A stretch of DNA of 53,524 nt from a virus (lineage: Duplodnaviria > Caudoviricetes): positions 1-53,524 of the IMG/VR virus record IMGVR_UViG_3300038365_000209. One strand, written 5' to 3'. The notes beneath the pieces are model-generated. The model did not search any database, was not told the origin of the DNA, and saw only the letters and a list, made by a program, of their open reading frames with translations. Position 1 is the stretch's first letter. Each line of letters begins with the position of its first letter. The translations under genes were made by a program, and so were the position numbers. Below, one piece after another: positions 1 through 53,524 of the stretch.

Positions 1-894
1 ATGAAATGTTGTGAATTAGCAGATAGGCATTCGAGCCTTGCACCTTTGAACTCTTCCAAAAAGATTAAGGTGGCAATATATAAGCGTGTCAGCACGCTCG
101 ATCAGGCCAGAGAGGGATATTCCCTTGATGCACAGGAGCGCGCCCTAAGGGCCTATTGCGCCGATCATAAATATGAAGTGTACGATGTATATGCGGATGA
201 AGGAATCTCCGGGAAAGATATCACACACCGGCCAGAAATGAAACGGCTTTTGGATGATGCAGACGCGGAGGCCTACGATATTATATTGATATGGGCTCTT
301 TCACGTCTGACACGATCGGTTTCCGACCTCTACAATACTTGGGAGTGCATATCTAAACGCGGTATCGGACTTATCAGTTACACGGAGAGTTTTGACACGT
401 CAACCCCCACAGGGCGGGCTATGATGGGACTACTGGGGGTATTTGCCCAGATGGAGCGCGAGATCACCGCCGAGCGGGTGGCCGCCGCGATGGAGGAAAG
501 AGCCATGCGCGGCCTTCGCACCTGCTCTTATATTCTTGGATACGATTCCGTATTGCATGGAGGCCTGAAAGTCAATACAAAAGAGGCAGAGATGGTAAAA
601 GCTATCTATAAACAGTACATACGTCATAAAAGCTTCTCCTTCATTGCAAAATGGAGCAATAAGCAGGGCTACCGTGGAAAGCGTGGATCGAAATTGTCCC
701 CGGAATCTATCCACAAAATACTTACCCGCCCGATTTACTGCGGATACTACACCTTTCACGGACGCCCAATTAAGCCGGCAGTCGGGCAAGAAGTTCCTCC
801 AATTTTAGACAAACGAACATTCAATACGGTCCAGAGGATCATTGAAAGCAACACCTCCGGAAGGACAAGAGAACGTCCCCTTGTATATCTTTGA
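1..894 (+). CDS. Serine recombinase (resolvase + recombinase domains, no Zn-ribbon/coiled coil)
   Basis: YKRVSTLDQ catalytic motif, LSRLTRS, GRAMMGLLGVFAQMERE, ILTRPIYCG; only 297 aa. Confidence 0.9.
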   Translation: MKCCELADRHSSLAPLNSSKKIKVAIYKRVSTLDQAREGYSLDAQERALRAYCADHKYEVYDVYADEGISGKDITHRPEMKRLLDDADAEAYDIILIWALSRLTRSVSDLYNTWECISKRGIGLISYTESFDTSTPTGRAMMGLLGVFAQMEREITAERVAAAMEERAMRGLRTCSYILGYDSVLHGGLKVNTKEAEMVKAIYKQYIRHKSFSFIAKWSNKQGYRGKRGSKLSPESIHKILTRPIYCGYYTFHGRPIKPAVGQEVPPILDKRTFNTVQRIIESNTSGRTRERPLVYL

Positions 895-899
895 GAAAG

Positions 900-930
900 C
901 AAAAAGGCTCCGAATTTTCGGAGCCTTTTT
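900..930. terminator. Bidirectional intrinsic terminator
   Basis: AAAAAGGCTCCGAA-TT-TTCGGAGCCTTTTT perfect hairpin with A/T tracts on both sides. Confidence 0.85.
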
Positions 931-933
931 CGT

Positions 934-1097
934 GTTTTGATCCACGCTCCGCAAGGGAGCAACATAATTTGAATGGATACAACAGCTACAGCTGAAAAAT
1001 ATGATTTCAATCCACGTTCCCTCGCGGGGAACGGCAAAGCAACGACATGGAATATACAGATGTCTACACATTTCGATCCTCGCCCAAAACGGATGCC
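934..1097 (-). CRISPR. Orphan type I-C-like CRISPR mini-array: 3 repeats (two near-complete, one degenerate) and 2 spacers
   Basis: Repeat 1004-1035 reads GCCGTTCCCCGCGAGGGAACGTGGATTGAAAT on - (32 nt, hairpin, ATTGAAAT end); 934-963 GTTGCTCCCTTGCGGAGCGTGGATCAAAAC; 1070-1097 ends GGATCGAAAT; spacers 964-1003 (40 nt) and 1036-1069 (34 nt). Confidence 0.85.
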
Positions 1098-1109
1098 TTT
1101 ATATAATTT

Positions 1110-1137
1110 AGTATATCATGGCTTTCCCTGCTGTCAA
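1110..1137 (-). promoter_or_regulatory. sigmaA promoter driving the mini-array
   Basis: TTGACA (1137-1132), 16 nt, TATACT (1115-1110) with extended TG. Confidence 0.75.
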
Positions 1138-1195
1138 GAACAAAAATGAAGCTCTAGGATAATTGTTCCGAGGGCTTTGCACTTTATGTGTATAT

Positions 1196-1336
1196 CTATA
1201 CTTGCTTCTTATTCTCCTTCTCTTCAATTGCCCTCCTTTCCATCTGTCTTATTTCGTGATAGATAAGTGCCTGATTTCTGGCAATGGTATTAAGGTTCTG
1301 ATTGAGCAACTCCAGCAGTTTTTGTTCTTCTCCCAT
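1196..1336 (-). CDS. 46-aa helical hypothetical protein (not in ORF track)
   Basis: MGEEQKLLELLNQNLNTIARNQALIYHEIRQMERRAIEEKENKKQV*, preceded by AAAGGGG RBS. Confidence 0.6.
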   Translation of the reverse strand: MGEEQKLLELLNQNLNTIARNQALIYHEIRQMERRAIEEKENKKQV

Positions 1337-1415
1337 TTAAAATCGCCCCTTTTTTCTTAGGGTAACAATAGCAGAAAAATATAGCAACAAATTGTGACAT
1401 ATTTTTACTTTGGAC

Positions 1416-1450
1416 AAAAAAGGGGCACCCGGGAGTAGCGGGTGCCCTCT
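1416..1450 (-). terminator. Intrinsic terminator after the 1473-2196 pair
   Basis: GGGCACCCG stem, U-tract on -. Confidence 0.75.
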
Positions 1451-1472
1451 GGTATAGCTAATTTGCATAATT

Positions 1473-1922
1473 TTAAAAATTGATCTCACCTCTAAAAGCT
1501 GCTCCTAAAACCGCAACGATAATAGAGCATACAATTGGGATCCATAATTGCTTGCTTTTCCAAATCGTTTCGCGCTCTTTCTTTATTACTCTGGCATCTG
1601 CAACAAGGTCGCTAACTTTATCTCCGAGCTTATCCAGCTTATCCTCAAGTTTATCTATCTTTGTATCCATTGATTTAAGCAATTCGAGCATTTCGCTATT
1701 AGTCATATCTAGTTCCTCCCACTTAAGCTCATCTTTCAAGGTGTTGGAACATCCTGCAATATATCCTAGTTTAAAATCTTCCGATGCGCCCATCAATTCA
1801 ATTTCTGTCTCATGCCTATGATATGCTAAAGCGGCCATATTAATGAAAAAAGAATCTTCATACGAAATCGAAACGCTACTAATGCTATCTATATTTTCTT
1901 GTACTTTTTTATTTCTTTCCAT
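1473..1922 (-). CDS. Hypothetical protein with coiled coil and C-terminal TM helix
   Basis: KIDKLEDKLDKLGDKV heptads; LWIPIVCSIIVAVLGAAF; AT-rich. Confidence 0.7.
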   Translation of the reverse strand: MERNKKVQENIDSISSVSISYEDSFFINMAALAYHRHETEIELMGASEDFKLGYIAGCSNTLKDELKWEELDMTNSEMLELLKSMDTKIDKLEDKLDKLGDKVSDLVADARVIKKERETIWKSKQLWIPIVCSIIVAVLGAAFRGEINF

Positions 1923-2196
1923 TTTTTTCGCCTTTTTTCAAATTGGCGGAAGTAGTTACTTCAAGGTTTAACTCTTTTATAGGGCCGTATGTAGCCTCAT
2001 ATCTTTCAAGCTGAATTTGTAGCATCTTTTCTAGTTGTCTTGCAAGAGATGGGCTTAAAATTACATGATCCGATTTTACGGTCAAAGAAGATCCGTTATT
2101 GGGCTCGTGAGGTATAAGCATTTTAAAAGTTATGCAACAATCATTTTGGGACATCGCTATTCCAATGCTATTCGCATAAATCGAATTTTCTTCCAT
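1909..2196 (-). CDS. DUF3467-like small protein
   Basis: IYANSIGIAMSQNDCCITF ... VILSPSLARQLEKML...YEATYGPI pattern; GGAGAG RBS. Confidence 0.6.
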   Translation of the reverse strand: MEENSIYANSIGIAMSQNDCCITFKMLIPHEPNNGSSLTVKSDHVILSPSLARQLEKMLQIQLERYEATYGPIKELNLEVTTSANLKKGEKNGKK

Positions 2197-2283
2197 AGCA
2201 TGTTTCTCTCCTTCTTACCTCTTTCTGTAATATTATAATAGCATTGTCGAATGGAAATACAATATATTTTAACGAATTTAACA

Positions 2284-2326
2284 AAATAAAAAGGGCCTCG
2301 GAGCGCAAACCGCATCCGAGGCCCTT
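2284..2326 (-). terminator. Terminator at end of lysis operon
   Basis: AAGGGCCTCGGA stem, U-rich tail on -. Confidence 0.75.
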
Positions 2327-2354
2327 ATACTTTGTGCAAATCCGCCGATGGCTG

Positions 2355-2552
2355 TTAAGCCTTGTTCGCCGCGTCCACAAGCCCTTCACCGACTATGTAC
2401 GCCACGACAGAGCCGAGCGAGAGAATCAGGCCGCTGATCTGCGTGGTGTCCGTGCCGGGCTGAAACAGCGTGATGATACCAGCTACGAGGCCGGCGACTG
2501 CCAGCCAGAGCTTCCGAGAAGTAAGTTTGCGTTTCCAATCGATTTTTTCCAT
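2355..2552 (-). CDS. Holin
   Basis: IDWKRKLTSRKLWLAV, two TM segments, YIVGEGLVDA; next to amidase. Confidence 0.85.
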   Translation of the reverse strand: MEKIDWKRKLTSRKLWLAVAGLVAGIITLFQPGTDTTQISGLILSLGSVVAYIVGEGLVDAANKA

Positions 2553-2574
2553 AATATAAATCCTTTCTACCGGG

Positions 2575-2880
2575 TCAACCGGCAATCTTAAATATCCACG
2601 CCAATATTGCCGTTGCGATCCCCGCCCCGATCGCGCCGATTGCTGCCGCTACCAGCTTATCCCACCACTTACCGGGGCGGGCAGATATGGCCTTAACGTC
2701 GGCCTTAATCTCTTTTACGTCGCCGTCCAGCCCGTCTACTTTCTGATCAACCCGCGCCATTGCCGCCGTAAGGCCACGGATATCCTTAATATCTGCTTCC
2801 ACCCCATCAATCCGATGGTGCGCCGATTTCGCGCTGTTGAGCGCGTCCGAGGCCATCTGTGCCACCTCTGCCATATCCAT
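2575..2880 (-). CDS. XhlA-like lysis membrane protein
   Basis: SAKSAHHRIDGVE motif, coiled coil, C-terminal TM; start moved to ATG 2880 after GGAGG. Confidence 0.7.
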   Translation of the reverse strand: MDMAEVAQMASDALNSAKSAHHRIDGVEADIKDIRGLTAAMARVDQKVDGLDGDVKEIKADVKAISARPGKWWDKLVAAAIGAIGAGIATAILAWIFKIAG

Positions 2881-2893
2881 CAATAGCTGCCTC

Positions 2894-3712
2894 CTATTGC
2901 ACGTTAAAATTACACTGCGCGGTCTGCCCGGCAGCGGATACCACGATATGAGCGTACCGCGCCGGAGGCGGCAGGGCGGTAATATCAACCAGCCAGCCGC
3001 GGCCTTTCGGGTCGAGACGGGGATCGGACTTGCTGATAACATCCGATCCGACCGTCGTAACCGTCGGCTTATCCTTGCAGCGGATCAGGACGGTATAGCG
3101 CTCTCCTATAGCCATATCCTTGCTGTGAGTGTCCAGAGATAAGCCCGCGATCTGCGGCGGAGCTGCAGCATATGTAGGCTTGTACGCAATCCCGGCATAT
3201 GCACAGATCCCGCGCGCGATAGCCTGGCCAGCTTTCTGCGCGTCAAACCGGCGCATATCCTCGGCGTTGTCGATGAATCCGGCCTCGGCCAGCACAGCGG
3301 GCATATTGCTCTCTCGGATCACCGCCAAGTAGTCCCGCCCATCGTCGCCCTTGCGGGATTTTACGCCTCGATCAGCATATCCCAGCTTGACAAGCTCGGC
3401 CTGGATACGCTCTGCCAGCGTACGGGATTTGCCGCCCGCGATGCTGCACCAGGTTTCCGCGCCGTGCCCGCCTCCAGAATTAAGATGGACGCTGACAAAT
3501 AAATCAGCGCCCCATCTGTTGGCCTTGGGACCGCGTGTGTCAAGAGGGATATCTACATCAGATGTCCGGGTACGGCTAACGCTCATGCCGCAGCGCGTCA
3601 GCTCGGCAGCCAGCACATTGCCGATCTTGAGCGTCAAATCCTTTTCGCGGAATCCTTGGGAGCACGCCCCCGGCTGCGCGCCGCCGTGTCCCTCGTCAAT
3701 CCAGATTTTCAT
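2894..3712 (-). CDS. Endolysin, N-acetylmuramoyl-L-alanine amidase (Amidase_3)
   Basis: KIWIDEGHGG, EKDLTL, FVSVHLNS, AVLAEAGFIDN; start moved to ATG 3712. Confidence 0.92.
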   Translation of the reverse strand: MKIWIDEGHGGAQPGACSQGFREKDLTLKIGNVLAAELTRCGMSVSRTRTSDVDIPLDTRGPKANRWGADLFVSVHLNSGGGHGAETWCSIAGGKSRTLAERIQAELVKLGYADRGVKSRKGDDGRDYLAVIRESNMPAVLAEAGFIDNAEDMRRFDAQKAGQAIARGICAYAGIAYKPTYAAAPPQIAGLSLDTHSKDMAIGERYTVLIRCKDKPTVTTVGSDVISKSDPRLDPKGRGWLVDITALPPPARYAHIVVSAAGQTAQCNFNVQ

Positions 3713-3843
3713 GCACCCACCCCCAGCGCCTGATGCACCATATCCTTGAGATTGGATAGGGCCGGTACCTTGTCCTCGGTGTATCGTTCCGCGCGGATCA
3801 GCCCGACCCACACAATCACAAGCCCCGATGTTTCCGTGAACAT
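3709..3843 (-). CDS. 44-aa small tail-associated protein (XkdX/CD1375-like)
   Basis: MFTETSGLVIVWVGLIRAERYTEDKVPALSNLKDMVHQALGVGA*, translationally coupled on both sides. Confidence 0.6.
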   Translation of the reverse strand: MFTETSGLVIVWVGLIRAERYTEDKVPALSNLKDMVHQALGVGA

Positions 3844-4265
3844 TACGCATTACCTCCCGATACCAATATTGATAGCTCCGCGATCGCATCGGCCTGCGCC
3901 GCCTGTGTCGCCGAGAGCTGTGCGGCCTGCTGCTCCTGATAGGTGAGCTGCGCCAGCGTAACGATCAGCCGATCCTCCGTGACTGCCGGATCGGTGCCTG
4001 TCGCCGGCGTGACCACAACGGGCCGCAGGGCGAGCTCCGTGCGGATATTATAATTGTCATGAACGTACTGCTGATCCCCGTCGATCAGCGTCAGCTTAGA
4101 CGTTTTGGTGGTGTCCGCCGTCAGGGTGTCCAGCGCGTCCATCGTGATGCCGCCCTTAGCAATCTGGATTTCCAGAGCATCACGGTGTGCTCCTTGCGCA
4201 ATAATTTGATCGCCCTTGACGCATATCGCGTCAAGCGTGGTGCCGTCCTGAAATTTTATCTGCAT
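3843..4265 (-). CDS. Tail fibre-associated hypothetical protein
   Basis: AGGAGG RBS; C-terminal QADAIAELSIL typical of proteins preceding XkdX-like genes. Confidence 0.6.
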   Translation of the reverse strand: MQIKFQDGTTLDAICVKGDQIIAQGAHRDALEIQIAKGGITMDALDTLTADTTKTSKLTLIDGDQQYVHDNYNIRTELALRPVVVTPATGTDPAVTEDRLIVTLAQLTYQEQQAAQLSATQAAQADAIAELSILVSGGNA

Positions 4266-4276
4266 GTATATACCTC

Positions 4277-4924
4277 CTACGTTGATGATATAATTACTTC
4301 CGTGATTGGCTTCCCTGCGATCCTGATGCCTCCGGAAACCCAAGTCGCGTCCATAGATGATTGCCAGCCGGAATCACCGGTACCATGAAGAGATGTCTCC
4401 ATTTTGAGCCTTAGCTTAGTCAAAACGATGTCACTGGTAGCAGATTTTACGATGTGTTGTGTCCAAGGGTCTTCACTGGTAAACTCGCCGCGAGAATATA
4501 ATACTTCATAGTCGCCATTATTTACTGCGAGCGAAAGGCCGACGTAGCCATACACGCTTGATTTATGCCAACTATACTCGATGGTGATATCGGCGTCAAA
4601 AATATTCTGGCCAGCCAGGATCAGGATTCCCGGGTCAAATTGTATGTCTGTATAGATTGCAGGGTCAAGCCAATAATCCGCCTCGTTCGAAGTATATAAT
4701 TTCCCGCTGCCATCCAAGTTCCATCTAGCTATTTCTTCAACATTTCCGCTGCTAGTATCTCTCGGTATAACAACGACTTTTTGTCCACTGAAAATCTTCC
4801 GGTTGACACCGCCGGAATCCCTCGCCCACGCCTCTTTCAGCTTGCGGTTCACTGCATCCTGCGCCGCCCACAACTCTTTGAACTTCCGGTTGACGGCATC
4901 TTTCGCGGCCAACAATTCAGGCAT
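4277..4924 (-). CDS. Putative tail fibre/receptor-binding protein
   Basis: Three N-terminal VNRK repeats followed by an AT-richer beta-type C-terminal domain; tail position. Confidence 0.55.
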   Translation of the reverse strand: MPELLAAKDAVNRKFKELWAAQDAVNRKLKEAWARDSGGVNRKIFSGQKVVVIPRDTSSGNVEEIARWNLDGSGKLYTSNEADYWLDPAIYTDIQFDPGILILAGQNIFDADITIEYSWHKSSVYGYVGLSLAVNNGDYEVLYSRGEFTSEDPWTQHIVKSATSDIVLTKLRLKMETSLHGTGDSGWQSSMDATWVSGGIRIAGKPITEVIISST

Positions 4925-5534
4925 CGTACACACCCCAGAGCTTACCGGGAGCAAGCGTCGAGGTAGGGGCCGCCGTGGATAGGGTCAATGTGGACTCTAT
5001 CCGCCAATCTCCCCATGTATCATTAATTTTTGTCCTTACAGCTCTTGCAGCATTGCTATAATCTGTGTACACCTGTTTGATTACGCCGCCCGTGGCGGGA
5101 GCAAATCCACTTCCATCGAATTTTGAAACGTCGAGAAAACCGTGATTCGGAAATCCAGTAGGAAAGTTTGTTGCATTTATTGCAAATTCGTGGGTTTCTG
5201 TAACGACAGAATTTAAGTCAATAGGGTTCTGTCCTGGGTAGACATAATTTGTTTTCCCTAAAAAATCAGTATTGGCTACCGAACCCTGCACTGCCCCGTT
5301 GATCTTGTCCCTCTCCCCCGCCTGAAGGTGGACGGTGGCGTCGGAGGTGTGAGAGTTGACTTCCTCCCCAATCTCGTTGAATACGCCCGCCTGCGCCTTG
5401 TCTCCTGCCTGCGAATACTCGGTGACGTCCTGAAACGAAAATGTTCCGTCGCCGTTATCAATCTGCTGATATTTCCGTAGCGTCCCGGCTCCGCTGGCTG
5501 GGATTGCGTCCTTGTAATCTGTCCGTAAACTCAA
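4917..5534 (-). CDS. Minor tail/fibre protein
   Basis: LRTDYKD ... SFQDVTEY N-terminus, knob-like RTKINDTWGDW. Confidence 0.6.
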   Translation of the reverse strand: MSLRTDYKDAIPASGAGTLRKYQQIDNGDGTFSFQDVTEYSQAGDKAQAGVFNEIGEEVNSHTSDATVHLQAGERDKINGAVQGSVANTDFLGKTNYVYPGQNPIDLNSVVTETHEFAINATNFPTGFPNHGFLDVSKFDGSGFAPATGGVIKQVYTDYSNAARAVRTKINDTWGDWRIESTLTLSTAAPTSTLAPGKLWGVYDA

Positions 5535-5941
5535 AATTCATCAACTCCTGTTCCCATCGTAAAGGCCATTGTCGGCAATAGATTCCACTGCCCCACCATC
5601 GCGTCGTGTAAGCGGAGAATGTTCCCCTCGATGATGTTTAGTTGTTCGGCATTCCACCCCGGAGCCCCCAAGGAATATCTTTGCATTTCCTGATCCTGCG
5701 GCGGCTTGTAGAGGCTATCTTCCAGCTTCTTCACGTTGTCCACGATGTTGTTGAGGAACGTGTCTGCCGGGAACCCGTCAATCGTGAAATCGCCCATGGA
5801 GATAAGCGGAAAGTCGGCGTACATCTGCGCCGAATAGTCCTTAATCCACTGGATGTTCCCTTTTATCCGGTTGTAGTCCGGGTCGAGGTTGAAATAATCG
5901 TTTTCCGTCCAGTTCGTTTTTGGCGTCACCCAGTCAGCCAT
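5531..5941 (-). CDS. Minor tail/baseplate protein
   Basis: WVTPKTNWT...DYNRIKGNI motif common in Clostridial siphophage tails. Confidence 0.65.
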   Translation of the reverse strand: MADWVTPKTNWTENDYFNLDPDYNRIKGNIQWIKDYSAQMYADFPLISMGDFTIDGFPADTFLNNIVDNVKKLEDSLYKPPQDQEMQRYSLGAPGWNAEQLNIIEGNILRLHDAMVGQWNLLPTMAFTMGTGVDEF

Positions 5942-8540
5942 TCATTTTCACCGCCTTTACGCTCCCGGAGAGCGCCCCATTAAATTCAATCTTATGATCC
6001 ATAATCCTCACAGGGAAAAGCGCCTCAAACTGGCTCTCCATGTAGGCGAGATCATGCGCGTCGATTTCCGGATTTCCGCGGTACGTCGTAGTCAGGAAAT
6101 TCCGCTTGCTGAAATAGTCCGCAATCCATATCGCCGTGTTCTGCGCGTTCGTGAGGTCTGTAATCAGCGGATTTTGCAGGGCTGGCTTATCTTCGCCCTG
6201 CGGGTTTAACTGCTTCACGACGCTTACAGAAGCCGCAGTAAGCACCTTGCCGGTGATGGAGAGCGTGGCCGCGCCCGTTCCGGTCAGCGTGAGCACGGAA
6301 TAGTAGGTATAGTGTGTCTGCGAGACGATGGTTCCCGCGCTCAAAGAGGCTGCTATCTCCGTAGCCGCGTCGTGGGACACGTTCAGGGTAATGTCGCCGC
6401 CAAGGGTAATGTCCGAATGGTAAAGCTCCGTCACGTCGGCGGCAGGAACGTAGGAATAGCAATTGACCGTAACCGTCTTGACCTGAGAGCTCTTTTCCAC
6501 GGTCGGCTTACTGGTCGCTGTGGAAAAATCTATGTTCATGTCGTTCACGCGCCCGGAACCGATTTGAGCTATCATGGCACGGCGCGTACCCCGGCACCAC
6601 TTGTGAATTTCAATCTCGATTCGATCCGTCTTATCGACAGAATGTTCCACGATGTACTTTACCGCTGTATTTCCCGTTACGGAAACGCGGTCAATCTCTG
6701 CCCCGGCCAGCTTATAGACAACATCGAATTCCGCCGCGCACTCCCCATCCACGTTGTCAAACATGATCGGAATCTGAAATGCGGAATAAGGGAAGGAGTA
6801 GGTCCAAAAGAAAACCGGATAGGTGGAAAAGGCGCCGTCCGCGTCGCAGATTTTGTCCGAAACAAAGCCCATACGAATGTATGGCCCGGCCGCCGGGAGA
6901 AGGATTTTTGCTCCGGCCGCTTTCCACGAATCCGGAAGGAAGTCCGCATACTTCGCGGTCGGCAAATTCTCGTCATTGTAGGCGCTCTCGGAACTGCTGT
7001 ACGCCATGTGTCCGTTGTCGCCGACCTGAATCGTCGGGTCCAGCGCTATTTCCAAGGTAATATACCCGCGACGGTCGGTATAAAGGATGCACTGCCCTGC
7101 ATTGGCGATAATCTGCAAGCACTCGCGGTGCGTGACAATGGGGAGCGCGGCTTTCGTGTAAATATCTTTCAGGTGGCCGTCAATGGAGTAATGCTCGACG
7201 CCCGCATCGGTTAAAACTTCTTCTGCGAGGTCGTAGAGGGAAATTTTATTGTCATGGGGGGCATACGATTTATCCACAATGCTATTTAGGCACATGAACG
7301 GCTTGATCGTTCCATCGGCAAACAAGGATTGATAATCATAGGCAATAGTCTCGTCTAAAGGATTGAAAAGCGTTACGCTGATAAAGTAAGCTCCGGCTGG
7401 CGTTGTAAATGTTTGCCCATTTTGAATCGCCCCAATAGAAGAAAGAAAATTTCTGCTGGAATCATATGTCCTGATGACTTCTTGAAAATCGGATTCCGTG
7501 TCGCAGTAATATGTGGTGGAAGGTTTGACAGCAACTAATTCAGAAAGTCGGAGCCTTGATGTAATATTGGCTTTTCCCCCATCTGATGGCTGATATTGTC
7601 CAGATTCCCATGCGCTGAAATTATTGTCGATCAGGTTTCTATTTTCTCGGTAAAGCCCATACCGAAACATTCCGGTTAAATTCGTAAGGGCATCGACCGC
7701 TGAAAAAGAAGCCTGTGCGTCCGCCGCGATGGGCGTGCTCTCCGATACTGTGCTGTCACCCTGCACCCATTCGATAGAACCGTCGTCGAGTTCGTATCCG
7801 TATTCCATATCAAGCGGCTGCTTCGCTTCCAGGTAGGAATAAATTCCGGTCGGATTCAGGGGATTGTAGGCTTGATCCCTGTTGTCAATCGTGAAGGTGA
7901 ATTTCTTCTGCGTGAGGGACAGCGACAGGAAGTCGATGCTGCTCTCAAAAGAAGTCTTGATAAGCTGCCGGTTCTGGAAAACGACCGATTGCCCGAATTG
8001 CAGCCGGTTCAGCCGGACGCGGCGGCCGGCGGCCGGAGCCCTCACAAATTTAATCGTGATGGAGGTAACGTCCTGCAAGCGGTCGGGCATGATATAAAGC
8101 TCTGAATCCGGATTGTAGGTCGTGCCGTTTACTTTGATTTCCTGCGGCACCTGTCCTTCCGGGAAGGTGAGCGTCAAACCGAAAATGTCCTGCGGGTCGG
8201 TGAAGGAAACCGTGATGGTCGGGTTCGCGGCAAAGGTGTTATCCGTGAGGTTTGACACTTCCGAGGAAACAAAGCCGTCGTAATTGTAGGGACCAGTCGC
8301 CGGAAGGATAAGCTGCTTCCCATCCGCGCGCCAGTAATCCCGCTCGAATGTGGCATAGTCTCGGTCCGGCAGGATATCATCGTTCAGGTTCAGGTTGGCA
8401 TAGGCCGTATGACCATTATCCGTAAATTCCGCCTGCTGGCCGGCGAGAAGATTGAAAACGCCGTAAGACACCCGCACATAGGAACGATTGCGGAGAGGTC
8501 TCCGCATCTGCTCTTTGTATGCTGCACTTACGGTTTGCAT
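5934..8540 (-). CDS. Large tail tip/baseplate hub protein with internal duplication
   Basis: 868 aa downstream of tape measure; THRECLQIIANAG, YRGNPEID. Confidence 0.75.
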   Translation of the reverse strand: MQTVSAAYKEQMRRPLRNRSYVRVSYGVFNLLAGQQAEFTDNGHTAYANLNLNDDILPDRDYATFERDYWRADGKQLILPATGPYNYDGFVSSEVSNLTDNTFAANPTITVSFTDPQDIFGLTLTFPEGQVPQEIKVNGTTYNPDSELYIMPDRLQDVTSITIKFVRAPAAGRRVRLNRLQFGQSVVFQNRQLIKTSFESSIDFLSLSLTQKKFTFTIDNRDQAYNPLNPTGIYSYLEAKQPLDMEYGYELDDGSIEWVQGDSTVSESTPIAADAQASFSAVDALTNLTGMFRYGLYRENRNLIDNNFSAWESGQYQPSDGGKANITSRLRLSELVAVKPSTTYYCDTESDFQEVIRTYDSSRNFLSSIGAIQNGQTFTTPAGAYFISVTLFNPLDETIAYDYQSLFADGTIKPFMCLNSIVDKSYAPHDNKISLYDLAEEVLTDAGVEHYSIDGHLKDIYTKAALPIVTHRECLQIIANAGQCILYTDRRGYITLEIALDPTIQVGDNGHMAYSSSESAYNDENLPTAKYADFLPDSWKAAGAKILLPAAGPYIRMGFVSDKICDADGAFSTYPVFFWTYSFPYSAFQIPIMFDNVDGECAAEFDVVYKLAGAEIDRVSVTGNTAVKYIVEHSVDKTDRIEIEIHKWCRGTRRAMIAQIGSGRVNDMNIDFSTATSKPTVEKSSQVKTVTVNCYSYVPAADVTELYHSDITLGGDITLNVSHDAATEIAASLSAGTIVSQTHYTYYSVLTLTGTGAATLSITGKVLTAASVSVVKQLNPQGEDKPALQNPLITDLTNAQNTAIWIADYFSKRNFLTTTYRGNPEIDAHDLAYMESQFEALFPVRIMDHKIEFNGALSGSVKAVKMNG

Positions 8541-8561
8541 CCTTCTCGCCCCTTTTTCATG

Positions 8562-8945
8562 TCAGACAAGTCCATAGTCGATGACGTTGCATTTGCAACT
8601 GGTATAGATCGTTGGAAGCCCGGTGGCTTTGCTGATCTTTGCGGGCGTCGCGGTCCGATCCCCTGGGTACATCCAAATCGTAATCCAATCGTTGTTTACC
8701 ATATCAGGGAATGTGACATAAACCTTGAATTTTGCAAATTCCTGCAGCATCTTGGACCATGTGGCGGCGGTCAGGCGCGGCCAGAATAGATTGTCGAGCT
8801 TGTACTGATCTCGCCCTACCTTCTGCCCGATCACTTCGTTGTTTGCGTTGCGGCCGGCCGTTACCGTCGTGGCGACGATAAAATTCGGGGATCGCCCAGG
8901 AGCGGGAAAAGCCTTTCCGTTTACGATGATAAATGCGTGGGCCGT
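8562..8945 (-). CDS. Distal tail-like protein; apparent start codon is ACG
   Basis: AGGAGGTGA RBS followed by in-frame ACG GCC CAC GCA TTT ATC..., open to the ORF-track stop at 8562. Confidence 0.7.
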   Translation of the reverse strand, partial: TAHAFIIVNGKAFPAPGRSPNFIVATTVTAGRNANNEVIGQKVGRDQYKLDNLFWPRLTAATWSKMLQEFAKFKVYVTFPDMVNNDWITIWMYPGDRTATPAKISKATGLPTIYTSCKCNVIDYGLV

Positions 8946-8956
8946 AATCTCACCTC

Positions 8957-9664
8957 CTATGCCGTTTGTGCCGAATCAGGAGTTGCCAATATTGTCAGTT
9001 CCATCAGAGACAAAAGCGCTTTATCGTCTTTATAATATTTGTAGACGTTCCCATCCACCGACCAGTAATAATCCAAGAAAAAGCTCTGTATCTTCTTCTT
9101 GCAGGCGGCTATGCCATCTAAAATAATGGAATTATAAAGTGCAAGCTGATCTTTGCAAAGGTCAAAGTCATCAGTTTCTTCCATTGAACCTTTGAAAGAT
9201 TCATATACAAATGCTTTAATCACACCAGTTTCCGATTCTTTCGGCTCCCACCTATCAAGATTAAGAACGGGAACATCCGCCTCTTTTCTTTCGCGAGGCA
9301 CATAAAATGTATTGATTATTTCCTTTATTCCGCTTTCATCAACTGGCCTTATTTCAATAAGTTTGCGGTTCCCATGTTCGGCCACAAGTCTCTTTACTGT
9401 TTTGACGGCCTCGTCGAACGTAATTCTAAACCATTCGCCTGAAGAGCGATATTTTTTTAGTGCGTTGTGGACGAGCTTTTCAACCTTGTGCGGATTAGCA
9501 ATTAATTCCGTAAAATATTCATTTGAGATTAAAACAGGAGTTCCTATTTGAATCTCGCGTTTCCTGGTTTCTCCCCTGTGAGATATGCCAATTTTGCAAT
9601 ATTCCCCGGCTTGCATTACATAAACGCTTTTGTTTTCATAGGACCATTTTTTCATCACGCACAC
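8957..9664 (-). CDS. GIY-YIG/T5orf172-like nuclease-domain protein
   Basis: VYVMQ...CKIGIS...EIQIGTP...VEKLVHNALKKYRSSGEWFRI. Confidence 0.8.
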   Translation of the reverse strand: MCVMKKWSYENKSVYVMQAGEYCKIGISHRGETRKREIQIGTPVLISNEYFTELIANPHKVEKLVHNALKKYRSSGEWFRITFDEAVKTVKRLVAEHGNRKLIEIRPVDESGIKEIINTFYVPRERKEADVPVLNLDRWEPKESETGVIKAFVYESFKGSMEETDDFDLCKDQLALYNSIILDGIAACKKKIQSFFLDYYWSVDGNVYKYYKDDKALLSLMELTILATPDSAQTA

Positions 9665-9781
9665 GCCTTTCTGCGCTGCCTTATATATAAAAATTTGGAG
9701 AAACGGTAAGGCTTCCGCTTTCGCCCCGTCGAGCTATCTCCAAATCTCTACCGGGTTGAATCGCTGTGGAGTATGAGCCTG

Positions 9782-9920
9782 AAAATAAATAAAGCCCGAC
9801 AAACCGAATCAATCGGTCTATCGGGCTCAAATGGCCTCATTCCGCAGTATTATACTTTCAGTAGTTGTTTCTCGTTTTTCCTTATACCGTAAGTATAGCA
9901 TAGGGATGCGGAAAATTCAA
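9782..9920 (-). promoter_or_regulatory. Late control unit A: promoter + tandem boxes + terminator
   Basis: TTGAAT-17-TATACT (9920-9892); TGAGGCC-att-TGAGCCC (9839-9823) entering GCCCGA stem with TTTATTTATTTT tail. Confidence 0.65.
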
Positions 9921-9975
9921 TACAGGTTTGACTTTTTAATTTGTGGTGATAATATAAAGAAAAAGGAGGAATTCT

Positions 9976-10491
9976 ATGCGGAAAATATTTTTTGCCATGA
10001 TCGTGGCTATGACAGTAACGCTATTTTTTGGATGTCAGACACAGACCGTACAAACCAAGCAGGCTAAGCCGGATGAGCTTATCCCAATCGTAAATATAGA
10101 AAATTTAACAGAGCGAGAGTCCGCTTTTAATGAAGCAAAGCCATATACAAACGATGGGCTTATAAAAGGCATCTCTGCGGTCACAAAGAAAGTCAGCGTT
10201 TTTACTTCTGCGGATAATAGTTCCTTGTTGCTAATCGCTTTGCAATTTGACAAAGATACACCGCAAGAGGATGTTTCTGCATTTAAAGAAGCAATAAACA
10301 GTCTTTCTGATGCTGTCGTAAACAGCGGATATAAAATGTGTCAATTCTTTTTAATTTCAGACGGAGATATTAGAATGCAAACCGCTCCGTTATCTGTTTC
10401 AAGCGGGGGACTCGAAACAGCAAGCGCGTTTTTCAATTACTCTGGAAAGAGCGAAGTTGATACCCAATATGCAAACGCCGTAAATCAATAG
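9976..10491 (+). CDS. Lipoprotein moron (possible superinfection exclusion)
   Basis: Signal peptide ending LFFG-C; own promoter (TTGACT..TAATAT), AGGAGG RBS and terminator 10499-10530; opposite strand to tail genes. Confidence 0.7.
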   Translation: MRKIFFAMIVAMTVTLFFGCQTQTVQTKQAKPDELIPIVNIENLTERESAFNEAKPYTNDGLIKGISAVTKKVSVFTSADNSSLLLIALQFDKDTPQEDVSAFKEAINSLSDAVVNSGYKMCQFFLISDGDIRMQTAPLSVSSGGLETASAFFNYSGKSEVDTQYANAVNQ

Positions 10492-10676
10492 TAAGCGCAA
10501 AGCAGCCGGATATTTCGCCGGCTGCTTTTTATACAAAACTATTGTAACTTTGTTGAAAAATATAGAATCCATGCTATAATTGGAATTGCAAAGGGTCACG
10601 GGCGGTTCCTCCATTCCGAAGTGAAAGCTCTTTCTACGCTTGGGAGCATATAGCTCCTGGAATGGAGGTGAAGGGC

Positions 10677-10754
10677 ATGGAAATCCTCTATGCTGCTATT
10701 TTCCTTGTCGTAGCTACGGGATACATACTCGTGCTCGGCAAGGCAAAAAAATAA
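10677..10754 (+). CDS. Type I toxin, 25-aa hydrophobic peptide (not in ORF track)
   Basis: MEILYAAIFLVVATGYILVLGKAKK*; GGAGG RBS paired by upstream CCTCCATTCC; promoter TTGAAA-16-TATAAT 10553-10580. Confidence 0.8.
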   Translation: MEILYAAIFLVVATGYILVLGKAKK

Positions 10755-10833
10755 CCGCCCCCCAGCCAAGGTTAGCGGTTATTTATCGCGCTTTGGGCTG
10801 TCTGCTTCGGCAGATGGCCCTTTGCTTTTTCTA
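10745..10833 (-). ncRNA. Putative antisense antitoxin RNA
   Basis: TTGACA (10867-10862)-17-TACAAT (10844-10839) facing the toxin 3' end; AAATAACCGC/GCGGTTATTT hairpin plus U-run terminates it; ends approximate. Confidence 0.7.
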
Positions 10834-10925
10834 TCCCCATTGTATGCGTGGCCCATCGGTTTGTCAAGAGGATATTGGAAGTAATTCTTAGAAATGCTTC
10901 ATATTTGGATTCCTGACGATCTTCT

Positions 10926-13900
10926 TTATGTGGATTGCAGTCCAAGGTTAAAGCCCTGATTCGAATTCACCTTGTTCACGGTTTTTGCCACCGTCTTGCT
11001 ATCTACCTGAAGAGTGGTATCCTTTTCAGAAATCTTCTGCGCGACCTCTAAGATTTGCGCCAGCACCGTTGCAACGCTTTCATCGGGTTCTTCGACGGTC
11101 CCACTGGCGGTGCTTTGTGGCGCCACAACTGCAGGATTCGCGTAGCTTTCGGAATATCCTTCGGACCCGGAGGTCGGGCTTGCCGAAACCGTGCTGGTAA
11201 ATCGGTAATCAAATGCGGTGGGAACAGATTGAGCCATCAGTTTAGAAACGGCTTGCATATTGTCGGTAAAGCCCTTCCCAATACCGAGGGCGAGATTTTT
11301 ACCAATGACATCTGCGAAGACTTGCGATGGAGAATGGATGTGGAACTTGTCTTTGAATGTATCGATAATTCCCTCTGCGAAACTTTTTATTTTGCGTTTC
11401 AGCCAATCTGTTGCACCGTAAATTCCTTCCCATAGGCCTTTGACTATATTGTCCCCCATATCAGAAAACACGGTAGAGGGGGAATGAATCCCGAGAACAT
11501 CTTTAGCCCACTGGGGGAGCCATCCAAACATCTTCTTCCATAAAGGCTCGTCGTCCTGGATTTTCTTTTGCGCACTGCTCGAAAGAGCTGCGGCGGAATT
11601 TGCCCCTATATCTCCCATCTGCTTTTTCAGGTCGTTTTCCTTGCTCTTAGCTCCGGCCGCGGTATCGGTCCCCATTTTGGCACCGGCAAGTTCAGATGTG
11701 GTCTTTCCAGCTTTCTTGTTTTCCGTGCCGGTTACAAGACTGTTCGACATATTGATGCCAAGGTCCTGAAGGTTTTTCTTTAATGTAGGAGTAATCTCAA
11801 TCGTTTTCCCTGTCACAGTATCTCTAATTCCAATGATGGTTTTTCCTGAAGCGTCCGTCGCAAACTGGATATTATCGATAATTCCCTGTGCAGTGCTTTT
11901 GTCAACGTTTTTCCCCGCATCTTTCGCAGTCGCAAGCGTGTTTAAGAATGTCGGATCGGTAGAAAACTTCTTGCCGACCATATAATGAATTGCATCAATA
12001 TTCCCACCAATAGCTTTCAGCTGCTCAATATCGGAAATTCCCTTTGCGACATTGGTCGGGACAGCTTTCCCCGCTACCGTTGCGGAAGATGCGATCTGTT
12101 TCAAATCAGTTTCCGTAGGCTCCAAAGACGTAACCAAGCTCTCAATGTTCTTTCGCGCGGATGTAGAGATTTTCCCTGACCTCTCCATATCATTCAGTTC
12201 TTTTTGGTATGTGCCACTCACAGCATTTACGAGACCAGAAATAGATGTGGTATAGGTGCCTTTGGAATTGTCAATGCCGACTTTCCAGCCGGTTGACATG
12301 GCTTCTTGGACTCCGGAAGACCATACCGGTTGCGCAGATTTCAATTCGGAGCTGAATTTGCTGTTGACGGTATTCAGGCTGATTTCCAATCCAGAAAGCT
12401 CCAGCGTAGCTTTTTTGTTGTTAAAGGACTCCTGAACGTCCGCCAAAGACTGCTGATAAATTTTATCGGCATTTTCGACGTTATGCTCCTTATTATACTG
12501 ATATTGTGCTTCGATCTGCTCAATAACAGTAATTTTATTCTGGCTGGCCTGTTTAATCTCTTCCTGGATATTACTCTGAATTTTCGACTGTAAATCCTTG
12601 AAGCTATCTGCCGTAATTTCCGTGCTCTTTGTATCCAATTCAAGGGATTTCAAAGTAGCCTGATACTTCTGGTCGGCAATCTTCTGGAGAAGATCATTCA
12701 TCTTTTTCTGGATTTCCTGAATTTTGATAACTTCTCCCTCGGAAAGTACATTATCAGCGAAAGCCTTATTGACTTCGTTGGAAAGCTGGGTCCCCAGCTT
12801 ATCAAGCTCGGCCTGAGTATCGCTATAATACTTTGTCGTGAAAGCAGTAAGGTTCTTTGCCGTCGCAGACCCAGGCTCCAAAACAGCGTCGATAGCAAGA
12901 GACACGGCGTAATGCTGCTGTTGCACATAAGCTTTCGCGTCAGAAACAAAGCTGTTGATCGTTTCTTTATAGGTGCTCATTTCACTTTTGGAAAGTTTGA
13001 GCCCTACGGAAACTTCCCAATTCATTTTGTTCAGCGTTTCAATGTCGTTTTTGATATTTGTTTCGAGATCGGCGAGTTTGCTTTTCGCATCGATTGCCGC
13101 ATCAATCTTGATAGTCCACGGCGTTGTGGTGAGCCGCTTCGCAATATCTTCAACTTCGGAAGCAGAAAGAGAAATTTCGCCGAACCTTCTCGCAAGATCG
13201 GCTTTTACTGCCGCATCCTGAGCCTGCTTAATCCCAGCGGCGAGGCCGATAAAGGCTCCGGCCACAGCGGCGATAATCATTCCCTGTGGCCCAAAACCGG
13301 CCTGAAACGCAAGGCCAAGCCCGGTAACGGCTCCGGACAAACCCAAGAGCCCGGCGCTGAGCTCGGGAGAAAGATCATTCAGCTCTGCAAAGGTAGCCAG
13401 TGCAACACCAATCCCGACTGCGCCCGCAGTCCAATCCGTCAGCCCAAGCTTGAAGGCGAGTAGTCCAGCCGTCACGCCAGCCAGAAGTGATGGGGCAATC
13501 TGCATATCAGAAAAATGAATTGCAAGGCCAGATATGGCTGCGGAAACGGCTCCTATCGCCACGGCAAGCGGCAGATTATTCGTGAACGAAAATGCCAACA
13601 TACCGGCGCCAAGTCCTGTCAGGGCAGATGTCAGCAGATTGATAGCGTTGTCCGTGCCGAGAAGTTCGACCAAGCCGGATTCAAGGAGAGCAGAAATCCC
13701 GAGCGCCAATTTGAAAGGCATCCCGGTAAACTGCTTCAATACCAGAGCCCCACCCAGCGCGATCAGGCTTCCGTTCAAGAGATCAATCTTCGACTTCTGC
13801 GGAAGGAAGTGGGAGATTGCGGTCGCAATGGCCCCGATGGCGAGCGCCAGAATTGGATTCTTGGTCAGCCCATACGCCATGATTGCCGCGGCAATGCCGT

Positions 13901-15935
13901 TCAGGATATCCGCATAGTCCAGCATCGAAAGCCACTTTCCGAGTCCGCCGAACGCTCCGTTTACTCCCCAGAGAGCATCGGCAAAGGTTTTGAGAGGATC
14001 CTCTCTGAAAGCATCGATGAAGTCACGGATTTTCTTTTTTAGAGCATCAATATTGTTGCTTATCGCATCGGACAAGGCGTTATACGATGGGAGATCGATA
14101 CCTCCGAGAATATTTCCACCAGCCCCGCCCGCGGCTCCCGTACCAGAGCCGGCGCCGGCATCAGAATCATTATTGTCAGTTTGAAGGATATGTAGCTCGT
14201 CGAAACCGGAAATCAAGTTGTCCAACTCTTTCTTGGAATCTTTCGCCTTTTTCCCTACATCGCCGACGCCTTTGCCAACGTCGCCAAGGCTATCCGTGGC
14301 ATCATCTGCGCTGTTCGTAAGATCAGTCAAGGAGGAATAATCGATCTTTGGCATCTTGAATCCGAAGAAAGAAGCAATCTCGCTCGCCAATTCACCAATA
14401 ACTTCGACAACCGCGGTTACCGGAGGCAAAATTGCGAGTAACGCCGGAATAAAAATGCTGCCGATCGCACGACCGGTAATCTGAAGCTGCGCCTGAAGGA
14501 CACGGAGAGCATTGGCCGGGGTCAAAATCGTACGAGCCATATCACCTTGTGCGTTTGTGGTTTGCTTCATAATGGCGATGTAGCGGAGTTCTGCCTTGTC
14601 TGCCTCGGTAAGGTCCCTAACCTTCTCTTTGATTCCGAGATTGTAAAGCTCCTGTTGCAGCCGAGCATTCGAGGTGTCAATGCCGAGCTCGCGGATGGCG
14701 CGTACCTGCCCGGTGATTCCGGACTGCAATTTTTGAAATGCCTTTTCTGTACTTATATTGTAGAAGGATGCGATATCATAGCCAAGCTGAGTCATATTCT
14801 CCGACATGAGCATTGCCTGTTTGTTGGCAATCCCGAACGAAGTTGTCAACTGGGCGAATACGCCCATATACCGCATCGCTTCACCGGAATCGACTCCGAG
14901 GACGCTTTGCAGACTGTCCGCAAGTTTCCGCCCTTCTTGGGCAGACGTTCCCATGGCCACCGCAAAAAGGTTCTGGTTTTCTATGTAGGAATTGATATTG
15001 TTGATAAAACCGCCGAACGTGTTTGCAATCTGCCGGAGAATAAAGTACCAGCCATAAAAACGGCCCATAGAGAAAAGGCTGTTGGACGTTGTGCCGAGCG
15101 AGGCGAGTTTATCCTTTGCAGAGCTGACGGACTGCTTCAGGCGATCCATGAAGGACGCCGCCCGGCTGCTACCGCTGGAAACCGTGTTCATAGTGGTGGA
15201 GGCGGTTCCACCGAATTCGCCCATCGCTGCTTTCAGACTGTTTATGCTGGCCGCATTGATTTCCGAAGGCACATTCGTTGGCAGCGGTGCGACTCCCGGG
15301 CCGTAATCCGGCGCTACGGACTTCGGAATGCGGTCAGAAAGCTCTCCGCTGTATCCGGTTTTTGCCGCCCTTGCGACGGCATCAGCCAAGCTGTTCTGCG
15401 CATCCGCCGCCCATTTTGCAGATTCCTCGATCTTCGCGTTTTTATCTGCAATGGCCTGTAGCCCCTGCTCCGCCTTTGCAGATTTCAAGGTGGACTGATC
15501 TATCGTCGCCTGCGTTTTCGCGGCCTGCGCCTGCAATTTCAGCGCATTCATAGCTGTGCCACCATTGCCGGAACGGGACAACGCCGCCAAGTCTGAAATC
15601 ATGGTTTTCAGCGTCGGGTCCATTCCGCCGAGAGTTTTCAGAGAATCCGTCAGCGTCTTAATGCTCGCGGAAATTCGATCGGTTCGAGCATCATTTAGCT
15701 TGTTGATACTGTTGGCGAGAGAAGAAACCGAGCCAGACGCTCCCTTCATGTTTGCCAGATTTTTAGACAGCGTAGCGAGGGAAGCGGCGATACCGGTCAA
15801 TTCGCCGACACCGCCGCCTGTAACTGTTTTAAGCCTCTCAATGCTGGAAATCAGCTTATCCATGCCGGAAGAACTTTGCTTCGCCTCAGTATTGATCCTG
15901 ATATTCAGTTCGTCAATGGTCTGTTCGCCCGCCAT
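10926..15935 (-). CDS. Tape measure protein
   Basis: 1669 aa, Ala/Gly-rich helices, central hydrophobic repeats, two IHSPS motifs. Confidence 0.93.
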   Translation of the reverse strand: MAGEQTIDELNIRINTEAKQSSSGMDKLISSIERLKTVTGGGVGELTGIAASLATLSKNLANMKGASGSVSSLANSINKLNDARTDRISASIKTLTDSLKTLGGMDPTLKTMISDLAALSRSGNGGTAMNALKLQAQAAKTQATIDQSTLKSAKAEQGLQAIADKNAKIEESAKWAADAQNSLADAVARAAKTGYSGELSDRIPKSVAPDYGPGVAPLPTNVPSEINAASINSLKAAMGEFGGTASTTMNTVSSGSSRAASFMDRLKQSVSSAKDKLASLGTTSNSLFSMGRFYGWYFILRQIANTFGGFINNINSYIENQNLFAVAMGTSAQEGRKLADSLQSVLGVDSGEAMRYMGVFAQLTTSFGIANKQAMLMSENMTQLGYDIASFYNISTEKAFQKLQSGITGQVRAIRELGIDTSNARLQQELYNLGIKEKVRDLTEADKAELRYIAIMKQTTNAQGDMARTILTPANALRVLQAQLQITGRAIGSIFIPALLAILPPVTAVVEVIGELASEIASFFGFKMPKIDYSSLTDLTNSADDATDSLGDVGKGVGDVGKKAKDSKKELDNLISGFDELHILQTDNNDSDAGAGSGTGAAGGAGGNILGGIDLPSYNALSDAISNNIDALKKKIRDFIDAFREDPLKTFADALWGVNGAFGGLGKWLSMLDYADILNGIAAAIMAYGLTKNPILALAIGAIATAISHFLPQKSKIDLLNGSLIALGGALVLKQFTGMPFKLALGISALLESGLVELLGTDNAINLLTSALTGLGAGMLAFSFTNNLPLAVAIGAVSAAISGLAIHFSDMQIAPSLLAGVTAGLLAFKLGLTDWTAGAVGIGVALATFAELNDLSPELSAGLLGLSGAVTGLGLAFQAGFGPQGMIIAAVAGAFIGLAAGIKQAQDAAVKADLARRFGEISLSASEVEDIAKRLTTTPWTIKIDAAIDAKSKLADLETNIKNDIETLNKMNWEVSVGLKLSKSEMSTYKETINSFVSDAKAYVQQQHYAVSLAIDAVLEPGSATAKNLTAFTTKYYSDTQAELDKLGTQLSNEVNKAFADNVLSEGEVIKIQEIQKKMNDLLQKIADQKYQATLKSLELDTKSTEITADSFKDLQSKIQSNIQEEIKQASQNKITVIEQIEAQYQYNKEHNVENADKIYQQSLADVQESFNNKKATLELSGLEISLNTVNSKFSSELKSAQPVWSSGVQEAMSTGWKVGIDNSKGTYTTSISGLVNAVSGTYQKELNDMERSGKISTSARKNIESLVTSLEPTETDLKQIASSATVAGKAVPTNVAKGISDIEQLKAIGGNIDAIHYMVGKKFSTDPTFLNTLATAKDAGKNVDKSTAQGIIDNIQFATDASGKTIIGIRDTVTGKTIEITPTLKKNLQDLGINMSNSLVTGTENKKAGKTTSELAGAKMGTDTAAGAKSKENDLKKQMGDIGANSAAALSSSAQKKIQDDEPLWKKMFGWLPQWAKDVLGIHSPSTVFSDMGDNIVKGLWEGIYGATDWLKRKIKSFAEGIIDTFKDKFHIHSPSQVFADVIGKNLALGIGKGFTDNMQAVSKLMAQSVPTAFDYRFTSTVSASPTSGSEGYSESYANPAVVAPQSTASGTVEEPDESVATVLAQILEVAQKISEKDTTLQVDSKTVAKTVNKVNSNQGFNLGLQST

Positions 15936-16296
15936 GTAAATTCGCCTCCGCCATCTGAGCTTCTAACTTCCGCTGAAATTTGATTGCACTCTGTTCCCGA
16001 ATCTCCTGCATCTTCGCATTGTGCTCCGCGATCGCGTCCTCCATCTCCTGCCGCTTTTTCTCCTGCTCCGGAGTAAGCGGAACAATCGGCTTTTCGGGAT
16101 AGCTGGACTTGCTATTTGGCGCACAAGCCACAATTGCACGGGTGATGTAGGCTCCATGGAGCCACGCCACATAGTTTTCATTTCTCTTCTGCAGTTCGTG
16201 GGATGCGGCATATTGCAAATAGGCGCTTATTGGCCCATGCCAGTAAAGATCGTACGGCATCCCCCAACTAAGCGCCTTTGCACACCGGTTGCTCAA
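15913..16296 (-). CDS. Tail assembly chaperone, second ORF (gpT-like)
   Basis: ALSWGMPYDLYWHG...AWLHGAY; directly before tape measure; true start uncertain. Confidence 0.7.
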   Translation of the reverse strand: MSNRCAKALSWGMPYDLYWHGPISAYLQYAASHELQKRNENYVAWLHGAYITRAIVACAPNSKSSYPEKPIVPLTPEQEKKRQEMEDAIAEHNAKMQEIREQSAIKFQRKLEAQMAEANLHGGRTDH

Positions 16297-16346
16297 AATC
16301 TGAGCGAATCGCTTCTGACCGCCCTTTAGCGGGTCTTCGGAATCGT

Positions 16347-16718
16347 CTAAATCTTCGGACCCTTGACTTCCGGACTCGGCAGGGCCGTAAACTTCTTCTT
16401 CGTTTTGCCCTTCCGGTCCTTCGAGGTAAAAAGCATGGAATACGCCCTAATGAACTCATCCGTGATTTCGCTGAACGCATCCGGGCCGTATTCCTCATCC
16501 TTCACGACGGCCTCGAAGAACTCGCGGGCTTTCTGCCGGGTCGTGAACGGATGATTTTTCTGAACGGACCAGAAGAAGCACTCGAACGCGAAATCTACCG
16601 GTTTGTCTGTCAGGGCAAGAACGCCCGCGCTCTGGCATTTGAGAACCGTATCGGTGTCGAATTCCGCAAGATAGTCGTGCCCGCCATAGGAAACCTGGAT
16701 TTTCTGAAAATCGATCAT
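16347..16718 (-). CDS. Tail assembly chaperone (gpG-like)
   Basis: Between major tail and tape measure genes. Confidence 0.7.
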   Translation of the reverse strand: MIDFQKIQVSYGGHDYLAEFDTDTVLKCQSAGVLALTDKPVDFAFECFFWSVQKNHPFTTRQKAREFFEAVVKDEEYGPDAFSEITDEFIRAYSMLFTSKDRKGKTKKKFTALPSPEVKGPKI

Positions 16719-16787
16719 TTTGCATTCTCCTTTTTATTTTCAAAAATGCAGGGCCGGGAAGGGCCCTGCTTGAATCAAGCGGATGAA

Positions 16788-17249
16788 TCAGGCCCCGCCG
16801 GTCGCAATGGCCGCTTTCGTGCGGGCGCCCTGCGGATAGATAGGCCAATCGACTTCATCGAGTGCACCCAGTTCGCCGCTCGGCGTAGCCAGTTCGTCAA
16901 CGGTAGTCGCCTTGAACGTGATGGTGTATCCACGCTTCGGGTATGTGACGCGCATCCAGAAGAAGCCTTTTTCCGGATCGTTCTGATCCGTCACCATTGC
17001 CGTGTGTGCGGTCAGGAAAGCCAAATCGGGAGCAACCTTGAACGTGAACGCGTCCGCCTTTTCAACCCCCGCAACAGATGATGCCTTATCGTCCGTGACG
17101 ACACTGCAATCTACGGCATCCGGAGTCGGGAATAGGTTCGGAATAGAACGGACAGAATGCTCAATCTTCGTCCAGCCTGTTTCAACAGCGGGCGCCGTTT
17201 CAGAAAAAGGCGCATACTCAACGATAAAACTCTTGATAACGTCAGCCAT
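16788..17249 (-). CDS. Major tail tube protein
   Basis: 153 aa, SIPNLFPTPDAVDCS; followed by a hairpin; position. Confidence 0.75.
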   Translation of the reverse strand: MADVIKSFIVEYAPFSETAPAVETGWTKIEHSVRSIPNLFPTPDAVDCSVVTDDKASSVAGVEKADAFTFKVAPDLAFLTAHTAMVTDQNDPEKGFFWMRVTYPKRGYTITFKATTVDELATPSGELGALDEVDWPIYPQGARTKAAIATGGA

Positions 17250-17262
17250 GTAAAATTCCCCC

Positions 17263-17688
17263 TTATCTTTGGATTGATCTCAAAATTATGTTTGTCCGTG
17301 TATCAATGTAGGCGAAGTAATTCGCTACCGCCCGGAAAATTGTCGTGTCGCTGTACGGTGCGGCCTGAATCTGGCCTATCATGGTGAGACCGTAGGCTTC
17401 ATTCAGGAAGTCGTCCGCCTCCATAATGAGCTTGTAGGCCGCATCCCGTTTCGGCGTGATAACGCCCTGAATGGACATATCCTTCGCATAGGCTTCCAGC
17501 GTGAGGACGTTCCGCACCACGCACGGCAGGCCGTCAATATAGGCCCCATCGTTGCTCGGCAGTTCGTCCAGCGTCAGCATCGGGCAGGCCGGAGATTTGA
17601 CCGAATAGGCCGCTTTCACGCTCACCTTATCAAGCGTGAACGTGTGCGCTTTTAGCGCCGCGATAATGTCAGAGCCGATCAGAATCAT
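17263..17688 (-). CDS. Tail terminator/completion protein
   Basis: Size and position before tail tube gene. Confidence 0.6.
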   Translation of the reverse strand: MILIGSDIIAALKAHTFTLDKVSVKAAYSVKSPACPMLTLDELPSNDGAYIDGLPCVVRNVLTLEAYAKDMSIQGVITPKRDAAYKLIMEADDFLNEAYGLTMIGQIQAAPYSDTTIFRAVANYFAYIDTRTNIILRSIQR

Positions 17689-18203
17689 TTCAGCGCCTCT
17701 TTCGCAACCGGAACGATGTTGTCCCGCATGGTGATGGCCGCGCGGAGGACCTGCTTTTGTGCAGGAATGCCGTTTGTAGTGCGCCAGTGCCCTTTAAGCC
17801 GGTCATAGTAGTGCCACATCATCTTGCCGTTTTTCATCTTCCGGATGTTCTTGCCGGAGCCGTAATGCCAACCGGCGACCGCATATTTGGGGTGCTTGTT
17901 TGCCGCGCCCTGCTCGCCCGTGCCGTATTCACAAAATGCCACCTGGGGACCTTTTTCAAAGACTTTCGCTGAATTTCCCTCGACCTGCATTCCGACCGTC
18001 CCAGGCGCGTTGCCGTCCGGGTCGGTGATTCCGGCGATGTTCTGCTGAATGGCCTCGGCCCCAATTTCCGCAAGCCCTTCGACAATCTTCACTGGTGCCG
18101 CATCCACCTTCGCCTTGTAGGCTTTCACATCGGAAAGGAGCTTGTCGAGAGAGGCAACCGAGAGGTCAGCGGAATAATCAGGCATCAGCTGTTCACCTCC
18201 CAC
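17685..18203 (-). CDS. HK97 gp10-like neck protein
   Basis: VAFCEYGTG ... TTNGIPA motif. Confidence 0.75.
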   Translation of the reverse strand: MGGEQLMPDYSADLSVASLDKLLSDVKAYKAKVDAAPVKIVEGLAEIGAEAIQQNIAGITDPDGNAPGTVGMQVEGNSAKVFEKGPQVAFCEYGTGEQGAANKHPKYAVAGWHYGSGKNIRKMKNGKMMWHYYDRLKGHWRTTNGIPAQKQVLRAAITMRDNIVPVAKEALK

Positions 18204-18399
18204 TATCAGGTCGGCTAATTACGAACAACCCGAAAAGAACGGAAAGAACGCCCCACAAATTTGTTTTCCAGCAAGATAGAAACAGCATTGTTTCCGTGTA
18301 TTCGGGGTGAGTGAAGCGGAAGGCGTAGTTAAAAGAAGCGAGCAAAGCAATGCCTACAATCAGCAGGAGCCAAGCGGCAGTTTTGAGAATTTTCATCAT
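18193..18399 (-). CDS. Small two-TM membrane protein within head-tail genes
   Basis: Two hydrophobic segments; coupled to neighbours. Confidence 0.55.
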   Translation of the reverse strand: MMKILKTAAWLLLIVGIALLASFNYAFRFTHPEYTETMLFLSCWKTNLWGVLSVLFGLFVISRPDSGR

Positions 18400-18752
18400 G
18401 ATTCGCTTGCCATCCTTTCAAACACGATTTCCTCGACACGGTGCATGGGTAAGACCGAAGAAACTTTAAAATCGGCCCCAGCGCAGAGCGGGTCCGACGT
18501 TTCAGGCGGGTCCACATATACATAGCACCGGTCACCCTCCACGTATGGATCCCCGCCGATAAGCTGCTTTGCAATCAGGTTTTTGGTGTTGACCTCGCCG
18601 ACCGTTTGCAGCATCATTTCCGCGTCCAGCGTCCGGAAGTTCAGGTAGCGGATGACCGGGGCCTCAAAAGTTTCCATATTCTCCTGATATCCTTCGTCAT
18701 CCGGCGTCAAGCGGCGGCAGTAATAGAGAGGCTTTTTGTTGCGTTCAAGCAT
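18396..18752 (-). CDS. Head closure/adaptor protein
   Basis: LERNKKPLYY, ADFKVSSV; position. Confidence 0.6.
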   Translation of the reverse strand: MLERNKKPLYYCRRLTPDDEGYQENMETFEAPVIRYLNFRTLDAEMMLQTVGEVNTKNLIAKQLIGGDPYVEGDRCYVYVDPPETSDPLCAGADFKVSSVLPMHRVEEIVFERMASES

Positions 18753-19056
18753 CGCGTATCACTCCAAGCCTCGGAATTACTCCGGCCAGCCACGTAGGGG
18801 CCGTCTCATAGTTGATCTGTTCGCCGTTCTCACTGATGGACTGAGCGCCCTCGGTGCCGATCCGGGAGAGATAATAAACAGCCCCTTCAATCTGGTTCAT
18901 CTGGTACTGATCTTCCAGCGCGTCTGCTCCGCGCCGCTTCAGAATTTCGGAGGAAGCCCAGGACAGGGCGTAGTTGAGCAGATCGTCGTTATCCGCATAC
19001 CGCGACAAATCTGTATTCGCGGCAAGCAGGATTTTCAGAGTGTCAATCTGCGCCAT
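18745..19056 (-). CDS. Head-tail connector (gp6/gp15-like)
   Basis: SRIGTEGAQSISENG motif. Confidence 0.8.
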   Translation of the reverse strand: MAQIDTLKILLAANTDLSRYADNDDLLNYALSWASSEILKRRGADALEDQYQMNQIEGAVYYLSRIGTEGAQSISENGEQINYETAPTWLAGVIPRLGVIRDA

Positions 19057-19077
19057 ATCCTCGCCTCCAATGAGTTA

Positions 19078-20385
19078 TCAGACTTTCGCCGCGACCGTCG
19101 CTTCGCCAGCTTTGCGGGCGTGACCATCGGCGTTGATCTCGACAATAACGATCTTCTGTCCGGTCGTCGCCGTGATTTCGTCGGTGCCATTCCATGCGGT
19201 ATAGCCCTGCGAAATGAGCTGGTCGTAAACCGGCATCGTCGGATTGGCCGCCAGTTTATATTTATAGCTGTTACCACTGCCAAGCGCCGGAGAAACCGTA
19301 ATTGCGGTCTTGCCGGAAGCCGCACCCTCTGCAGACGTTACCGTCAGGATGCCAAGCGTATCCTGCGAAACCTTCGCAATGAACAAGCCCTGCGGATCAG
19401 GCAGCACCGGGATAAACAGGCCGGAAGCCTTTGTCCACACAGCCACCGGGTCCGGCGTCGCCCACTGGGTAATGGCGATGTACTGACGGGCGGATTTCGC
19501 GGTCCAGGGGCCCTGGGCCTCTTCTTCGGGCGTAACGCCCCAAAGGCCGGTGCCAATTGCGCCGTTCGCGCCGACGGTATAAAGGGAGAAGGTGTTGCGG
19601 TCGAAATACCGCTCGGACTTCTTTGCGCCGTCGCCGCTTTCATAGCTGTACACGGCGTCGTTTACGACGATGAAGAATCCAAACATCTCCTGCATCAGGG
19701 CGTTGATCTGCGTAAGGCCGGGCATGACGCCTTGCATGTAGATTCCGCCGATTGCTTTCTGGATCGCGGTGTTCTTCCGAATCTTCATCAGCACAGCAGA
19801 GGAAGTCTTTGCCCGTACCGGATTCTTTCCGATGCTGTGAGCATAATCGATCATTCCTTGAACGTCACCGAGAATATCGTGATCCGGGTCGTCCCAATCC
19901 AGCGTAAAGTGGTTGTCCTCCGGAACGCCGTAATCCACCTCGAAATCAAGACCGTTTTCATTGACGGTCATCTTACCTTTTGAGAGGACTTCCATCTTTG
20001 CAACCTCGGTGCGAGTCTTAACGTTCTCTGCCAGACGGCCGGCATCGTTAAAAATGTACTGAAGCAGGGATTCGGTCCCGGCGACTCCCTTGTTCTTCAA
20101 AAGCTGGACACGCTCGGTCTGATTGATTTTCTCCTTAATCAGGAGCTTTTCAATCGTGACCTTCTCGGCGGTCGGGCGCTTGCCGATATGGGCTTCCGTG
20201 TCGAACGCATGAACGAGAGCCGCGGTCGGAAGCTGGAGCGAATCCGACAGGCGGTAATATTCCGCTTCAAGGTACTGCGTTTTCACATCCGGAAATTCAC
20301 GGTCGCCGTCGTAGTTGCGGACGATGTTGAAGTTCTGCGAAAAGTCCAGCCGGTCTTTGTCGGTCAGAGCAGTTAAAATATCCAT
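19078..20385 (-). CDS. Major capsid protein (lambda gpE-like) with C-terminal Ig-like extension
   Basis: FDTEAHIGKR, VDYGVP, DPVAVWTKASGLFIP; then LTVTSAEG...YKYK beta domain. Confidence 0.88.
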   Translation of the reverse strand: MDILTALTDKDRLDFSQNFNIVRNYDGDREFPDVKTQYLEAEYYRLSDSLQLPTAALVHAFDTEAHIGKRPTAEKVTIEKLLIKEKINQTERVQLLKNKGVAGTESLLQYIFNDAGRLAENVKTRTEVAKMEVLSKGKMTVNENGLDFEVDYGVPEDNHFTLDWDDPDHDILGDVQGMIDYAHSIGKNPVRAKTSSAVLMKIRKNTAIQKAIGGIYMQGVMPGLTQINALMQEMFGFFIVVNDAVYSYESGDGAKKSERYFDRNTFSLYTVGANGAIGTGLWGVTPEEEAQGPWTAKSARQYIAITQWATPDPVAVWTKASGLFIPVLPDPQGLFIAKVSQDTLGILTVTSAEGAASGKTAITVSPALGSGNSYKYKLAANPTMPVYDQLISQGYTAWNGTDEITATTGQKIVIVEINADGHARKAGEATVAAKV

Positions 20386-20386
20386 G

Positions 20387-20737
20387 CTATCTCACCATCC
20401 CTGTTGCAGTTTCGATTCCTACACCGCCGTAACCGTTCGCTGCCATGGCGGTAACAGCCGCGGCAACCGGCGTAACCGGCAGACGGTTTCCGAGAACGTG
20501 GCCACCAACAATGACGGGGCCCTCATGATCCCCCGCCGTGACATCCACTGGCTCATAGAGAATCCCGATGGCCGTGTTGTCGTTCGCCGGGAAAACCGTG
20601 CCGGCCGGTACGATCTTTTTACTTCCGTCCTGAATCCCCATGGACTGGGGAAGCTGCTTCGTGACCGTTCTCAGCCCTACCGCGCTCGCAAGGAACGACG
20701 GCATTTGGCTGTAAGTTTCTGTATAAATATGGCTCAA
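20387..20737 (-). CDS. Head decoration protein
   Basis: KIVPAGTVFPAND.TAIGILYEPVDVT...RLP. Confidence 0.75.
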   Translation of the reverse strand: MSHIYTETYSQMPSFLASAVGLRTVTKQLPQSMGIQDGSKKIVPAGTVFPANDNTAIGILYEPVDVTAGDHEGPVIVGGHVLGNRLPVTPVAAAVTAMAANGYGGVGIETATGMVR

Positions 20738-20753
20738 TTTTTATCCCTCCGTT

Positions 20754-21335
20754 TTACTTGCCCTGCGCCGCGCCGGCCGCAGGATTCGCCGGGGCTGCGG
20801 CAAATTGCGCATTGTAAGCCTGCGCCATCTTCTCCCCGATACTCGGCTCGGTACCGCCCTGACCGCCTCCGGTTCCGCCGCCCTGCAGGCCGGGCGTGTC
20901 TTTCAAAAGCTGTTCTTTGATCTGGGCCTGAAGCTGTTTTTCATGCTCGGTCGCGTACTTCGTATGAGTCTCGGTGAACTTCTTCATGTCACCGTTTGCC
21001 ATTGCGTCCGCGAGGTCCACAGCCGTTTTTGCATCGTAGCCGCCGGCCAAAAACTGCTTTTCAAACTTCATCTGGTTGTTTTCCTTCTGAAGCGCGGCAA
21101 TCTGATCCTGAATTTCCTTCTGCGCTGCGGCAGCCGCCTCGTCGGTGGTCTGCTTCTCTTTGAGCTGCTTTTTCGCTTCCGCAAGGTCATGCGCCGTCTT
21201 GTCAAAATCTGTTTTTGGAACCGACGGAGCCAGCGTGGAAGGATCGACGAGGTTTTTGTCCTTCAGGAGAGCGTCGATATCGGGCAGCGTCATGTCGTCT
21301 TTGAAATTTTCGCCAAGCAAAGTTTTCAGGTCCAT
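20754..21335 (-). CDS. Scaffolding protein
   Basis: Helical, MDLKTLLG start after GAAAGGA RBS, between portal and capsid. Confidence 0.75.
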   Translation of the reverse strand: MDLKTLLGENFKDDMTLPDIDALLKDKNLVDPSTLAPSVPKTDFDKTAHDLAEAKKQLKEKQTTDEAAAAAQKEIQDQIAALQKENNQMKFEKQFLAGGYDAKTAVDLADAMANGDMKKFTETHTKYATEHEKQLQAQIKEQLLKDTPGLQGGGTGGGQGGTEPSIGEKMAQAYNAQFAAAPANPAAGAAQGK

Positions 21336-21364
21336 AGATTTTTTCTTCCTTTCGCGATTGTTGA

Positions 21365-21437
21365 GGCGGTTCTCTCCGCCATTTTGCATTTTTACGACTT
21401 CTTTGTCGTTTGCGCTTTTATCGTGTATCTCCACACG
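21365..21437 (-). repeat. Three tandem 5-bp-stem hairpins with RRAGAW loops in scaffold leader
   Basis: CGTGT-GGAGAT-ACACG, ACGAC-AAAGAA-GTCGT, GGCGG-AGAGAA-CCGCC at 28-29 nt spacing. Confidence 0.7.
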
Positions 21438-21451
21438 CCCGCATCTGCGGG

Positions 21452-21591
21452 AAAATAAAAAGAGGCCGAACCGTCAGGAAACTCCTGACAACTCGGCCTC
21501 ATAGGGCTCATCGCGTTGGTATTTACTTTTTGTATAACTGTTTAAATTAATTCTATACCATGAGTATATTATTGATTTGCGGCTTTGTCAA
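21452..21591 (-). promoter_or_regulatory. Late control unit B: promoter + tandem boxes + terminator
   Basis: TTGACA (21591-21586)-17-TATACT (21568-21563); TGAGCCC-ta-TGAGGCC (21510-21495) entering GAGGCCGA stem with TTTTTATTTT tail. Confidence 0.7.
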
Positions 21592-23071
21592 GCGGTTGGT
21601 TGCTGTTTTGCAGATTATTATCGTTTTGCTGGCTGTTTGGATCGCCGCCGTCAGGATTTTCAGGCTGCTTTGTTGCGGCCTCGGCCTGCCTGCGCTTCTT
21701 TGCGGCCACCCAGCGCGCCGCAAGGCCCTGAACGTCCTCGGTGATGCCCATGTGCTCCACGGTGTCCGTTTCGTCAAAGCCCATATCGTCCATCCCCTGA
21801 CCGGCCTGCACCTTCGTCTGAAGATTTTCGTCCTTGTTGCGTGGGATTTTGATGCCGATGTCTAGGGGCGTGATCTCGCCGGATATGTACTTCGGGGAAA
21901 GGATGTTCAGCACGATTTTCAGAAAGCGGCGCTCCGACATTTCCGTGTACATTGCTTTCGTTTTCGCCACGGTGTCGATTTCGCGCCAGCCGTTCTTCGC
22001 GTTGATTGCTTCGCCCGTGTCCCCGCCGCCGGAGCTGTTGCGGTCCGGGATGCCGAGAGACATGCGAAGCGCGTCCTCGAAATATGCCCGCAGGAGGTTG
22101 ACGGAATTGCCGTCGATCTGCGCGGTAATGAATTTCGCGTCCTGATTGATGCCGGGAGCGCCCTTGAAAACGAGAATCTGGTTTTTCTTTGCAGACGCAA
22201 TATCCGCCGTATCAGGGTCCACTCCAAAGAGTGCGAGATAAGACTTGACGCACTGCTCCACGTCGTTCACGCTGTCGGAGGCGATGTCATTGATCGCGTC
22301 GAAAAGGCTGATCGCAAGCTCCCAGTCCCCGAGGCGAAATTCGTTGTTGGGGTACTCGATGATCGGAATATCGCCCAAAATATGCGGTTTCTCCGAAACA
22401 AAATCGGTCGGCTGCACGCTGCGGTTTGAGGAAGAATTGTAGGTGAATTTCTCGTAGGCCGTATAAATCTGATGAATGTAGCGTTCCTCTCCGTCCGGCT
22501 TTTTCACTTTGAAGCAGTTCCACGCATAGACCGGCCGGTTGCCGTTGTAAGCGGAGTAGGCGACGAACGTATTGAAAATATCCATTGCATAGATTTCAAG
22601 GGGAGATTCATCAAACTGCACCGTGTCGGGCAGCACGGCGCGGTAATGCGTTCCGAAGATGGATTGTTCGTCCGCCATGATTTTGTCGAAAGCGATCTTG
22701 TTCTCTGCTCGGAGGAAGCGGTTGATCGTTTCCACGTCCTTCAGGTAGTCCATTTTGTTCTGGACGAGGATAATCCCGTTCGGATAGGTGTATCCTACAA
22801 TGTCCCGCGTGAAAGCGTTCGGGTACGGGATTCCCACCATGTTGTTGACAAGGCGGTCCTCGCCAGACCGGAGGAAAATTTTCTGCTTGTTCCTGTAGAT
22901 GTCAAGCAGCTTGTGTTCTTCTGCGCTGTTTTTCGCATGGATCATCAGGGCATCGTTCAGCTCGCCCGGAAGGGTGTTCCGATCGAGCGTCGAGCCGATA
23001 AAGCCCGGCTGCTGCATCTGCACCGGCAGGCATGATGTCGTGATCTTTCGGCGGCCGTGAAGTAATTCCAT
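21569..23071 (-). CDS. Portal protein (SPP1 gp6-like)
   Basis: IPIIEYPNNEFRLGDWE.AISLFDAIN..ASDSVNDVEQ. Confidence 0.92.
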   Translation of the reverse strand: MELLHGRRKITTSCLPVQMQQPGFIGSTLDRNTLPGELNDALMIHAKNSAEEHKLLDIYRNKQKIFLRSGEDRLVNNMVGIPYPNAFTRDIVGYTYPNGIILVQNKMDYLKDVETINRFLRAENKIAFDKIMADEQSIFGTHYRAVLPDTVQFDESPLEIYAMDIFNTFVAYSAYNGNRPVYAWNCFKVKKPDGEERYIHQIYTAYEKFTYNSSSNRSVQPTDFVSEKPHILGDIPIIEYPNNEFRLGDWELAISLFDAINDIASDSVNDVEQCVKSYLALFGVDPDTADIASAKKNQILVFKGAPGINQDAKFITAQIDGNSVNLLRAYFEDALRMSLGIPDRNSSGGGDTGEAINAKNGWREIDTVAKTKAMYTEMSERRFLKIVLNILSPKYISGEITPLDIGIKIPRNKDENLQTKVQAGQGMDDMGFDETDTVEHMGITEDVQGLAARWVAAKKRRQAEAATKQPENPDGGDPNSQQNDNNLQNSNQPLDKAANQ

Positions 23072-23085
23072 AAATTATCCCTCCA

Positions 23086-24927
23086 TCAAAACAAGGCCGA
23101 GCGCGGCAAGGTGAGCAGTGCCGGTCCGTTCCCGCTTTCAAGTACATTCGTAACGAGCGAAGCCGTTGCGTCAGCGGCGTCGTCCTTCTGCCGGCCCTGA
23201 TATTTCGCACTCTGGTTGAACTTCGTAAGATGTTCAATGTATTTGTTATACATTTTCCCGCCGTCCGGAAGCTTTTTCCGAGCTATCCGGGAAAGGAAAT
23301 GGAGCCGCACCCCGTTTTCTCCTTCTTCTTCCGGAATAATGCCTTTGATTTCGCTCTGGCAGGCGAGAATTCTGCTGAGCTTGCTCTTTGTGGAAGGCGC
23401 TTTTATTGAAGTGATATTGCAGCGATAATTTCGTTTCCGCAACTCGGAATCCACCTTGTCGGAATACTCTTTTCCGCCGTTGTCGGCCTCCATGAAGCCC
23501 TTGACGCAGTGATAGCTTGTAATCTTCTCAATTACCATTGGGCGGGTTGTCTCTTTCGGAGCGTTTATGTGAATCACGTCCACAATGTAAGCATCCTGTC
23601 CGTATTGCTTTGCAATCGGCATTGAGAAGAAGTCCCCGCCGCCCCATGCAATATCCGCCGCGAAACAAACAAGGTCCGGTTCGCCCGCCGGGAGCTGATC
23701 CGCATCGAATTTCAGGCTGCTTTCCTCGAAAACGAGTCCCTGCCGCTCTAGGCCATTCTGCTGAATCAACGCCTGAAAGTCGTAAGGGTCCATCAGGGCC
23801 TTGTCCTGCTGAAACATCTCGTCGGTATAAGCGAGCTTCCCATAATATCCTGAAAAATTGCTCTTTCCGGTTTCCTCGTTGCCTCCGGGGATGCGAATTT
23901 CCGTCAGCCGGTCCGGATAATGCTCTTTGAAAAATTCGATGATCTGGCTCATGGGATCGTCGCTTGCAAAAATAGTCCCGATGAAAAGCAGGTTGCATCC
24001 GCCCTGCATACGTTTCAGGACATCGGACTTCAGCCGGTTTGTTTTCTTCTCCATCAGGTCCGGGTTGCTGCTTTCAGCGGTATCTTTCACAACGTCGTCG
24101 ATGTAGAGCGTCCCACGGGCGCGGGTGCGGCCGGTGATGGAGCTATCAAATCCGACGCAGTAAAGGGTAGATTCGGAATGAAGAGCTTTCTTTCCGTCGT
24201 TGCGGTAATCCAGTGTCAGGGTATCAGCATTGGAATAGACCTGCCGGATGGCCGGAAAACTCTCCTGATATTCGTCGCTCTCGATGATCGTATTCACGCC
24301 GGTGAAGAATTTGTCCTTTGCAATGGACGCGGCATAGGAAAGCATCATGTTCGGCAAATTCGGATTTCCGCCAATCTGCCATGCCATATACCGCTTCCCG
24401 CACTCGGTTTTCCCCATCCCTTGCGGCATCGAAAGGGTCAAAATGTGCCTTTTCTGCTGGGAAAACCATTGTAGCTTCTCCGCAATCGGGCCGAGAACGG
24501 AAATGCGGGGAGTGTAGAACTTTTCTTCCATGTTGACAATCTGTCGGCCATTCTCGTCTACGGAAATGCCCTGGTTCCACTCTAGGCAGAGCAGAAAGTG
24601 ATGAAAGCTGTAGGGCGCGAGTAACACATGGGCCTTATGAAAGTGGTAATTGACTGCGCTGGCCCGCTTCGGGTCGATGCCGATCAACTGTTTGGACGAG
24701 CTTTTCGCCATGTCGATCAGTTCCCGACACGTCGCGCACATCATGTCCGTGTCGCCGATGGTCTTGTAGGATTCCGCGAGCTTCCCCATGATGACGGACC
24801 GTTTGTAAATCTCCATGCGGGAATTGCCGAGCCGATGGGAGAGCTCCTGAATGTCCTTCTCCGCCTGCTGCTTTTTGAGGGAGAGAGTGACCGCCGAATC
24901 AGGCCGGATTGCCTGTCTTTTGTTCAT
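23086..24927 (-). CDS. terL: Terminase large subunit
   Basis: LSMPQGMGKT Walker A, ITGRTRA..LYIDD, DIAWGGGDF, KDDAADA. Confidence 0.9.
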   Translation of the reverse strand: MNKRQAIRPDSAVTLSLKKQQAEKDIQELSHRLGNSRMEIYKRSVIMGKLAESYKTIGDTDMMCATCRELIDMAKSSSKQLIGIDPKRASAVNYHFHKAHVLLAPYSFHHFLLCLEWNQGISVDENGRQIVNMEEKFYTPRISVLGPIAEKLQWFSQQKRHILTLSMPQGMGKTECGKRYMAWQIGGNPNLPNMMLSYAASIAKDKFFTGVNTIIESDEYQESFPAIRQVYSNADTLTLDYRNDGKKALHSESTLYCVGFDSSITGRTRARGTLYIDDVVKDTAESSNPDLMEKKTNRLKSDVLKRMQGGCNLLFIGTIFASDDPMSQIIEFFKEHYPDRLTEIRIPGGNEETGKSNFSGYYGKLAYTDEMFQQDKALMDPYDFQALIQQNGLERQGLVFEESSLKFDADQLPAGEPDLVCFAADIAWGGGDFFSMPIAKQYGQDAYIVDVIHINAPKETTRPMVIEKITSYHCVKGFMEADNGGKEYSDKVDSELRKRNYRCNITSIKAPSTKSKLSRILACQSEIKGIIPEEEGENGVRLHFLSRIARKKLPDGGKMYNKYIEHLTKFNQSAKYQGRQKDDAADATASLVTNVLESGNGPALLTLPRSALF

Positions 24928-25475
24928 ACGGCCCTCGCCCCGGTTCCTTCCCGGAGGGCAACATCTCTACAAGCGTCGCGGACATGCCTCGTTATATACA
25001 TAATCCATCTAATTGAACGGTTGTGATCCTTTGCGATCTGCTTAAGTGTTTTCCCGCTTGTCCATTCAACAAATACTGCCTTTTGCTCTTCCTTTACTTT
25101 TGCTTTTTTTAGGCACTCGCGGGCAAAAATCGCATCTTCCGAATTTTCCATATCGAAATCATCAGATGGAAGAAAGTCCGCGAGGGTTCTATCTTCATCA
25201 TAAATTGGAGCGTCAATACTGATTCTCGGCCTCAAATAATGGCTATCTGTCCTTTTCCAATAGCCTAATTCATTCCTTATTGCCTGAATGGCATAAGAGG
25301 CAAATGTCGCTCCCTTTTCGGGGTCGTACTTTGCCGCAGCCTTGCACAAGCCTATGGCCGCAAGGTCATAAAAATCATCAACAGGATAATGGAACCTCTT
25401 CAGAGCGAAGAATATAAGCTTTTGATTATCCTCGACGAGCTTCTTCTGTTCGGCTGTCAGCATCATACTCACCAC
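24924..25475 (-). CDS. Phage sigma-70-family sigma factor (region 2 + HTH)
   Basis: DFYDLAAIGLCKAAAKYDPEKGATFASYA...IRNE; ISIDAPI; TLKQIAK. Confidence 0.85.
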   Translation of the reverse strand: MVSMMLTAEQKKLVEDNQKLIFFALKRFHYPVDDFYDLAAIGLCKAAAKYDPEKGATFASYAIQAIRNELGYWKRTDSHYLRPRISIDAPIYDEDRTLADFLPSDDFDMENSEDAIFARECLKKAKVKEEQKAVFVEWTSGKTLKQIAKDHNRSIRWIMYITRHVRDACRDVALREGTGARAV

Positions 25476-25741
25476 GCAATTCTGTTTGGTGTCAGTGCCC
25501 CGTTTCGGACGGGCAAGCCCCGGCCGCTGCCGTGCTCGCTGGCATATCTGCGCCGCCCTGTCATAAGCGGCGCATCAAAAAAGGGAGGAACCCGATACAT
25601 ATCGCCTCGGCGCCGGGCGATTGAAGCTATTCAGCGGTTCGCGCGCCGCTTAACAGCATATTTCGCGCCCTGTCCACCCAAAACAGGGCGCGTATATAGA
25701 AAGGAGGGACGCTACACGTCCTTGATCGGTATAAGCTTGAT

Positions 25742-25837
25742 AAAATAAAAACGCCGGCAACCGCAAATGCGGAAGCCGGCGTCATGCGCTCACAAAGCTA
25801 TCTGGTTATATTATACAATGAGTTGTAGACTTGTCAA
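25742..25837 (-). promoter_or_regulatory. Late control unit C: promoter + tandem boxes + terminator
   Basis: TTGACA (25837-25832)-16-TATAAT (25815-25810); TGAGCGC-a-TGACGCC (25792-25778) entering ACGCCGGC stem with TTTTATTTT tail. Confidence 0.7.
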
Positions 25838-25877
25838 GCGGATTATACAAGAAGGAATTATGTAAGCAATAAAGAAT

Positions 25878-26315
25878 TTACTGATTATCTTGCGAATCAG
25901 TTTTCTCGCTGTTCTTCAGCATTTCGGCAACGTTCATAGCAGGCAGTAGCAACGGAGAAATATTAGCATTTAAAGTCACAATGGAAATTATGCTTCGCAA
26001 ATACGGGAACAATATTGCAACAGCGTTTTCTTGAATTAATGCCTTGTTTTTTTCTTCCCCGCCCAGCGTAAAATGTCCAGACAAAGCAACTTTTAGTTCA
26101 AATGGTGAATCAGAAGTGGTTTTGTGGCTTATTTCAAAGGACAATTTAACAATATATTTTGACTGATTCTTACGGTTTTCCAATACTTCTTTTGATAAAA
26201 CCGGATTTAAACAAATTTCTTTTCCGTTATTAGCATTAAAAGAGTGATTGATTTTAAAGGATATCTCATCAACGGCATATCCGTCGAAGGACAAAGAGCT
26301 TTTGATCACTTGCAT
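25878..26315 (-). CDS. SecB-like chaperone of a TAC system
   Basis: PFELKVALSGHF...NAVAILFPYLRSIISIVT...PLLLPAMN. Confidence 0.88.
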   Translation of the reverse strand: MQVIKSSLSFDGYAVDEISFKINHSFNANNGKEICLNPVLSKEVLENRKNQSKYIVKLSFEISHKTTSDSPFELKVALSGHFTLGGEEKNKALIQENAVAILFPYLRSIISIVTLNANISPLLLPAMNVAEMLKNSEKTDSQDNQ

Positions 26316-26920
26316 TTTGTCACCTCATTAATTGGTAAAATCGGGTCATTCGGATAATAAATTATATTGCTCGAAGAGCATCCGGTTCCTGCCGTGGCGT
26401 TAATATCACGTTCCTTGTACTCAATCATGAAACGGATCTTATTTCGAGTTGTTGTTTCATGGCCAAACTTTTCCAGTCGCTTTTCCACATCCTCCAGTTC
26501 TCGATCAGTAACTTCTGCCTTTTTACGGTCCCAAATTTTTTTGAAATTAGAAGGATCATCCATCAACATTATCAAATAGTTTTGTGCCATATCTGGTAAT
26601 GAGCCATTCTCATATCTGGTAATGGTCTTTTCTCCCAATCCGAGGACTTTGGCAAAAGTCTTCTGCGAAAGTCCATATTTTTTACGTATTTTTTTAATTT
26701 GAGCGGGAGAGAGTAGCCCTTTTATTTTGCGATATTTTGTATACGCTTTTAACAGATTCCGATTGTCAGCCTGATCATCCCAAAGTTCAAATCCACATTC
26801 ATTGCAATAATGTACCTTCGAGGTAATTTCGATAGGAATGTCCTTTACTTCGATCGTCTCTTTTTTGTCTTTAATAGTTGTCTCGACTTCTTTTCCACAC
26901 TTTAAGCAAAATTTCATCAT
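26306..26920 (-). CDS. mqsA: MqsA-like antitoxin (Zn finger + HTH) with C-terminal extension
   Basis: CLKC...CNECG, LLSPAQIKKIRKKYGLSQKTFAKVLGLGEKTITRYENG; extra C-terminal tail. Confidence 0.88.
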   Translation of the reverse strand: MMKFCLKCGKEVETTIKDKKETIEVKDIPIEITSKVHYCNECGFELWDDQADNRNLLKAYTKYRKIKGLLSPAQIKKIRKKYGLSQKTFAKVLGLGEKTITRYENGSLPDMAQNYLIMLMDDPSNFKKIWDRKKAEVTDRELEDVEKRLEKFGHETTTRNKIRFMIEYKERDINATAGTGCSSSNIIYYPNDPILPINEVTKCK

Positions 26921-26998
26921 TCAAGTTCCTCCTGTTCTTCTTTAAACCGCTAATCTCCCTTTCATAAAAAATAAATATATAAGCAAAGCAGAGCAGAG

Positions 26999-27331
26999 CT
27001 ACATAAAATCAATGTGAAAACTTACAACTTTAACCTGTTTTTGATATTGATATAAAACCTTAAATTTTATGTAAATAATATTGTTTTCAACTTTCTTTTT
27101 AAAAAACCAAAATTTATCTGAAGAAGGATCGTCCCGGTCATCTTCCGGCCCTTTTATATAATTGCTTCTAGTCAATGTATATATTTCATCTTTAACATCG
27201 GTCCATGTCAGTCCAAGCTTTGCCAAAGTTTTGAAGTTCTTATATCTATCAACCGGGATAAATAGTCCAGCGTCAATTGCTTTTCGCATATCACATAATA
27301 TTTGGTTTACTGCTTCTTCGTTACTCCGCAT
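26999..27331 (-). CDS. mqsR: MqsR-like (RelE-fold) toxin
   Basis: KNFKTLAKLGLT...NYIKGPEDDRD...WFFKK...IYIKFK...VVSFH. Confidence 0.8.
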   Translation of the reverse strand: MRSNEEAVNQILCDMRKAIDAGLFIPVDRYKNFKTLAKLGLTWTDVKDEIYTLTRSNYIKGPEDDRDDPSSDKFWFFKKKVENNIIYIKFKVLYQYQKQVKVVSFHIDFM

Positions 27332-27512
27332 ATATTCACCGCCTAACAGTATCATATGATACCTTCTGTAAAAATAGAATAGACCATTTTCGCATGTAAG
27401 TCAACCTCCTACGCCAAAATTTATTTTAAACATTTTTATTCGCATTTATACACCGCTTTTAGGCCGTTCCTTTCAAAATTTACACTGTTTTCAGATTGTA
27501 CCATGTGCGGGC

Positions 27513-28265
27513 TTAATCGGTCAAAATCGGCTCCTGCTGCCCTTTTACCCATTCATCATCACCGTATTTGTAATAACCCTGATAGGTCTTTCGGTTTCCC
27601 AAAATATATTGAATCGTGGAAATTGCAAAGTCCGTGCCTTTCCTGTTTTTGAAGCCTTCCGCTTTCAAAGCCTCGCAAATGTTTTTCATGGTTGATCCGG
27701 AATCGCGCAGTTCAAAGATGCGCTTTACCAGCGGCACTTCCGGCTCATTGATAACGAGCGCTCCATTCGACACTTTATAGCCGTATGGAGCCTTCCCACC
27801 AGAATAGCCGCCCTTTGCGGATTTTATAGCCCTTCCACCCGCTGTCCTGCATTTGATGTTTTCTCGCTCAACCTCAGCAATGACAGCAAGAAAGTTTTCC
27901 AGAATCATTGAAGTAACCGCGTCGCCCGTGTTGATGCTCTCTGTGGCGCTTACCAGCTTTATATCGCGCTTTATCAGTTCCAGCTTATAGGCATAAAACA
28001 GGTTAATGTCCCTGGCTATGCGGTCGGTCTTTGCTACAACAACCATTTCAATCGGCGGATTCTTGATCGCTCCTGAAAGCAGCCTATTAAATTCAGGGCG
28101 ATTATCTTTTGCCCCGCTGATTGTATCAACAAACCAATCTGTAATTTCAATACTGTTTTTTGAGCAATAATCGTTAATGATTTTCTTTTGTGATTCAATT
28201 CCGAATTTATCTTCATTTGCTTGTTCCAGCGTGGACACTCGGCAATATGCAACAGCCTGTTTCAT
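27513..28265 (-). CDS. Second short serine recombinase (resolvase + recombinase domains)
   Basis: YCRVSTLEQ, DRIARD, GGKAPYGY, TIQYILGN; 250 aa. Confidence 0.9.
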   Translation of the reverse strand: MKQAVAYCRVSTLEQANEDKFGIESQKKIINDYCSKNSIEITDWFVDTISGAKDNRPEFNRLLSGAIKNPPIEMVVVAKTDRIARDINLFYAYKLELIKRDIKLVSATESINTGDAVTSMILENFLAVIAEVERENIKCRTAGGRAIKSAKGGYSGGKAPYGYKVSNGALVINEPEVPLVKRIFELRDSGSTMKNICEALKAEGFKNRKGTDFAISTIQYILGNRKTYQGYYKYGDDEWVKGQQEPILTD

Positions 28266-28280
28266 GGTGGCTTCTCTCCT

Positions 28281-28590
28281 TTACGAATACATATTATCGT
28301 AATTACGGATAAAAGTCAATACTTTTTTGTAAATTAATTTTTAAAAAGCCCCGAAAAGGGCCTTTTTTATTTTTGTGAGTAGATTCGGGGCTGACCGACG
28401 GCCGTGGTGTGGCGCGTGTAGCAGGGGCCGGGTGGGTGCCAGCACATGGACGGATGGGGCGAGGCGGCAAAAGTGGTGCTAAAAATCATGCACAAATCAG
28501 CCGCTTCAAATTGTGCATTACTACATATTTACGAATAATCTTGATTATTTTACGAAAGTCCATTGACTTATTACGAATAATCATTATAAT
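28281..28590. promoter_or_regulatory. Divergent promoters sharing TTACGA(AT) boxes
   Basis: - strand TTGACT-17-TAATAT (28319-28291); + strand TTGACT-16-TATAAT (28563-28590); TTACGA at 28281, inverted at 28297, direct at 28529, 28550, 28571. Confidence 0.65.
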
Positions 28591-28633
28591 AGTATTTGTA
28601 ATCAAATAGAGTCACGGCCATAGGCTAGGCAAT

Positions 28634-29035
28634 ATGAAAGGAAGTATTGGTATGATGAAATCAGAGCTTGAAGCGCTCACCATGAGGAGCGGCGAAGAAC
28701 TGCCATGGATGGCCTTTGAGGCCGCAGAGCGCCACTACATGAGCGACAACGTGTATCACGAGCGCAACAACGCGCACGGCATAGATGAAACCAAGCAGGA
28801 GTTTGCACGTCGGGTATTTGGCGGCAAGGTCAACACGCTACGCACGTTTGCGCTGAAGCTGGTGCAGGAAGCAATCCGTGAGAATGAGTATTGCCTGCGC
28901 GGTTGCAGAGTGCACGAAGATAAGGCTGAAATGGACCGCATGAGCCGTCTCATCGCCGAGCAGACCGTATGGGAATGCTGCGGAGGGCACACAGAGTACA
29001 ACATGCAAAAGTACGTCATGGCCCGGATAAAATGA
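28634..29035 (+). CDS. Hypothetical protein (first gene of + strand island)
   Basis: ORF downstream of promoter; no recognised family. Confidence 0.65.
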   Translation: MKGSIGMMKSELEALTMRSGEELPWMAFEAAERHYMSDNVYHERNNAHGIDETKQEFARRVFGGKVNTLRTFALKLVQEAIRENEYCLRGCRVHEDKAEMDRMSRLIAEQTVWECCGGHTEYNMQKYVMARIK

Positions 29036-29116
29036 TCTTGGCCGCGCCTGGCGGGCCCCGCGCAGTGGCCGCCACCATATCACGCCGGCGGGCGGAAAAC
29101 GCAGAAAGGAACGATT

Positions 29117-29419
29117 ATGAGCAAGTATTATATCTATTATCCACGCGATTTCGCGAACGAGTATTCCTTGATCCGCGTCGATGATGCGGCGCAAGAGTCC
29201 CGGCTACTTGGCTGGTATGAGCGGCACAGCACGGAAGAAAATGATCTGCACCGTATCAGTGTGCAGGCGATGCGGGGGAAAATTTCCAATGAGCGCTACG
29301 CCAGGAAGCATGATCAAGCTTTCAGCGGCTACGGCGATACGAAGCCGGAGACGGTGGACGAATTTCTATTCCCGTGGTGGGCAGACAGGCAAGACGAAAA
29401 AGAAGGGGCCGCCTGCTGA
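29117..29419 (+). CDS. Hypothetical protein
   Basis: GAAAGGA RBS; YYIYYPRDFANEY N-terminus. Confidence 0.7.
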   Translation: MSKYYIYYPRDFANEYSLIRVDDAAQESRLLGWYERHSTEENDLHRISVQAMRGKISNERYARKHDQAFSGYGDTKPETVDEFLFPWWADRQDEKEGAAC

Positions 29420-29520
29420 GCAGAGCAGACGGCCCGAAGCGCAGACCGAGAGTAAGCAATAAACCCGGCTGCATGGTAATTGTACCACAGCCGACGACGA
29501 AAAGAAAGAGGTACATTATC

Positions 29521-29910
29521 ATGAAAACAATTGAAGAATTACGCGAATCCATTAAAGCCGAGCCGGCGCGGAGCGCATAGAATAAAGGCGTCAAGGCCTA
29601 CGCGCTGGAACTGGTGGACGGTCTGGAGGAAGCTATCAGCGGCGGATATTTCAGCGCCGGCAAGCTCGCGGACCGCGCCGCGCTCAAGGCGCAACTACTC
29701 AATGGCGCGCGCGACTGGCAGCAATACAGCGATGGCGGATGCACGCTGGTCTATGATGCGGACATAGCCGAGCGGCTATGTCCTCCGTCCGAGCTTAAAA
29801 AATGCAGGGGCGGAGACTGGGCCCCAAACCGCCGCGAAACATGGCTTGACGTGCAAGCCCGCGCCCTGAATCAGGCGGCGCGCATGGTCTGCCGCCTTGC
29901 AAGGTCCTAG
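29521..29910 (+). pseudogene. Phage protein interrupted by in-frame TAG at 29578-29580
   Basis: MKTIEELRESIKAEPARSA*NKGVKAYALELVDGL... continues in the same frame to LLNGARDWQQYSDGG...WLDVQARAL. Confidence 0.7.
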
Positions 29911-29968
29911 CCGCCCAGCGGGTCACGCTTGGCCCGCTTCCACAAATCAAAATCAGGAGGTAAAGTCT

Positions 29969-30163
29969 ATGAAAAGGCCGTACTGGTACCATGAGCCCGG
30001 CGAGCGCGTCCGCCTGTCGGAAAGAGTGCTGCACCCGGAATTTCGCGGGCAGATCGGAACCGTAAAGCGCACTATAAAATCGCGGCAGATGGTAGCCGTG
30101 ATCCTCGACGGCGGGGCAGAATACGATGCCCGCCCGGAGAATTTGGAGGCGGTGAAGGGATGA
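29969..30163 (+). CDS. Small SH3/KOW-like protein
   Basis: AGGAGG RBS; PGERVRL...GQIGTVK...VAVILDGG. Confidence 0.6.
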   Translation: MKRPYWYHEPGERVRLSERVLHPEFRGQIGTVKRTIKSRQMVAVILDGGAEYDARPENLEAVKG

Positions 30164-30391
30164 GCACGGAAGAAGCCGTCGAGGCGTTTTACCGCTGTTG
30201 CCAGTGCCGGCGAAACGGAGGGCAAAAACCGCCGTGCGAAAATCCATGCGCGCCGCTCTGCCGCCCAGACGATCCGGAACGGAAGGAGGCGAGGCCATGA
30301 GCCCCGGCTGCTGTCTGGTGGCGCTGCTGTTGCTGCCCTGGATGATCATCATGGACTTGTGCAAGCGCGGAGGATTCAAAAACTAAATAGG

Positions 30392-30425
30392 CGGGCCGGG
30401 AGATTGAACCCCCGGCCCTTTCCTT
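30392..30425 (+). terminator. Terminator closing the + strand island
   Basis: GGGCCGGG...CCCGGCCC followed by TTT. Confidence 0.6.
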
Positions 30426-30669
30426 TGCCCTGTTATGTTAATGCTTTAACACTTATCGTCTACAATCGCGTGTAAACGTTTTTCCCCTGCAATAGTATAG
30501 TTTCACGTTTTCCGCATTTCGTCGCGCCCTGCGACGCCGTGGCGAACGGAATCGGCTGAATTACGCACTCCCCGAACAAGGAATCCCGCCCGCGGGCCCG
30601 GAAAGCCCACGAGCGGGAAATTTTTATGCCCAGACAGCGGTTCAGCGGGCCGCCCTATGGCGGAAAACT

Positions 30670-30823
30670 GTCCTGCAAATTCGCGCCGGCGTCCTGCAAA
30701 TGGCGAAACCGTCCTGCAAACGGTTGAAAGCTCTTGCCCGCGAGGCTAAAAGCAATTTCGTCCTGCAAGCCCGGCAGTCTTGCAAAAACTGTCCTGCAAC
30801 CATAAGGCCAAACCGTCCTGCAA
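30670..30823. repeat. GTCCTGCAA direct-repeat cluster
   Basis: Exact copies at 30670, 30691, 30711, 30760, 30791, 30815; variant GTCTTGCAA at 30777. Confidence 0.85.
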
Positions 30824-30835
30824 GCTGGGCGGCGG

Positions 30836-31486
30836 CTACTTTTCGTGCACTTCCTCCGGCAGAAGGTCAATCACGGTCTTTGCCTCGGCCCCCGTGATCT
30901 GTCGCGGCGCGTCCATATGGACATTTACGTCAAGCGGCTGCTGGTCGGAGAGGCCCCAAAGCGACTTCAGGAAGAAGATGCCGGCTGCCGGGTTGCCCTC
31001 GCGCTGAAGCGTTGATTGCTCCAAAATAGTGAAAATTACTGTTCTCACTTTTTGCAGAACTGCCGCACATTTTGAACTGAGACTTTCCTCTGCCCAAAGC
31101 GTTGAAGGAGTCACGTCCAGCCACACCGACAATAAATGCCATGTTGGAATTATGCCGTTCTCCATGCAGAAGTTAATATACTTGCCACAATCTTCCGAAA
31201 GTTCCGGTGCTTTTTCGTCGGTGAAGATTCTTTCACAATATCCCCTGCTTTTATGTCTTTTCCCAACTTCGAGGAAAAAAGTCCCCATCGCATTCATGGT
31301 GCGTTCCTGCGATTTAAAGGCGGCACTCGTGGATTTCTCCTTCGGGTGCTTTGCTCTTCCAAAGGCGGGGTCTTTCTGCAAACGGCTTTCCTTCTGTGCG
31401 AGATTCTCTAATTTCTCCATATCTTCAGGGGAAGGAAAGATGTCTTTCTGTAATCTTGGCTTCCCCTTATCTCTTACTGTATCCAT
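30836..31486 (-). CDS. terS: Terminase small subunit (P22 gp3-like DNA-packaging protein)
   Basis: YINFCMENGIIPT..LSVWLDV.PSTL ... GNPAAGIFFLKSLWGLSD; start moved to ATG 31486. Confidence 0.7.
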   Translation of the reverse strand: MDTVRDKGKPRLQKDIFPSPEDMEKLENLAQKESRLQKDPAFGRAKHPKEKSTSAAFKSQERTMNAMGTFFLEVGKRHKSRGYCERIFTDEKAPELSEDCGKYINFCMENGIIPTWHLLSVWLDVTPSTLWAEESLSSKCAAVLQKVRTVIFTILEQSTLQREGNPAAGIFFLKSLWGLSDQQPLDVNVHMDAPRQITGAEAKTVIDLLPEEVHEK

Positions 31487-31490
31487 AGGA

Positions 31491-31745
31491 TTACCCCCCC
31501 ACCCCTTCCTTAAATGGTTTCCCCTCCCCCACGCTGACGATCCTTTCAATCCTTTCTCCGGGGATAAATCTTTGGGGTAAAGGGGCAATAATATTTCGTG
31601 CTCCGCAACGGTCGCAGGTGATGTCTGCATACCCATCACCGCCCATGTAGATCACTGCATGGCGTTTTCCGTTACGGATTTCGATACATTTGTTTTCTGT
31701 CCATGCGGCGAGAATTTTTCCGCAGTGCTGACAGCGGATATACAT
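31491..31745 (-). CDS. Com-like zinc-finger protein
   Basis: IRCQHCGKILA...ITCDRCGARN; AGGAGG RBS before ATG 31745. Confidence 0.7.
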   Translation of the reverse strand: MYIRCQHCGKILAAWTENKCIEIRNGKRHAVIYMGGDGYADITCDRCGARNIIAPLPQRFIPGERIERIVSVGEGKPFKEGVGG

Positions 31746-31890
31746 GCCCGGATTCCTCCTTTCCAACATCTCAATTCCGATTTCGCTCACCGCTTTCTCC
31801 TTCTTGCAACAGATATCAAAAAACGGATGAATCCCTTGGGATCGTTTCCCTGGGTGTTCATCCGTTCCTTCTTCCCTCTCTTGGGGACTG

Positions 31891-31949
31891 ATTATATCAT
31901 ACCACACCTAAAAGCGGCTGGGGGCGGCTTTTTTAGGCTGAAATAGGCT
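31891..31949 (-). promoter_or_regulatory. Activator-type promoter: -10 plus four GGCT boxes at 10-bp period
   Basis: TATAAT 31896-31891; GGCT at 31916, 31926, 31936, 31946; no consensus -35. Confidence 0.65.
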
Positions 31950-32187
31950 TTTTTATTTCTGCCTGGGTAAAATTTCTTTTCACGATTAGTTACTCCCGGA
32001 CCTGCGGGTCTGCCGACCGGCTTTCCTCTTTGCAAATGCAGAATCTCCCGAACGGCGTTCCGCCGTCACCAGGGATGCAATTAAGGAAATGGTTTCCGAG
32101 GCAACAGAAAATCCCGGCTGGGATTTCTCCTAACCGGGATTAAGGTCAGTGCTTTTAATAGGCTCTCTCCGGAGCTTTCGCCCTTGA

Positions 32188-32294
32188 TTATAATAACACA
32201 GCCAAATTCCGGCTGCAAGTGGCTGAATGTGGCTTTTTTAGGCTCAACGCGGCTGAATGTGGCTCAGGGCGGCTAAAGTAGGCTCAAATAGGCT
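32188..32294 (-). promoter_or_regulatory. Activator-type promoter: -10 plus nine GGCT boxes at exact 10-bp period
   Basis: GGCT at 32211, 32221 ... 32291; TATAAT 32193-32188, 17 nt from the first box. Confidence 0.75.
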
Positions 32295-32615
32295 GTCTGC
32301 AAAGCACATAGAAGTCCGTCCAACCCGCATGAATACTGAATTTTCTCTGTCAAGAAGAAATTCGTTTCAATTGCAACATTTTCATCGTTTGCCCCCGTGC
32401 GACTCCCTCTCAAATGCTTTTAATGGCTTTGAGGGCTTGCCTTGCGTAAGGATCGGTTCCGTACTCCGCCACGCTGACCAGCGCTGCAAGCTCCCGGGCG
32501 TCGGTATAGGCCATTTTATTGTTGGGCTCGTCTCTTTTGCGGTTGAGTTCCATGCGGGCCAAATAGCGTTTCGCGGATTCAAGCGTCATGGCGCGTCCTC
32601 CGGGCGGTGCGGCGG

Positions 32616-33158
32616 TCATGATGTGGGCTCCGTACTGTAATTGTCGTTGCGATACTCGCTTTTAAGGCGCAGGCAAGTAGCGCACCTGATACCCTGAAGA
32701 GCTCCCTCCGCTTCGCACCCGTCACACGTCAGCGGCTTGTTTTCCGGGGCTGTGTGCCGCACCTTATCCGAGTAGCACAACGGGCAGGCTTTGCATCGGT
32801 CGATCGGCTCGTCGTTGTTGTCGCCGTAAATTTGGTATGCGCATCCGTCTCCATCTGGTCGATAACAAGGAGGCGTTATTTTTGCTCCGCATCTCTGGTC
32901 AGCCGGAATGATTTTCCCGCTACTTGTCTGCCGATAGACAATTCCGGAGCAGTTGGTACAAGGCTCGTTTTCTGGGGCGGAGCGGCGGGCGGAGATATAC
33001 TGGCGGAGCTTCGCGGCATCATCCTCTGGGATGCGGCACAGGCCGCTTCTCGGTGGGTCGTCGGAATACATTGGCCCGGTATTTTTCATGTCGGCTACAT
33101 TGAGCATGGATTCCAAAATGTCCAGTGCTTCCGATTCCTGCGCTTTCAGTTCTTCCAT
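32616..33158 (-). CDS. Cys-rich hypothetical protein
   Basis: Several CxxC pairs, coupled to neighbours. Confidence 0.5.
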   Translation of the reverse strand: MEELKAQESEALDILESMLNVADMKNTGPMYSDDPPRSGLCRIPEDDAAKLRQYISARRSAPENEPCTNCSGIVYRQTSSGKIIPADQRCGAKITPPCYRPDGDGCAYQIYGDNNDEPIDRCKACPLCYSDKVRHTAPENKPLTCDGCEAEGALQGIRCATCLRLKSEYRNDNYSTEPTS

Positions 33159-33499
33159 CAGCTTTTCGCCCCCTCGCAAAGTGAATATTCTTCCTCGCAC
33201 TGCTCACAAGGGAGATAGAGATTCCCGAACACCTCCAAAGTTTCCTTGTAGAATCCGCAGAAACCGTCTTTGCGGTTCGGGCAATCCATGCAGTCCGTTG
33301 TGTCCTTGATTTTCATTTCAGCAGCCTCCCAACTTCATTTGCAGCGCCCCCGTCGCAAGTTGAGCGGCGCGGTGGCATGCCCTTAAATTTTTGCACTTTC
33401 GCAATTTTGGATTTTCTTCAAGCTCGAAAATATAACGCCCCTCCGAGTTGTAAAACGGGCAGCCGCTGCAAAAAGTGTATGTTTGCGGGTTCCAGTCCA

Positions 33500-33988
33500 T
33501 CATCCTTCCTCCTTCATGTTCCTGATTTTGTCCATCGCCTCGTATGCCTTATGCCGCACATATGACTCGCTGCGCCCGACAAGAGCAGCAACTTCCTTCC
33601 ACCCCTTTCCCTGCCATACAAGGCGCTGGGCAGCGTTCTGCGGCCCTATGTACGCCAAGTCTAATGCGTCTCGGTCCCTCTGGTCGATGCAGGCAAGCCC
33701 CCTGCGAATCCATTCCCGGATGCGGCGGAGCTCGTCGATGTGGGAGAGGCGGCTGTCAATCTCCTGCTGGAAGAGCGTGTCCCGGTCCTCGGATGCGAGG
33801 CGGGCAGTCTTGTCCCCATGCTTCCCGCCATTTTCCACAACCACTTCCTGCAGTTGCGCCGCCGTCTCTCCCACCTTGTCCCGCTGCTCTTCGCAATTTC
33901 GGATCGTCGCCCATTCCTCCGCAATGAGGCGGGGGATGTCGTGGTAAATCCGCAGGGCATAAATAACATCGTCGTATTTTGTCTGCAT
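33500..33988 (-). CDS. ArpU/RinA-like late transcription activator
   Basis: GDKTARLA...LACIDQRDRDALDLAYI...WKEVAALVGRSESYVRH; near end of early region. Confidence 0.7.
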   Translation of the reverse strand: MQTKYDDVIYALRIYHDIPRLIAEEWATIRNCEEQRDKVGETAAQLQEVVVENGGKHGDKTARLASEDRDTLFQQEIDSRLSHIDELRRIREWIRRGLACIDQRDRDALDLAYIGPQNAAQRLVWQGKGWKEVAALVGRSESYVRHKAYEAMDKIRNMKEEG

Positions 33989-34032
33989 CAAACCGCCTCG
34001 CTTTCCATAGGGCTTTGCCGTCACTACGTTGG

Positions 34033-34878
34033 CTATTCAAATTTCGTGTTTTCATCACATTGCGAATTTGCATCGACCTTATAGGTCTTTGAATCCGCGA
34101 CTTCCACAATGCAATCCATCACGCCATCAAATGGCGTGAAACCTCGCTTGATGCTTTCCCCAATGAGTTTTCCATCTTTGAGCGTAAACTTATTGCCGTG
34201 GCAATCGGTTAAAACCGAACCGTCTACCATTGTCTTTATGTAGGCATATTTCCCTACATAGTTCGGTTCTAAATCGTACTGCGGATATTCTGAAATAAAA
34301 TCTGCATAGACTTTCTGGGCGCACCTTTTCAAGGACATTAAAACGTCTGGCACAGTTTTTGACTGATAGTCTTGAATGACACCGCCCATTATCGCACACG
34401 GCCTATAAGAGAAGATGGCATACAGAAGTTCGTTGGTTGCATCTGGCATTGGAATAAAAGCGCTTTTGTTTCCAAACCCGCCGTCGTCAATCAAATAGCC
34501 GTTTACGTCTTTTCTCCATGCCTCGTCTTTTTCCGTCCGCTTCCACACACGTGTAAATTGCAGATTGAGGTACAAAAAATCATTAATTACAGCCGCAAGT
34601 TCCGACGGATAATGGAGCTTATTGTAAAATTCATCCTTTTGGTATTTTTGTTTGAAATCATAATATTTTGCGGCTCTGCTTGTATATCCGCGAATAACAG
34701 AGTTGCTCCCGAATTTGCATCTTGGAGATAAAAAGCTTCTGCATCTAAGACATTTTCCATCGGCATAAAAGGAACATTTATCAGCGCAGTCGCAGTATAT
34801 TTCATCTGCTTCTAATGGAGCTTCTTTCCCACCAAACAATGATTTGCCGCCGTATAGATCGACGTTTATTTTGTTCAT
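34033..34878 (-). CDS. Hypothetical protein (Cys-rich N-terminus)
   Basis: Long AT-richer ORF in early operon. Confidence 0.6.
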   Translation of the reverse strand: MNKINVDLYGGKSLFGGKEAPLEADEIYCDCADKCSFYADGKCLRCRSFLSPRCKFGSNSVIRGYTSRAAKYYDFKQKYQKDEFYNKLHYPSELAAVINDFLYLNLQFTRVWKRTEKDEAWRKDVNGYLIDDGGFGNKSAFIPMPDATNELLYAIFSYRPCAIMGGVIQDYQSKTVPDVLMSLKRCAQKVYADFISEYPQYDLEPNYVGKYAYIKTMVDGSVLTDCHGNKFTLKDGKLIGESIKRGFTPFDGVMDCIVEVADSKTYKVDANSQCDENTKFE

Positions 34879-34898
34879 ACTTTCTCGCCTCGCTTCCG

Positions 34899-35171
34899 CT
34901 ATTTCTCGGGCATCTGGTAGACCCCGTAATGCCAGTCTTGACATCCGTATGAGCTCATTCCGCTCCCGGAAAAGTGATTGCTATACTGAAATTGGTCCTC
35001 AATCTCGTCCAGAATTTCAAGGCAGCGGGATTCGGCTTCGTAGCGTCCAATCTCCGTCCCACCTTTGTAGAATGGCTCGTCGTAAATCATGAAGAAGCCG
35101 TTCCCCTCCAAAATGTGAACTTTCCCTAATGGGACGAGGTTTGCCTTGTCCTGCGAGCGAATCAACATCAT
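34899..35171 (-). CDS. Hypothetical phage protein
   Basis: IRSQDK ... YQMPEK termini. Confidence 0.65.
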   Translation of the reverse strand: MMLIRSQDKANLVPLGKVHILEGNGFFMIYDEPFYKGGTEIGRYEAESRCLEILDEIEDQFQYSNHFSGSGMSSYGCQDWHYGVYQMPEK

Positions 35172-35740
35172 GGTTTCTCACACCTTTCAAATTCAATCAC
35201 CCATACCCACGGCGAGGCTTTCCAGCCGTATTTGTCGAGGTCGGCTTTCTTGATGGTGCTGTTCCACAAAAGCGCGAAATCGTCCAGCTTATTGCCCGTT
35301 ATTTCACTGAACGGATGCCCTTCACGATTTACTCCGCCCTCTGTAATCTCTTGCAATCTCTCTGCCCGAACGTCGGTCACACGGAGAAAAATGCGGGCGG
35401 CCTCGCGGGGCATGTGGATGGATGGGTGCCACCTGTTTTGGTCGAGTGCATACTGATGGATTTCGTCTTGCGGCTCCGCTTGCGCCCGATAAATGTATTT
35501 TCCCATGGAAATATCTCCGAGCCGTTCGTACCATGTTTCCCTCACATAGAGAACGTCTCCGGGCTGGTAGGGTGGCTTAATCACCCGAGCCCATCCTTCC
35601 CTCCACGTTCCATCCGCTTCGATAAAAGTAGGTTTTGCAAATTGATCTGTTGGCTGCGGCTTCACAACCCGTCTTGTTGTGGTTTTCCTGCCGTTCAGAA
35701 TAACCTGCACCATTTCGGTGTTAAAAAGTATTGGCTTCAT
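35168..35740 (-). CDS. ASCH/PUA-like phage protein
   Basis: MKPILFNTEMV...GRKTTTRR...WHPSIHMPREAARIFL...PWVWVIEF. Confidence 0.75.
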   Translation of the reverse strand: MKPILFNTEMVQVILNGRKTTTRRVVKPQPTDQFAKPTFIEADGTWREGWARVIKPPYQPGDVLYVRETWYERLGDISMGKYIYRAQAEPQDEIHQYALDQNRWHPSIHMPREAARIFLRVTDVRAERLQEITEGGVNREGHPFSEITGNKLDDFALLWNSTIKKADLDKYGWKASPWVWVIEFERCEKP

Positions 35741-36150
35741 GGCTTCTCCCCCCTTTTCAGTCGCTTTCCTGTATAAGAATTTTCCGCGGAGCCCCGCACT
35801 GCGGGCAGTACCGGTTTTCGAGGTACAATCCGGTGTTTTCCTTAAACGTTCCGTTCGCATGAAATTTTGTGGTGATCCCGACGTGTACCTCCTGGCTAAG
35901 TATGGTCTTTTTCCCCGGGGCCTCCCCGCAATGGCAGGTCGGGATATATTTTACGAGTTTCGTTTTGGATTCCTCCTTCAAAGGCAAAATTCAACCGTTC
36001 CGTCCTCATTTTTTGTCCAATCCAAGCCCGCCGCCTCATACGCCAGATCGGACCGGCTCAGCAAGGCCGGAGCCCCCGCAGTTTCCACGATTGCCTGCCT
36101 CACCAGTTCCCGGGCGTTAGCCTGATCCGCGGGAGATAGGTCAGCATATT

Positions 36151-36429
36151 TCATGCCCATGCTTCTTCCGGGCCGTCGCGGGTCTTGGCGTCCTCCAATC
36201 TATAAATCAGCCGATCCAAATACCACCGGCATTTCCGCAGGTCTTCGGCGCCGCCCTTGCGTTTCCAGCGCCAAAGGTATTTGATCGCGCATCCGGTACA
36301 GAACCCCTCGAAGCCGTCAAGGCCGGTTACTGCGGATTCTATGGCATCGATGCACTCGATTTTCCCGGCGTTGTAATGGGCCAGATGATTGACCGTTTCC
36401 ATATCAGCAGACTTTCTCCTTTCATTCAT
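36151..36429 (-). CDS. DUF3310-like protein
   Basis: VNHLAHY..GKIECIDAI...AIKYLWRWKRKGG.EDLRKC.WYL. Confidence 0.8.
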   Translation of the reverse strand: MNERRKSADMETVNHLAHYNAGKIECIDAIESAVTGLDGFEGFCTGCAIKYLWRWKRKGGAEDLRKCRWYLDRLIYRLEDAKTRDGPEEAWA

Positions 36430-37017
36430 CGTTTTTGTCCGTGGGTCGTATTATGGTCGCAGTTAAAAACGATTTTGTCAATTCAAGGGTCTGTGGCGGG
36501 GTAAACCCCTGCGCCAGACAAGATTTGTAAAATACCCCGCATGATTCCGCTATTGCGCTAATACCGTCTATAAGCTTTTTCAGTTCCGGATTCATTTTCT
36601 TACTCCCTTCATCCCTGCATAAACGATCATAGCGATAAGCTCCACAATGATTGTCAAAAGAACACCAAACCAAAAAGGATTCACGAACGTTTTAATCACG
36701 CCCCTTCGACTTTTCTGAATTTTTGCGTTCAGATTCATAGAAAATTCCGGCTCCGAACGCCATAGCGGCGATTTCTTCAATAACGCCCTGCGCTTCGTAG
36801 TACCATGAAATGCCGCGCGGGATTGCGCCCGTTGCGTCGTTCCATTCGTCGAAAATGGCGAGGGCGTCACTTTTCACAAACATTGGCTGGTGAGATTCTT
36901 TTCCGAGTTCAATGATTTTCCCCTCGTCCTGCGCTTGAAACAGCTCCGACAGGAGGGTAAGAGCCGATGCTGGATTCTCGGAATAGGCGTCACGCAGACG
37001 CGATAAAATGTCGCCCA

Positions 37018-37317
37018 TTATTTATCCATCTCCTTATAATTTTCGTGCTCGAACGGCAATTTCAGCTCACCGATTATCACCTGGTCTATATGCTCCCAAA
37101 ATATGGGGTCCTTTTCCGCTTCCTCGGCCGCCGTCGAAACGGCGCCGAAAAATTCTGCGATCCGGTCATGGCCGAAGCCGAAGCGCCTGTTTAGAACGAC
37201 GCCGCAAAGCTTTAAATAGCGCATAAGGATTTCGTTCTGCACGCTCGCGTCATACTCGCGAATGGCCTTTATTTCGCGGCGTGTCAGGCGCGCCGCGGCG
37301 GGAATATGGGCTTTCAT
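37018..37317 (-). CDS. Hypothetical phage protein
   Basis: LNRRFGFGHDRI motif; RBS. Confidence 0.55.
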   Translation of the reverse strand: MKAHIPAAARLTRREIKAIREYDASVQNEILMRYLKLCGVVLNRRFGFGHDRIAEFFGAVSTAAEEAEKDPIFWEHIDQVIIGELKLPFEHENYKEMDK

Positions 37318-37330
37318 AGTTTCTCCCCTT

Positions 37331-37702
37331 TCAAAACAGGCTCATTTGCAAATCATCAAACGGCTTTTTATCGATTGGTTCCGGAGTTGCACATTTCCAA
37401 TCCGGACGGCTCATAAGACGTTTGGCGTTTTCGGATTTAGGCTTTGCCAAATAATTGCTGTCCACAACGGGCGGCGTTGGAAGGTAAAATTCTGGCGGTG
37501 GATTCTCGCCTGATTCAGTGCATAAGCGACGAATCTCATTTTTGAAATAGCAGACATGGTTGTGAACGAGGTTCAGATTCACGCCGTCCGGCCAGCTGGG
37601 ATCGTTACAGCCGTTTTTGTGAATATCCTCCCAGCGGAGGATTGCTTTGCGGATTTCTTCCGCATTCCCCTGTATTTGCTCATGAACGGAATTCTTTTTC
37701 AT
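37331..37702 (-). CDS. Hypothetical phage protein
   Basis: GCNDPSWPDGVNLNLVHNH...YLPTPPVVD. Confidence 0.6.
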   Translation of the reverse strand: MKKNSVHEQIQGNAEEIRKAILRWEDIHKNGCNDPSWPDGVNLNLVHNHVCYFKNEIRRLCTESGENPPPEFYLPTPPVVDSNYLAKPKSENAKRLMSRPDWKCATPEPIDKKPFDDLQMSLF

Positions 37703-38274
37703 GGCTGCTCCTTCAGGTACATATCGTGATATGCCACGCCGACGGCGATTGCCGACCAGACGTCCTTCCCCACTCCATAGAACCAGCCTGGATGTGCTTT
37801 CGTGCCTTTCTCCCCGAACCGGTCCCGGAGGGCTTGCGAAATGTTTGCATCCTTTGCCTTCATGTTGCCGCAAAGCGTGAGTTTTTCGTCTCGGCGGTAA
37901 ATTACCCGCCGAAAGGGTATGTACCCCGTCACCTGCCAGAAGCGGCCGATCCAGACCGCCGTATCGAATACTGTTTTCCCGGCCGGCATACCGCTGCCGT
38001 AGTGCGCCACCATTTCAATCGCAAAGTGCGGCGCGTCCGGATATTTAAAATCGTGCGTGATGATCTTCTCCAAAAGGATTTCATTGTTCGTCTTGCCGAA
38101 TTCAATCGGTTTCAGAATATCGTTCAGAATTACCCAGCCGCTTTCGATGTTGCCGGGATCAATTGCAAAGATAAGAGGGCCCTGTTTTTCTTCGTTCAAC
38201 TGTCTTTGATCTCCTTTCTGAAAAGTGATTGCTGCGCCATCGCGCGGTCCCTGCGCCGGTTTGCCATATCGCAA
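37699..38274 (-). CDS. RuvC-like Holliday junction resolvase
   Basis: IFAIDPGNIESG, AIEMVAHYG, DVWSAIAV; true start likely downstream of 38274. Confidence 0.7.
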   Translation of the reverse strand: MRYGKPAQGPRDGAAITFQKGDQRQLNEEKQGPLIFAIDPGNIESGWVILNDILKPIEFGKTNNEILLEKIITHDFKYPDAPHFAIEMVAHYGSGMPAGKTVFDTAVWIGRFWQVTGYIPFRRVIYRRDEKLTLCGNMKAKDANISQALRDRFGEKGTKAHPGWFYGVGKDVWSAIAVGVAYHDMYLKEQP

Positions 38275-39215
38275 TAATCCGGGTTCAGGTCAAAGCCGAT
38301 GCAGTTCCGGTCAAGCTCATTTGCCGTAACAAGCGTCGTTCCGGATCCCATGAACGGGTCACATACCGTTCCGCCCTCTGAGCAACCAGCGAGAATGCAA
38401 GGCTTAATCAGTTCTGGTGGGAATGTGGCAAAATGCGCCTCCTTGAATGGTTTTGTAGATATGGTCCAGACGTCCCGCTTATTTCTCGTGTTCCCTTCCC
38501 ACGGAACCGATGCGCCTAAGTGGGAGCTGGGCCTTCCCCGTTCGTCACCGTATTTTCTTGCGGCGTTTCCGCTTCGTGCCTGTTTTCCGACATTCGGATG
38601 GATGGCAAGATTTTTCCCGTCCTGAAACAAGGAATCATGCCAATCTCCGGCGGGTTCCCGAATTGCCTCGGCATCGAAGTAGTAGTGCGGCGATTTGCTG
38701 AGCAGGAAGATATACTCATGTGCTTTTGTGCAGCGGTCCCGCACACTTTCCGGCATGGGGTTTGGCTTTGCCCAGATGATGTCCTGACGTAAAATCCACC
38801 CATCAGCCCGGAGCGCAAAAGCAAGCATCCACGGGATTCCAATGAGACTTTTTGGGGGTAAACCAGTGATGCTTTTTTCTCTGCCGACGCGCTTTCGGTT
38901 GTTATCATCGAGATAAGCCTGCTTGCCTCCGGTTTTACCGCCCCATTTCCCATCGTTGGCGTAGCTGTCGCCCATATTCAGCCAGAGCGTTCCATCGTCC
39001 CGGAGGACACGCCATACTTCGCGGAAAATTTCTACCATTCGACTTATGTATCCTTCTGGCGACGGCTCCAAGCCGATCTGACCGGCGACTCCGTAATCCC
39101 GCAGACCGTAATAGGGCGGCGAGGTAACGCAGCAATTCACGCTTTCGGCTTCGAGTTGTTTTAGCCCGGCAACCGCATCTGCACAATAGCAGCGATTCAG
39201 TTCAAGCATCCGCAT
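38196..39215 (-). CDS. DNA amino-methyltransferase (N4-C/N6-A, beta class)
   Basis: VTSPPYYGLRDY and DPFMGSGTT motifs. Confidence 0.92.
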   Translation of the reverse strand: MRMLELNRCYCADAVAGLKQLEAESVNCCVTSPPYYGLRDYGVAGQIGLEPSPEGYISRMVEIFREVWRVLRDDGTLWLNMGDSYANDGKWGGKTGGKQAYLDDNNRKRVGREKSITGLPPKSLIGIPWMLAFALRADGWILRQDIIWAKPNPMPESVRDRCTKAHEYIFLLSKSPHYYFDAEAIREPAGDWHDSLFQDGKNLAIHPNVGKQARSGNAARKYGDERGRPSSHLGASVPWEGNTRNKRDVWTISTKPFKEAHFATFPPELIKPCILAGCSEGGTVCDPFMGSGTTLVTANELDRNCIGFDLNPDYCDMANRRRDRAMAQQSLFRKEIKDS

Positions 39216-39916
39216 CACCACGGAAATTCCTGTATCAGCGGAGCGCCCCACACTTTGGCAAGACTGCCCTTCATAAAAACGGGAATGTTGGCCGCTCGGC
39301 ACTCTTTGACGATGGATTCAATCCATTCGCGTTGTGGAATCACTTTGCCCTTGCGATTTCCAGTCTCACTCCCCATAATCACCCATTTGGGTTTCGTATC
39401 TTCCCTAAAATTGCAGGCGATCGGCTCCAAAATTGGCTCAATGCTCCAAAAGTCTCCGCTCTGCATTGTCCCCTTCGGAACCATGTCTTGCCTGGCAACC
39501 GTATTGCCTACATAGAAAAATACATTGTCATCGTCCAGACCTTTCGGAATCCTGCGGGCGTTCCATAAAAAATAATCCGTTTTTGCGTACTGCTCAATCC
39601 GCTTTGTGAGAAAAAGGTACTTGTGCTGTGGATTCTCAACCATTGCCTTGTAGACCGCTTCTAACCATTCCGGCTTCCAGTCCGCAATATCTGACATGCT
39701 GTCCATGAAAATGACCTGCGGCTTCTTCTCCGAAAGCTGTTTCAGGCGTTCCGGAAAAAATACCGGACATGAAAAGTCCTTGACAAAATGGAATCTGTCA
39801 TTCAGCCTTCGGGCGTAGCAGTAAGGGCAGCCAAACGTACAGCCGACGACCGGATTCAGCGAGCGCGTCGCCCAGCCGATGGTCTTTGAAATATCATTCA
39901 TGATGTTCTCCTTCAA
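39215..39916 (-). CDS. DUF5131 (gp37/gp68) family protein
   Basis: NPVVGCTFGCPYCYA, SMSDI, FLTKR, WVIMGSETG. Confidence 0.85.
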   Translation of the reverse strand: MKENIMNDISKTIGWATRSLNPVVGCTFGCPYCYARRLNDRFHFVKDFSCPVFFPERLKQLSEKKPQVIFMDSMSDIADWKPEWLEAVYKAMVENPQHKYLFLTKRIEQYAKTDYFLWNARRIPKGLDDDNVFFYVGNTVARQDMVPKGTMQSGDFWSIEPILEPIACNFREDTKPKWVIMGSETGNRKGKVIPQREWIESIVKECRAANIPVFMKGSLAKVWGAPLIQEFPW

Positions 39917-40081
39917 ATTTTCAGATCGTCCGCGAGGCGGCGCACGGCACGGTCATATTCGCGCGGCGAATCCCCGTCCAGCAGGGCTGCGGCCTCCCGC
40001 TTCGCATATTCGTAGGCCCTCCATGGGTTCCCGCCTGCATAGTGGAGCGCCCAGCTCGCTATCTGCTCGATCTGTTCATCA

Positions 40082-41332
40082 TCAATCTTCATACCGCGTT
40101 TCCACCTCCGTAAATTTCTGATGCTTCCCGTCAAAGTTCATGTCAATCGTTCCGCACGCGCCATAAAACTTGTTTTTGTCGAGAAGGACGTGCGTTTCTT
40201 CCGGCGGGAAATTGGCCTTGTCAATCACCCAAGGACGATACAGGAGCATAATGTAGTCGCCATCGGCACTCAAATTTCCAGATTCCTTCAGGTCACTCAT
40301 GGTAGGCTTCTTGTTTTTCGCTTTCATGTCTGGCTTCACGAGCTGGGAAAGGCAGATGATACAGCAATTGTTGATCCGTGCCAGCCGTTTCAGCTCCGAC
40401 GAAATATAATCGATTTGCTCCTTCTTGTTGGAGAACCGCTGAGTTGTGCGGACGTTTTGCAGGAAGTCCACGATTGCAAGGTCTGGCTTGAATTTTGAAA
40501 TCTTCCCCGCTATGGCCTCGATGGAGTAAACAGAATCATGCAAGGAAAGACGCTTGTTCACCATCAGCTCGTTTACGCCGTTGGCGACGTCGAGGAGCTC
40601 CTGCTCCGAAACCCGTCGGAGATCAATCGCCCCGTAGTCGATCTGCTTCCACGAAGCAAAGATACGGTCAAGAATCTGTTCCTTGCTCATTTCCAGCGAA
40701 AAGAACTGCACTCGCTTTTGGTCGGTGTAATTTTTCAGGGCGATGTTCGCCGCAAAGCTCGTTTTTCCGGTCGAGGGGTATGCGCCGATGTAGCAGAGGG
40801 AGCCTTTCCGCAGCCCATGAAACGATCGGTCCAGTTGGGAGAAACCGGTGAGAATCCGGTCTTTTTTGTTAACCGGCGTGTCGAAGCTGGTCAGATAGTC
40901 CATGAGATAGCTGCTATCGTCTTCCGATCGATGCAAATTTTCCGATTCAACAACTCTCCCAAGCGATGAAAGAATATCGTCGTATCCGTATCCACTCACA
41001 AGTACCCTGCCGAGCTTTTCCGTGATGCGCCTGCGCCCACTTCCGGATTTTACCGTGTCCACATACCCGTCATAGTTTGAAGTTGATATGAACGCCTCGG
41101 CAGACGCAAGGGCAAATTTCTTCGTATCCTCCTGAACATCGGCGCTGCCAAATATGGCCGCGTCCATTTTTTTGCCGGATAGGATCGCTTTTGAAATAAC
41201 CTCGAAGGCGTCGGCCGCAAGCGGGTTTTCAAAATCGCCTTTGGTAAGGGTGTCAATGGCATACGAGCATTCTTCCGGAAAAAGAAGCAGACCGCCGATC
41301 ACGGCGGATTCCGCATTAAAACTTTCTGTCAC
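40082..41332 (-). CDS. dnaB: Replicative DnaB-like helicase
   Basis: GAYPSTGKTS, FSLEM, VDFLQ, LSQL, DLKESG. Confidence 0.92.
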   Translation of the reverse strand: MTESFNAESAVIGGLLLFPEECSYAIDTLTKGDFENPLAADAFEVISKAILSGKKMDAAIFGSADVQEDTKKFALASAEAFISTSNYDGYVDTVKSGSGRRRITEKLGRVLVSGYGYDDILSSLGRVVESENLHRSEDDSSYLMDYLTSFDTPVNKKDRILTGFSQLDRSFHGLRKGSLCYIGAYPSTGKTSFAANIALKNYTDQKRVQFFSLEMSKEQILDRIFASWKQIDYGAIDLRRVSEQELLDVANGVNELMVNKRLSLHDSVYSIEAIAGKISKFKPDLAIVDFLQNVRTTQRFSNKKEQIDYISSELKRLARINNCCIICLSQLVKPDMKAKNKKPTMSDLKESGNLSADGDYIMLLYRPWVIDKANFPPEETHVLLDKNKFYGACGTIDMNFDGKHQKFTEVETRYED

Positions 41333-42057
41333 AATTTAGGTATTCCCTCCCATGGATTGGCCGGGGGTTGGTCGTCGTTCTCCTTCCCCTTCAGCCGATC
41401 CCAAATAATCCCCTGCCAGTTATTTGCCATGCAGTTATCAATCAGGGAAAGAACATCGGGCTCGCTATAAACTTTCAGCTTGTTGGAAACGACGGTCATA
41501 AAACTTTTAAGGCCAGTAGGTTTGTATGAATCCCGCTTTTCGGCCTTATAGGCAAGCCATTCCTGCAGCTTTGCTCTCATCGGCTCGGAAAAAGCGTGCC
41601 CGAAAAAAACGTCCTCGACCTTCGTTTTTTGAACGGGGGGTTTAGGGGGTTCTTTATCTGTTTCTATATCTGGGCTTTTATCTGGTATAGGTTGGACGCT
41701 TTCGTCCTTTCGATCGGACGATTCCGTCCCATCGACGGGACGATTTCGGAAAATGCAATAGACGGAATCAGGCAGTGCGTACCACTTTGTTTTGTCATAT
41801 GGAGAATTGTTGTAATTCCCCGTAAGTATTTCCCCAGCCGCTTCCATGCGCTTTAAAATCCTTTTAATCTGCGGGGCGCTCCAATAAGGGAATATTTCGG
41901 CGAACGCTTCGATGGAACTATACGTCCAGTAGTGCCCATTATGGAAATGGCGCTGGTTGGCCTCATTTTTCTGAATCCAAAAAAACATGTGATTCAGAAT
42001 GATCGCCTCGTCAATGCCATATTTTTTTGCAATTTCCACATCAAAACTGTGTGTCAT
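41329..42057 (-). CDS. Phage replication initiator
   Basis: HSFDVEIAKKYG...WTYSS...PYDKTKWY; C-terminal NNWQGI; upstream of DnaB. Confidence 0.8.
   Translation of the reverse strand: MTHSFDVEIAKKYGIDEAIILNHMFFWIQKNEANQRHFHNGHYWTYSSIEAFAEIFPYWSAPQIKRILKRMEAAGEILTGNYNNSPYDKTKWYALPDSVYCIFRNRPVDGTESSDRKDESVQPIPDKSPDIETDKEPPKPPVQKTKVEDVFFGHAFSEPMRAKLQEWLAYKAEKRDSYKPTGLKSFMTVVSNKLKVYSEPDVLSLIDNCMANNWQGIIWDRLKGKENDDQPPANPWEGIPKL
41694..41751. repeat. Putative origin iterons inside initiator gene
   Basis: GGACGCTTTCGTCC, GGACGATTCCGTCC, GGACGATTTCGG at 41694, 41716, 41738 (22-bp period). Confidence 0.7.
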
Positions 42058-42071
42058 TTTGCTTTACCTCC

Positions 42072-42818
42072 CTAAAATGCCGTGACCGGCTTCCCGGTCA
42101 GCCGTTGAATCTCCCGCCGGAAGAGCTCCGGGTCGCCATTGTTCCGGGAAATGTGAATCAGGTAGATGTGCCGGACCGTGCTCATGTCGTTCGCCGTGAG
42201 AAAATCTTTCACATTTTCCAGGCTGAAATGTGCCTGTTCGATCCGGCGCTTCATGGCTTCAGGAACCCGACCTTCCGCCACGCTGTGGTTGAGAGCCTCC
42301 TTGCTGTAATTGCACTCAACCATAATCACGTTCAGCGGAATTTTCTTTCCCTGCGGGGTCTCAAACCGATAACGCAGGTAAAAGGAATCCGTCACGAAAA
42401 ACAGGTTCTCGTCCGCGGCCGATGAATGGAGAAGAAAACAAACCGGCTCATAAGCGTCATGCTGGGCTTCCAGCGGAAGAATCTCCCAGGTCCCGAGCCG
42501 GAATGGTTTCCCTGCCAAAATCGTGTGGGCCCGATAAGGCCGAACCGGCTTTTCAGACCTTTCGAAAATCTCCTGAAACGTGCCGGCCGTCGCGTAAATA
42601 TCGATCCCTGCATCCGAAAGTTTCGGAGCGCTGCGGGCGTGGTCGTTGTGGCCATGTGTAATGAGTAGTCCCTTTACACGTGGAAGCATATCAAGATACC
42701 CGGAGAGAATTTTCCGAGCGATAATGCCCGCTTCCAAGAGCAGAACGTTCTCTCCGTCGCCTATGGCGTAGCTGTTTCCCGTGCTCCCGGAGGCAAGGCA
42801 TTTTACTTTAATAGGCAT
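42072..42818 (-). CDS. MBL-fold hydrolase/nuclease
   Basis: LASGSTGNSY, THGHNDH, ECNY, LIHIS. Confidence 0.88.
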   Translation of the reverse strand: MPIKVKCLASGSTGNSYAIGDGENVLLLEAGIIARKILSGYLDMLPRVKGLLITHGHNDHARSAPKLSDAGIDIYATAGTFQEIFERSEKPVRPYRAHTILAGKPFRLGTWEILPLEAQHDAYEPVCFLLHSSAADENLFFVTDSFYLRYRFETPQGKKIPLNVIMVECNYSKEALNHSVAEGRVPEAMKRRIEQAHFSLENVKDFLTANDMSTVRHIYLIHISRNNGDPELFRREIQRLTGKPVTAF

Positions 42819-42824
42819 AGGACG

Positions 42825-44060
42825 TTAAAAAGGCGCCCTGTGGCTCGTCTGACGCTTGTTTGAGGCGGGGGCCGGTGTAGTTTCACTCTTCGCGGGTTTC
42901 GCGGGCTCCTGCGGCTTGTCAAAGACAGTTTCCGGGTTAGGGCCGGCGGGCATGGAATTGTCCTCGTGGCCTTCCGGATGATCGGCGTCAGAGCCTTCGT
43001 CTGCGGACGGCTCCCTCACTTCTCCTGTTTCCTCGTCTACGTCAATATCGATAGGCTCGGAATTCGCAAACTGCTTGATCTCACGGGCCGCGGCACGGTA
43101 TGTGTCATCTGTCGTTTCCTCAAACATGGTTTCAAGGGCGCCGTTACCAAAGTCTTTCGGGATTTTTTTGATCGCGTTGTTCCGCATTTTGCGCTCGATC
43201 ATAGACTCGCGGCTGTAAGGCTCCGTCCACGCCGGGCTGATATATGGCTGAAGCTCCGGGTCGTCAAGGATATCGTCAAGGCATTTATGGGCACGGGCCT
43301 TGTCGAAAATTTCCTTTTTCTTAGCGGCGATCTCTTTTTTCTGAGCAGGGGTCGCGTCCCATTTGCTTTTAGCGATCCCGAAAGTTTCCAGCATCAGGTT
43401 GTTGTTCAGATGGGCAAGAAGGTTATGCCTGACGTCCTCACGCTCGGCAATATAGAAATCGACATACTGCTTGCCATCTTTGCCGTCCATGATGATCGGA
43501 TATACGACTTTGACGATCTTCCCGGAGCTGCCCTTCGGGGCCCATGTCGGGGGAGTCATATCCGTGCCGTTGAAAGACGGATATGTAAAATCGTCTCCTT
43601 CATGGACCTTCCAGATTTGGCAGATGCGCTTTACTCCGCGCCCAAAGTTGGCGAGGATGGTATCGTTGCCGTCGCCCTCGATTCCCATCTCGACCTGCTT
43701 CATCCATGAGTCCTTCCCGCCGTTCGCGCCTTTTTTCTTTACGTTGCGAAGCTCGAAGAATACTTCGCGGGGCTGTACGGCGGCGTTCAGCCGCAGGCAG
43801 GCTACCTTGATAAGGATGTCTGAAATTGTGCTACGGTCGAGCTCAGAGCTGGCCCACGACACGCCCGCTTTGTCCAATAGAGCATTGATTCCGGAAATGG
43901 CGTGCATCACGCACTGTTTGGAATAAGGGGACATATTCAGGGAGTTCTTCTCCATCTGCGATTCGATCAGCGGAAGGAACTGGTCGTTCACCGCGGTAAG
44001 CTGTGTCCTGAATTCCTTTTTAGGGGCGGCGCTGGCCGCCGACGCTTTATTTTCACTCAT
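42825..44060 (-). CDS. RecT-like single-strand annealing protein
   Basis: LRLNA..PREVFF, GIEGDG, MIERKMRNNAIK; sits between AAA ATPase and MBL nuclease. Confidence 0.65.
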   Translation of the reverse strand: MSENKASAASAAPKKEFRTQLTAVNDQFLPLIESQMEKNSLNMSPYSKQCVMHAISGINALLDKAGVSWASSELDRSTISDILIKVACLRLNAAVQPREVFFELRNVKKKGANGGKDSWMKQVEMGIEGDGNDTILANFGRGVKRICQIWKVHEGDDFTYPSFNGTDMTPPTWAPKGSSGKIVKVVYPIIMDGKDGKQYVDFYIAEREDVRHNLLAHLNNNLMLETFGIAKSKWDATPAQKKEIAAKKKEIFDKARAHKCLDDILDDPELQPYISPAWTEPYSRESMIERKMRNNAIKKIPKDFGNGALETMFEETTDDTYRAAAREIKQFANSEPIDIDVDEETGEVREPSADEGSDADHPEGHEDNSMPAGPNPETVFDKPQEPAKPAKSETTPAPASNKRQTSHRAPF

Positions 44061-44568
44061 AGTCATTTATCCTCGCTTTCTGATTTCACTGATTTTCCAA
44101 TGATCGTTTTCGCCCGATCCCGGAAGGGAGCGATCTCCGCTTCCGGGACGTTGACGGCGGTAACAACTGCGGTAGATGTGCCGGACGTGCTAGGGGCCTC
44201 GACGTAATCCCCAACGGAAACCTTGCAGGGCGTGAAATAGGTGTATTCCCGCCCGGATGGCGCGCCATTCTTCAGAAACCGGAGTTTTATTACGTTTGTC
44301 TTTTCCATGTTCATTCTCCTTTACAGTTTCCCAAGCTCGGATTCGAGCTGTTTTTTCTTGCTTTCGAGGTTTGAGAGAATCATAGCTTTGCAACTTTCTT
44401 TCACCACAGGGTCAAGCGTTTTGCTGTCAAAATAAGCGTCGCCGCCTGCGCCGCAAACTCTAAATGAGGTTGTAGGCCCAGTCTGCACCTCTTCCATATT
44501 TTTAATAGCCTCGTCAATGCTTGAAATTCGCTTGCAAATATTGTTTCCACGGTTAAGGCTTTCGACTG

Positions 44569-46008
44569 TCATTCTTCATCGCCCTCCTGCTCAACATCTT
44601 CGCCGTCAGAATACTGCGGCTGGTCGTCATGGTCGTCCGAGTGCGCATCGGCATAAGCCTGAACAATCTCCGGGCGGGTGCAGCCTTGGAACTGTACTGC
44701 GTCCTCAACATCATCCTCGAAAGAAGGATTCCCGCCGTCCTCAATAGCCGGATCGTAGCAACATCCTGGCTTTCCGGAGTCGGCGGTTCCGTAGAACGGG
44801 CAGTCAATATTCGTGCAGGGATATGGCTTTTCGGGCTGCCCTTCCGCATCATCTTCCTTGTAGTGCTCCACAATCCCAGTTTTACCATCCACCGTAACCG
44901 TGCCGCCCGGGCTATCATCAAAGGAAAGCTGCTGGTTACGGTCTTCCGGGACAATCACGCGGCCGTCCTGCTCTACTGTGATTTCCAGATCGTCCGGGAA
45001 GCGGATTTGCGTCGATACTTTGGCAGGCTTTGGCGTACAATCAACCTTGCACTTCTTCGGATCGGGTTTCAGGACGCCGCCGTAGTTGTTGATAACGACC
45101 TTGATCGAAAGCTCTCCACTTTCAATCAGCTTTGTTTTCATTGCACGGGCCAGATCACGAAGCGACTGATCGGCGCTATCAAAAACAGAATTGAAAGCCG
45201 GGAGCCGAAGGCTCAGGTCAGGACCGTCAGGAAGCGGGGCGGACTTCTCTTCGCCGTTGCTGGAAGTCTCTGCATCGTTCGCAGAATCTCCGGAATCGTC
45301 CCCGGAATCGGGCGTTTCGTCCGTCTCGTTCTCGAAATTGGCGCCATTATCTCCGGATTCCGGGGCTTCGTTCTTTTGTTCCACTTGCTGGGGATCATCT
45401 ACGGGTGGAACAGAATTGCCGTTTTCGTCAGGTGCAGAGCCAAAGGTCTGCTGTTCCATTTCAGGGCCTTCATCAGGAATTGGAAACTCGGCGGCAAATT
45501 TGCGCTTCAGCGCATAGCCGTCAAGGGCGTTCTGCGCCTGCTGGAAGGTGTCGAAGTCCGGGATGGTGGTTACTTCGGTCCGAGCCCCATTTGCTGCCGG
45601 CTCGGTGGAGCACATAAACGCAGTGAACTTCCCGTTGTCCGTGCGCCGGTCAACGAAATACCGCCACTGGCCGTGTATGTAGGCCACGCCCTCCTGAACT
45701 TCTGCGGGTGTTTCTGCTACTTTCTGCTTTGCCATTGATTTGGCCTCCTTTATCTGCTTCAAAATATTTTCATCCTCAAAGGTGATTTCCTGTGCCGCGT
45801 CGGGATTGAGAACCCGAGTACCGCGGCACTCTGCCACATCCGAAATCTGATTGCGGAACGGATCGAAAACGGCCTGCATCCGCACGTACGGGCAGCCATA
45901 GCAATCATGATCTGGCCCATAATCAGGCATTCGGTAAGGCGCCGTGGAGGCGCCGATGTTCTTTTCAAAGATGCGCCCACATTTACAACGATAGATGCTC
46001 ATTCCCAA
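44569..46008 (-). CDS. Acidic hypothetical protein with Cys clusters
   Basis: 479 aa ORF; strong internal AGGAGG-ATG near 45735. Confidence 0.6.
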   Translation of the reverse strand: MGMSIYRCKCGRIFEKNIGASTAPYRMPDYGPDHDCYGCPYVRMQAVFDPFRNQISDVAECRGTRVLNPDAAQEITFEDENILKQIKEAKSMAKQKVAETPAEVQEGVAYIHGQWRYFVDRRTDNGKFTAFMCSTEPAANGARTEVTTIPDFDTFQQAQNALDGYALKRKFAAEFPIPDEGPEMEQQTFGSAPDENGNSVPPVDDPQQVEQKNEAPESGDNGANFENETDETPDSGDDSGDSANDAETSSNGEEKSAPLPDGPDLSLRLPAFNSVFDSADQSLRDLARAMKTKLIESGELSIKVVINNYGGVLKPDPKKCKVDCTPKPAKVSTQIRFPDDLEITVEQDGRVIVPEDRNQQLSFDDSPGGTVTVDGKTGIVEHYKEDDAEGQPEKPYPCTNIDCPFYGTADSGKPGCCYDPAIEDGGNPSFEDDVEDAVQFQGCTRPEIVQAYADAHSDDHDDQPQYSDGEDVEQEGDEE

Positions 46009-46417
46009 TCCCTCTTTTCAGGGATTCGAGTATTTCATTCGGGTCCGCACCAGAAAGTGCGATCCTCTTGCTTTCCGGGTTTTCCATTCGGAGCTGCTCG
46101 ATCAACGTTGCGATGAATTCGCCGTTGGTGGGCTTCCCGTGGCCGATATTAAGGGTGGAATAGCCGAAAAGGCTCTCGTAGATATCAGGATCACCCTTAT
46201 TAAAGGCAATCTCGGTCGCGTGTCGGATGGCCCGCTCAACGCGCGTAGGCGTGGTATTTTCCCGCTGCGCAATCGCGGGATAGAGGCGTTTGGTAAGGGC
46301 CTGAATGTAGGTGCTATCCTCCCAGCAGATGTCCAGCGCGTCTTTGAGATAGATGTAACCTAAGGAACTGGCAGGGACGCTGGTCCTGCGGAGCATTTCA
46401 ATGATTTTTGGATTCAT
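45983..46417 (-). CDS. Spo0A C-terminal (DNA-binding) domain protein without receiver domain
   Basis: GYIYLKDAL...LTKRLYPAIA...TTPTRVERAIRHATE...KPTNGEFIA. Confidence 0.9.
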   Translation of the reverse strand: MNPKIIEMLRRTSVPASSLGYIYLKDALDICWEDSTYIQALTKRLYPAIAQRENTTPTRVERAIRHATEIAFNKGDPDIYESLFGYSTLNIGHGKPTNGEFIATLIEQLRMENPESKRIALSGADPNEILESLKRGIGNEHLSL

Positions 46418-46584
46418 TTGTTTTTACCTCCACACCAAAAGAAATCTTCTGTCGGGCTCCAATCTTCCAAAACCAATTTTGGCGGACAAACTTTATTGCA
46501 GATTGAATCTCCTTCTCCGACATAAAGGAAATGTTCACACCGATCGTCGCAAGTCTGAGGACCGCGCCTTTTGCGCTTGCTCAC
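46414..46584 (-). CDS. 56-aa Cys-rich protein (not in ORF track)
   Basis: MSKRKRRGPQTCDDRCEHFLYVGEGDSICNKVCPPKLVLEDWSPTEDFFWCGGKNK*, overlaps both neighbours. Confidence 0.6.
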   Translation of the reverse strand: MSKRKRRGPQTCDDRCEHFLYVGEGDSICNKVCPPKLVLEDWSPTEDFFWCGGKNK

Positions 46585-48530
46585 GCCCTCGCCTCCACTC
46601 TCAATTTTTCGTCTGTTTCCGACACATACAGGCGGAACACCTGGGTATCGACCGGCTCGTAGTCCGTCACGCCCTCGGCGTTGTCAATCCAGAGCGGAAC
46701 CGAAATGCCGAGCACGCGGGAAAGCGTGTTGATGATGTCCAGCCCGGCGTTGAGCCTCTCGGAAGTTCCGAGGCCGCCGTTGTATGCCTGCCCGTGAACC
46801 GTGGCCTCGCAGCAGGGCTGAATGCCGCCGTTCATCTGCTCCCCGAACAGCTTCCACTTGACCGTGTGGAAAGCACCGTTGACCTTTCCCTCGATGTCCT
46901 GCGCTTTCTGCATCACGAACCTGTCGGCCAGCGCGAGGCCCTTGTCGTAGGTGGCAAGCAGAAGGGAAAGCTCGGATTCCTTCTTCTTCAGCTCTTCGAT
47001 ACGGAAATCCTGCTGCTCGACAATCTGTTTGTTCAGTGCGCGGCGCTGGATAGAATCAAGTTCTTCGGTGATTCCGGAAAGCTGCTCCTGCAGCATGGCA
47101 ACGTGCTGGGCAGAGGCTTCAGATATAGATTTGAGCTGTACCTGCGCCGCTTCAAGCTTTTTGTTGAGGCCAAAAAATTCATTCGTTTCCTCGAAGGGAG
47201 CCGGGCGGACAATCTGCGCGGTCAGCTTGTCGAGACGAGCCTGCAGGTCGGCAATGGCTTTCTTGTCCTGCTCAGTGGCTTGCTTTTTGGCTGCAAGCTC
47301 AGCCTGCGCCTTTTCGAGGCTATCCTTTTTCTCCGTCGCCTCATGTTCCAGACGGTCAAGCGTCATGGCCTTCCGGTCGTTGAAATCGCCCTGAATCTGT
47401 TTCTGCTTCTCGGGCGGGTATTCCTGCCCACAGGTAGGGCAGATGTTGTTGTCCGGGTCGAATTCCTGCGCATCCGTATCAATCCACTGCTTACGGAGGC
47501 TTTCAATTTCCTTGTTCAGCCGGTCAATCTTCTCGTTCAGGCCGGGAATCGTGATCTTTTCGGTGAAATCGGTCGAGCGTTCCCGCTGTGTGATTTTGCC
47601 GAGAATCTCTGCCCTCTGCGCTTCAATGCCGTTGCTCCCCACCGTGCCGCGGCGGGCGTACTCGGCCCGGGCATCCGCAATCTGCGCCTGAATCTCGGAA
47701 ATCTGGCGGCGGAGGTCGGCTTCCGCTTCTCCATTCCGGACCGCGCTGATCTGGCTCTCCAACTGAATTTTCTGCTTTTGCAGACGGATAATGTCCTTAG
47801 AATCCTGCGGCATTGGCAGGTCGGCGGGCTTTGCTTTCTCGGCCTCGTCGATGCGCCCCGGAATCTCGTCCTTCTCGCGCTGAATCCTCTGCCGCTCATA
47901 CTTGGTCTTTGCCGCGTAGTTACCCACCATATCGCCGCTCACGCTGGTGTCAACATAATGGAGAAGAGGTTGCAGCCCTGCATGAGCTTTGATGATGTCA
48001 AGGTCGTCGATGTCAGGGGCGAAAGACTGAATCAGGAAGTCTCGGCGATCTTTCCATGGCATCTTTCCCGGGAACATATCGGGGTCGGTCAGCATGGCAA
48101 AAGTCTGATCGTCACAGAGACCGGAAACGTAGGCGGTGTAATCCTTTTTCAGCTTCGGCACGCCGTTGATGAAAAACGACGTGGAATTGCTTGTGGCCTT
48201 GCGCTCGGCCTCGCCTTTCTTATGGCTGAAATTCTGTTTGTAGGTGCGCTGGAGGGTAAACTCGTCTTTGCCGTCCTTGCGGAACTTGCCCGTCACGGAG
48301 GCTACAAGGCCCTCAATGATGTTGCCGTTCTCGTCCTCGGGAAGAATGTGCGAATCGGACTTTCCCTTCGTATCGCGCCCGAACAGGAGCCAAAAATAGG
48401 CGTCTGCAAGCGGGGTTTTGCCGACATGGTTCCGGCCATAGATATCCAGTGAACAGCCCTGCGGGGAAAGGGTAAACTTCCGGTAGTTCTTGAAATTTTC
48501 AAGGGTGAGCTCCAAAAGTTCCAGCTTCAT
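46581..48530 (-). CDS. SbcC/Rad50-like AAA ATPase
   Basis: LENFK, IYGRNHVGKT, central CPTCGQ hook in coiled coil, PLWIDNAE. Confidence 0.88.
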   Translation of the reverse strand: MKLELLELTLENFKNYRKFTLSPQGCSLDIYGRNHVGKTPLADAYFWLLFGRDTKGKSDSHILPEDENGNIIEGLVASVTGKFRKDGKDEFTLQRTYKQNFSHKKGEAERKATSNSTSFFINGVPKLKKDYTAYVSGLCDDQTFAMLTDPDMFPGKMPWKDRRDFLIQSFAPDIDDLDIIKAHAGLQPLLHYVDTSVSGDMVGNYAAKTKYERQRIQREKDEIPGRIDEAEKAKPADLPMPQDSKDIIRLQKQKIQLESQISAVRNGEAEADLRRQISEIQAQIADARAEYARRGTVGSNGIEAQRAEILGKITQRERSTDFTEKITIPGLNEKIDRLNKEIESLRKQWIDTDAQEFDPDNNICPTCGQEYPPEKQKQIQGDFNDRKAMTLDRLEHEATEKKDSLEKAQAELAAKKQATEQDKKAIADLQARLDKLTAQIVRPAPFEETNEFFGLNKKLEAAQVQLKSISEASAQHVAMLQEQLSGITEELDSIQRRALNKQIVEQQDFRIEELKKKESELSLLLATYDKGLALADRFVMQKAQDIEGKVNGAFHTVKWKLFGEQMNGGIQPCCEATVHGQAYNGGLGTSERLNAGLDIINTLSRVLGISVPLWIDNAEGVTDYEPVDTQVFRLYVSETDEKLRVEARA

Positions 48531-50537
48531 GTCTCGTTCGCCTCCGCGCATTTAGAGATCAGACCAGAAATAATATTCCATTTCCGATCATCGGAAACAA
48601 ATTGAGAGCTTAATGCCGCAGTCAGCTCGTTCAGCATGAACATCTCCGTCCGGAGATCGAGCGGATGGGCGCTCTTGACTTTTTCGGCATTGGCGGGTAA
48701 ACTATGTTCAGATTCATTTGCTTTGCCGCTTTCGGTGTTGGTAGCGCCGAGGGCGGTTTTCTTTTCTTCAGGATTCATGAGGCGCATCTCCTTTCTGCCC
48801 TTCGGGCTTTTTCTCTCCCAAGCGAAACCCCGCCTCAAAGGCGGTCTGCAAAAGAACCTTCGGGACGCGAAGCTCGCCGTGGATCAGAGCGGAAACAATT
48901 TCAGAGAAGTAATAAAGAATATTTATGCCCTTCCCGCCTATCTCCACTGTAATTACGCCATTGGCTTCTGTCGCCTTGATACCGTGAAATTTGCCGGATT
49001 CAGCGATTTGCTTATTTTCCATGGGGTACTCCTTTCTGCAGCTCATGGCCGCTCAAACGATTAAGATGTACAACCTTTCAAAAGTCGGTCGCAGCGGGCA
49101 TTCCGCGTATACCGTTTCGGCAACTTCCCGACTTTGTGCGGGCATCCCTCCCCTGCGGGGCATCCACGCCGCTTTCCGGTTATGACGCAATACCCGCAGT
49201 TCGTGGACAAAGCATCAATTTTCTGCCGGTAAGCGCAGCCCTTACAATACGGACTCACGGCGATCACTCTCTTTCTTCGCCATTTGCACGGCGTGAATAG
49301 TACGGCGATGGACTGCATAACGCTCCCGTTGCTCGATTTTGCGGGATTGCACGATCCCGGCCCAAAGCATCAAGCAGCCAATTACAGCCGGCGGGACAGT
49401 GTCTTTCAGGCTCGCGCCGCCATCGGAGGCCGCCGCGCTGAAAAATACAGAGAGGAAGCCGAGCACGGCAACGATGCGGCAGAATTTCTTTTTCATGGTT
49501 CACCCCCTTCCAGCTTCAGCGCCCTCAGCGCCGCATCGATTCCGTCGGCGTAATTATCAGCAATAAAATCATACGGATTAGGGACGCGCGCATCGCGGAG
49601 CTTGCGGTGCAGGGCATTTGACGTATCGCGGAGCCGGGCAACGGTGGTCGCGTCCACAAGCAGTCTTTCGTTCATTTTAGAAGATTCCTCCTTTTCCGGC
49701 GCCCTTCTCGGCCGCCTCAATTGCTTCGCTGGGCGTGAGGACCCTGCATAGGATCAAGAGCCGCACCAGCGTTCCTATAATCGCTCCCGCTACATCCGGG
49801 TCCGACGGCAGCCGTGGAATCGCAACCTCGTCGTCATCAACGAAATAATGGATCGTGAAAATCATTTCGTTCGGTTCTCTCCGCCTTACCGGTAGCTCAG
49901 TAATGTTGTTCATAGCCATGCAATCACCGCCCCTAGAAAGAGCGCATAGCCGATATGGGCTGCTATGTGGGCCACCTTGCTCGTCTGCTTGGTGTCATGC
50001 CCGAAAAAATAAGCCAGCCACAAATAAAGGACGAGGGTAACAATCAGCGCTTTCAGAATTGCAAACGTCAGCAATTATAGTCGCCCCTCTCTAAAATCCG
50101 GATCGTGTTCTCGTAGACTCGTTTTGCGGCCTCGTTATCGGTTTTTCCGGCTAAGCTACGGAGCGTCGCAATCATGTTCTGGTTGCGATGCCACTGGGCC
50201 TGGGCTTCCATTTCTTCCAGCACAGCTACGGTCTTTTCACTGTTTGTCATCATAAAAGACACCCTTTCATAAATTTTTAGGTTGCCTTTAGACGTCCTGG
50301 GCTTCAAACCGTCTTCCGAGCCGGCTGTTTGAAAACCACTTTGGAGAGCAATTCTGCCAGCCAATTAATTTGGCTATCAGAAAGTGGGATCCCGCCATCG
50401 GGAAGCCTCTTTCCGTCTGGCCCTTCAACTTCCACCGTTATGTTCGTCGCCATCTCTCCTCCTTCCTCCTAATGGACAATTTTGGTACTCTAAAATCCTT
50501 TGTGCTATAAAAGCAGTTTGATTTTAGAACGTTTGTG

Positions 50538-50747
50538 CTATACTGGAATCTGTAGGATTTCCCGTATGGCACTTTCGAGTTTTTCGCTGTTGAGCTGGCC
50601 GTGCATCAGTTTATAAAGGTTTGAACTATCCACATACATTCCAGTACGCTCTTTAGCCTGTGCAATCAGCCATTCTTGTGTTTGTCCACTCTTGAGCAGC
50701 TTTGTCTTAACCGAAAGGCCAAAGGGTGTAAGCATTCTTTTTCGCAT
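50538..50747 (-). CDS. Cro-like regulator
   Basis: 69-aa HTH-like protein divergent from repressor. Confidence 0.75.
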   Translation of the reverse strand: MRKRMLTPFGLSVKTKLLKSGQTQEWLIAQAKERTGMYVDSSNLYKLMHGQLNSEKLESAIREILQIPV

Positions 50748-50775
50748 AAAATACCCCCTTTTCTACAAAATTGTA

Positions 50776-50903
50776 TTGACAATTACAGATTAATGTAATA
50801 TATTATAGTTGCTACCTCAATAAATTACATTCCTCTGAAATCTGTCTATAGCATATTACATTTCAATGTAATTGTCAATAGCCAGTTTTACATTTTGATG
50901 TAA
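50776..50903. promoter_or_regulatory. Lysis/lysogeny switch: overlapping promoters and four TTACA-N6-TG(T/A)AA operators
   Basis: Operators at 50783, 50825 (imperfect), 50856, 50888; TTGACA 50776 (+) and 50878 (-). Confidence 0.8.
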
Positions 50904-50936
50904 TTTATTGTATCCTACAAAAGGAGCAATAGATTA

Positions 50937-51407
50937 ATGTGCAAGTTATATAAAAGGATCGAAAATATTTGCAAAGAAAACAACACCAATATAACCGCCA
51001 TGTGCAAAGGCGCCGGTATAAGCAGAGCCGCCTTGACAGAACTAAAAATGGGGCGGAATAAAACATTGTCTTATGAAACGTTGAGCAAAATTGCGAATTA
51101 TTTTCATATTTCTGTGGACTATGTAACTGGAAATGAACAAAAAGAAGCGCCCACCCTCACGAAGGAGGACGAGCGCGACATTAAAAATAAAATTGACGAT
51201 ATTTTAGATACCCTTTCCCACCAGGAAGGGCTTATGTTTGATGGGAACCCTTTGACGCCCGAAGCGCTGGAGAGCATCCGTAATGCTATGGAACTTGGGA
51301 TGGCCGCCGCCACAATCAAAAATAAACGGAAAAAGGACAAGAAGGAATCAACGAATGGACGAGCTGAAACTAGCGAAAAGCCTGATAAAAAAGTTCCGGA
51401 CGAATGA
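50937..51407 (+). CDS. CI/ImmR-like XRE repressor
   Basis: ISRAALTELKMG...LSKIANYFHISVDYVTG; LMFDGNPL. Confidence 0.88.
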   Translation: MCKLYKRIENICKENNTNITAMCKGAGISRAALTELKMGRNKTLSYETLSKIANYFHISVDYVTGNEQKEAPTLTKEDERDIKNKIDDILDTLSHQEGLMFDGNPLTPEALESIRNAMELGMAAATIKNKRKKDKKESTNGRAETSEKPDKKVPDE

Positions 51408-51792
51408 TCCTTTTGAAATTTGCGAGTGCTTGGATTATACGGTTTTGTCGGTCCCACTAAGTGGGGTTCGTGGATTTTGCCAACATTATGCGGGCAACAG
51501 CATCGTCTATCTACGGGAGGATTTGCCGGATCACGTTAAGCGATTCGTGTGCGGGCACGAGTTGGGACACGCCATAATGCACACTGGCACAAATGAAATT
51601 TACATGGACACAAGGACGTTTCTAAAAACGAGCATCTATGAGCGCCAGGCGGATAAGTTCTCCGTAAATCTCATATATCCTGATGATGATTACTTTATGG
51701 ATTTTCAGGGATTTTCGATTTCTAAGATTGCCGAATGCCTTGGCCTCGATGAATGGCTCGTTGAGTATAGACTAAAATGCTTGAATAAATAA
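51354..51792 (+). CDS. ImmA/IrrE-family metallopeptidase (antirepressor)
   Basis: TNDPFEIC, HELGHAIMH, ERQADKF; start approximate. Confidence 0.88.
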
Positions 51793-51913
51793 GAAAGCCG
51801 CCCGCTCCGTCTGATCCACGGAACGAGCGGCCACCATCAGCAGGGCTGACAGTACGATAACATCGCAATATTATTATACTGTTTCAGCCTTCTAAAATCA
51901 ATAGGAGGCCGCC

Positions 51914-53524
51914 ATGATTAACGCCGTAATTTACGCCCGCTTTTCCAGTGATATGCAGCGGGAAGAAAGCATCGATGCGCAGGTCAGGGCCTGCAAATAC
52001 TACGCTCAAAATTTTGGGTACAATATCATTCATATTTATGCTGACAAGGCGAAGTCCGGAAGATACATTCGCAAGCGCGATCAATTTCAGAAAATGATTT
52101 TAGACAGCGCAGAAGGACTATTTTCTGCCGTGCTGGTACATAAACTCGACCGTTTCGGCCGCAGTGGAATGGATACGCTGGAAAATCAGAAAATTCTCGA
52201 GCAAAACGGCGTTGAACTGATTAGCGTGAAAGAGCGTCTGGATAAAACGCCGCAAGGGAAGCTGATGCTCTATGTGATTGTCGGCATGAACGAATTTTAT
52301 TCAGCAAATCTCGCCCAAGAGACGATGAAGGGCCTGAAAGAAAACGCCTACAAATGCCTCTATACCGGCGGCATTCCTCCTCTCGGCTATGATGTGAACC
52401 CGGACAAGACCTTCCGCATCAACGAAACAGAGGCGGAAGCAGTAAGACTGATTTTCAAGATGTATGCTGATGGATGCGGATATACGGAAATCCTCCGCGC
52501 ATTATCCGCAGGCGGCTTTAGAACTAAGCGCGGACATGCCTTTGGTTCAAACAGCCTTCACGACCTTCTCACAAATGAAAAATATGCGGGAGTTTATGTT
52601 TTCAATAAGTCGGCGCCCCGTAACGCTCATGGGAAAATGAACCGGCACAAATATAAAAGCGAAGATGAAATCATCAGAATCCCCGGAGGAATACCGGAAA
52701 TTGTTTCTCCCGAGGTTTGGAAGGAGGTGCAAAAGAGATTGAAGGAAAATCAACATAGGGCTGCCAGAAACAAGGCAAAGATTGACTATCTTCTGAGTGG
52801 AAAGATTTTTTGCGGCCTGTGCGGCTCCTCAATGACCGGGGAAGTCAAATATGCGAATGGACATACTTACGCCTATTATCGCTGTGGCAAAGGGCAGCGG
52901 ACGAAAGAATGCACACAGAGAGAAATTCCAAAGGATTTAGTGGAACAAGCCGTAGTTGAACAGATAAACAAAAATATTTTTAGTCCAAAAAGTATTGATG
53001 CGATATGCCACAGAATTTATGCTAGCTTTCAGGAGGATGACGGAAAAGATAAGCTGGCCGCCCTAAAGCGTGAGATCGAAGGAATTGATCGGAAGATTGG
53101 AAATGTGACTCGAGCAATAGCCGAAGGAGTTACCGCCCCGGAACTGAAAGACACATTGGAGGACCTTTCCAGCCAAAAGAAGAAACTTCAAATTAAACTT
53201 TATGAGATGGAATCCGTGCCGGGTGCGAAGAAAAAAACGCTCGAGGAAATTAAAGCAGAGTTTTCGGAAGGCGCGGATTTTGGCAAGCTTCCGTTTGAGC
53301 AGCAAAAAAGAATCATTCAGAAATTTGTCAATCGTGTGATTGTGTACCCGGGCGCGAACGGAGGAGGCTATCGAATACGGGTCATACTTTCTACCGATGA
53401 ATCAGCTGTAGATGAAGCACTTAGTGTTCTGGATATGGAGGGCAACGAGTCCTCTCCGCCACTCAAATCCAAAACAAGATTCTGTTCCTTCCGAACGGAA
53501 TTATGCTTTTGGATTTTTTTTTGA
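51914..53524 (+). CDS. Large serine integrase
   Basis: YARFSS, KLDRFGR, recombinase domain, LLSGKIFCGLCG...YYRC Zn ribbon, coiled coil. Confidence 0.95.
   Translation: MINAVIYARFSSDMQREESIDAQVRACKYYAQNFGYNIIHIYADKAKSGRYIRKRDQFQKMILDSAEGLFSAVLVHKLDRFGRSGMDTLENQKILEQNGVELISVKERLDKTPQGKLMLYVIVGMNEFYSANLAQETMKGLKENAYKCLYTGGIPPLGYDVNPDKTFRINETEAEAVRLIFKMYADGCGYTEILRALSAGGFRTKRGHAFGSNSLHDLLTNEKYAGVYVFNKSAPRNAHGKMNRHKYKSEDEIIRIPGGIPEIVSPEVWKEVQKRLKENQHRAARNKAKIDYLLSGKIFCGLCGSSMTGEVKYANGHTYAYYRCGKGQRTKECTQREIPKDLVEQAVVEQINKNIFSPKSIDAICHRIYASFQEDDGKDKLAALKREIEGIDRKIGNVTRAIAEGVTAPELKDTLEDLSSQKKKLQIKLYEMESVPGAKKKTLEEIKAEFSEGADFGKLPFEQQKRIIQKFVNRVIVYPGANGGGYRIRVILSTDESAVDEALSVLDMEGNESSPPLKSKTRFCSFRTELCFWIFF
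53426..53475. other. Candidate att site inside integrase 3' end
   Basis: Imperfect inverted arms GTTCTGGATATGGAGGGC / GCCACTCAAATCCAAAAC spanning 50 bp. Confidence 0.45.

Follow-up and report, generated by a model that had tools for sequence, protein, structure and literature searches.

A temperate phage mini-array with a candidate RNA guide to the cas3 promoter of a type I-C host

Setting and anatomy of the array

The window analysed here is the whole 53,524-nt stretch of a Caudoviricetes virus record, IMGVR_UViG_3300038365_000209 (positions 1-53,524; G+C 50%). Family searches identified viral hallmarks in it, namely a terminase, a major head protein, a lysin, a holin and an integrase. The array occupies the minus strand from 1137 to 896 and is flanked by the lysis cassette and the recombinases of a temperate phage, as an earlier sequence-only reading had anticipated in assigning it to a prophage end. 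That reading had also described the array as lacking cas genes; none were found in the window, where tblastn with seven host Cas proteins produced only alignments with E values of at least 0.33. The features are as follows.

1-894: resolvase/serine recombinase gene, converging on the array (family search)
Left end, after the recombinase: genes for a DUF3467 protein, a holin-like protein and an Amidase_3 lysin (family search)
1137-1110, minus strand: predicted promoter, with TTGACA (1137-1132), a 16-nt spacer, TG (1118-1117) and TATACT (1115-1110), giving an extended -10 element TGaTATACT (1118-1110)
1101-1070, minus strand: R1 (psiR1), degenerate repeat, repeat-like only at its 3' end GGATCGAAAT
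1069-1036, minus strand: S1, spacer of 34 nt
1035-1004, minus strand: R2, repeat of 32 nt, GCCGTTCCCCGCGAGGGAACGTGGATTGAAAT, with a 7-bp hairpin
1003-964, minus strand: S2 (psiS2), spacer-like unit of 40 nt
963-934, minus strand: R3, repeat-like unit of 30 nt, GTTGCTCCCTTGCGGAGCGTGGATCAAAAC, with a 5-bp hairpin (GCTCC/GGAGC)
896-930, minus strand: predicted intrinsic terminator with a 13-pair stem (901-914 / 917-930)
Further along the window: tail, head and terminase genes (family search)
Right end: genes for an HTH regulator, an ImmA-like protease and a large serine integrase, the last truncated by the window edge (family search)

Every element proposed from the sequence alone was recovered in place on the minus strand. 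The predicted promoter scores 11/12 and is the sole promoter-like site between 600 and 1600; transcription from it would start at about 1104-1102. The description of three dissimilar repeats, two of which keep their hairpins, agrees with the predicted folds: the stem-loops of R2 (-10.8 kcal/mol) and R3 (-8.1 kcal/mol) stand downstream of the promoter, and R1 formed no hairpin when its fold was examined. The last 11 nt of R1 (AGGATCGAAAT) match the 5' handle of the host repeat described below (TGGATTGAAAT) at 9/11 positions, and the R3 hairpin is followed by a degenerate handle (GGATCAAAAC). Conserved parts are therefore the handle of R1, the whole of R2 and the hairpin of R3, and degenerate parts are the hairpin of R1 and the handle of R3; this pattern of decay spares exactly those parts that two predicted crRNA-like RNAs would need.

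The 3' ends of the repeats are spaced by 66 and 70 nt. S2 measures 40 nt where R3 is taken as 30 nt, and 38 nt where R3 is instead given a length of 32 nt; at 40 nt it exceeds all 770 natural spacers measured (31-38 nt), in keeping with the earlier remark that it is long for type I-C. The predicted terminator stem is flanked by an A-run and a T-run, and can therefore serve both strands; it is common to the array and the converging serine-recombinase gene. Having its own predicted promoter and terminator, repeats of the I-C type and, as set out below, a compatible I-C host, the unit answers to the earlier label of a self-contained, I-C-like mini-array. It departs from canonical type I-C arrays in that no cas genes lie nearby, its repeats are non-uniform and the length of S2 is off the natural range. 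An Rfam scan of positions 1-3000 in E-value mode returned only sub-threshold chance matches, mostly at or overlapping the terminator hairpin. Folding of the whole transcript gave long-range pairing between R2 and R3 (z -5.3), which we take as uninformative because palindromic repeats pair in this way in any array.

Of 15 sequencing runs listed for this stretch, none is an RNA run; contigs of four DNA runs were aligned to positions 500-1700 of the window. Two runs from different studies, X2 of 2014 and X3 of 2024, carry the array without a single difference, and a phage variant of about 95% identity is present in a 2025 run (X9). Two of the changes in the X9 variant, 903 A>G and 928 T>C, affect mutually paired positions of the terminator stem, such that the base pair is kept. 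Further changes within 896-1137 fall at 945 (beside the R3 hairpin), 986 (position 18 of S2, outside the seed), 1084 (the non-handle part of R1) and 1129 (the promoter spacer), leaving S1, R2 and positions 1-15 of S2 unchanged, in a set of changes too few for a statistical test. No other IMG/VR phage with the array was found, and comparative support is therefore limited to variants of the same phage. None of 21 IMG/VR loci whose recombinase is related (51-63% identity) showed an I-C motif between -100 and +900 nt of the gene end; at five of them, less than 400 nt of sequence followed the gene. No IMG/VR relatives were found for the adjacent 149-aa ORF or for the 868-aa tail protein, and no I-C repeat with a hairpin was found at four lysin-related loci, the closest of which (89% amino acid identity) diverges from the window, its sequence reaching only to about 0.7 kb past the lysin.

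A type I-C host with a spacer against the phage

The core of R2, with any 4-nt loop allowed, occurs at 26 loci in a species-genome collection, most of them long arrays, in records titled as Blautia, Roseburia, Hungatella, Enterocloster, Extibacter, Lientehia and other Lachnospiraceae-type genera, and the Lachnospiraceae-type I-C repeat (GTCGTTCCCC-loop-GGGAACGTGGATTGAAAT) agrees with R2 at 30/32 positions. Short contigs with a form of R2 that is one base longer are also present in X3 and X9, two of the runs that contain the phage. A search of a metagenome collection with this longer repeat found nine loci, all labelled fermentation metagenome, which together carry 225 repeat copies and 215 spacers of 32-36 nt (211 unique), the commonest spacer length being 34 nt (141/215). 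As all 225 copies are preceded by GT, the host repeat is the 33-nt GTCGTTCCCCGCGAGGGGAACGTGGATTGAAAT. R2 matches it at 31/33 positions, differing by T2>C and by one G that is absent from the 3' arm, and shares with it an identical GCGA loop and 11-nt handle (TGGATTGAAAT); R1 and R3 are far more divergent from the host repeat than R2 with its two positions. The likeness of R2 is not due to chance, because it extends over 31/33 positions of a repeat seen 225 times in nine loci.

One of these loci (L092) has the host repeat at its end and, upstream of the repeat, a complete type I-C operon:

2774-5239: cas3
5308-6045: cas5
5940-8009: cas8c
8006-8875: cas7
8865-9530: cas4
9458-10558: cas1
10563-10862: cas2

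Four I-C-specific NCBIfam models scored above their curated cut-offs in L092 (Cas5c, 247 bits; Cas8c, 325; Cas7/Csd2, 347; Cas1c, 493). The search for a host I-C cas locus with matching repeats, which the sequence-only reading had proposed as a check, was thus answered by this operon and its 31/33 repeat.

Among the 211 unique host spacers, one (from locus L086) matches the window at 34/34 positions (E 5e-15), the next-best match of any host spacer being 16 nt. Its target is a single site:

29108-29075, minus strand: protospacer of the L086 spacer, with PAM TTC at 29111-29109

The ORF that contains this protospacer (28838-29194) had no PHROG match. TTC is the accepted type I-C PAM; from the 34/34 match and this PAM it follows that the host-type organism targets the phage. 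The same hit fixes the link between phage and host, supplies a motive for counter-defence, and acts as an internal control for the choice of strand and PAM applied to S2 below. The cas operon in L092 and the anti-phage spacer in L086 are tied together by an identical repeat and a common assembly, rather than by a single contig. For 372 unique spacers taken from arrays in Lachnospiraceae and IMG/VR, the listed matches to the window extended to at most 15 nt when exact and to 18 nt when two mismatches were included.

The second spacer and the cas3 promoter

Type I Cascades flip out every sixth base, and both strands of L092 were scanned for TTC followed by a match from spacer position 1, with every sixth position left free. 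The best PAM-anchored run of S2 was 15 (spacer CATATTTTTCAGCTG against host CATATTTTTCAACTG). S2 positions 1-15 (1003-989) match L092 2635-2621 at 14/15 positions, 11 of them contiguous and the mismatch falling at position 12, and the match adjoins a TTC PAM at L092 2636-2638 (plus-strand coordinates). Pairing ends after position 15, with 5/25 matches over S2 positions 16-40. The best predicted promoter in the 502-nt region between the divergent gene and cas3 consists of TTGAAA (2624-2629), a 17-nt spacer and TATAAT (2647-2652); it scores 11/12, against 9/12 for the other four promoter-like sites in the region, and its -35 box lies within the stretch that S2 pairs with.

Runs of this length were not reached in controls. 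Among 20,000 shuffles of S2 the maximum PAM-anchored run in L092 was 12 (seven shuffles) and none reached 13 or more, and the 583 natural spacers gave runs of up to 10. In terms of plain blastn, 11 matching nt within the 11-kb L092 are unremarkable (E 0.54); the significance of the S2 match lies in its anchoring at spacer position 1 beside the PAM, not in its blastn score, and this criterion came from a published model and was not picked afterwards. The model describes crRNA-like regulatory RNAs that combine a PAM, a cas-promoter seed of at least 9 bp and an otherwise unpaired spacer, such that the effector binds without cutting (bioRxiv 10.1101/2024.10.29.618823, in the portion of the text available to us). 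Taken together, these results point to S2 as a guide with partial complementarity to the -35 box of the predicted host cas3 promoter, and give substance to the earlier suggestion that the 40-nt spacer could be regulatory.

Within the 11 kb of L092 we saw neither a host CreR-like element sharing the S2 seed nor a second copy of the target seed. Forty-eight candidate handles were examined there for a following seed with a target, and the best run, of 8, lay inside coding sequence; a weak repeat-like stretch upstream of cas3 was equalled or beaten by 13/200 shuffles. Because no seed-sharing CreR is present in these 11 kb, mimicry of a host regulator, the property that defines the published class, is unsupported for the S2 RNA; a CreR may lie elsewhere in the host genome, of which the loci analysed are a part.

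S1 showed no comparable cas-promoter seed, its best PAM-anchored run in L092 being 4, and no target for it was found in L092, the other host loci, 294 kb of Lachnospiraceae-type loci or the phage itself. An internal 11-nt stretch of S1 matches elsewhere in L092 by blastn. R1 lacks the hairpin that Cas5 would need for generating the 5' end of an S1 RNA. For both spacers, PAM-anchored seeds were within the range of shuffles in the 294 kb of Lachnospiraceae and IMG/VR I-C loci, and likewise in the phage itself.

Searches for other targets of either spacer were negative throughout. Neither S1 nor S2 has a second match within the window at up to 10 substitutions, which upholds the earlier statement that no convincing protospacer is present there. 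The comparison of both spacers with phage databases by blastn, also proposed earlier, yielded no protospacer: matches among GenBank phages and plasmids were at chance level only (best E 0.5 and 2). Exact searches of IMG/VR, in which no mismatch was tolerated, found no copy of the first 20 nt of S1, of the first 20 nt of S2, or of the 20-mer spanning the junction of the R2 handle and the S2 seed. Across 401 sampled Lachnospiraceae genomes, queried with S1 plus R1 plus promoter and with terminator plus R3 plus S2 (two candidates scored per genome), matches were short, at chance level, and none spanned a spacer.

Proposed function and relation to known systems

We consider it probable, at roughly 0.7, that the unit is a phage array of the Cracr (crRNA-like anti-CRISPR RNA) type, an RNA anti-CRISPR against the host type I-C system with S2 aimed at the cas3 promoter. 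The host CRISPR machinery would then probably be turned by a phage guide into a repressor of its own cas operon. Transcription of the array would be driven by its own strong promoter, and host Cas5, the processing enzyme of type I-C (PMC10651486), would cut 3' of the R2 and R3 hairpins, releasing an RNA that begins with a 5' handle identical to the host's, continues with the 40-nt psiS2 and ends in the R3 hairpin. Loaded with this RNA, host Cascade would find the chromosomal TTC PAM and pair for about 15 nt, covering the -35 box in front of cas3, with which the operon begins. Because the remaining 25 nt would be unpaired, Cas3 would not be licensed to cut, and the bound Cascade would block transcription instead of leading to cleavage of its target. 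The operon would be silenced, Cas proteins would also be drawn off the immune crRNAs, and a phage or prophage already targeted by a perfect host spacer would thereby be protected, allowing both infection and stable lysogeny. The sequence-only reading had proposed that the array guides or decoys host Cascade; guidance is retained here, in the form of S2 and the host cas3 promoter, and a guide against competitors is not, no protospacer having been found.

A more elaborate form of this reading is doubtful as a whole, combining as it does an S2 guide that arose de novo and was not copied from a host RNA, a longer Cascade devoted to repression, and an S1 directed at a second host target. With a host seemingly devoid of CreR, the guide to the -35 box may have arisen de novo, for example from a captured self-spacer that was trimmed to seed-only pairing; if so, repression would have been imposed on a CRISPR system without autoregulation. 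The 40 nt of psiS2 equal the commonest natural spacer length of 34 nt plus one 6-nt Cas7 step, such that a distinct, longer Cascade reserved for repression may form. R1 and S1 may have a role of their own, in which S1 would lead Cascade to a second host target outside CRISPR, for example a different defence locus.

Viral mini-CRISPR arrays reportedly act in inter-virus conflict, as is said of work by Faure and by Medvedeva, both from 2019. It is nevertheless rather unlikely that one or both of the present spacers direct the host's Cascade and Cas3 against a rival phage or plasmid and so destroy it, in the manner of superinfection exclusion. S1 does have the commonest natural length (34 nt, as in 141/215 host spacers) and is unchanged in the X9 variant phage, and viral mini-arrays of one or two spacers against related viruses are established (PMC11656645). 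Yet such mini-arrays carry host-identical repeats, as far as the accessible part of that paper describes them (PMC11656645), whereas the three repeats here differ from the host's and from each other; S2, at 40 nt, is beyond the 31-38 nt of the 770 natural spacers; and no protospacer was found in the window, in GenBank phages and plasmids, among exact IMG/VR 20-mers or in the 401 Lachnospiraceae genomes. With no phage protospacer found for either spacer, targeting of competitors is so far without support, and could apply to S1 alone, beside the role of S2 as a guide to the cas3 promoter.

Quite unlikely, too, is a pure decoy resembling a Racr, in which the hairpins of R2 and R3 sequester Cas5 and Cas7 in non-productive complexes, the spacers are filler and the promoter match is accidental. 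Both hairpins are indeed kept, and promoter-proximal phage repeat mimics are described as inhibitors of CRISPR, RacrIC1 having been validated for type I-C (PMC10651486, available text). Sequestration also forms part of the Cracr model (bioRxiv 10.1101/2024.10.29.618823, as far as its available text goes), and the effect may add to repression. Against accident, however, stands the PAM-anchored 14/15 match at the cas3 -35 box, which was reached by 0/20,000 shuffles and 0/583 natural spacers; a decoy would have no need of an exact host handle joined straight to a promoter-matching seed, and the Racrs described in the accessible text are solitary repeats and not repeat-spacer-repeat units (PMC10651486).

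An element that looks more like a Racr occupies the corresponding position in a Lientehia hominis prophage (L048), where lysin, promoter, a solitary repeat, terminator and a converging serine recombinase follow one another. Its solitary repeat had no TTC-anchored target in the organism's own I-C locus, and compared with the organism's own genome it gave two matches with two mismatches, against one in the control; as no PAM-anchored target was found, the reading as a guide to the cas3 promoter does not extend to this element.

The least plausible account is that the unit is an inert remnant, a host CRISPR array fragment captured by the phage and now decaying without function, which would fit the degenerate R1 and R3, the failure to find the array in any other IMG/VR phage and the 0/21 related-recombinase loci with a downstream I-C motif (5/21 with less than 400 nt after the gene), but is very improbable against an 11/12 predicted promoter with an extended -10 element and a terminator of its own, an array identical in runs ten years apart, a compensatory terminator-stem change in the 2025 variant, a decay that spares exactly the parts for two crRNA-like RNAs, and the match of S2 to the cas3 promoter.

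From sequence alone, a complete arms-race triangle emerges for uncultured fermentation communities, comprising a perfect spacer against the phage in the host I-C array, a phage near-copy of the host repeat and, joined to that repeat, a candidate guide to the cas3 promoter. RNAs of this kind would be compact natural CRISPRi guides, and would explain how temperate phages persist in hosts with self-targeting spacers. More broadly, seeds of phage mini-arrays matched to host cas promoters may reveal such RNAs even where the host has no CreR, and searching in this way would widen the known set.

Several described systems resemble parts of this arrangement; the comparisons that follow hold for the portions of the cited texts available to us. 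Viral mini-CRISPR arrays (PMC11656645) share with it one or two spacers, the lack of cas genes and dependence on a host effector, but have host-identical repeats and spacers matching related viruses, whereas the present repeats diverge and no viral protospacer was found. Racrs, including RacrIC1 (Camara-Wilpert et al., 2023; PMC10651486), are likewise phage repeat mimics placed just after a promoter, without cas genes and with a type I-C example; they are, however, solitary repeats that act by sequestration without pairing of a spacer to a target, in contrast to the three repeat-like units, two spacers and host target of S2 seen here. Host CreR and CreA RNAs (Liu et al., bioRxiv 10.1101/2023.03.10.532045; Shmakov et al., 10.1101/2023.03.03.530964) have a closely similar layout, with a degenerate repeat, a spacer partly complementary to a cas promoter and a second degenerate repeat, and employ Cascade as a repressor and not as a nuclease, as we propose for the present array. 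They differ in lying inside the host CRISPR-cas locus, where they serve autoregulation or toxin control, whereas the present array is carried by a phage that the host targets.

Closest of all are the phage Cracr arrays of Liu et al. (bioRxiv 10.1101/2024.10.29.618823), who report 219 Cracr candidates, 64 of them in 30 arrays, with two-spacer I-C arrays making up 9/30. Common to these and the present array are a phage-encoded position outside the cas locus, degenerate repeat-like units, several spacer-like units per transcription unit and a terminator, as well as a PAM and, adjoining it, 9 or more positions that match a cas promoter, with the rest unpaired (here 11 contiguous and 14/15, then 5/25). 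The published candidates, however, were collected by BLAST with host CreR and CreA RNAs and are described as mimics, whereas the present array matches the promoter itself and the 11 kb of L092 showed no CreR-like element; the I-F Cracrs studied use shorter spacers, whereas psiS2, at 40 nt, is longer than the natural spacers measured; and no target for S1 was found in the sequences searched. The experiments in the available text of that report cover types V-A, I-E and I-F, with I-C represented by a bioinformatic example only. On its best reading, the present array, with no visible host CreR and a first guide for which no target was found, joins this recently described kind, and makes the Cracr idea directly testable for type I-C.

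Recombinases and small ORFs around the array

A large serine integrase ORF (51914-53524) extends past the last base on the right of the window, and at the left end a frame-1 ORF that begins at base 1 (1-894) holds a second, complete resolvase domain. These two ORFs could be tandem recombinases, and it may be that the phage record is circularly permuted or was cut within this recombinase region (51914-53524 / 1-894).

The left-hand ORF also contains, within 668-694 on the + strand, a 14-nt stretch (GCGTGGATCGAAAT) resembling the 3' end of the I-C repeat. This stretch lies on the strand opposite to the array, and together with R3, the third repeat-like unit of the array, it makes 26-nt arms that are 77% complementary. 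As the 12-nt motif, with up to two mismatches allowed, is found at five places in the window besides the array, the 668-694 stretch being one of them, the likeness of this stretch to the repeat may be due to chance.

Immediately upstream of the array promoter lies a 46-aa ORF (1196-1336, - strand), for which a family search returned no match. The ~95% identical phage variant in a 2025 sequencing run carries indels at 1188-1192, near this ORF but just beyond its boundary. Small ORFs that adjoin RNA anti-CRISPRs often encode protein anti-CRISPRs (PMC10651486).

Degenerate repeats at host I-C loci

Variant repeats with a TCGC loop, and degenerate repeats, occur at the trailing ends of host arrays in two fermentation-metagenome loci (L090, ~860-1000; L091, ~2090-2230), and therefore the same community holds diverse repeat variants. 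In L092, a locus from this source with a complete I-C operon, GTCGGTTTCCCGCCG ... CGGCGGGGCGGATTCACAT, ~30 nt apart, resemble the halves of the host repeat; they lie shortly before the ribosome-binding site of cas3 (~2683-2750). When this stretch was aligned with the host repeat, the score was no higher than those of shuffles; it may represent a vestige of an upstream array, comparable to the terminal degenerate repeat that adjoins cas3 in Blautia sp. MSJ-19.

Solitary and possibly solitary I-C repeats at other loci

Single I-C repeats at other loci
L048, Lientehia hominis prophage locus: ~4821-4852, - strand; solitary repeat between a lysin (4936-5952) and a recombinase (3909-4772)
L028, IMG/VR viral contig: ~3620-3651; solitary full-length repeat, GTCGTTCCCCACGCGGGAACGTGGATTGAAAT
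L094, 1.15-kb metagenome contig: 1094-1126; the exact host repeat in a single copy, directly upstream of a divergent gene

No second repeat was seen near GTCGTTCCCCACGCGGGAACGTGGATTGAAAT in L028. The divergent gene in L094 appears, as read by eye, to encode an XRE-type HTH regulator, and the repeat beside it may belong to another mobile element, as a solitary repeat or mini-array, or may be the first in an array. The L. hominis repeat comes with its own promoter and with a terminator, plus 15 nt of spacer-like sequence; a search of its own genome for a PAM-anchored target, beginning at spacer position 1 beside a TTC PAM, found none. It occupies the same slot as the array in the window, with a lysin on one side and a converging serine recombinase on the other.

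Follow-up and report, generated by a model that had tools for sequence, protein, structure and literature searches.

The question raised by this viral DNA (the window, a stretch of 53,524 nucleotides) is why separate blocks of genes should each be preceded by the same arrangement of a promoter and an intrinsic terminator, and whether anything in that arrangement could decide when RNA polymerase is allowed to pass. The initial annotation had placed such sites on the minus strand at 9782-9920, 21452-21591 and 25742-25837, here units 1, 2 and 3, each with a near-consensus sigmaA promoter, a short leader, a pair of heptamers and a terminator. The sites are real, lie at these coordinates and share this layout in all three cases, as listed in Table 1. 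The blocks behind them had also been named correctly, with sigma/terL/portal following unit 3, scaffold/capsid following unit 2, where scaffold-like, decoration and capsid genes run through to the tape measure gene, and tail-tip/lysis following unit 1. The true start of the scaffold-like gene is probably later than 21434. Directly beside units 1 and 3 lie hot spots of accessory genes: the window has an MqsR/MqsA/SecB-like module, a sigma factor and T5orf172 there, and relatives have DarT/Macro/DUF4062 (G002) and a Tad2-like gene (L001) at such positions.

Table 1. Features of the three units, the gene blocks behind them and the zinc-ribbon open reading frame, in window coordinates.
Feature	Position	Strand	Description
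Unit 1 promoter	9892..9920	-	TTGAAT-17-TATACT, TG-extended, 9/12 plus TG
Unit 1 box 1	9833..9839	-	TGAGGCC; GGC 9836-9834 complementary to GCC 9826-9824 in box 2
Unit 1 box 2, intrinsic terminator and U tail	9782..9829	-	Heptamer TGAGCCC 9829-9823
Unit 2 promoter	21563..21591	-	TTGACA-17-TATACT, 11/12; overlaps portal gene 3' end
Unit 2 box 1	21504..21510	-	TGAGCCC; GCC 21507-21505 complementary to GGC 21498-21496 in box 2
Unit 2 box 2, intrinsic terminator and U tail	21452..21501	-	Heptamer TGAGGCC 21501-21495
Unit 3 promoter	25810..25837	-	TTGACA-16-TATAAT, 12/12
Unit 3 box 1	25786..25792	-	TGAGCGC; GCG 25789-25787 complementary to CGC 25781-25779 in box 2
Unit 3 box 2, intrinsic terminator and U tail	25742..25784	-	Heptamer TGACGCC 25784-25778
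Block after unit 1	2894..9664	-	T5orf172 gene 8957-9664, distal tail genes, endolysin 2894-3889
First gene after unit 2	20754..21434	-	Scaffold-like; opens capsid-to-tape-measure block reaching 10926
Block after unit 3	21569..25475	-	Sigma factor 24924-25475, terL 23086-24927, portal 21569-23071
Candidate Zn-finger ORF	31491..31745	-	84-aa CxxC...CxxC zinc ribbon, just upstream of terS-like gene

In the window units, a short AU-rich leader is followed by a GC-rich box and a strong intrinsic terminator, that is, a GC-rich hairpin directly before a U tract. As had been described, in all three units the second heptamer supplies the 5' base of the two-tier hairpin, and a U tail comes after it. The terminator of unit 1 (stem 9828-9792; 16 pairs, 8 of them GC) folds at -30.9 kcal/mol (z -4.55), that of unit 2 (stem 21500-21462; 18 pairs, 10 of them GC) at -31.8 kcal/mol (z -4.33) and that of unit 3 (stem 25782-25751) at -29.6 kcal/mol (z -4.60), and none of 200 shuffles folded as well as the native terminator for any of them. 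The single heptamer is no more frequent than chance predicts, with 59 matches where shuffles give 55.9 +/- 7.3. The tandem pattern TGAGSSC-N1-4-TGASSCC is found three times on the minus strand, never on the plus strand and never for the reversed control pattern, where about 0.1 pairs would be expected by chance according to our own estimate from the density of single heptamers. Covariance models from Rfam, applied to the whole window at E <= 5, gave no family match at the units; the only overlap was with IS102 RNA, whose 26.6 bits (E 1.7) fall short of the gathering score of 46. A hit to the Rfam family int-alpA falls outside the units.

The initial annotation had suggested looking for the motif in related phages, and it is found there: the same cassette occurs in 18 copies in seven related phage lineages (portal identity 56-100%), which makes the repeated cis-regulatory units a conserved module and more than a product of chance. 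The promoter is present in 18/18 units, with scores of 9.5-12.5 on a scale whose maximum is 12.5, and every unit lies directly in front of a gene and in its orientation, including the single opposite-strand unit, which heads an opposite-strand gene cluster. Each genome carries three to five copies, with five in G002, a prophage in a 2.9-Mb MAG, and four in G003, a 24-kb fragment. A model built from 13 units and run on the loci of relatives picked up five further units (22-68 bits). Run on the loci of five lineages whose portals are 40-48% identical, and on a set of more distant loci, it gave no full-length match of at least 30 bits. The carriers are a small group of prophages from fermentation bacteria, their hosts being Gram-positive Clostridia. 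Since units in relatives also head a primase/terS operon and a divergent Bro-N accessory cluster, they are not late-specific.

What had been described as tandem TGASSSC boxes are indeed pairs of heptamers, but they are not true direct repeats, for their GC cores are complementary and not identical (GGC/GCC, GCC/GGC and GCG/CGC for box 1/box 2 in the window). The pairs are best taken as inverted repeats and not as direct repeats for a protein to bind. In 14 of the 15 distinct units, box 1 reads GA and then nucleotides 3-5 of the terminator 5' arm in exact reverse complement, a rule obeyed in register by 0/146 mismatched, non-cognate pairings of box 1 and arm and by 0/32 control promoter-proximal terminators from phages that lack units. 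The cores fall into four covarying types (CGC seven times, GCC five times, GGC twice and TGC once), which, the units being phylogenetically related, represent only about three independent compensatory switches. Summed cognate complementarity was 53, compared to 46.3 +/- 2.5 for permuted arms, and 53 was reached in 32 of 5000 permutations. When truncated RNAs were folded, the box 1/box 2 hairpin formed in 15/15 distinct units. This hairpin is very short, and among the pairing tests only the in-register ones discriminate: by a loose criterion of at least three cross pairs, shuffling the upstream 14 nt with its composition preserved still gives pairing with the arm in 76% of cases. The terminator itself shows compensatory changes at 12 of 16 consensus pairs across 13 homologous unit sequences; its upper stems vary freely, and the CCG/CGG of the lower stem is invariant. 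The elements common to all units are just three: the promoter, box 1 with UGA or AGA before it, and the terminator.

Both the sequence of the half-sites and the length of the loop vary while complementarity is retained, which is the signature of an RNA structure and not of a sequence-specific site on double-stranded DNA. This bears on the idea that the palindromic box region is such a DNA site, serving as a roadblock or recombination site for the conserved serine-recombinase-like protein or bordering a promoter that can invert. A number of box pairs do come close to perfect short palindromes, and 5/5 records that include the region upstream of unit 3 carry, at 0.6-3.4 kb from it, a Resolvase-domain gene (194-251 aa), against 0/16 unit-less loci, but this co-occurrence may simply mark the clade. 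Half-sites differ between units of one genome, their spacing varies by at least 2 bp, the palindrome arms measure just 3-6 bp, no inverted repeats were found flanking the promoters, and in G003 a stop interrupts the recombinase gene while all four units remain intact. We regard a DNA site of this kind as extremely improbable.

The box region is thus placed where it could interfere with terminator folding, as had been suggested; its position and its covariation are both seen, and together they make a scheme of constitutive promoter, default termination and factor-dependent read-through plausible. The reading that we favour, and that we rate as slightly short of an even proposition, is that these promoter-proximal terminators are opened by a factor that locks box 1 and box 2 into a mini-antiterminator. 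Each unit would be a self-contained gated promoter, in which a host sigmaA-type promoter fires and RNA polymerase reaches a strong intrinsic terminator after 25-65 nt, so that by default a 55-100-nt RNA would be made and the operon would stay silent. Just before the terminator, box 1 presents UGA or AGA and then 3-6 nt exactly complementary to box 2, the base of the 5' arm. Because box 1 is complementary to the terminator arm, it can form a hairpin that competes with the terminator base, and because both boxes are transcribed ahead of the 3' arm, this small hairpin could form first, with a stem of 3-5 bp and a loop of 3-7 nt, taking up the bottom of the terminator stem. Its predicted stability is -2 to -6.5 kcal/mol, against -21 to -29 kcal/mol for the terminator (stem alone). 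Alone it would be too weak against the terminator, and we therefore infer a clamp that acts in trans while the phage grows lytically; the likeliest candidate is an early phage protein that binds RNA and would recognise the conserved flanks UGA ... CCGR. RNA clamped in this manner would keep just the upper stem, too distant from the U tract to terminate, and the polymerase would enter the operon. Promoter activity, default termination, conditional read-through and the protein factor are all inferred from sequence. A matched box 1 at every terminator is what is expected if antitermination acts passively, terminator by terminator; per-terminator antitermination on any transcript would, in turn, leave the promoter in each unit unexplained. 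The more specific version, in which one hairpin-specific RNA-binding antiterminator unlocks all sigmaA-promoter/terminator cassettes through the 3-5 bp mini-hairpin flanked by UGA and CCGR, seems to us rather doubtful.

As for the factor, no known antiterminator or RNA-binding antiterminator domain was detected in the scanned ORFs of the window with Pfam, PHROGs and NCBIfam, nor any known antiterminator domain in G002, a related prophage whose early region was scanned, profile searches being of a kind that very divergent proteins could escape. Beyond terS and the serine-recombinase-like protein, no non-structural protein was detectably common to all four larger records. The initial annotation had put forward a Com-like zinc finger as the RNA-binding antiterminator that acts on the boxes. 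This CxxC...CxxC protein is small, its gene is the first behind an activator-type promoter and lies just upstream of terS, the closest relative, G001, has a homologue at the same place, and in G002 an unrelated zinc ribbon of 66 aa ends at the unit 3 promoter. Membership in the Com family is not supported, as the match to Pfam Zn_ribbon_Com (PF10122; cut-off 22.9 bits) reaches 9.6 bits (E 0.84) in the window and 12.8 bits in G001. No relative was found in the PDB, and the family comprises just five proteins in a collection of 5.8 billion. A search of three related records detected a homologue in one of them, G001, and none in G002 or G003; nor was one seen upstream of unit 3 in L055/L002. That this protein is the antiterminator seems to us very unlikely. 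In the cascade that had been proposed, from an activator through the zinc finger to the structural genes, the zinc-finger step thus lacks support, while the first step fits the promoter region directly upstream of the zinc-finger and terS genes and downstream of a sigma-region-4-like regulator gene, which has 10-nt-phased repeats in front of its -10 boxes. When the gene at 33500-34024 was compared with ArpU/RinA-type late activators, no curated family model scored above its cut-off; its weak sigma region-4 matches reach 18.8 of the 24.1 bits required for Pfam Sigma70_r4 and 23.6 of 42.9 for NCBIfam sigma70-ECF, and it matches PHROG 36, "transcriptional regulator", at E 1.3e-9.

A promoter in 18/18 units could be explained if a DNA-binding factor like lambda Q or Pseudomonas AlpA loaded onto RNA polymerase at each of them, because such factors load at promoters; the adjacent and later terminators would then be ignored, and the box 1/box 2 hairpin would be incidental or auxiliary. 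With a strong promoter of constitutive type, then a short leader, then a strong terminator before lytic genes, the units have the layout of PR'-tR', and a -10-like hexamer stands 5 nt after the -10, which we take to be the position of the sigma-dependent pause element of lambda, in 9/18 units against 9/36 controls. This enrichment is weak, though, no shared motif was seen on inspection of the -35/-10 spacers of the 18 units, and the scanned ORFs contain no Q, AlpA or other antiterminator family. Loading at promoters would also leave the in-register covariation of box 1 and the terminator arm unexplained, and we judge it unlikely.

Alternatively, the units might involve no conditional switch and be small-RNA genes, fixed leaky insulators, or both. 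Their constitutive 55-100-nt RNAs might act in trans, the terminators would keep transcription of upstream operons and morons from running on, the late genes would owe their expression to residual leak and genome amplification, and the role of box 1 would be limited to tuning terminator efficiency. A promoter, a short RNA and a terminator are the anatomy of a small-RNA gene, and in Stx phages the RNA terminated after PR' is itself a functional small RNA (PMC7547250). Insulation would be useful at the accessory-gene hot spots beside units 1 and 3, and many units have a conserved leader segment, AAAUAYCACGNAA. Between paralogues, however, the single-stranded leader is not the same, so there is no common small-RNA seed, and no antisense target was found in the window, the best hits being of 10-12 nt (E 0.14-0.97). 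A pure insulator would have little reason to conserve an element that weakens its terminator, and all 18 units, the reversed one included, directly precede a co-oriented gene. To this explanation, too, we assign a low probability.

If a single hairpin-specific antiterminator did unlock all the units, this clade of Clostridia phages would run most of its lytic programme from host sigmaA promoters, each locked by a terminator, and the gating would cover replication, packaging, head and tail/lysis as well as a divergent accessory operon. The result would be a phage master switch of a new class, built on a portable cassette of about 100 bp.

Among known systems, Com of phage Mu is a zinc-finger translational activator of mom that acts on an mRNA hairpin. 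The zinc-ribbon ORF is likewise a small CxxC...CxxC phage protein, but Com acts on translation and not on termination, and the ORF scores below the Com family threshold and is absent from most of the unit-bearing relatives examined. Protein-stabilised antiterminator hairpins that overlap a terminator are known from the RAT of BglG/SacY/LicT, of about 29 nt, and from ANTAR targets, which consist of two tandem hexaloop hairpins, the second overlapping the terminator. The units would follow the same logic, with a weak hairpin whose 3' half is the terminator 5' arm and which would be useless without a protein clamp, and the overlap with the 5' arm, as in RAT, is seen for the box 1/box 2 hairpin of 15/15 distinct units. 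They differ in that this hairpin is single, its stem measuring 3-5 bp and its loop 3-7 nt, and in that the promoter belongs to the repeated module; no CAT/PRD Pfam domain and no ANTAR domain was found in the scanned ORFs, and Rfam has no match at the units.

The default product of lambda late control is the short 6S/StxS RNA. In the lambda/Stx system of PR', tR' and Q, the promoter is followed by the terminator and a short RNA results (PMC7547250). The same order of a constitutive-looking host-sigma promoter and a strong intrinsic terminator within about 100 nt, before lytic genes, is predicted in 18/18 units. Unlike the one PR'-tR', however, the units number three to five per genome, their hosts are Gram-positive Clostridia, and PHROGs, Pfam and NCBIfam revealed no Q-family protein in the scanned ORFs; each unit terminator also has a matched upstream complement of its own stem base, of which Q needs none. 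AlpA of Pseudomonas (PMC7969949) recognises a DNA element between -35 and -10, acts on heterologous terminators and serves several promoters per genome, each before an intrinsic terminator that it lets polymerase bypass. The several promoters per genome are a likeness to the units, whereas these show no shared spacer motif and have their conserved covarying element in the transcript, at the terminator. The zipper-type attenuator of conjugation operons in the pLS20 family has a 456-nt leader in which a long stem is extended into the antiterminator, and it resembles the units as a Gram-positive mobile element with a long operon and a leader segment that is complementary to the terminator and competes with it (PMC13401043). 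Where pLS20 has this one leader, the phage units have leaders of 25-65 nt and a tiny hairpin, repeated at every operon.

The window is an entire provirus record of IMG/VR. Our analysis confirms the layout that the initial annotation described at three intergenic sites: the promoters and heptamers are where it put them, and so are the hairpins with their U tails. Each of these units comprises a promoter, a short leader, a first heptamer (box 1) and a terminator whose stem has the second heptamer (box 2) as its 5' base. The single heptamer TGASSSC occurs in the window at chance level (59 matches versus 55.9 +/- 7.3); its tandem form occurs three times, always on the - strand and only at units 1 to 3, and a reversed control pattern gave 0 matches. 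Folding energies of the three unit RNAs lie between -29.6 and -31.8 kcal/mol (z from about -4.3 to about -4.6), and 0 of 200 shuffles were as stable. Pfam, PHROGs and NCBIfam scans of the window ORFs place the lytic genes on the - strand; among named relatives, the nearest is a prophage carried by a Caproiciproducens MAG. The site running from 10867 to 10740 was rejected as a fourth unit since it is without box 1, has no covariance-model match and is directed into the terminator of a moron encoded on the + strand. Downstream of its strong promoter (TTGACA-17-TACAAT) come two hairpins, one being the reverse complement of that moron's terminator, and the site may yield an antisense RNA.

Features of the window, listed broadly from its right end, with positions in related loci (L-numbers)
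Feature	Window position	Strand	Position in relatives	Remarks
Immunity region and serine integrase	right end			
Recombination and replication genes	next after immunity region	-		
Basic, Cys-rich early protein	49061-49318	-	L093 8600-8887 (G002)	85 aa
Spo0A_C protein	45983-46417	-		144 aa
Sigma-region-4-like regulator	33500-34024	-		
AGCC array, 9 copies	32211-32294	-		
AGCC array, 4 copies	31916-31949	-		
Zinc-ribbon ORF	31491-31745/31907	-		
terS-like gene	30836-31639	-		GP3_package, weak match
Serine-recombinase-like gene	27513-28265	-	L094 5547-6302; L098 6598-7359; L002 301-885	250 aa in window; Resolvase domain; accessory stretch between terS-like gene and unit 3
MqsR/MqsA/SecB-like module	25878-27355	-	L094 6421-9438 (same slot, G002)	same accessory stretch
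Unit 3	25742-25837	-		
Noncoding segment with GC-rich hairpin	25660-25740	-	L001 2722-2800; L002 2760-2830	
Sigma-factor gene	24924-25475	-	L001 2320-2721 (Tad2-like gene in its place)	NCBIfam sigma70-ECF, 51.6 bits versus cut-off of 42.9
terL and portal gene		-		follow sigma-factor gene
Unit 2	21452-21591	-		
GGAG-loop hairpin	about 21400-21450	-		
Scaffold-like, decoration and capsid genes, onward to tape measure gene		-		follow unit 2
Small moron region				between tape measure gene and unit 1
Promoter reading into two hairpins	10740-10867	-		
Moron	9976-10491	+		
Unit 1	9782-9920	-		
int-alpA RNA motif	9679-9744	-		
T5orf172 gene, distal tail genes, endolysin		-		follow unit 1

Relatives were gathered by portal-based searches, giving seven lineages including the window (56-100% portal identity), in which units were called by a promoter-to-terminator scan, a covariance model built from 13 units, and inspection. 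The unit family was recovered in all of them, bearing out the conservation set earlier as a check, with 18 units in total: 3 in the window, 2 in G001/L001 (where the contig stops short of site 1, the position matching unit 1), 1 in L061-63, 2 in L055/L002/L105, 1 in L054, 4 in G003 and 5 in G002. A post-portal unit was found in 7 of 7 lineages, and all 18 units carry a near-consensus sigmaA-type promoter and are oriented toward the next gene. An invertible promoter was rejected, as no inverted repeats surround the promoters. Full-length covariance-model matches of at least 30 bits were found neither in the loci of five lineages with 40-48% portal identity nor in the more distant loci searched with the model. 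The leader-plus-box pattern retrieved eight stretches from IMG/VR, namely three known units, one new copy of an L055-type unit and four chance matches in coding sequence; a DNA similarity search against deposited phages returned only two small matches, while a scan of genome contigs for relatives recovered one MAG. The clade comparison included two near-complete prophages. As to the earlier claim that the units gate late modules, late blocks do follow them in the window, but in G002 and G003 the primase/terS operon is also preceded by a unit, and one G002 unit lies on the opposite strand, in front of a cluster of that strand that includes a Bro-N-like gene; the units thus occur beyond the late structural genes.

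The terminator shows compensatory changes at 12 of its 16 pairs, with a freely variable upper stem and an invariant CCG/CGG in the lower stem. The reading of the boxes as tandem direct repeats is ruled out, since the core of box 1 is the complement of the box 2 core and not a copy of it (GGC/GCC, GCC/GGC, GCG/CGC, GGCUU/AAGCC, GCGC/GCGC and GCAC/GUGC). This box hairpin was analyzed with in-register scripts because the model-based alignment sets box 1 of the units at site 3 two columns off register. Directly after a GA, and 6-8 nt 5' of the stem, 14 of 15 distinct units carry the reverse complement of arm nucleotides 3-5, whereas this in-register rule held in 0 of 146 non-cognate pairings and in 0 of 32 promoter-proximal terminators of unit-less phages (3 of 32 under relaxed rules). 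The one exception, the reversed unit of G002, has a shifted CUUC/GAAG pairing. Summed complementarity between box 1 and the arm was 53, versus 46.3 +/- 2.5 when arms were permuted among units (53 was reached in 32 of 5000 permutations). A loose hairpin test was passed by 15/15 distinct units versus 11/32 controls, but also by 76% of mononucleotide shuffles, and it is given no weight here. The hairpin between the boxes has 3-5 bp and a stability of -2.2 to -6.5 kcal/mol, and its 3' strand is common with the terminator base. Given that the sequence and spacing of the half-sites vary while their complementarity is kept, we read this complementarity as reflecting RNA structure. The cis-element of the units is well established.

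From these sequence features we tentatively propose, as a plausible mechanism, conditional read-through in which a factor clamps the mini-hairpin formed by the two boxes. By itself, the stem of the terminator (-21 to -29 kcal/mol) would always outcompete the mini-hairpin, so that termination would be the default outcome at each unit. The conserved element is able only to weaken the terminator, which suggests that a factor clamping the mini-hairpin would bring about regulated read-through into the operon. The same hairpin-clamping logic operates in the RAT and ANTAR systems. Loading of an antitermination factor at the promoter, in the manner of lambda Q or AlpA, is a doubtful alternative: such factors (PMC7969949; PMC7547250) fit the promoter found in every unit, while the possession by every terminator of its own matched box 1 fits a mechanism acting at each terminator. 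A -10-like hexamer at the place of a sigma-dependent pause element occurred in 9/18 units versus 9/36 controls, a weak enrichment. It is also somewhat unlikely that the units are constitutive small RNAs and/or insulators; the search for antisense targets of the unit RNAs within the window yielded only 10-12-nt matches, with E values of 0.14 or worse. A look-up of RNA runs containing window positions 18500-26500 listed none.

For the factor that would clamp the mini-hairpin, the initial annotation had put forward the zinc-ribbon ORF as a Com-like antiterminator. It is a genuine ORF with two CxxC pairs, and it falls far under the Com family threshold, so that the Com-like identity is not upheld. 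A solved structure of a relative was not found, and the protein has four relatives among 5.8 billion proteins. Among the relatives searched by tblastn a homologue was seen in G001 only; G002, despite its five units, and G003 yielded none, nor did the region 5' of unit 3 in L055/L002, a distribution that does not support an antiterminator role by co-occurrence with the units. Since small proteins may evade tblastn and the G003 record is fragmentary, we regard this link as unsupported rather than disproved; we deem it highly unlikely that this protein operates the units. When 74 window ORFs were compared with the relatives by tblastn, the non-structural proteins detectably common to the four larger records were only terS and the serine-recombinase-like protein. 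Scans against Pfam, PHROGs and NCBIfam showed no known antiterminator family among the ORFs covered. A small, rapidly evolving protein may fill this role, or else one supplied by the host. The basic, Cys-rich early protein, with a counterpart in G002 (43% over 49 aa), no homologue found in G001 and no family assignment, is a speculative regulator candidate; ESM Atlas look-ups of it and of the zinc-ribbon protein added no information.

The units mark collection points of accessory genes, among them a Tad2-like gene, a sigma factor and toxin-antitoxin modules. The Resolvase-domain gene (194-251 aa) found between terS and unit 3 is present in 5/5 unit-bearing records with this region available and in 0/16 unit-less loci; in G003 it is interrupted by a stop, and the accessory genes just 3' of it differ from phage to phage. 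In the window, the slot upstream of unit 3 holds what looks like a tripartite TA-chaperone system, made up of a toxin with a weak MqsR-like match, an antitoxin resembling MqsA and a chaperone resembling SecB; in G002 it encodes a DUF4062 protein next to a DarTG-like pair of Macro and DarT. Variation is also seen in the gene that immediately follows unit 3: the window has a bona fide factor of the sigma-70 family, L001 a protein with a Tad2-like domain (Thoeris anti-defence) and G002 a 74-aa ORF; L002 has no gene there and, by eye, a tRNA-like sequence. The noncoding segment after unit 3 is conserved in L001 and L002, and in L001 it stays on the terL side of the gene inserted behind the unit. 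The stretch from the terminator of unit 2 to the scaffold-like gene contains a small conserved hairpin, whose loop includes GGAG, followed by an A-rich segment; it also occurs in L001, L006, L052 and L105 and is kept down to 56% portal identity. The Rfam int-alpA motif (48.6 bits versus a gathering score of 35.8) separates the terminator of unit 1 from the T5orf172 gene and, as unit 1 is directly followed by the tail gene in G002 and G003, motif and gene together look like an insertion.

Upstream of the zinc-ribbon/terS genes, the two AGCC arrays have an exact 10-nt period and each end about 15-20 nt before a TATAAT box; a 24-nt spaced AGCC pattern gave 9 matches versus 0 in shuffles. G001 carries arrays of another word (TGAAAC-like) at both positions, and the AGCC pattern was absent from all other loci checked. 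The arrays resemble promoters that depend on an activator (or a pac-type site), with a repeat that changes together with the sigma-region-4-like regulator next to them. Between them lies a noncoding leader of about 280 nt with a terminator-like hairpin, and G001 is similar by eye. The Spo0A_C protein consists of the C-terminal DNA-binding domain of Spo0A alone (Pfam Spo0A_C, E 1.3e-30) and may let the phage modulate how its host controls sporulation.

For temperate phages that infect Gram-positive bacteria, activators of the RinA/ArpU type are the usual explanation of late control (PMC3753634), and a multi-copy promoter-plus-attenuator cassette would differ from that solution; our literature search found no account of a cassette like this from Firmicutes phages. 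A real switch would predict a new antiterminator, retrievable with a 25-nt RNA bait, and the cassette, at about 100-140 bp, could serve as a regulated expression module for Clostridia. In design the units resemble lambda PR'-tR', promoters under AlpA control, attenuators of the RAT type and the zipper attenuator of pLS20 (PMC13401043); they are set apart from each of these by a missing cognate protein, a promoter inside the module, copy number, or the tiny covarying hairpin.
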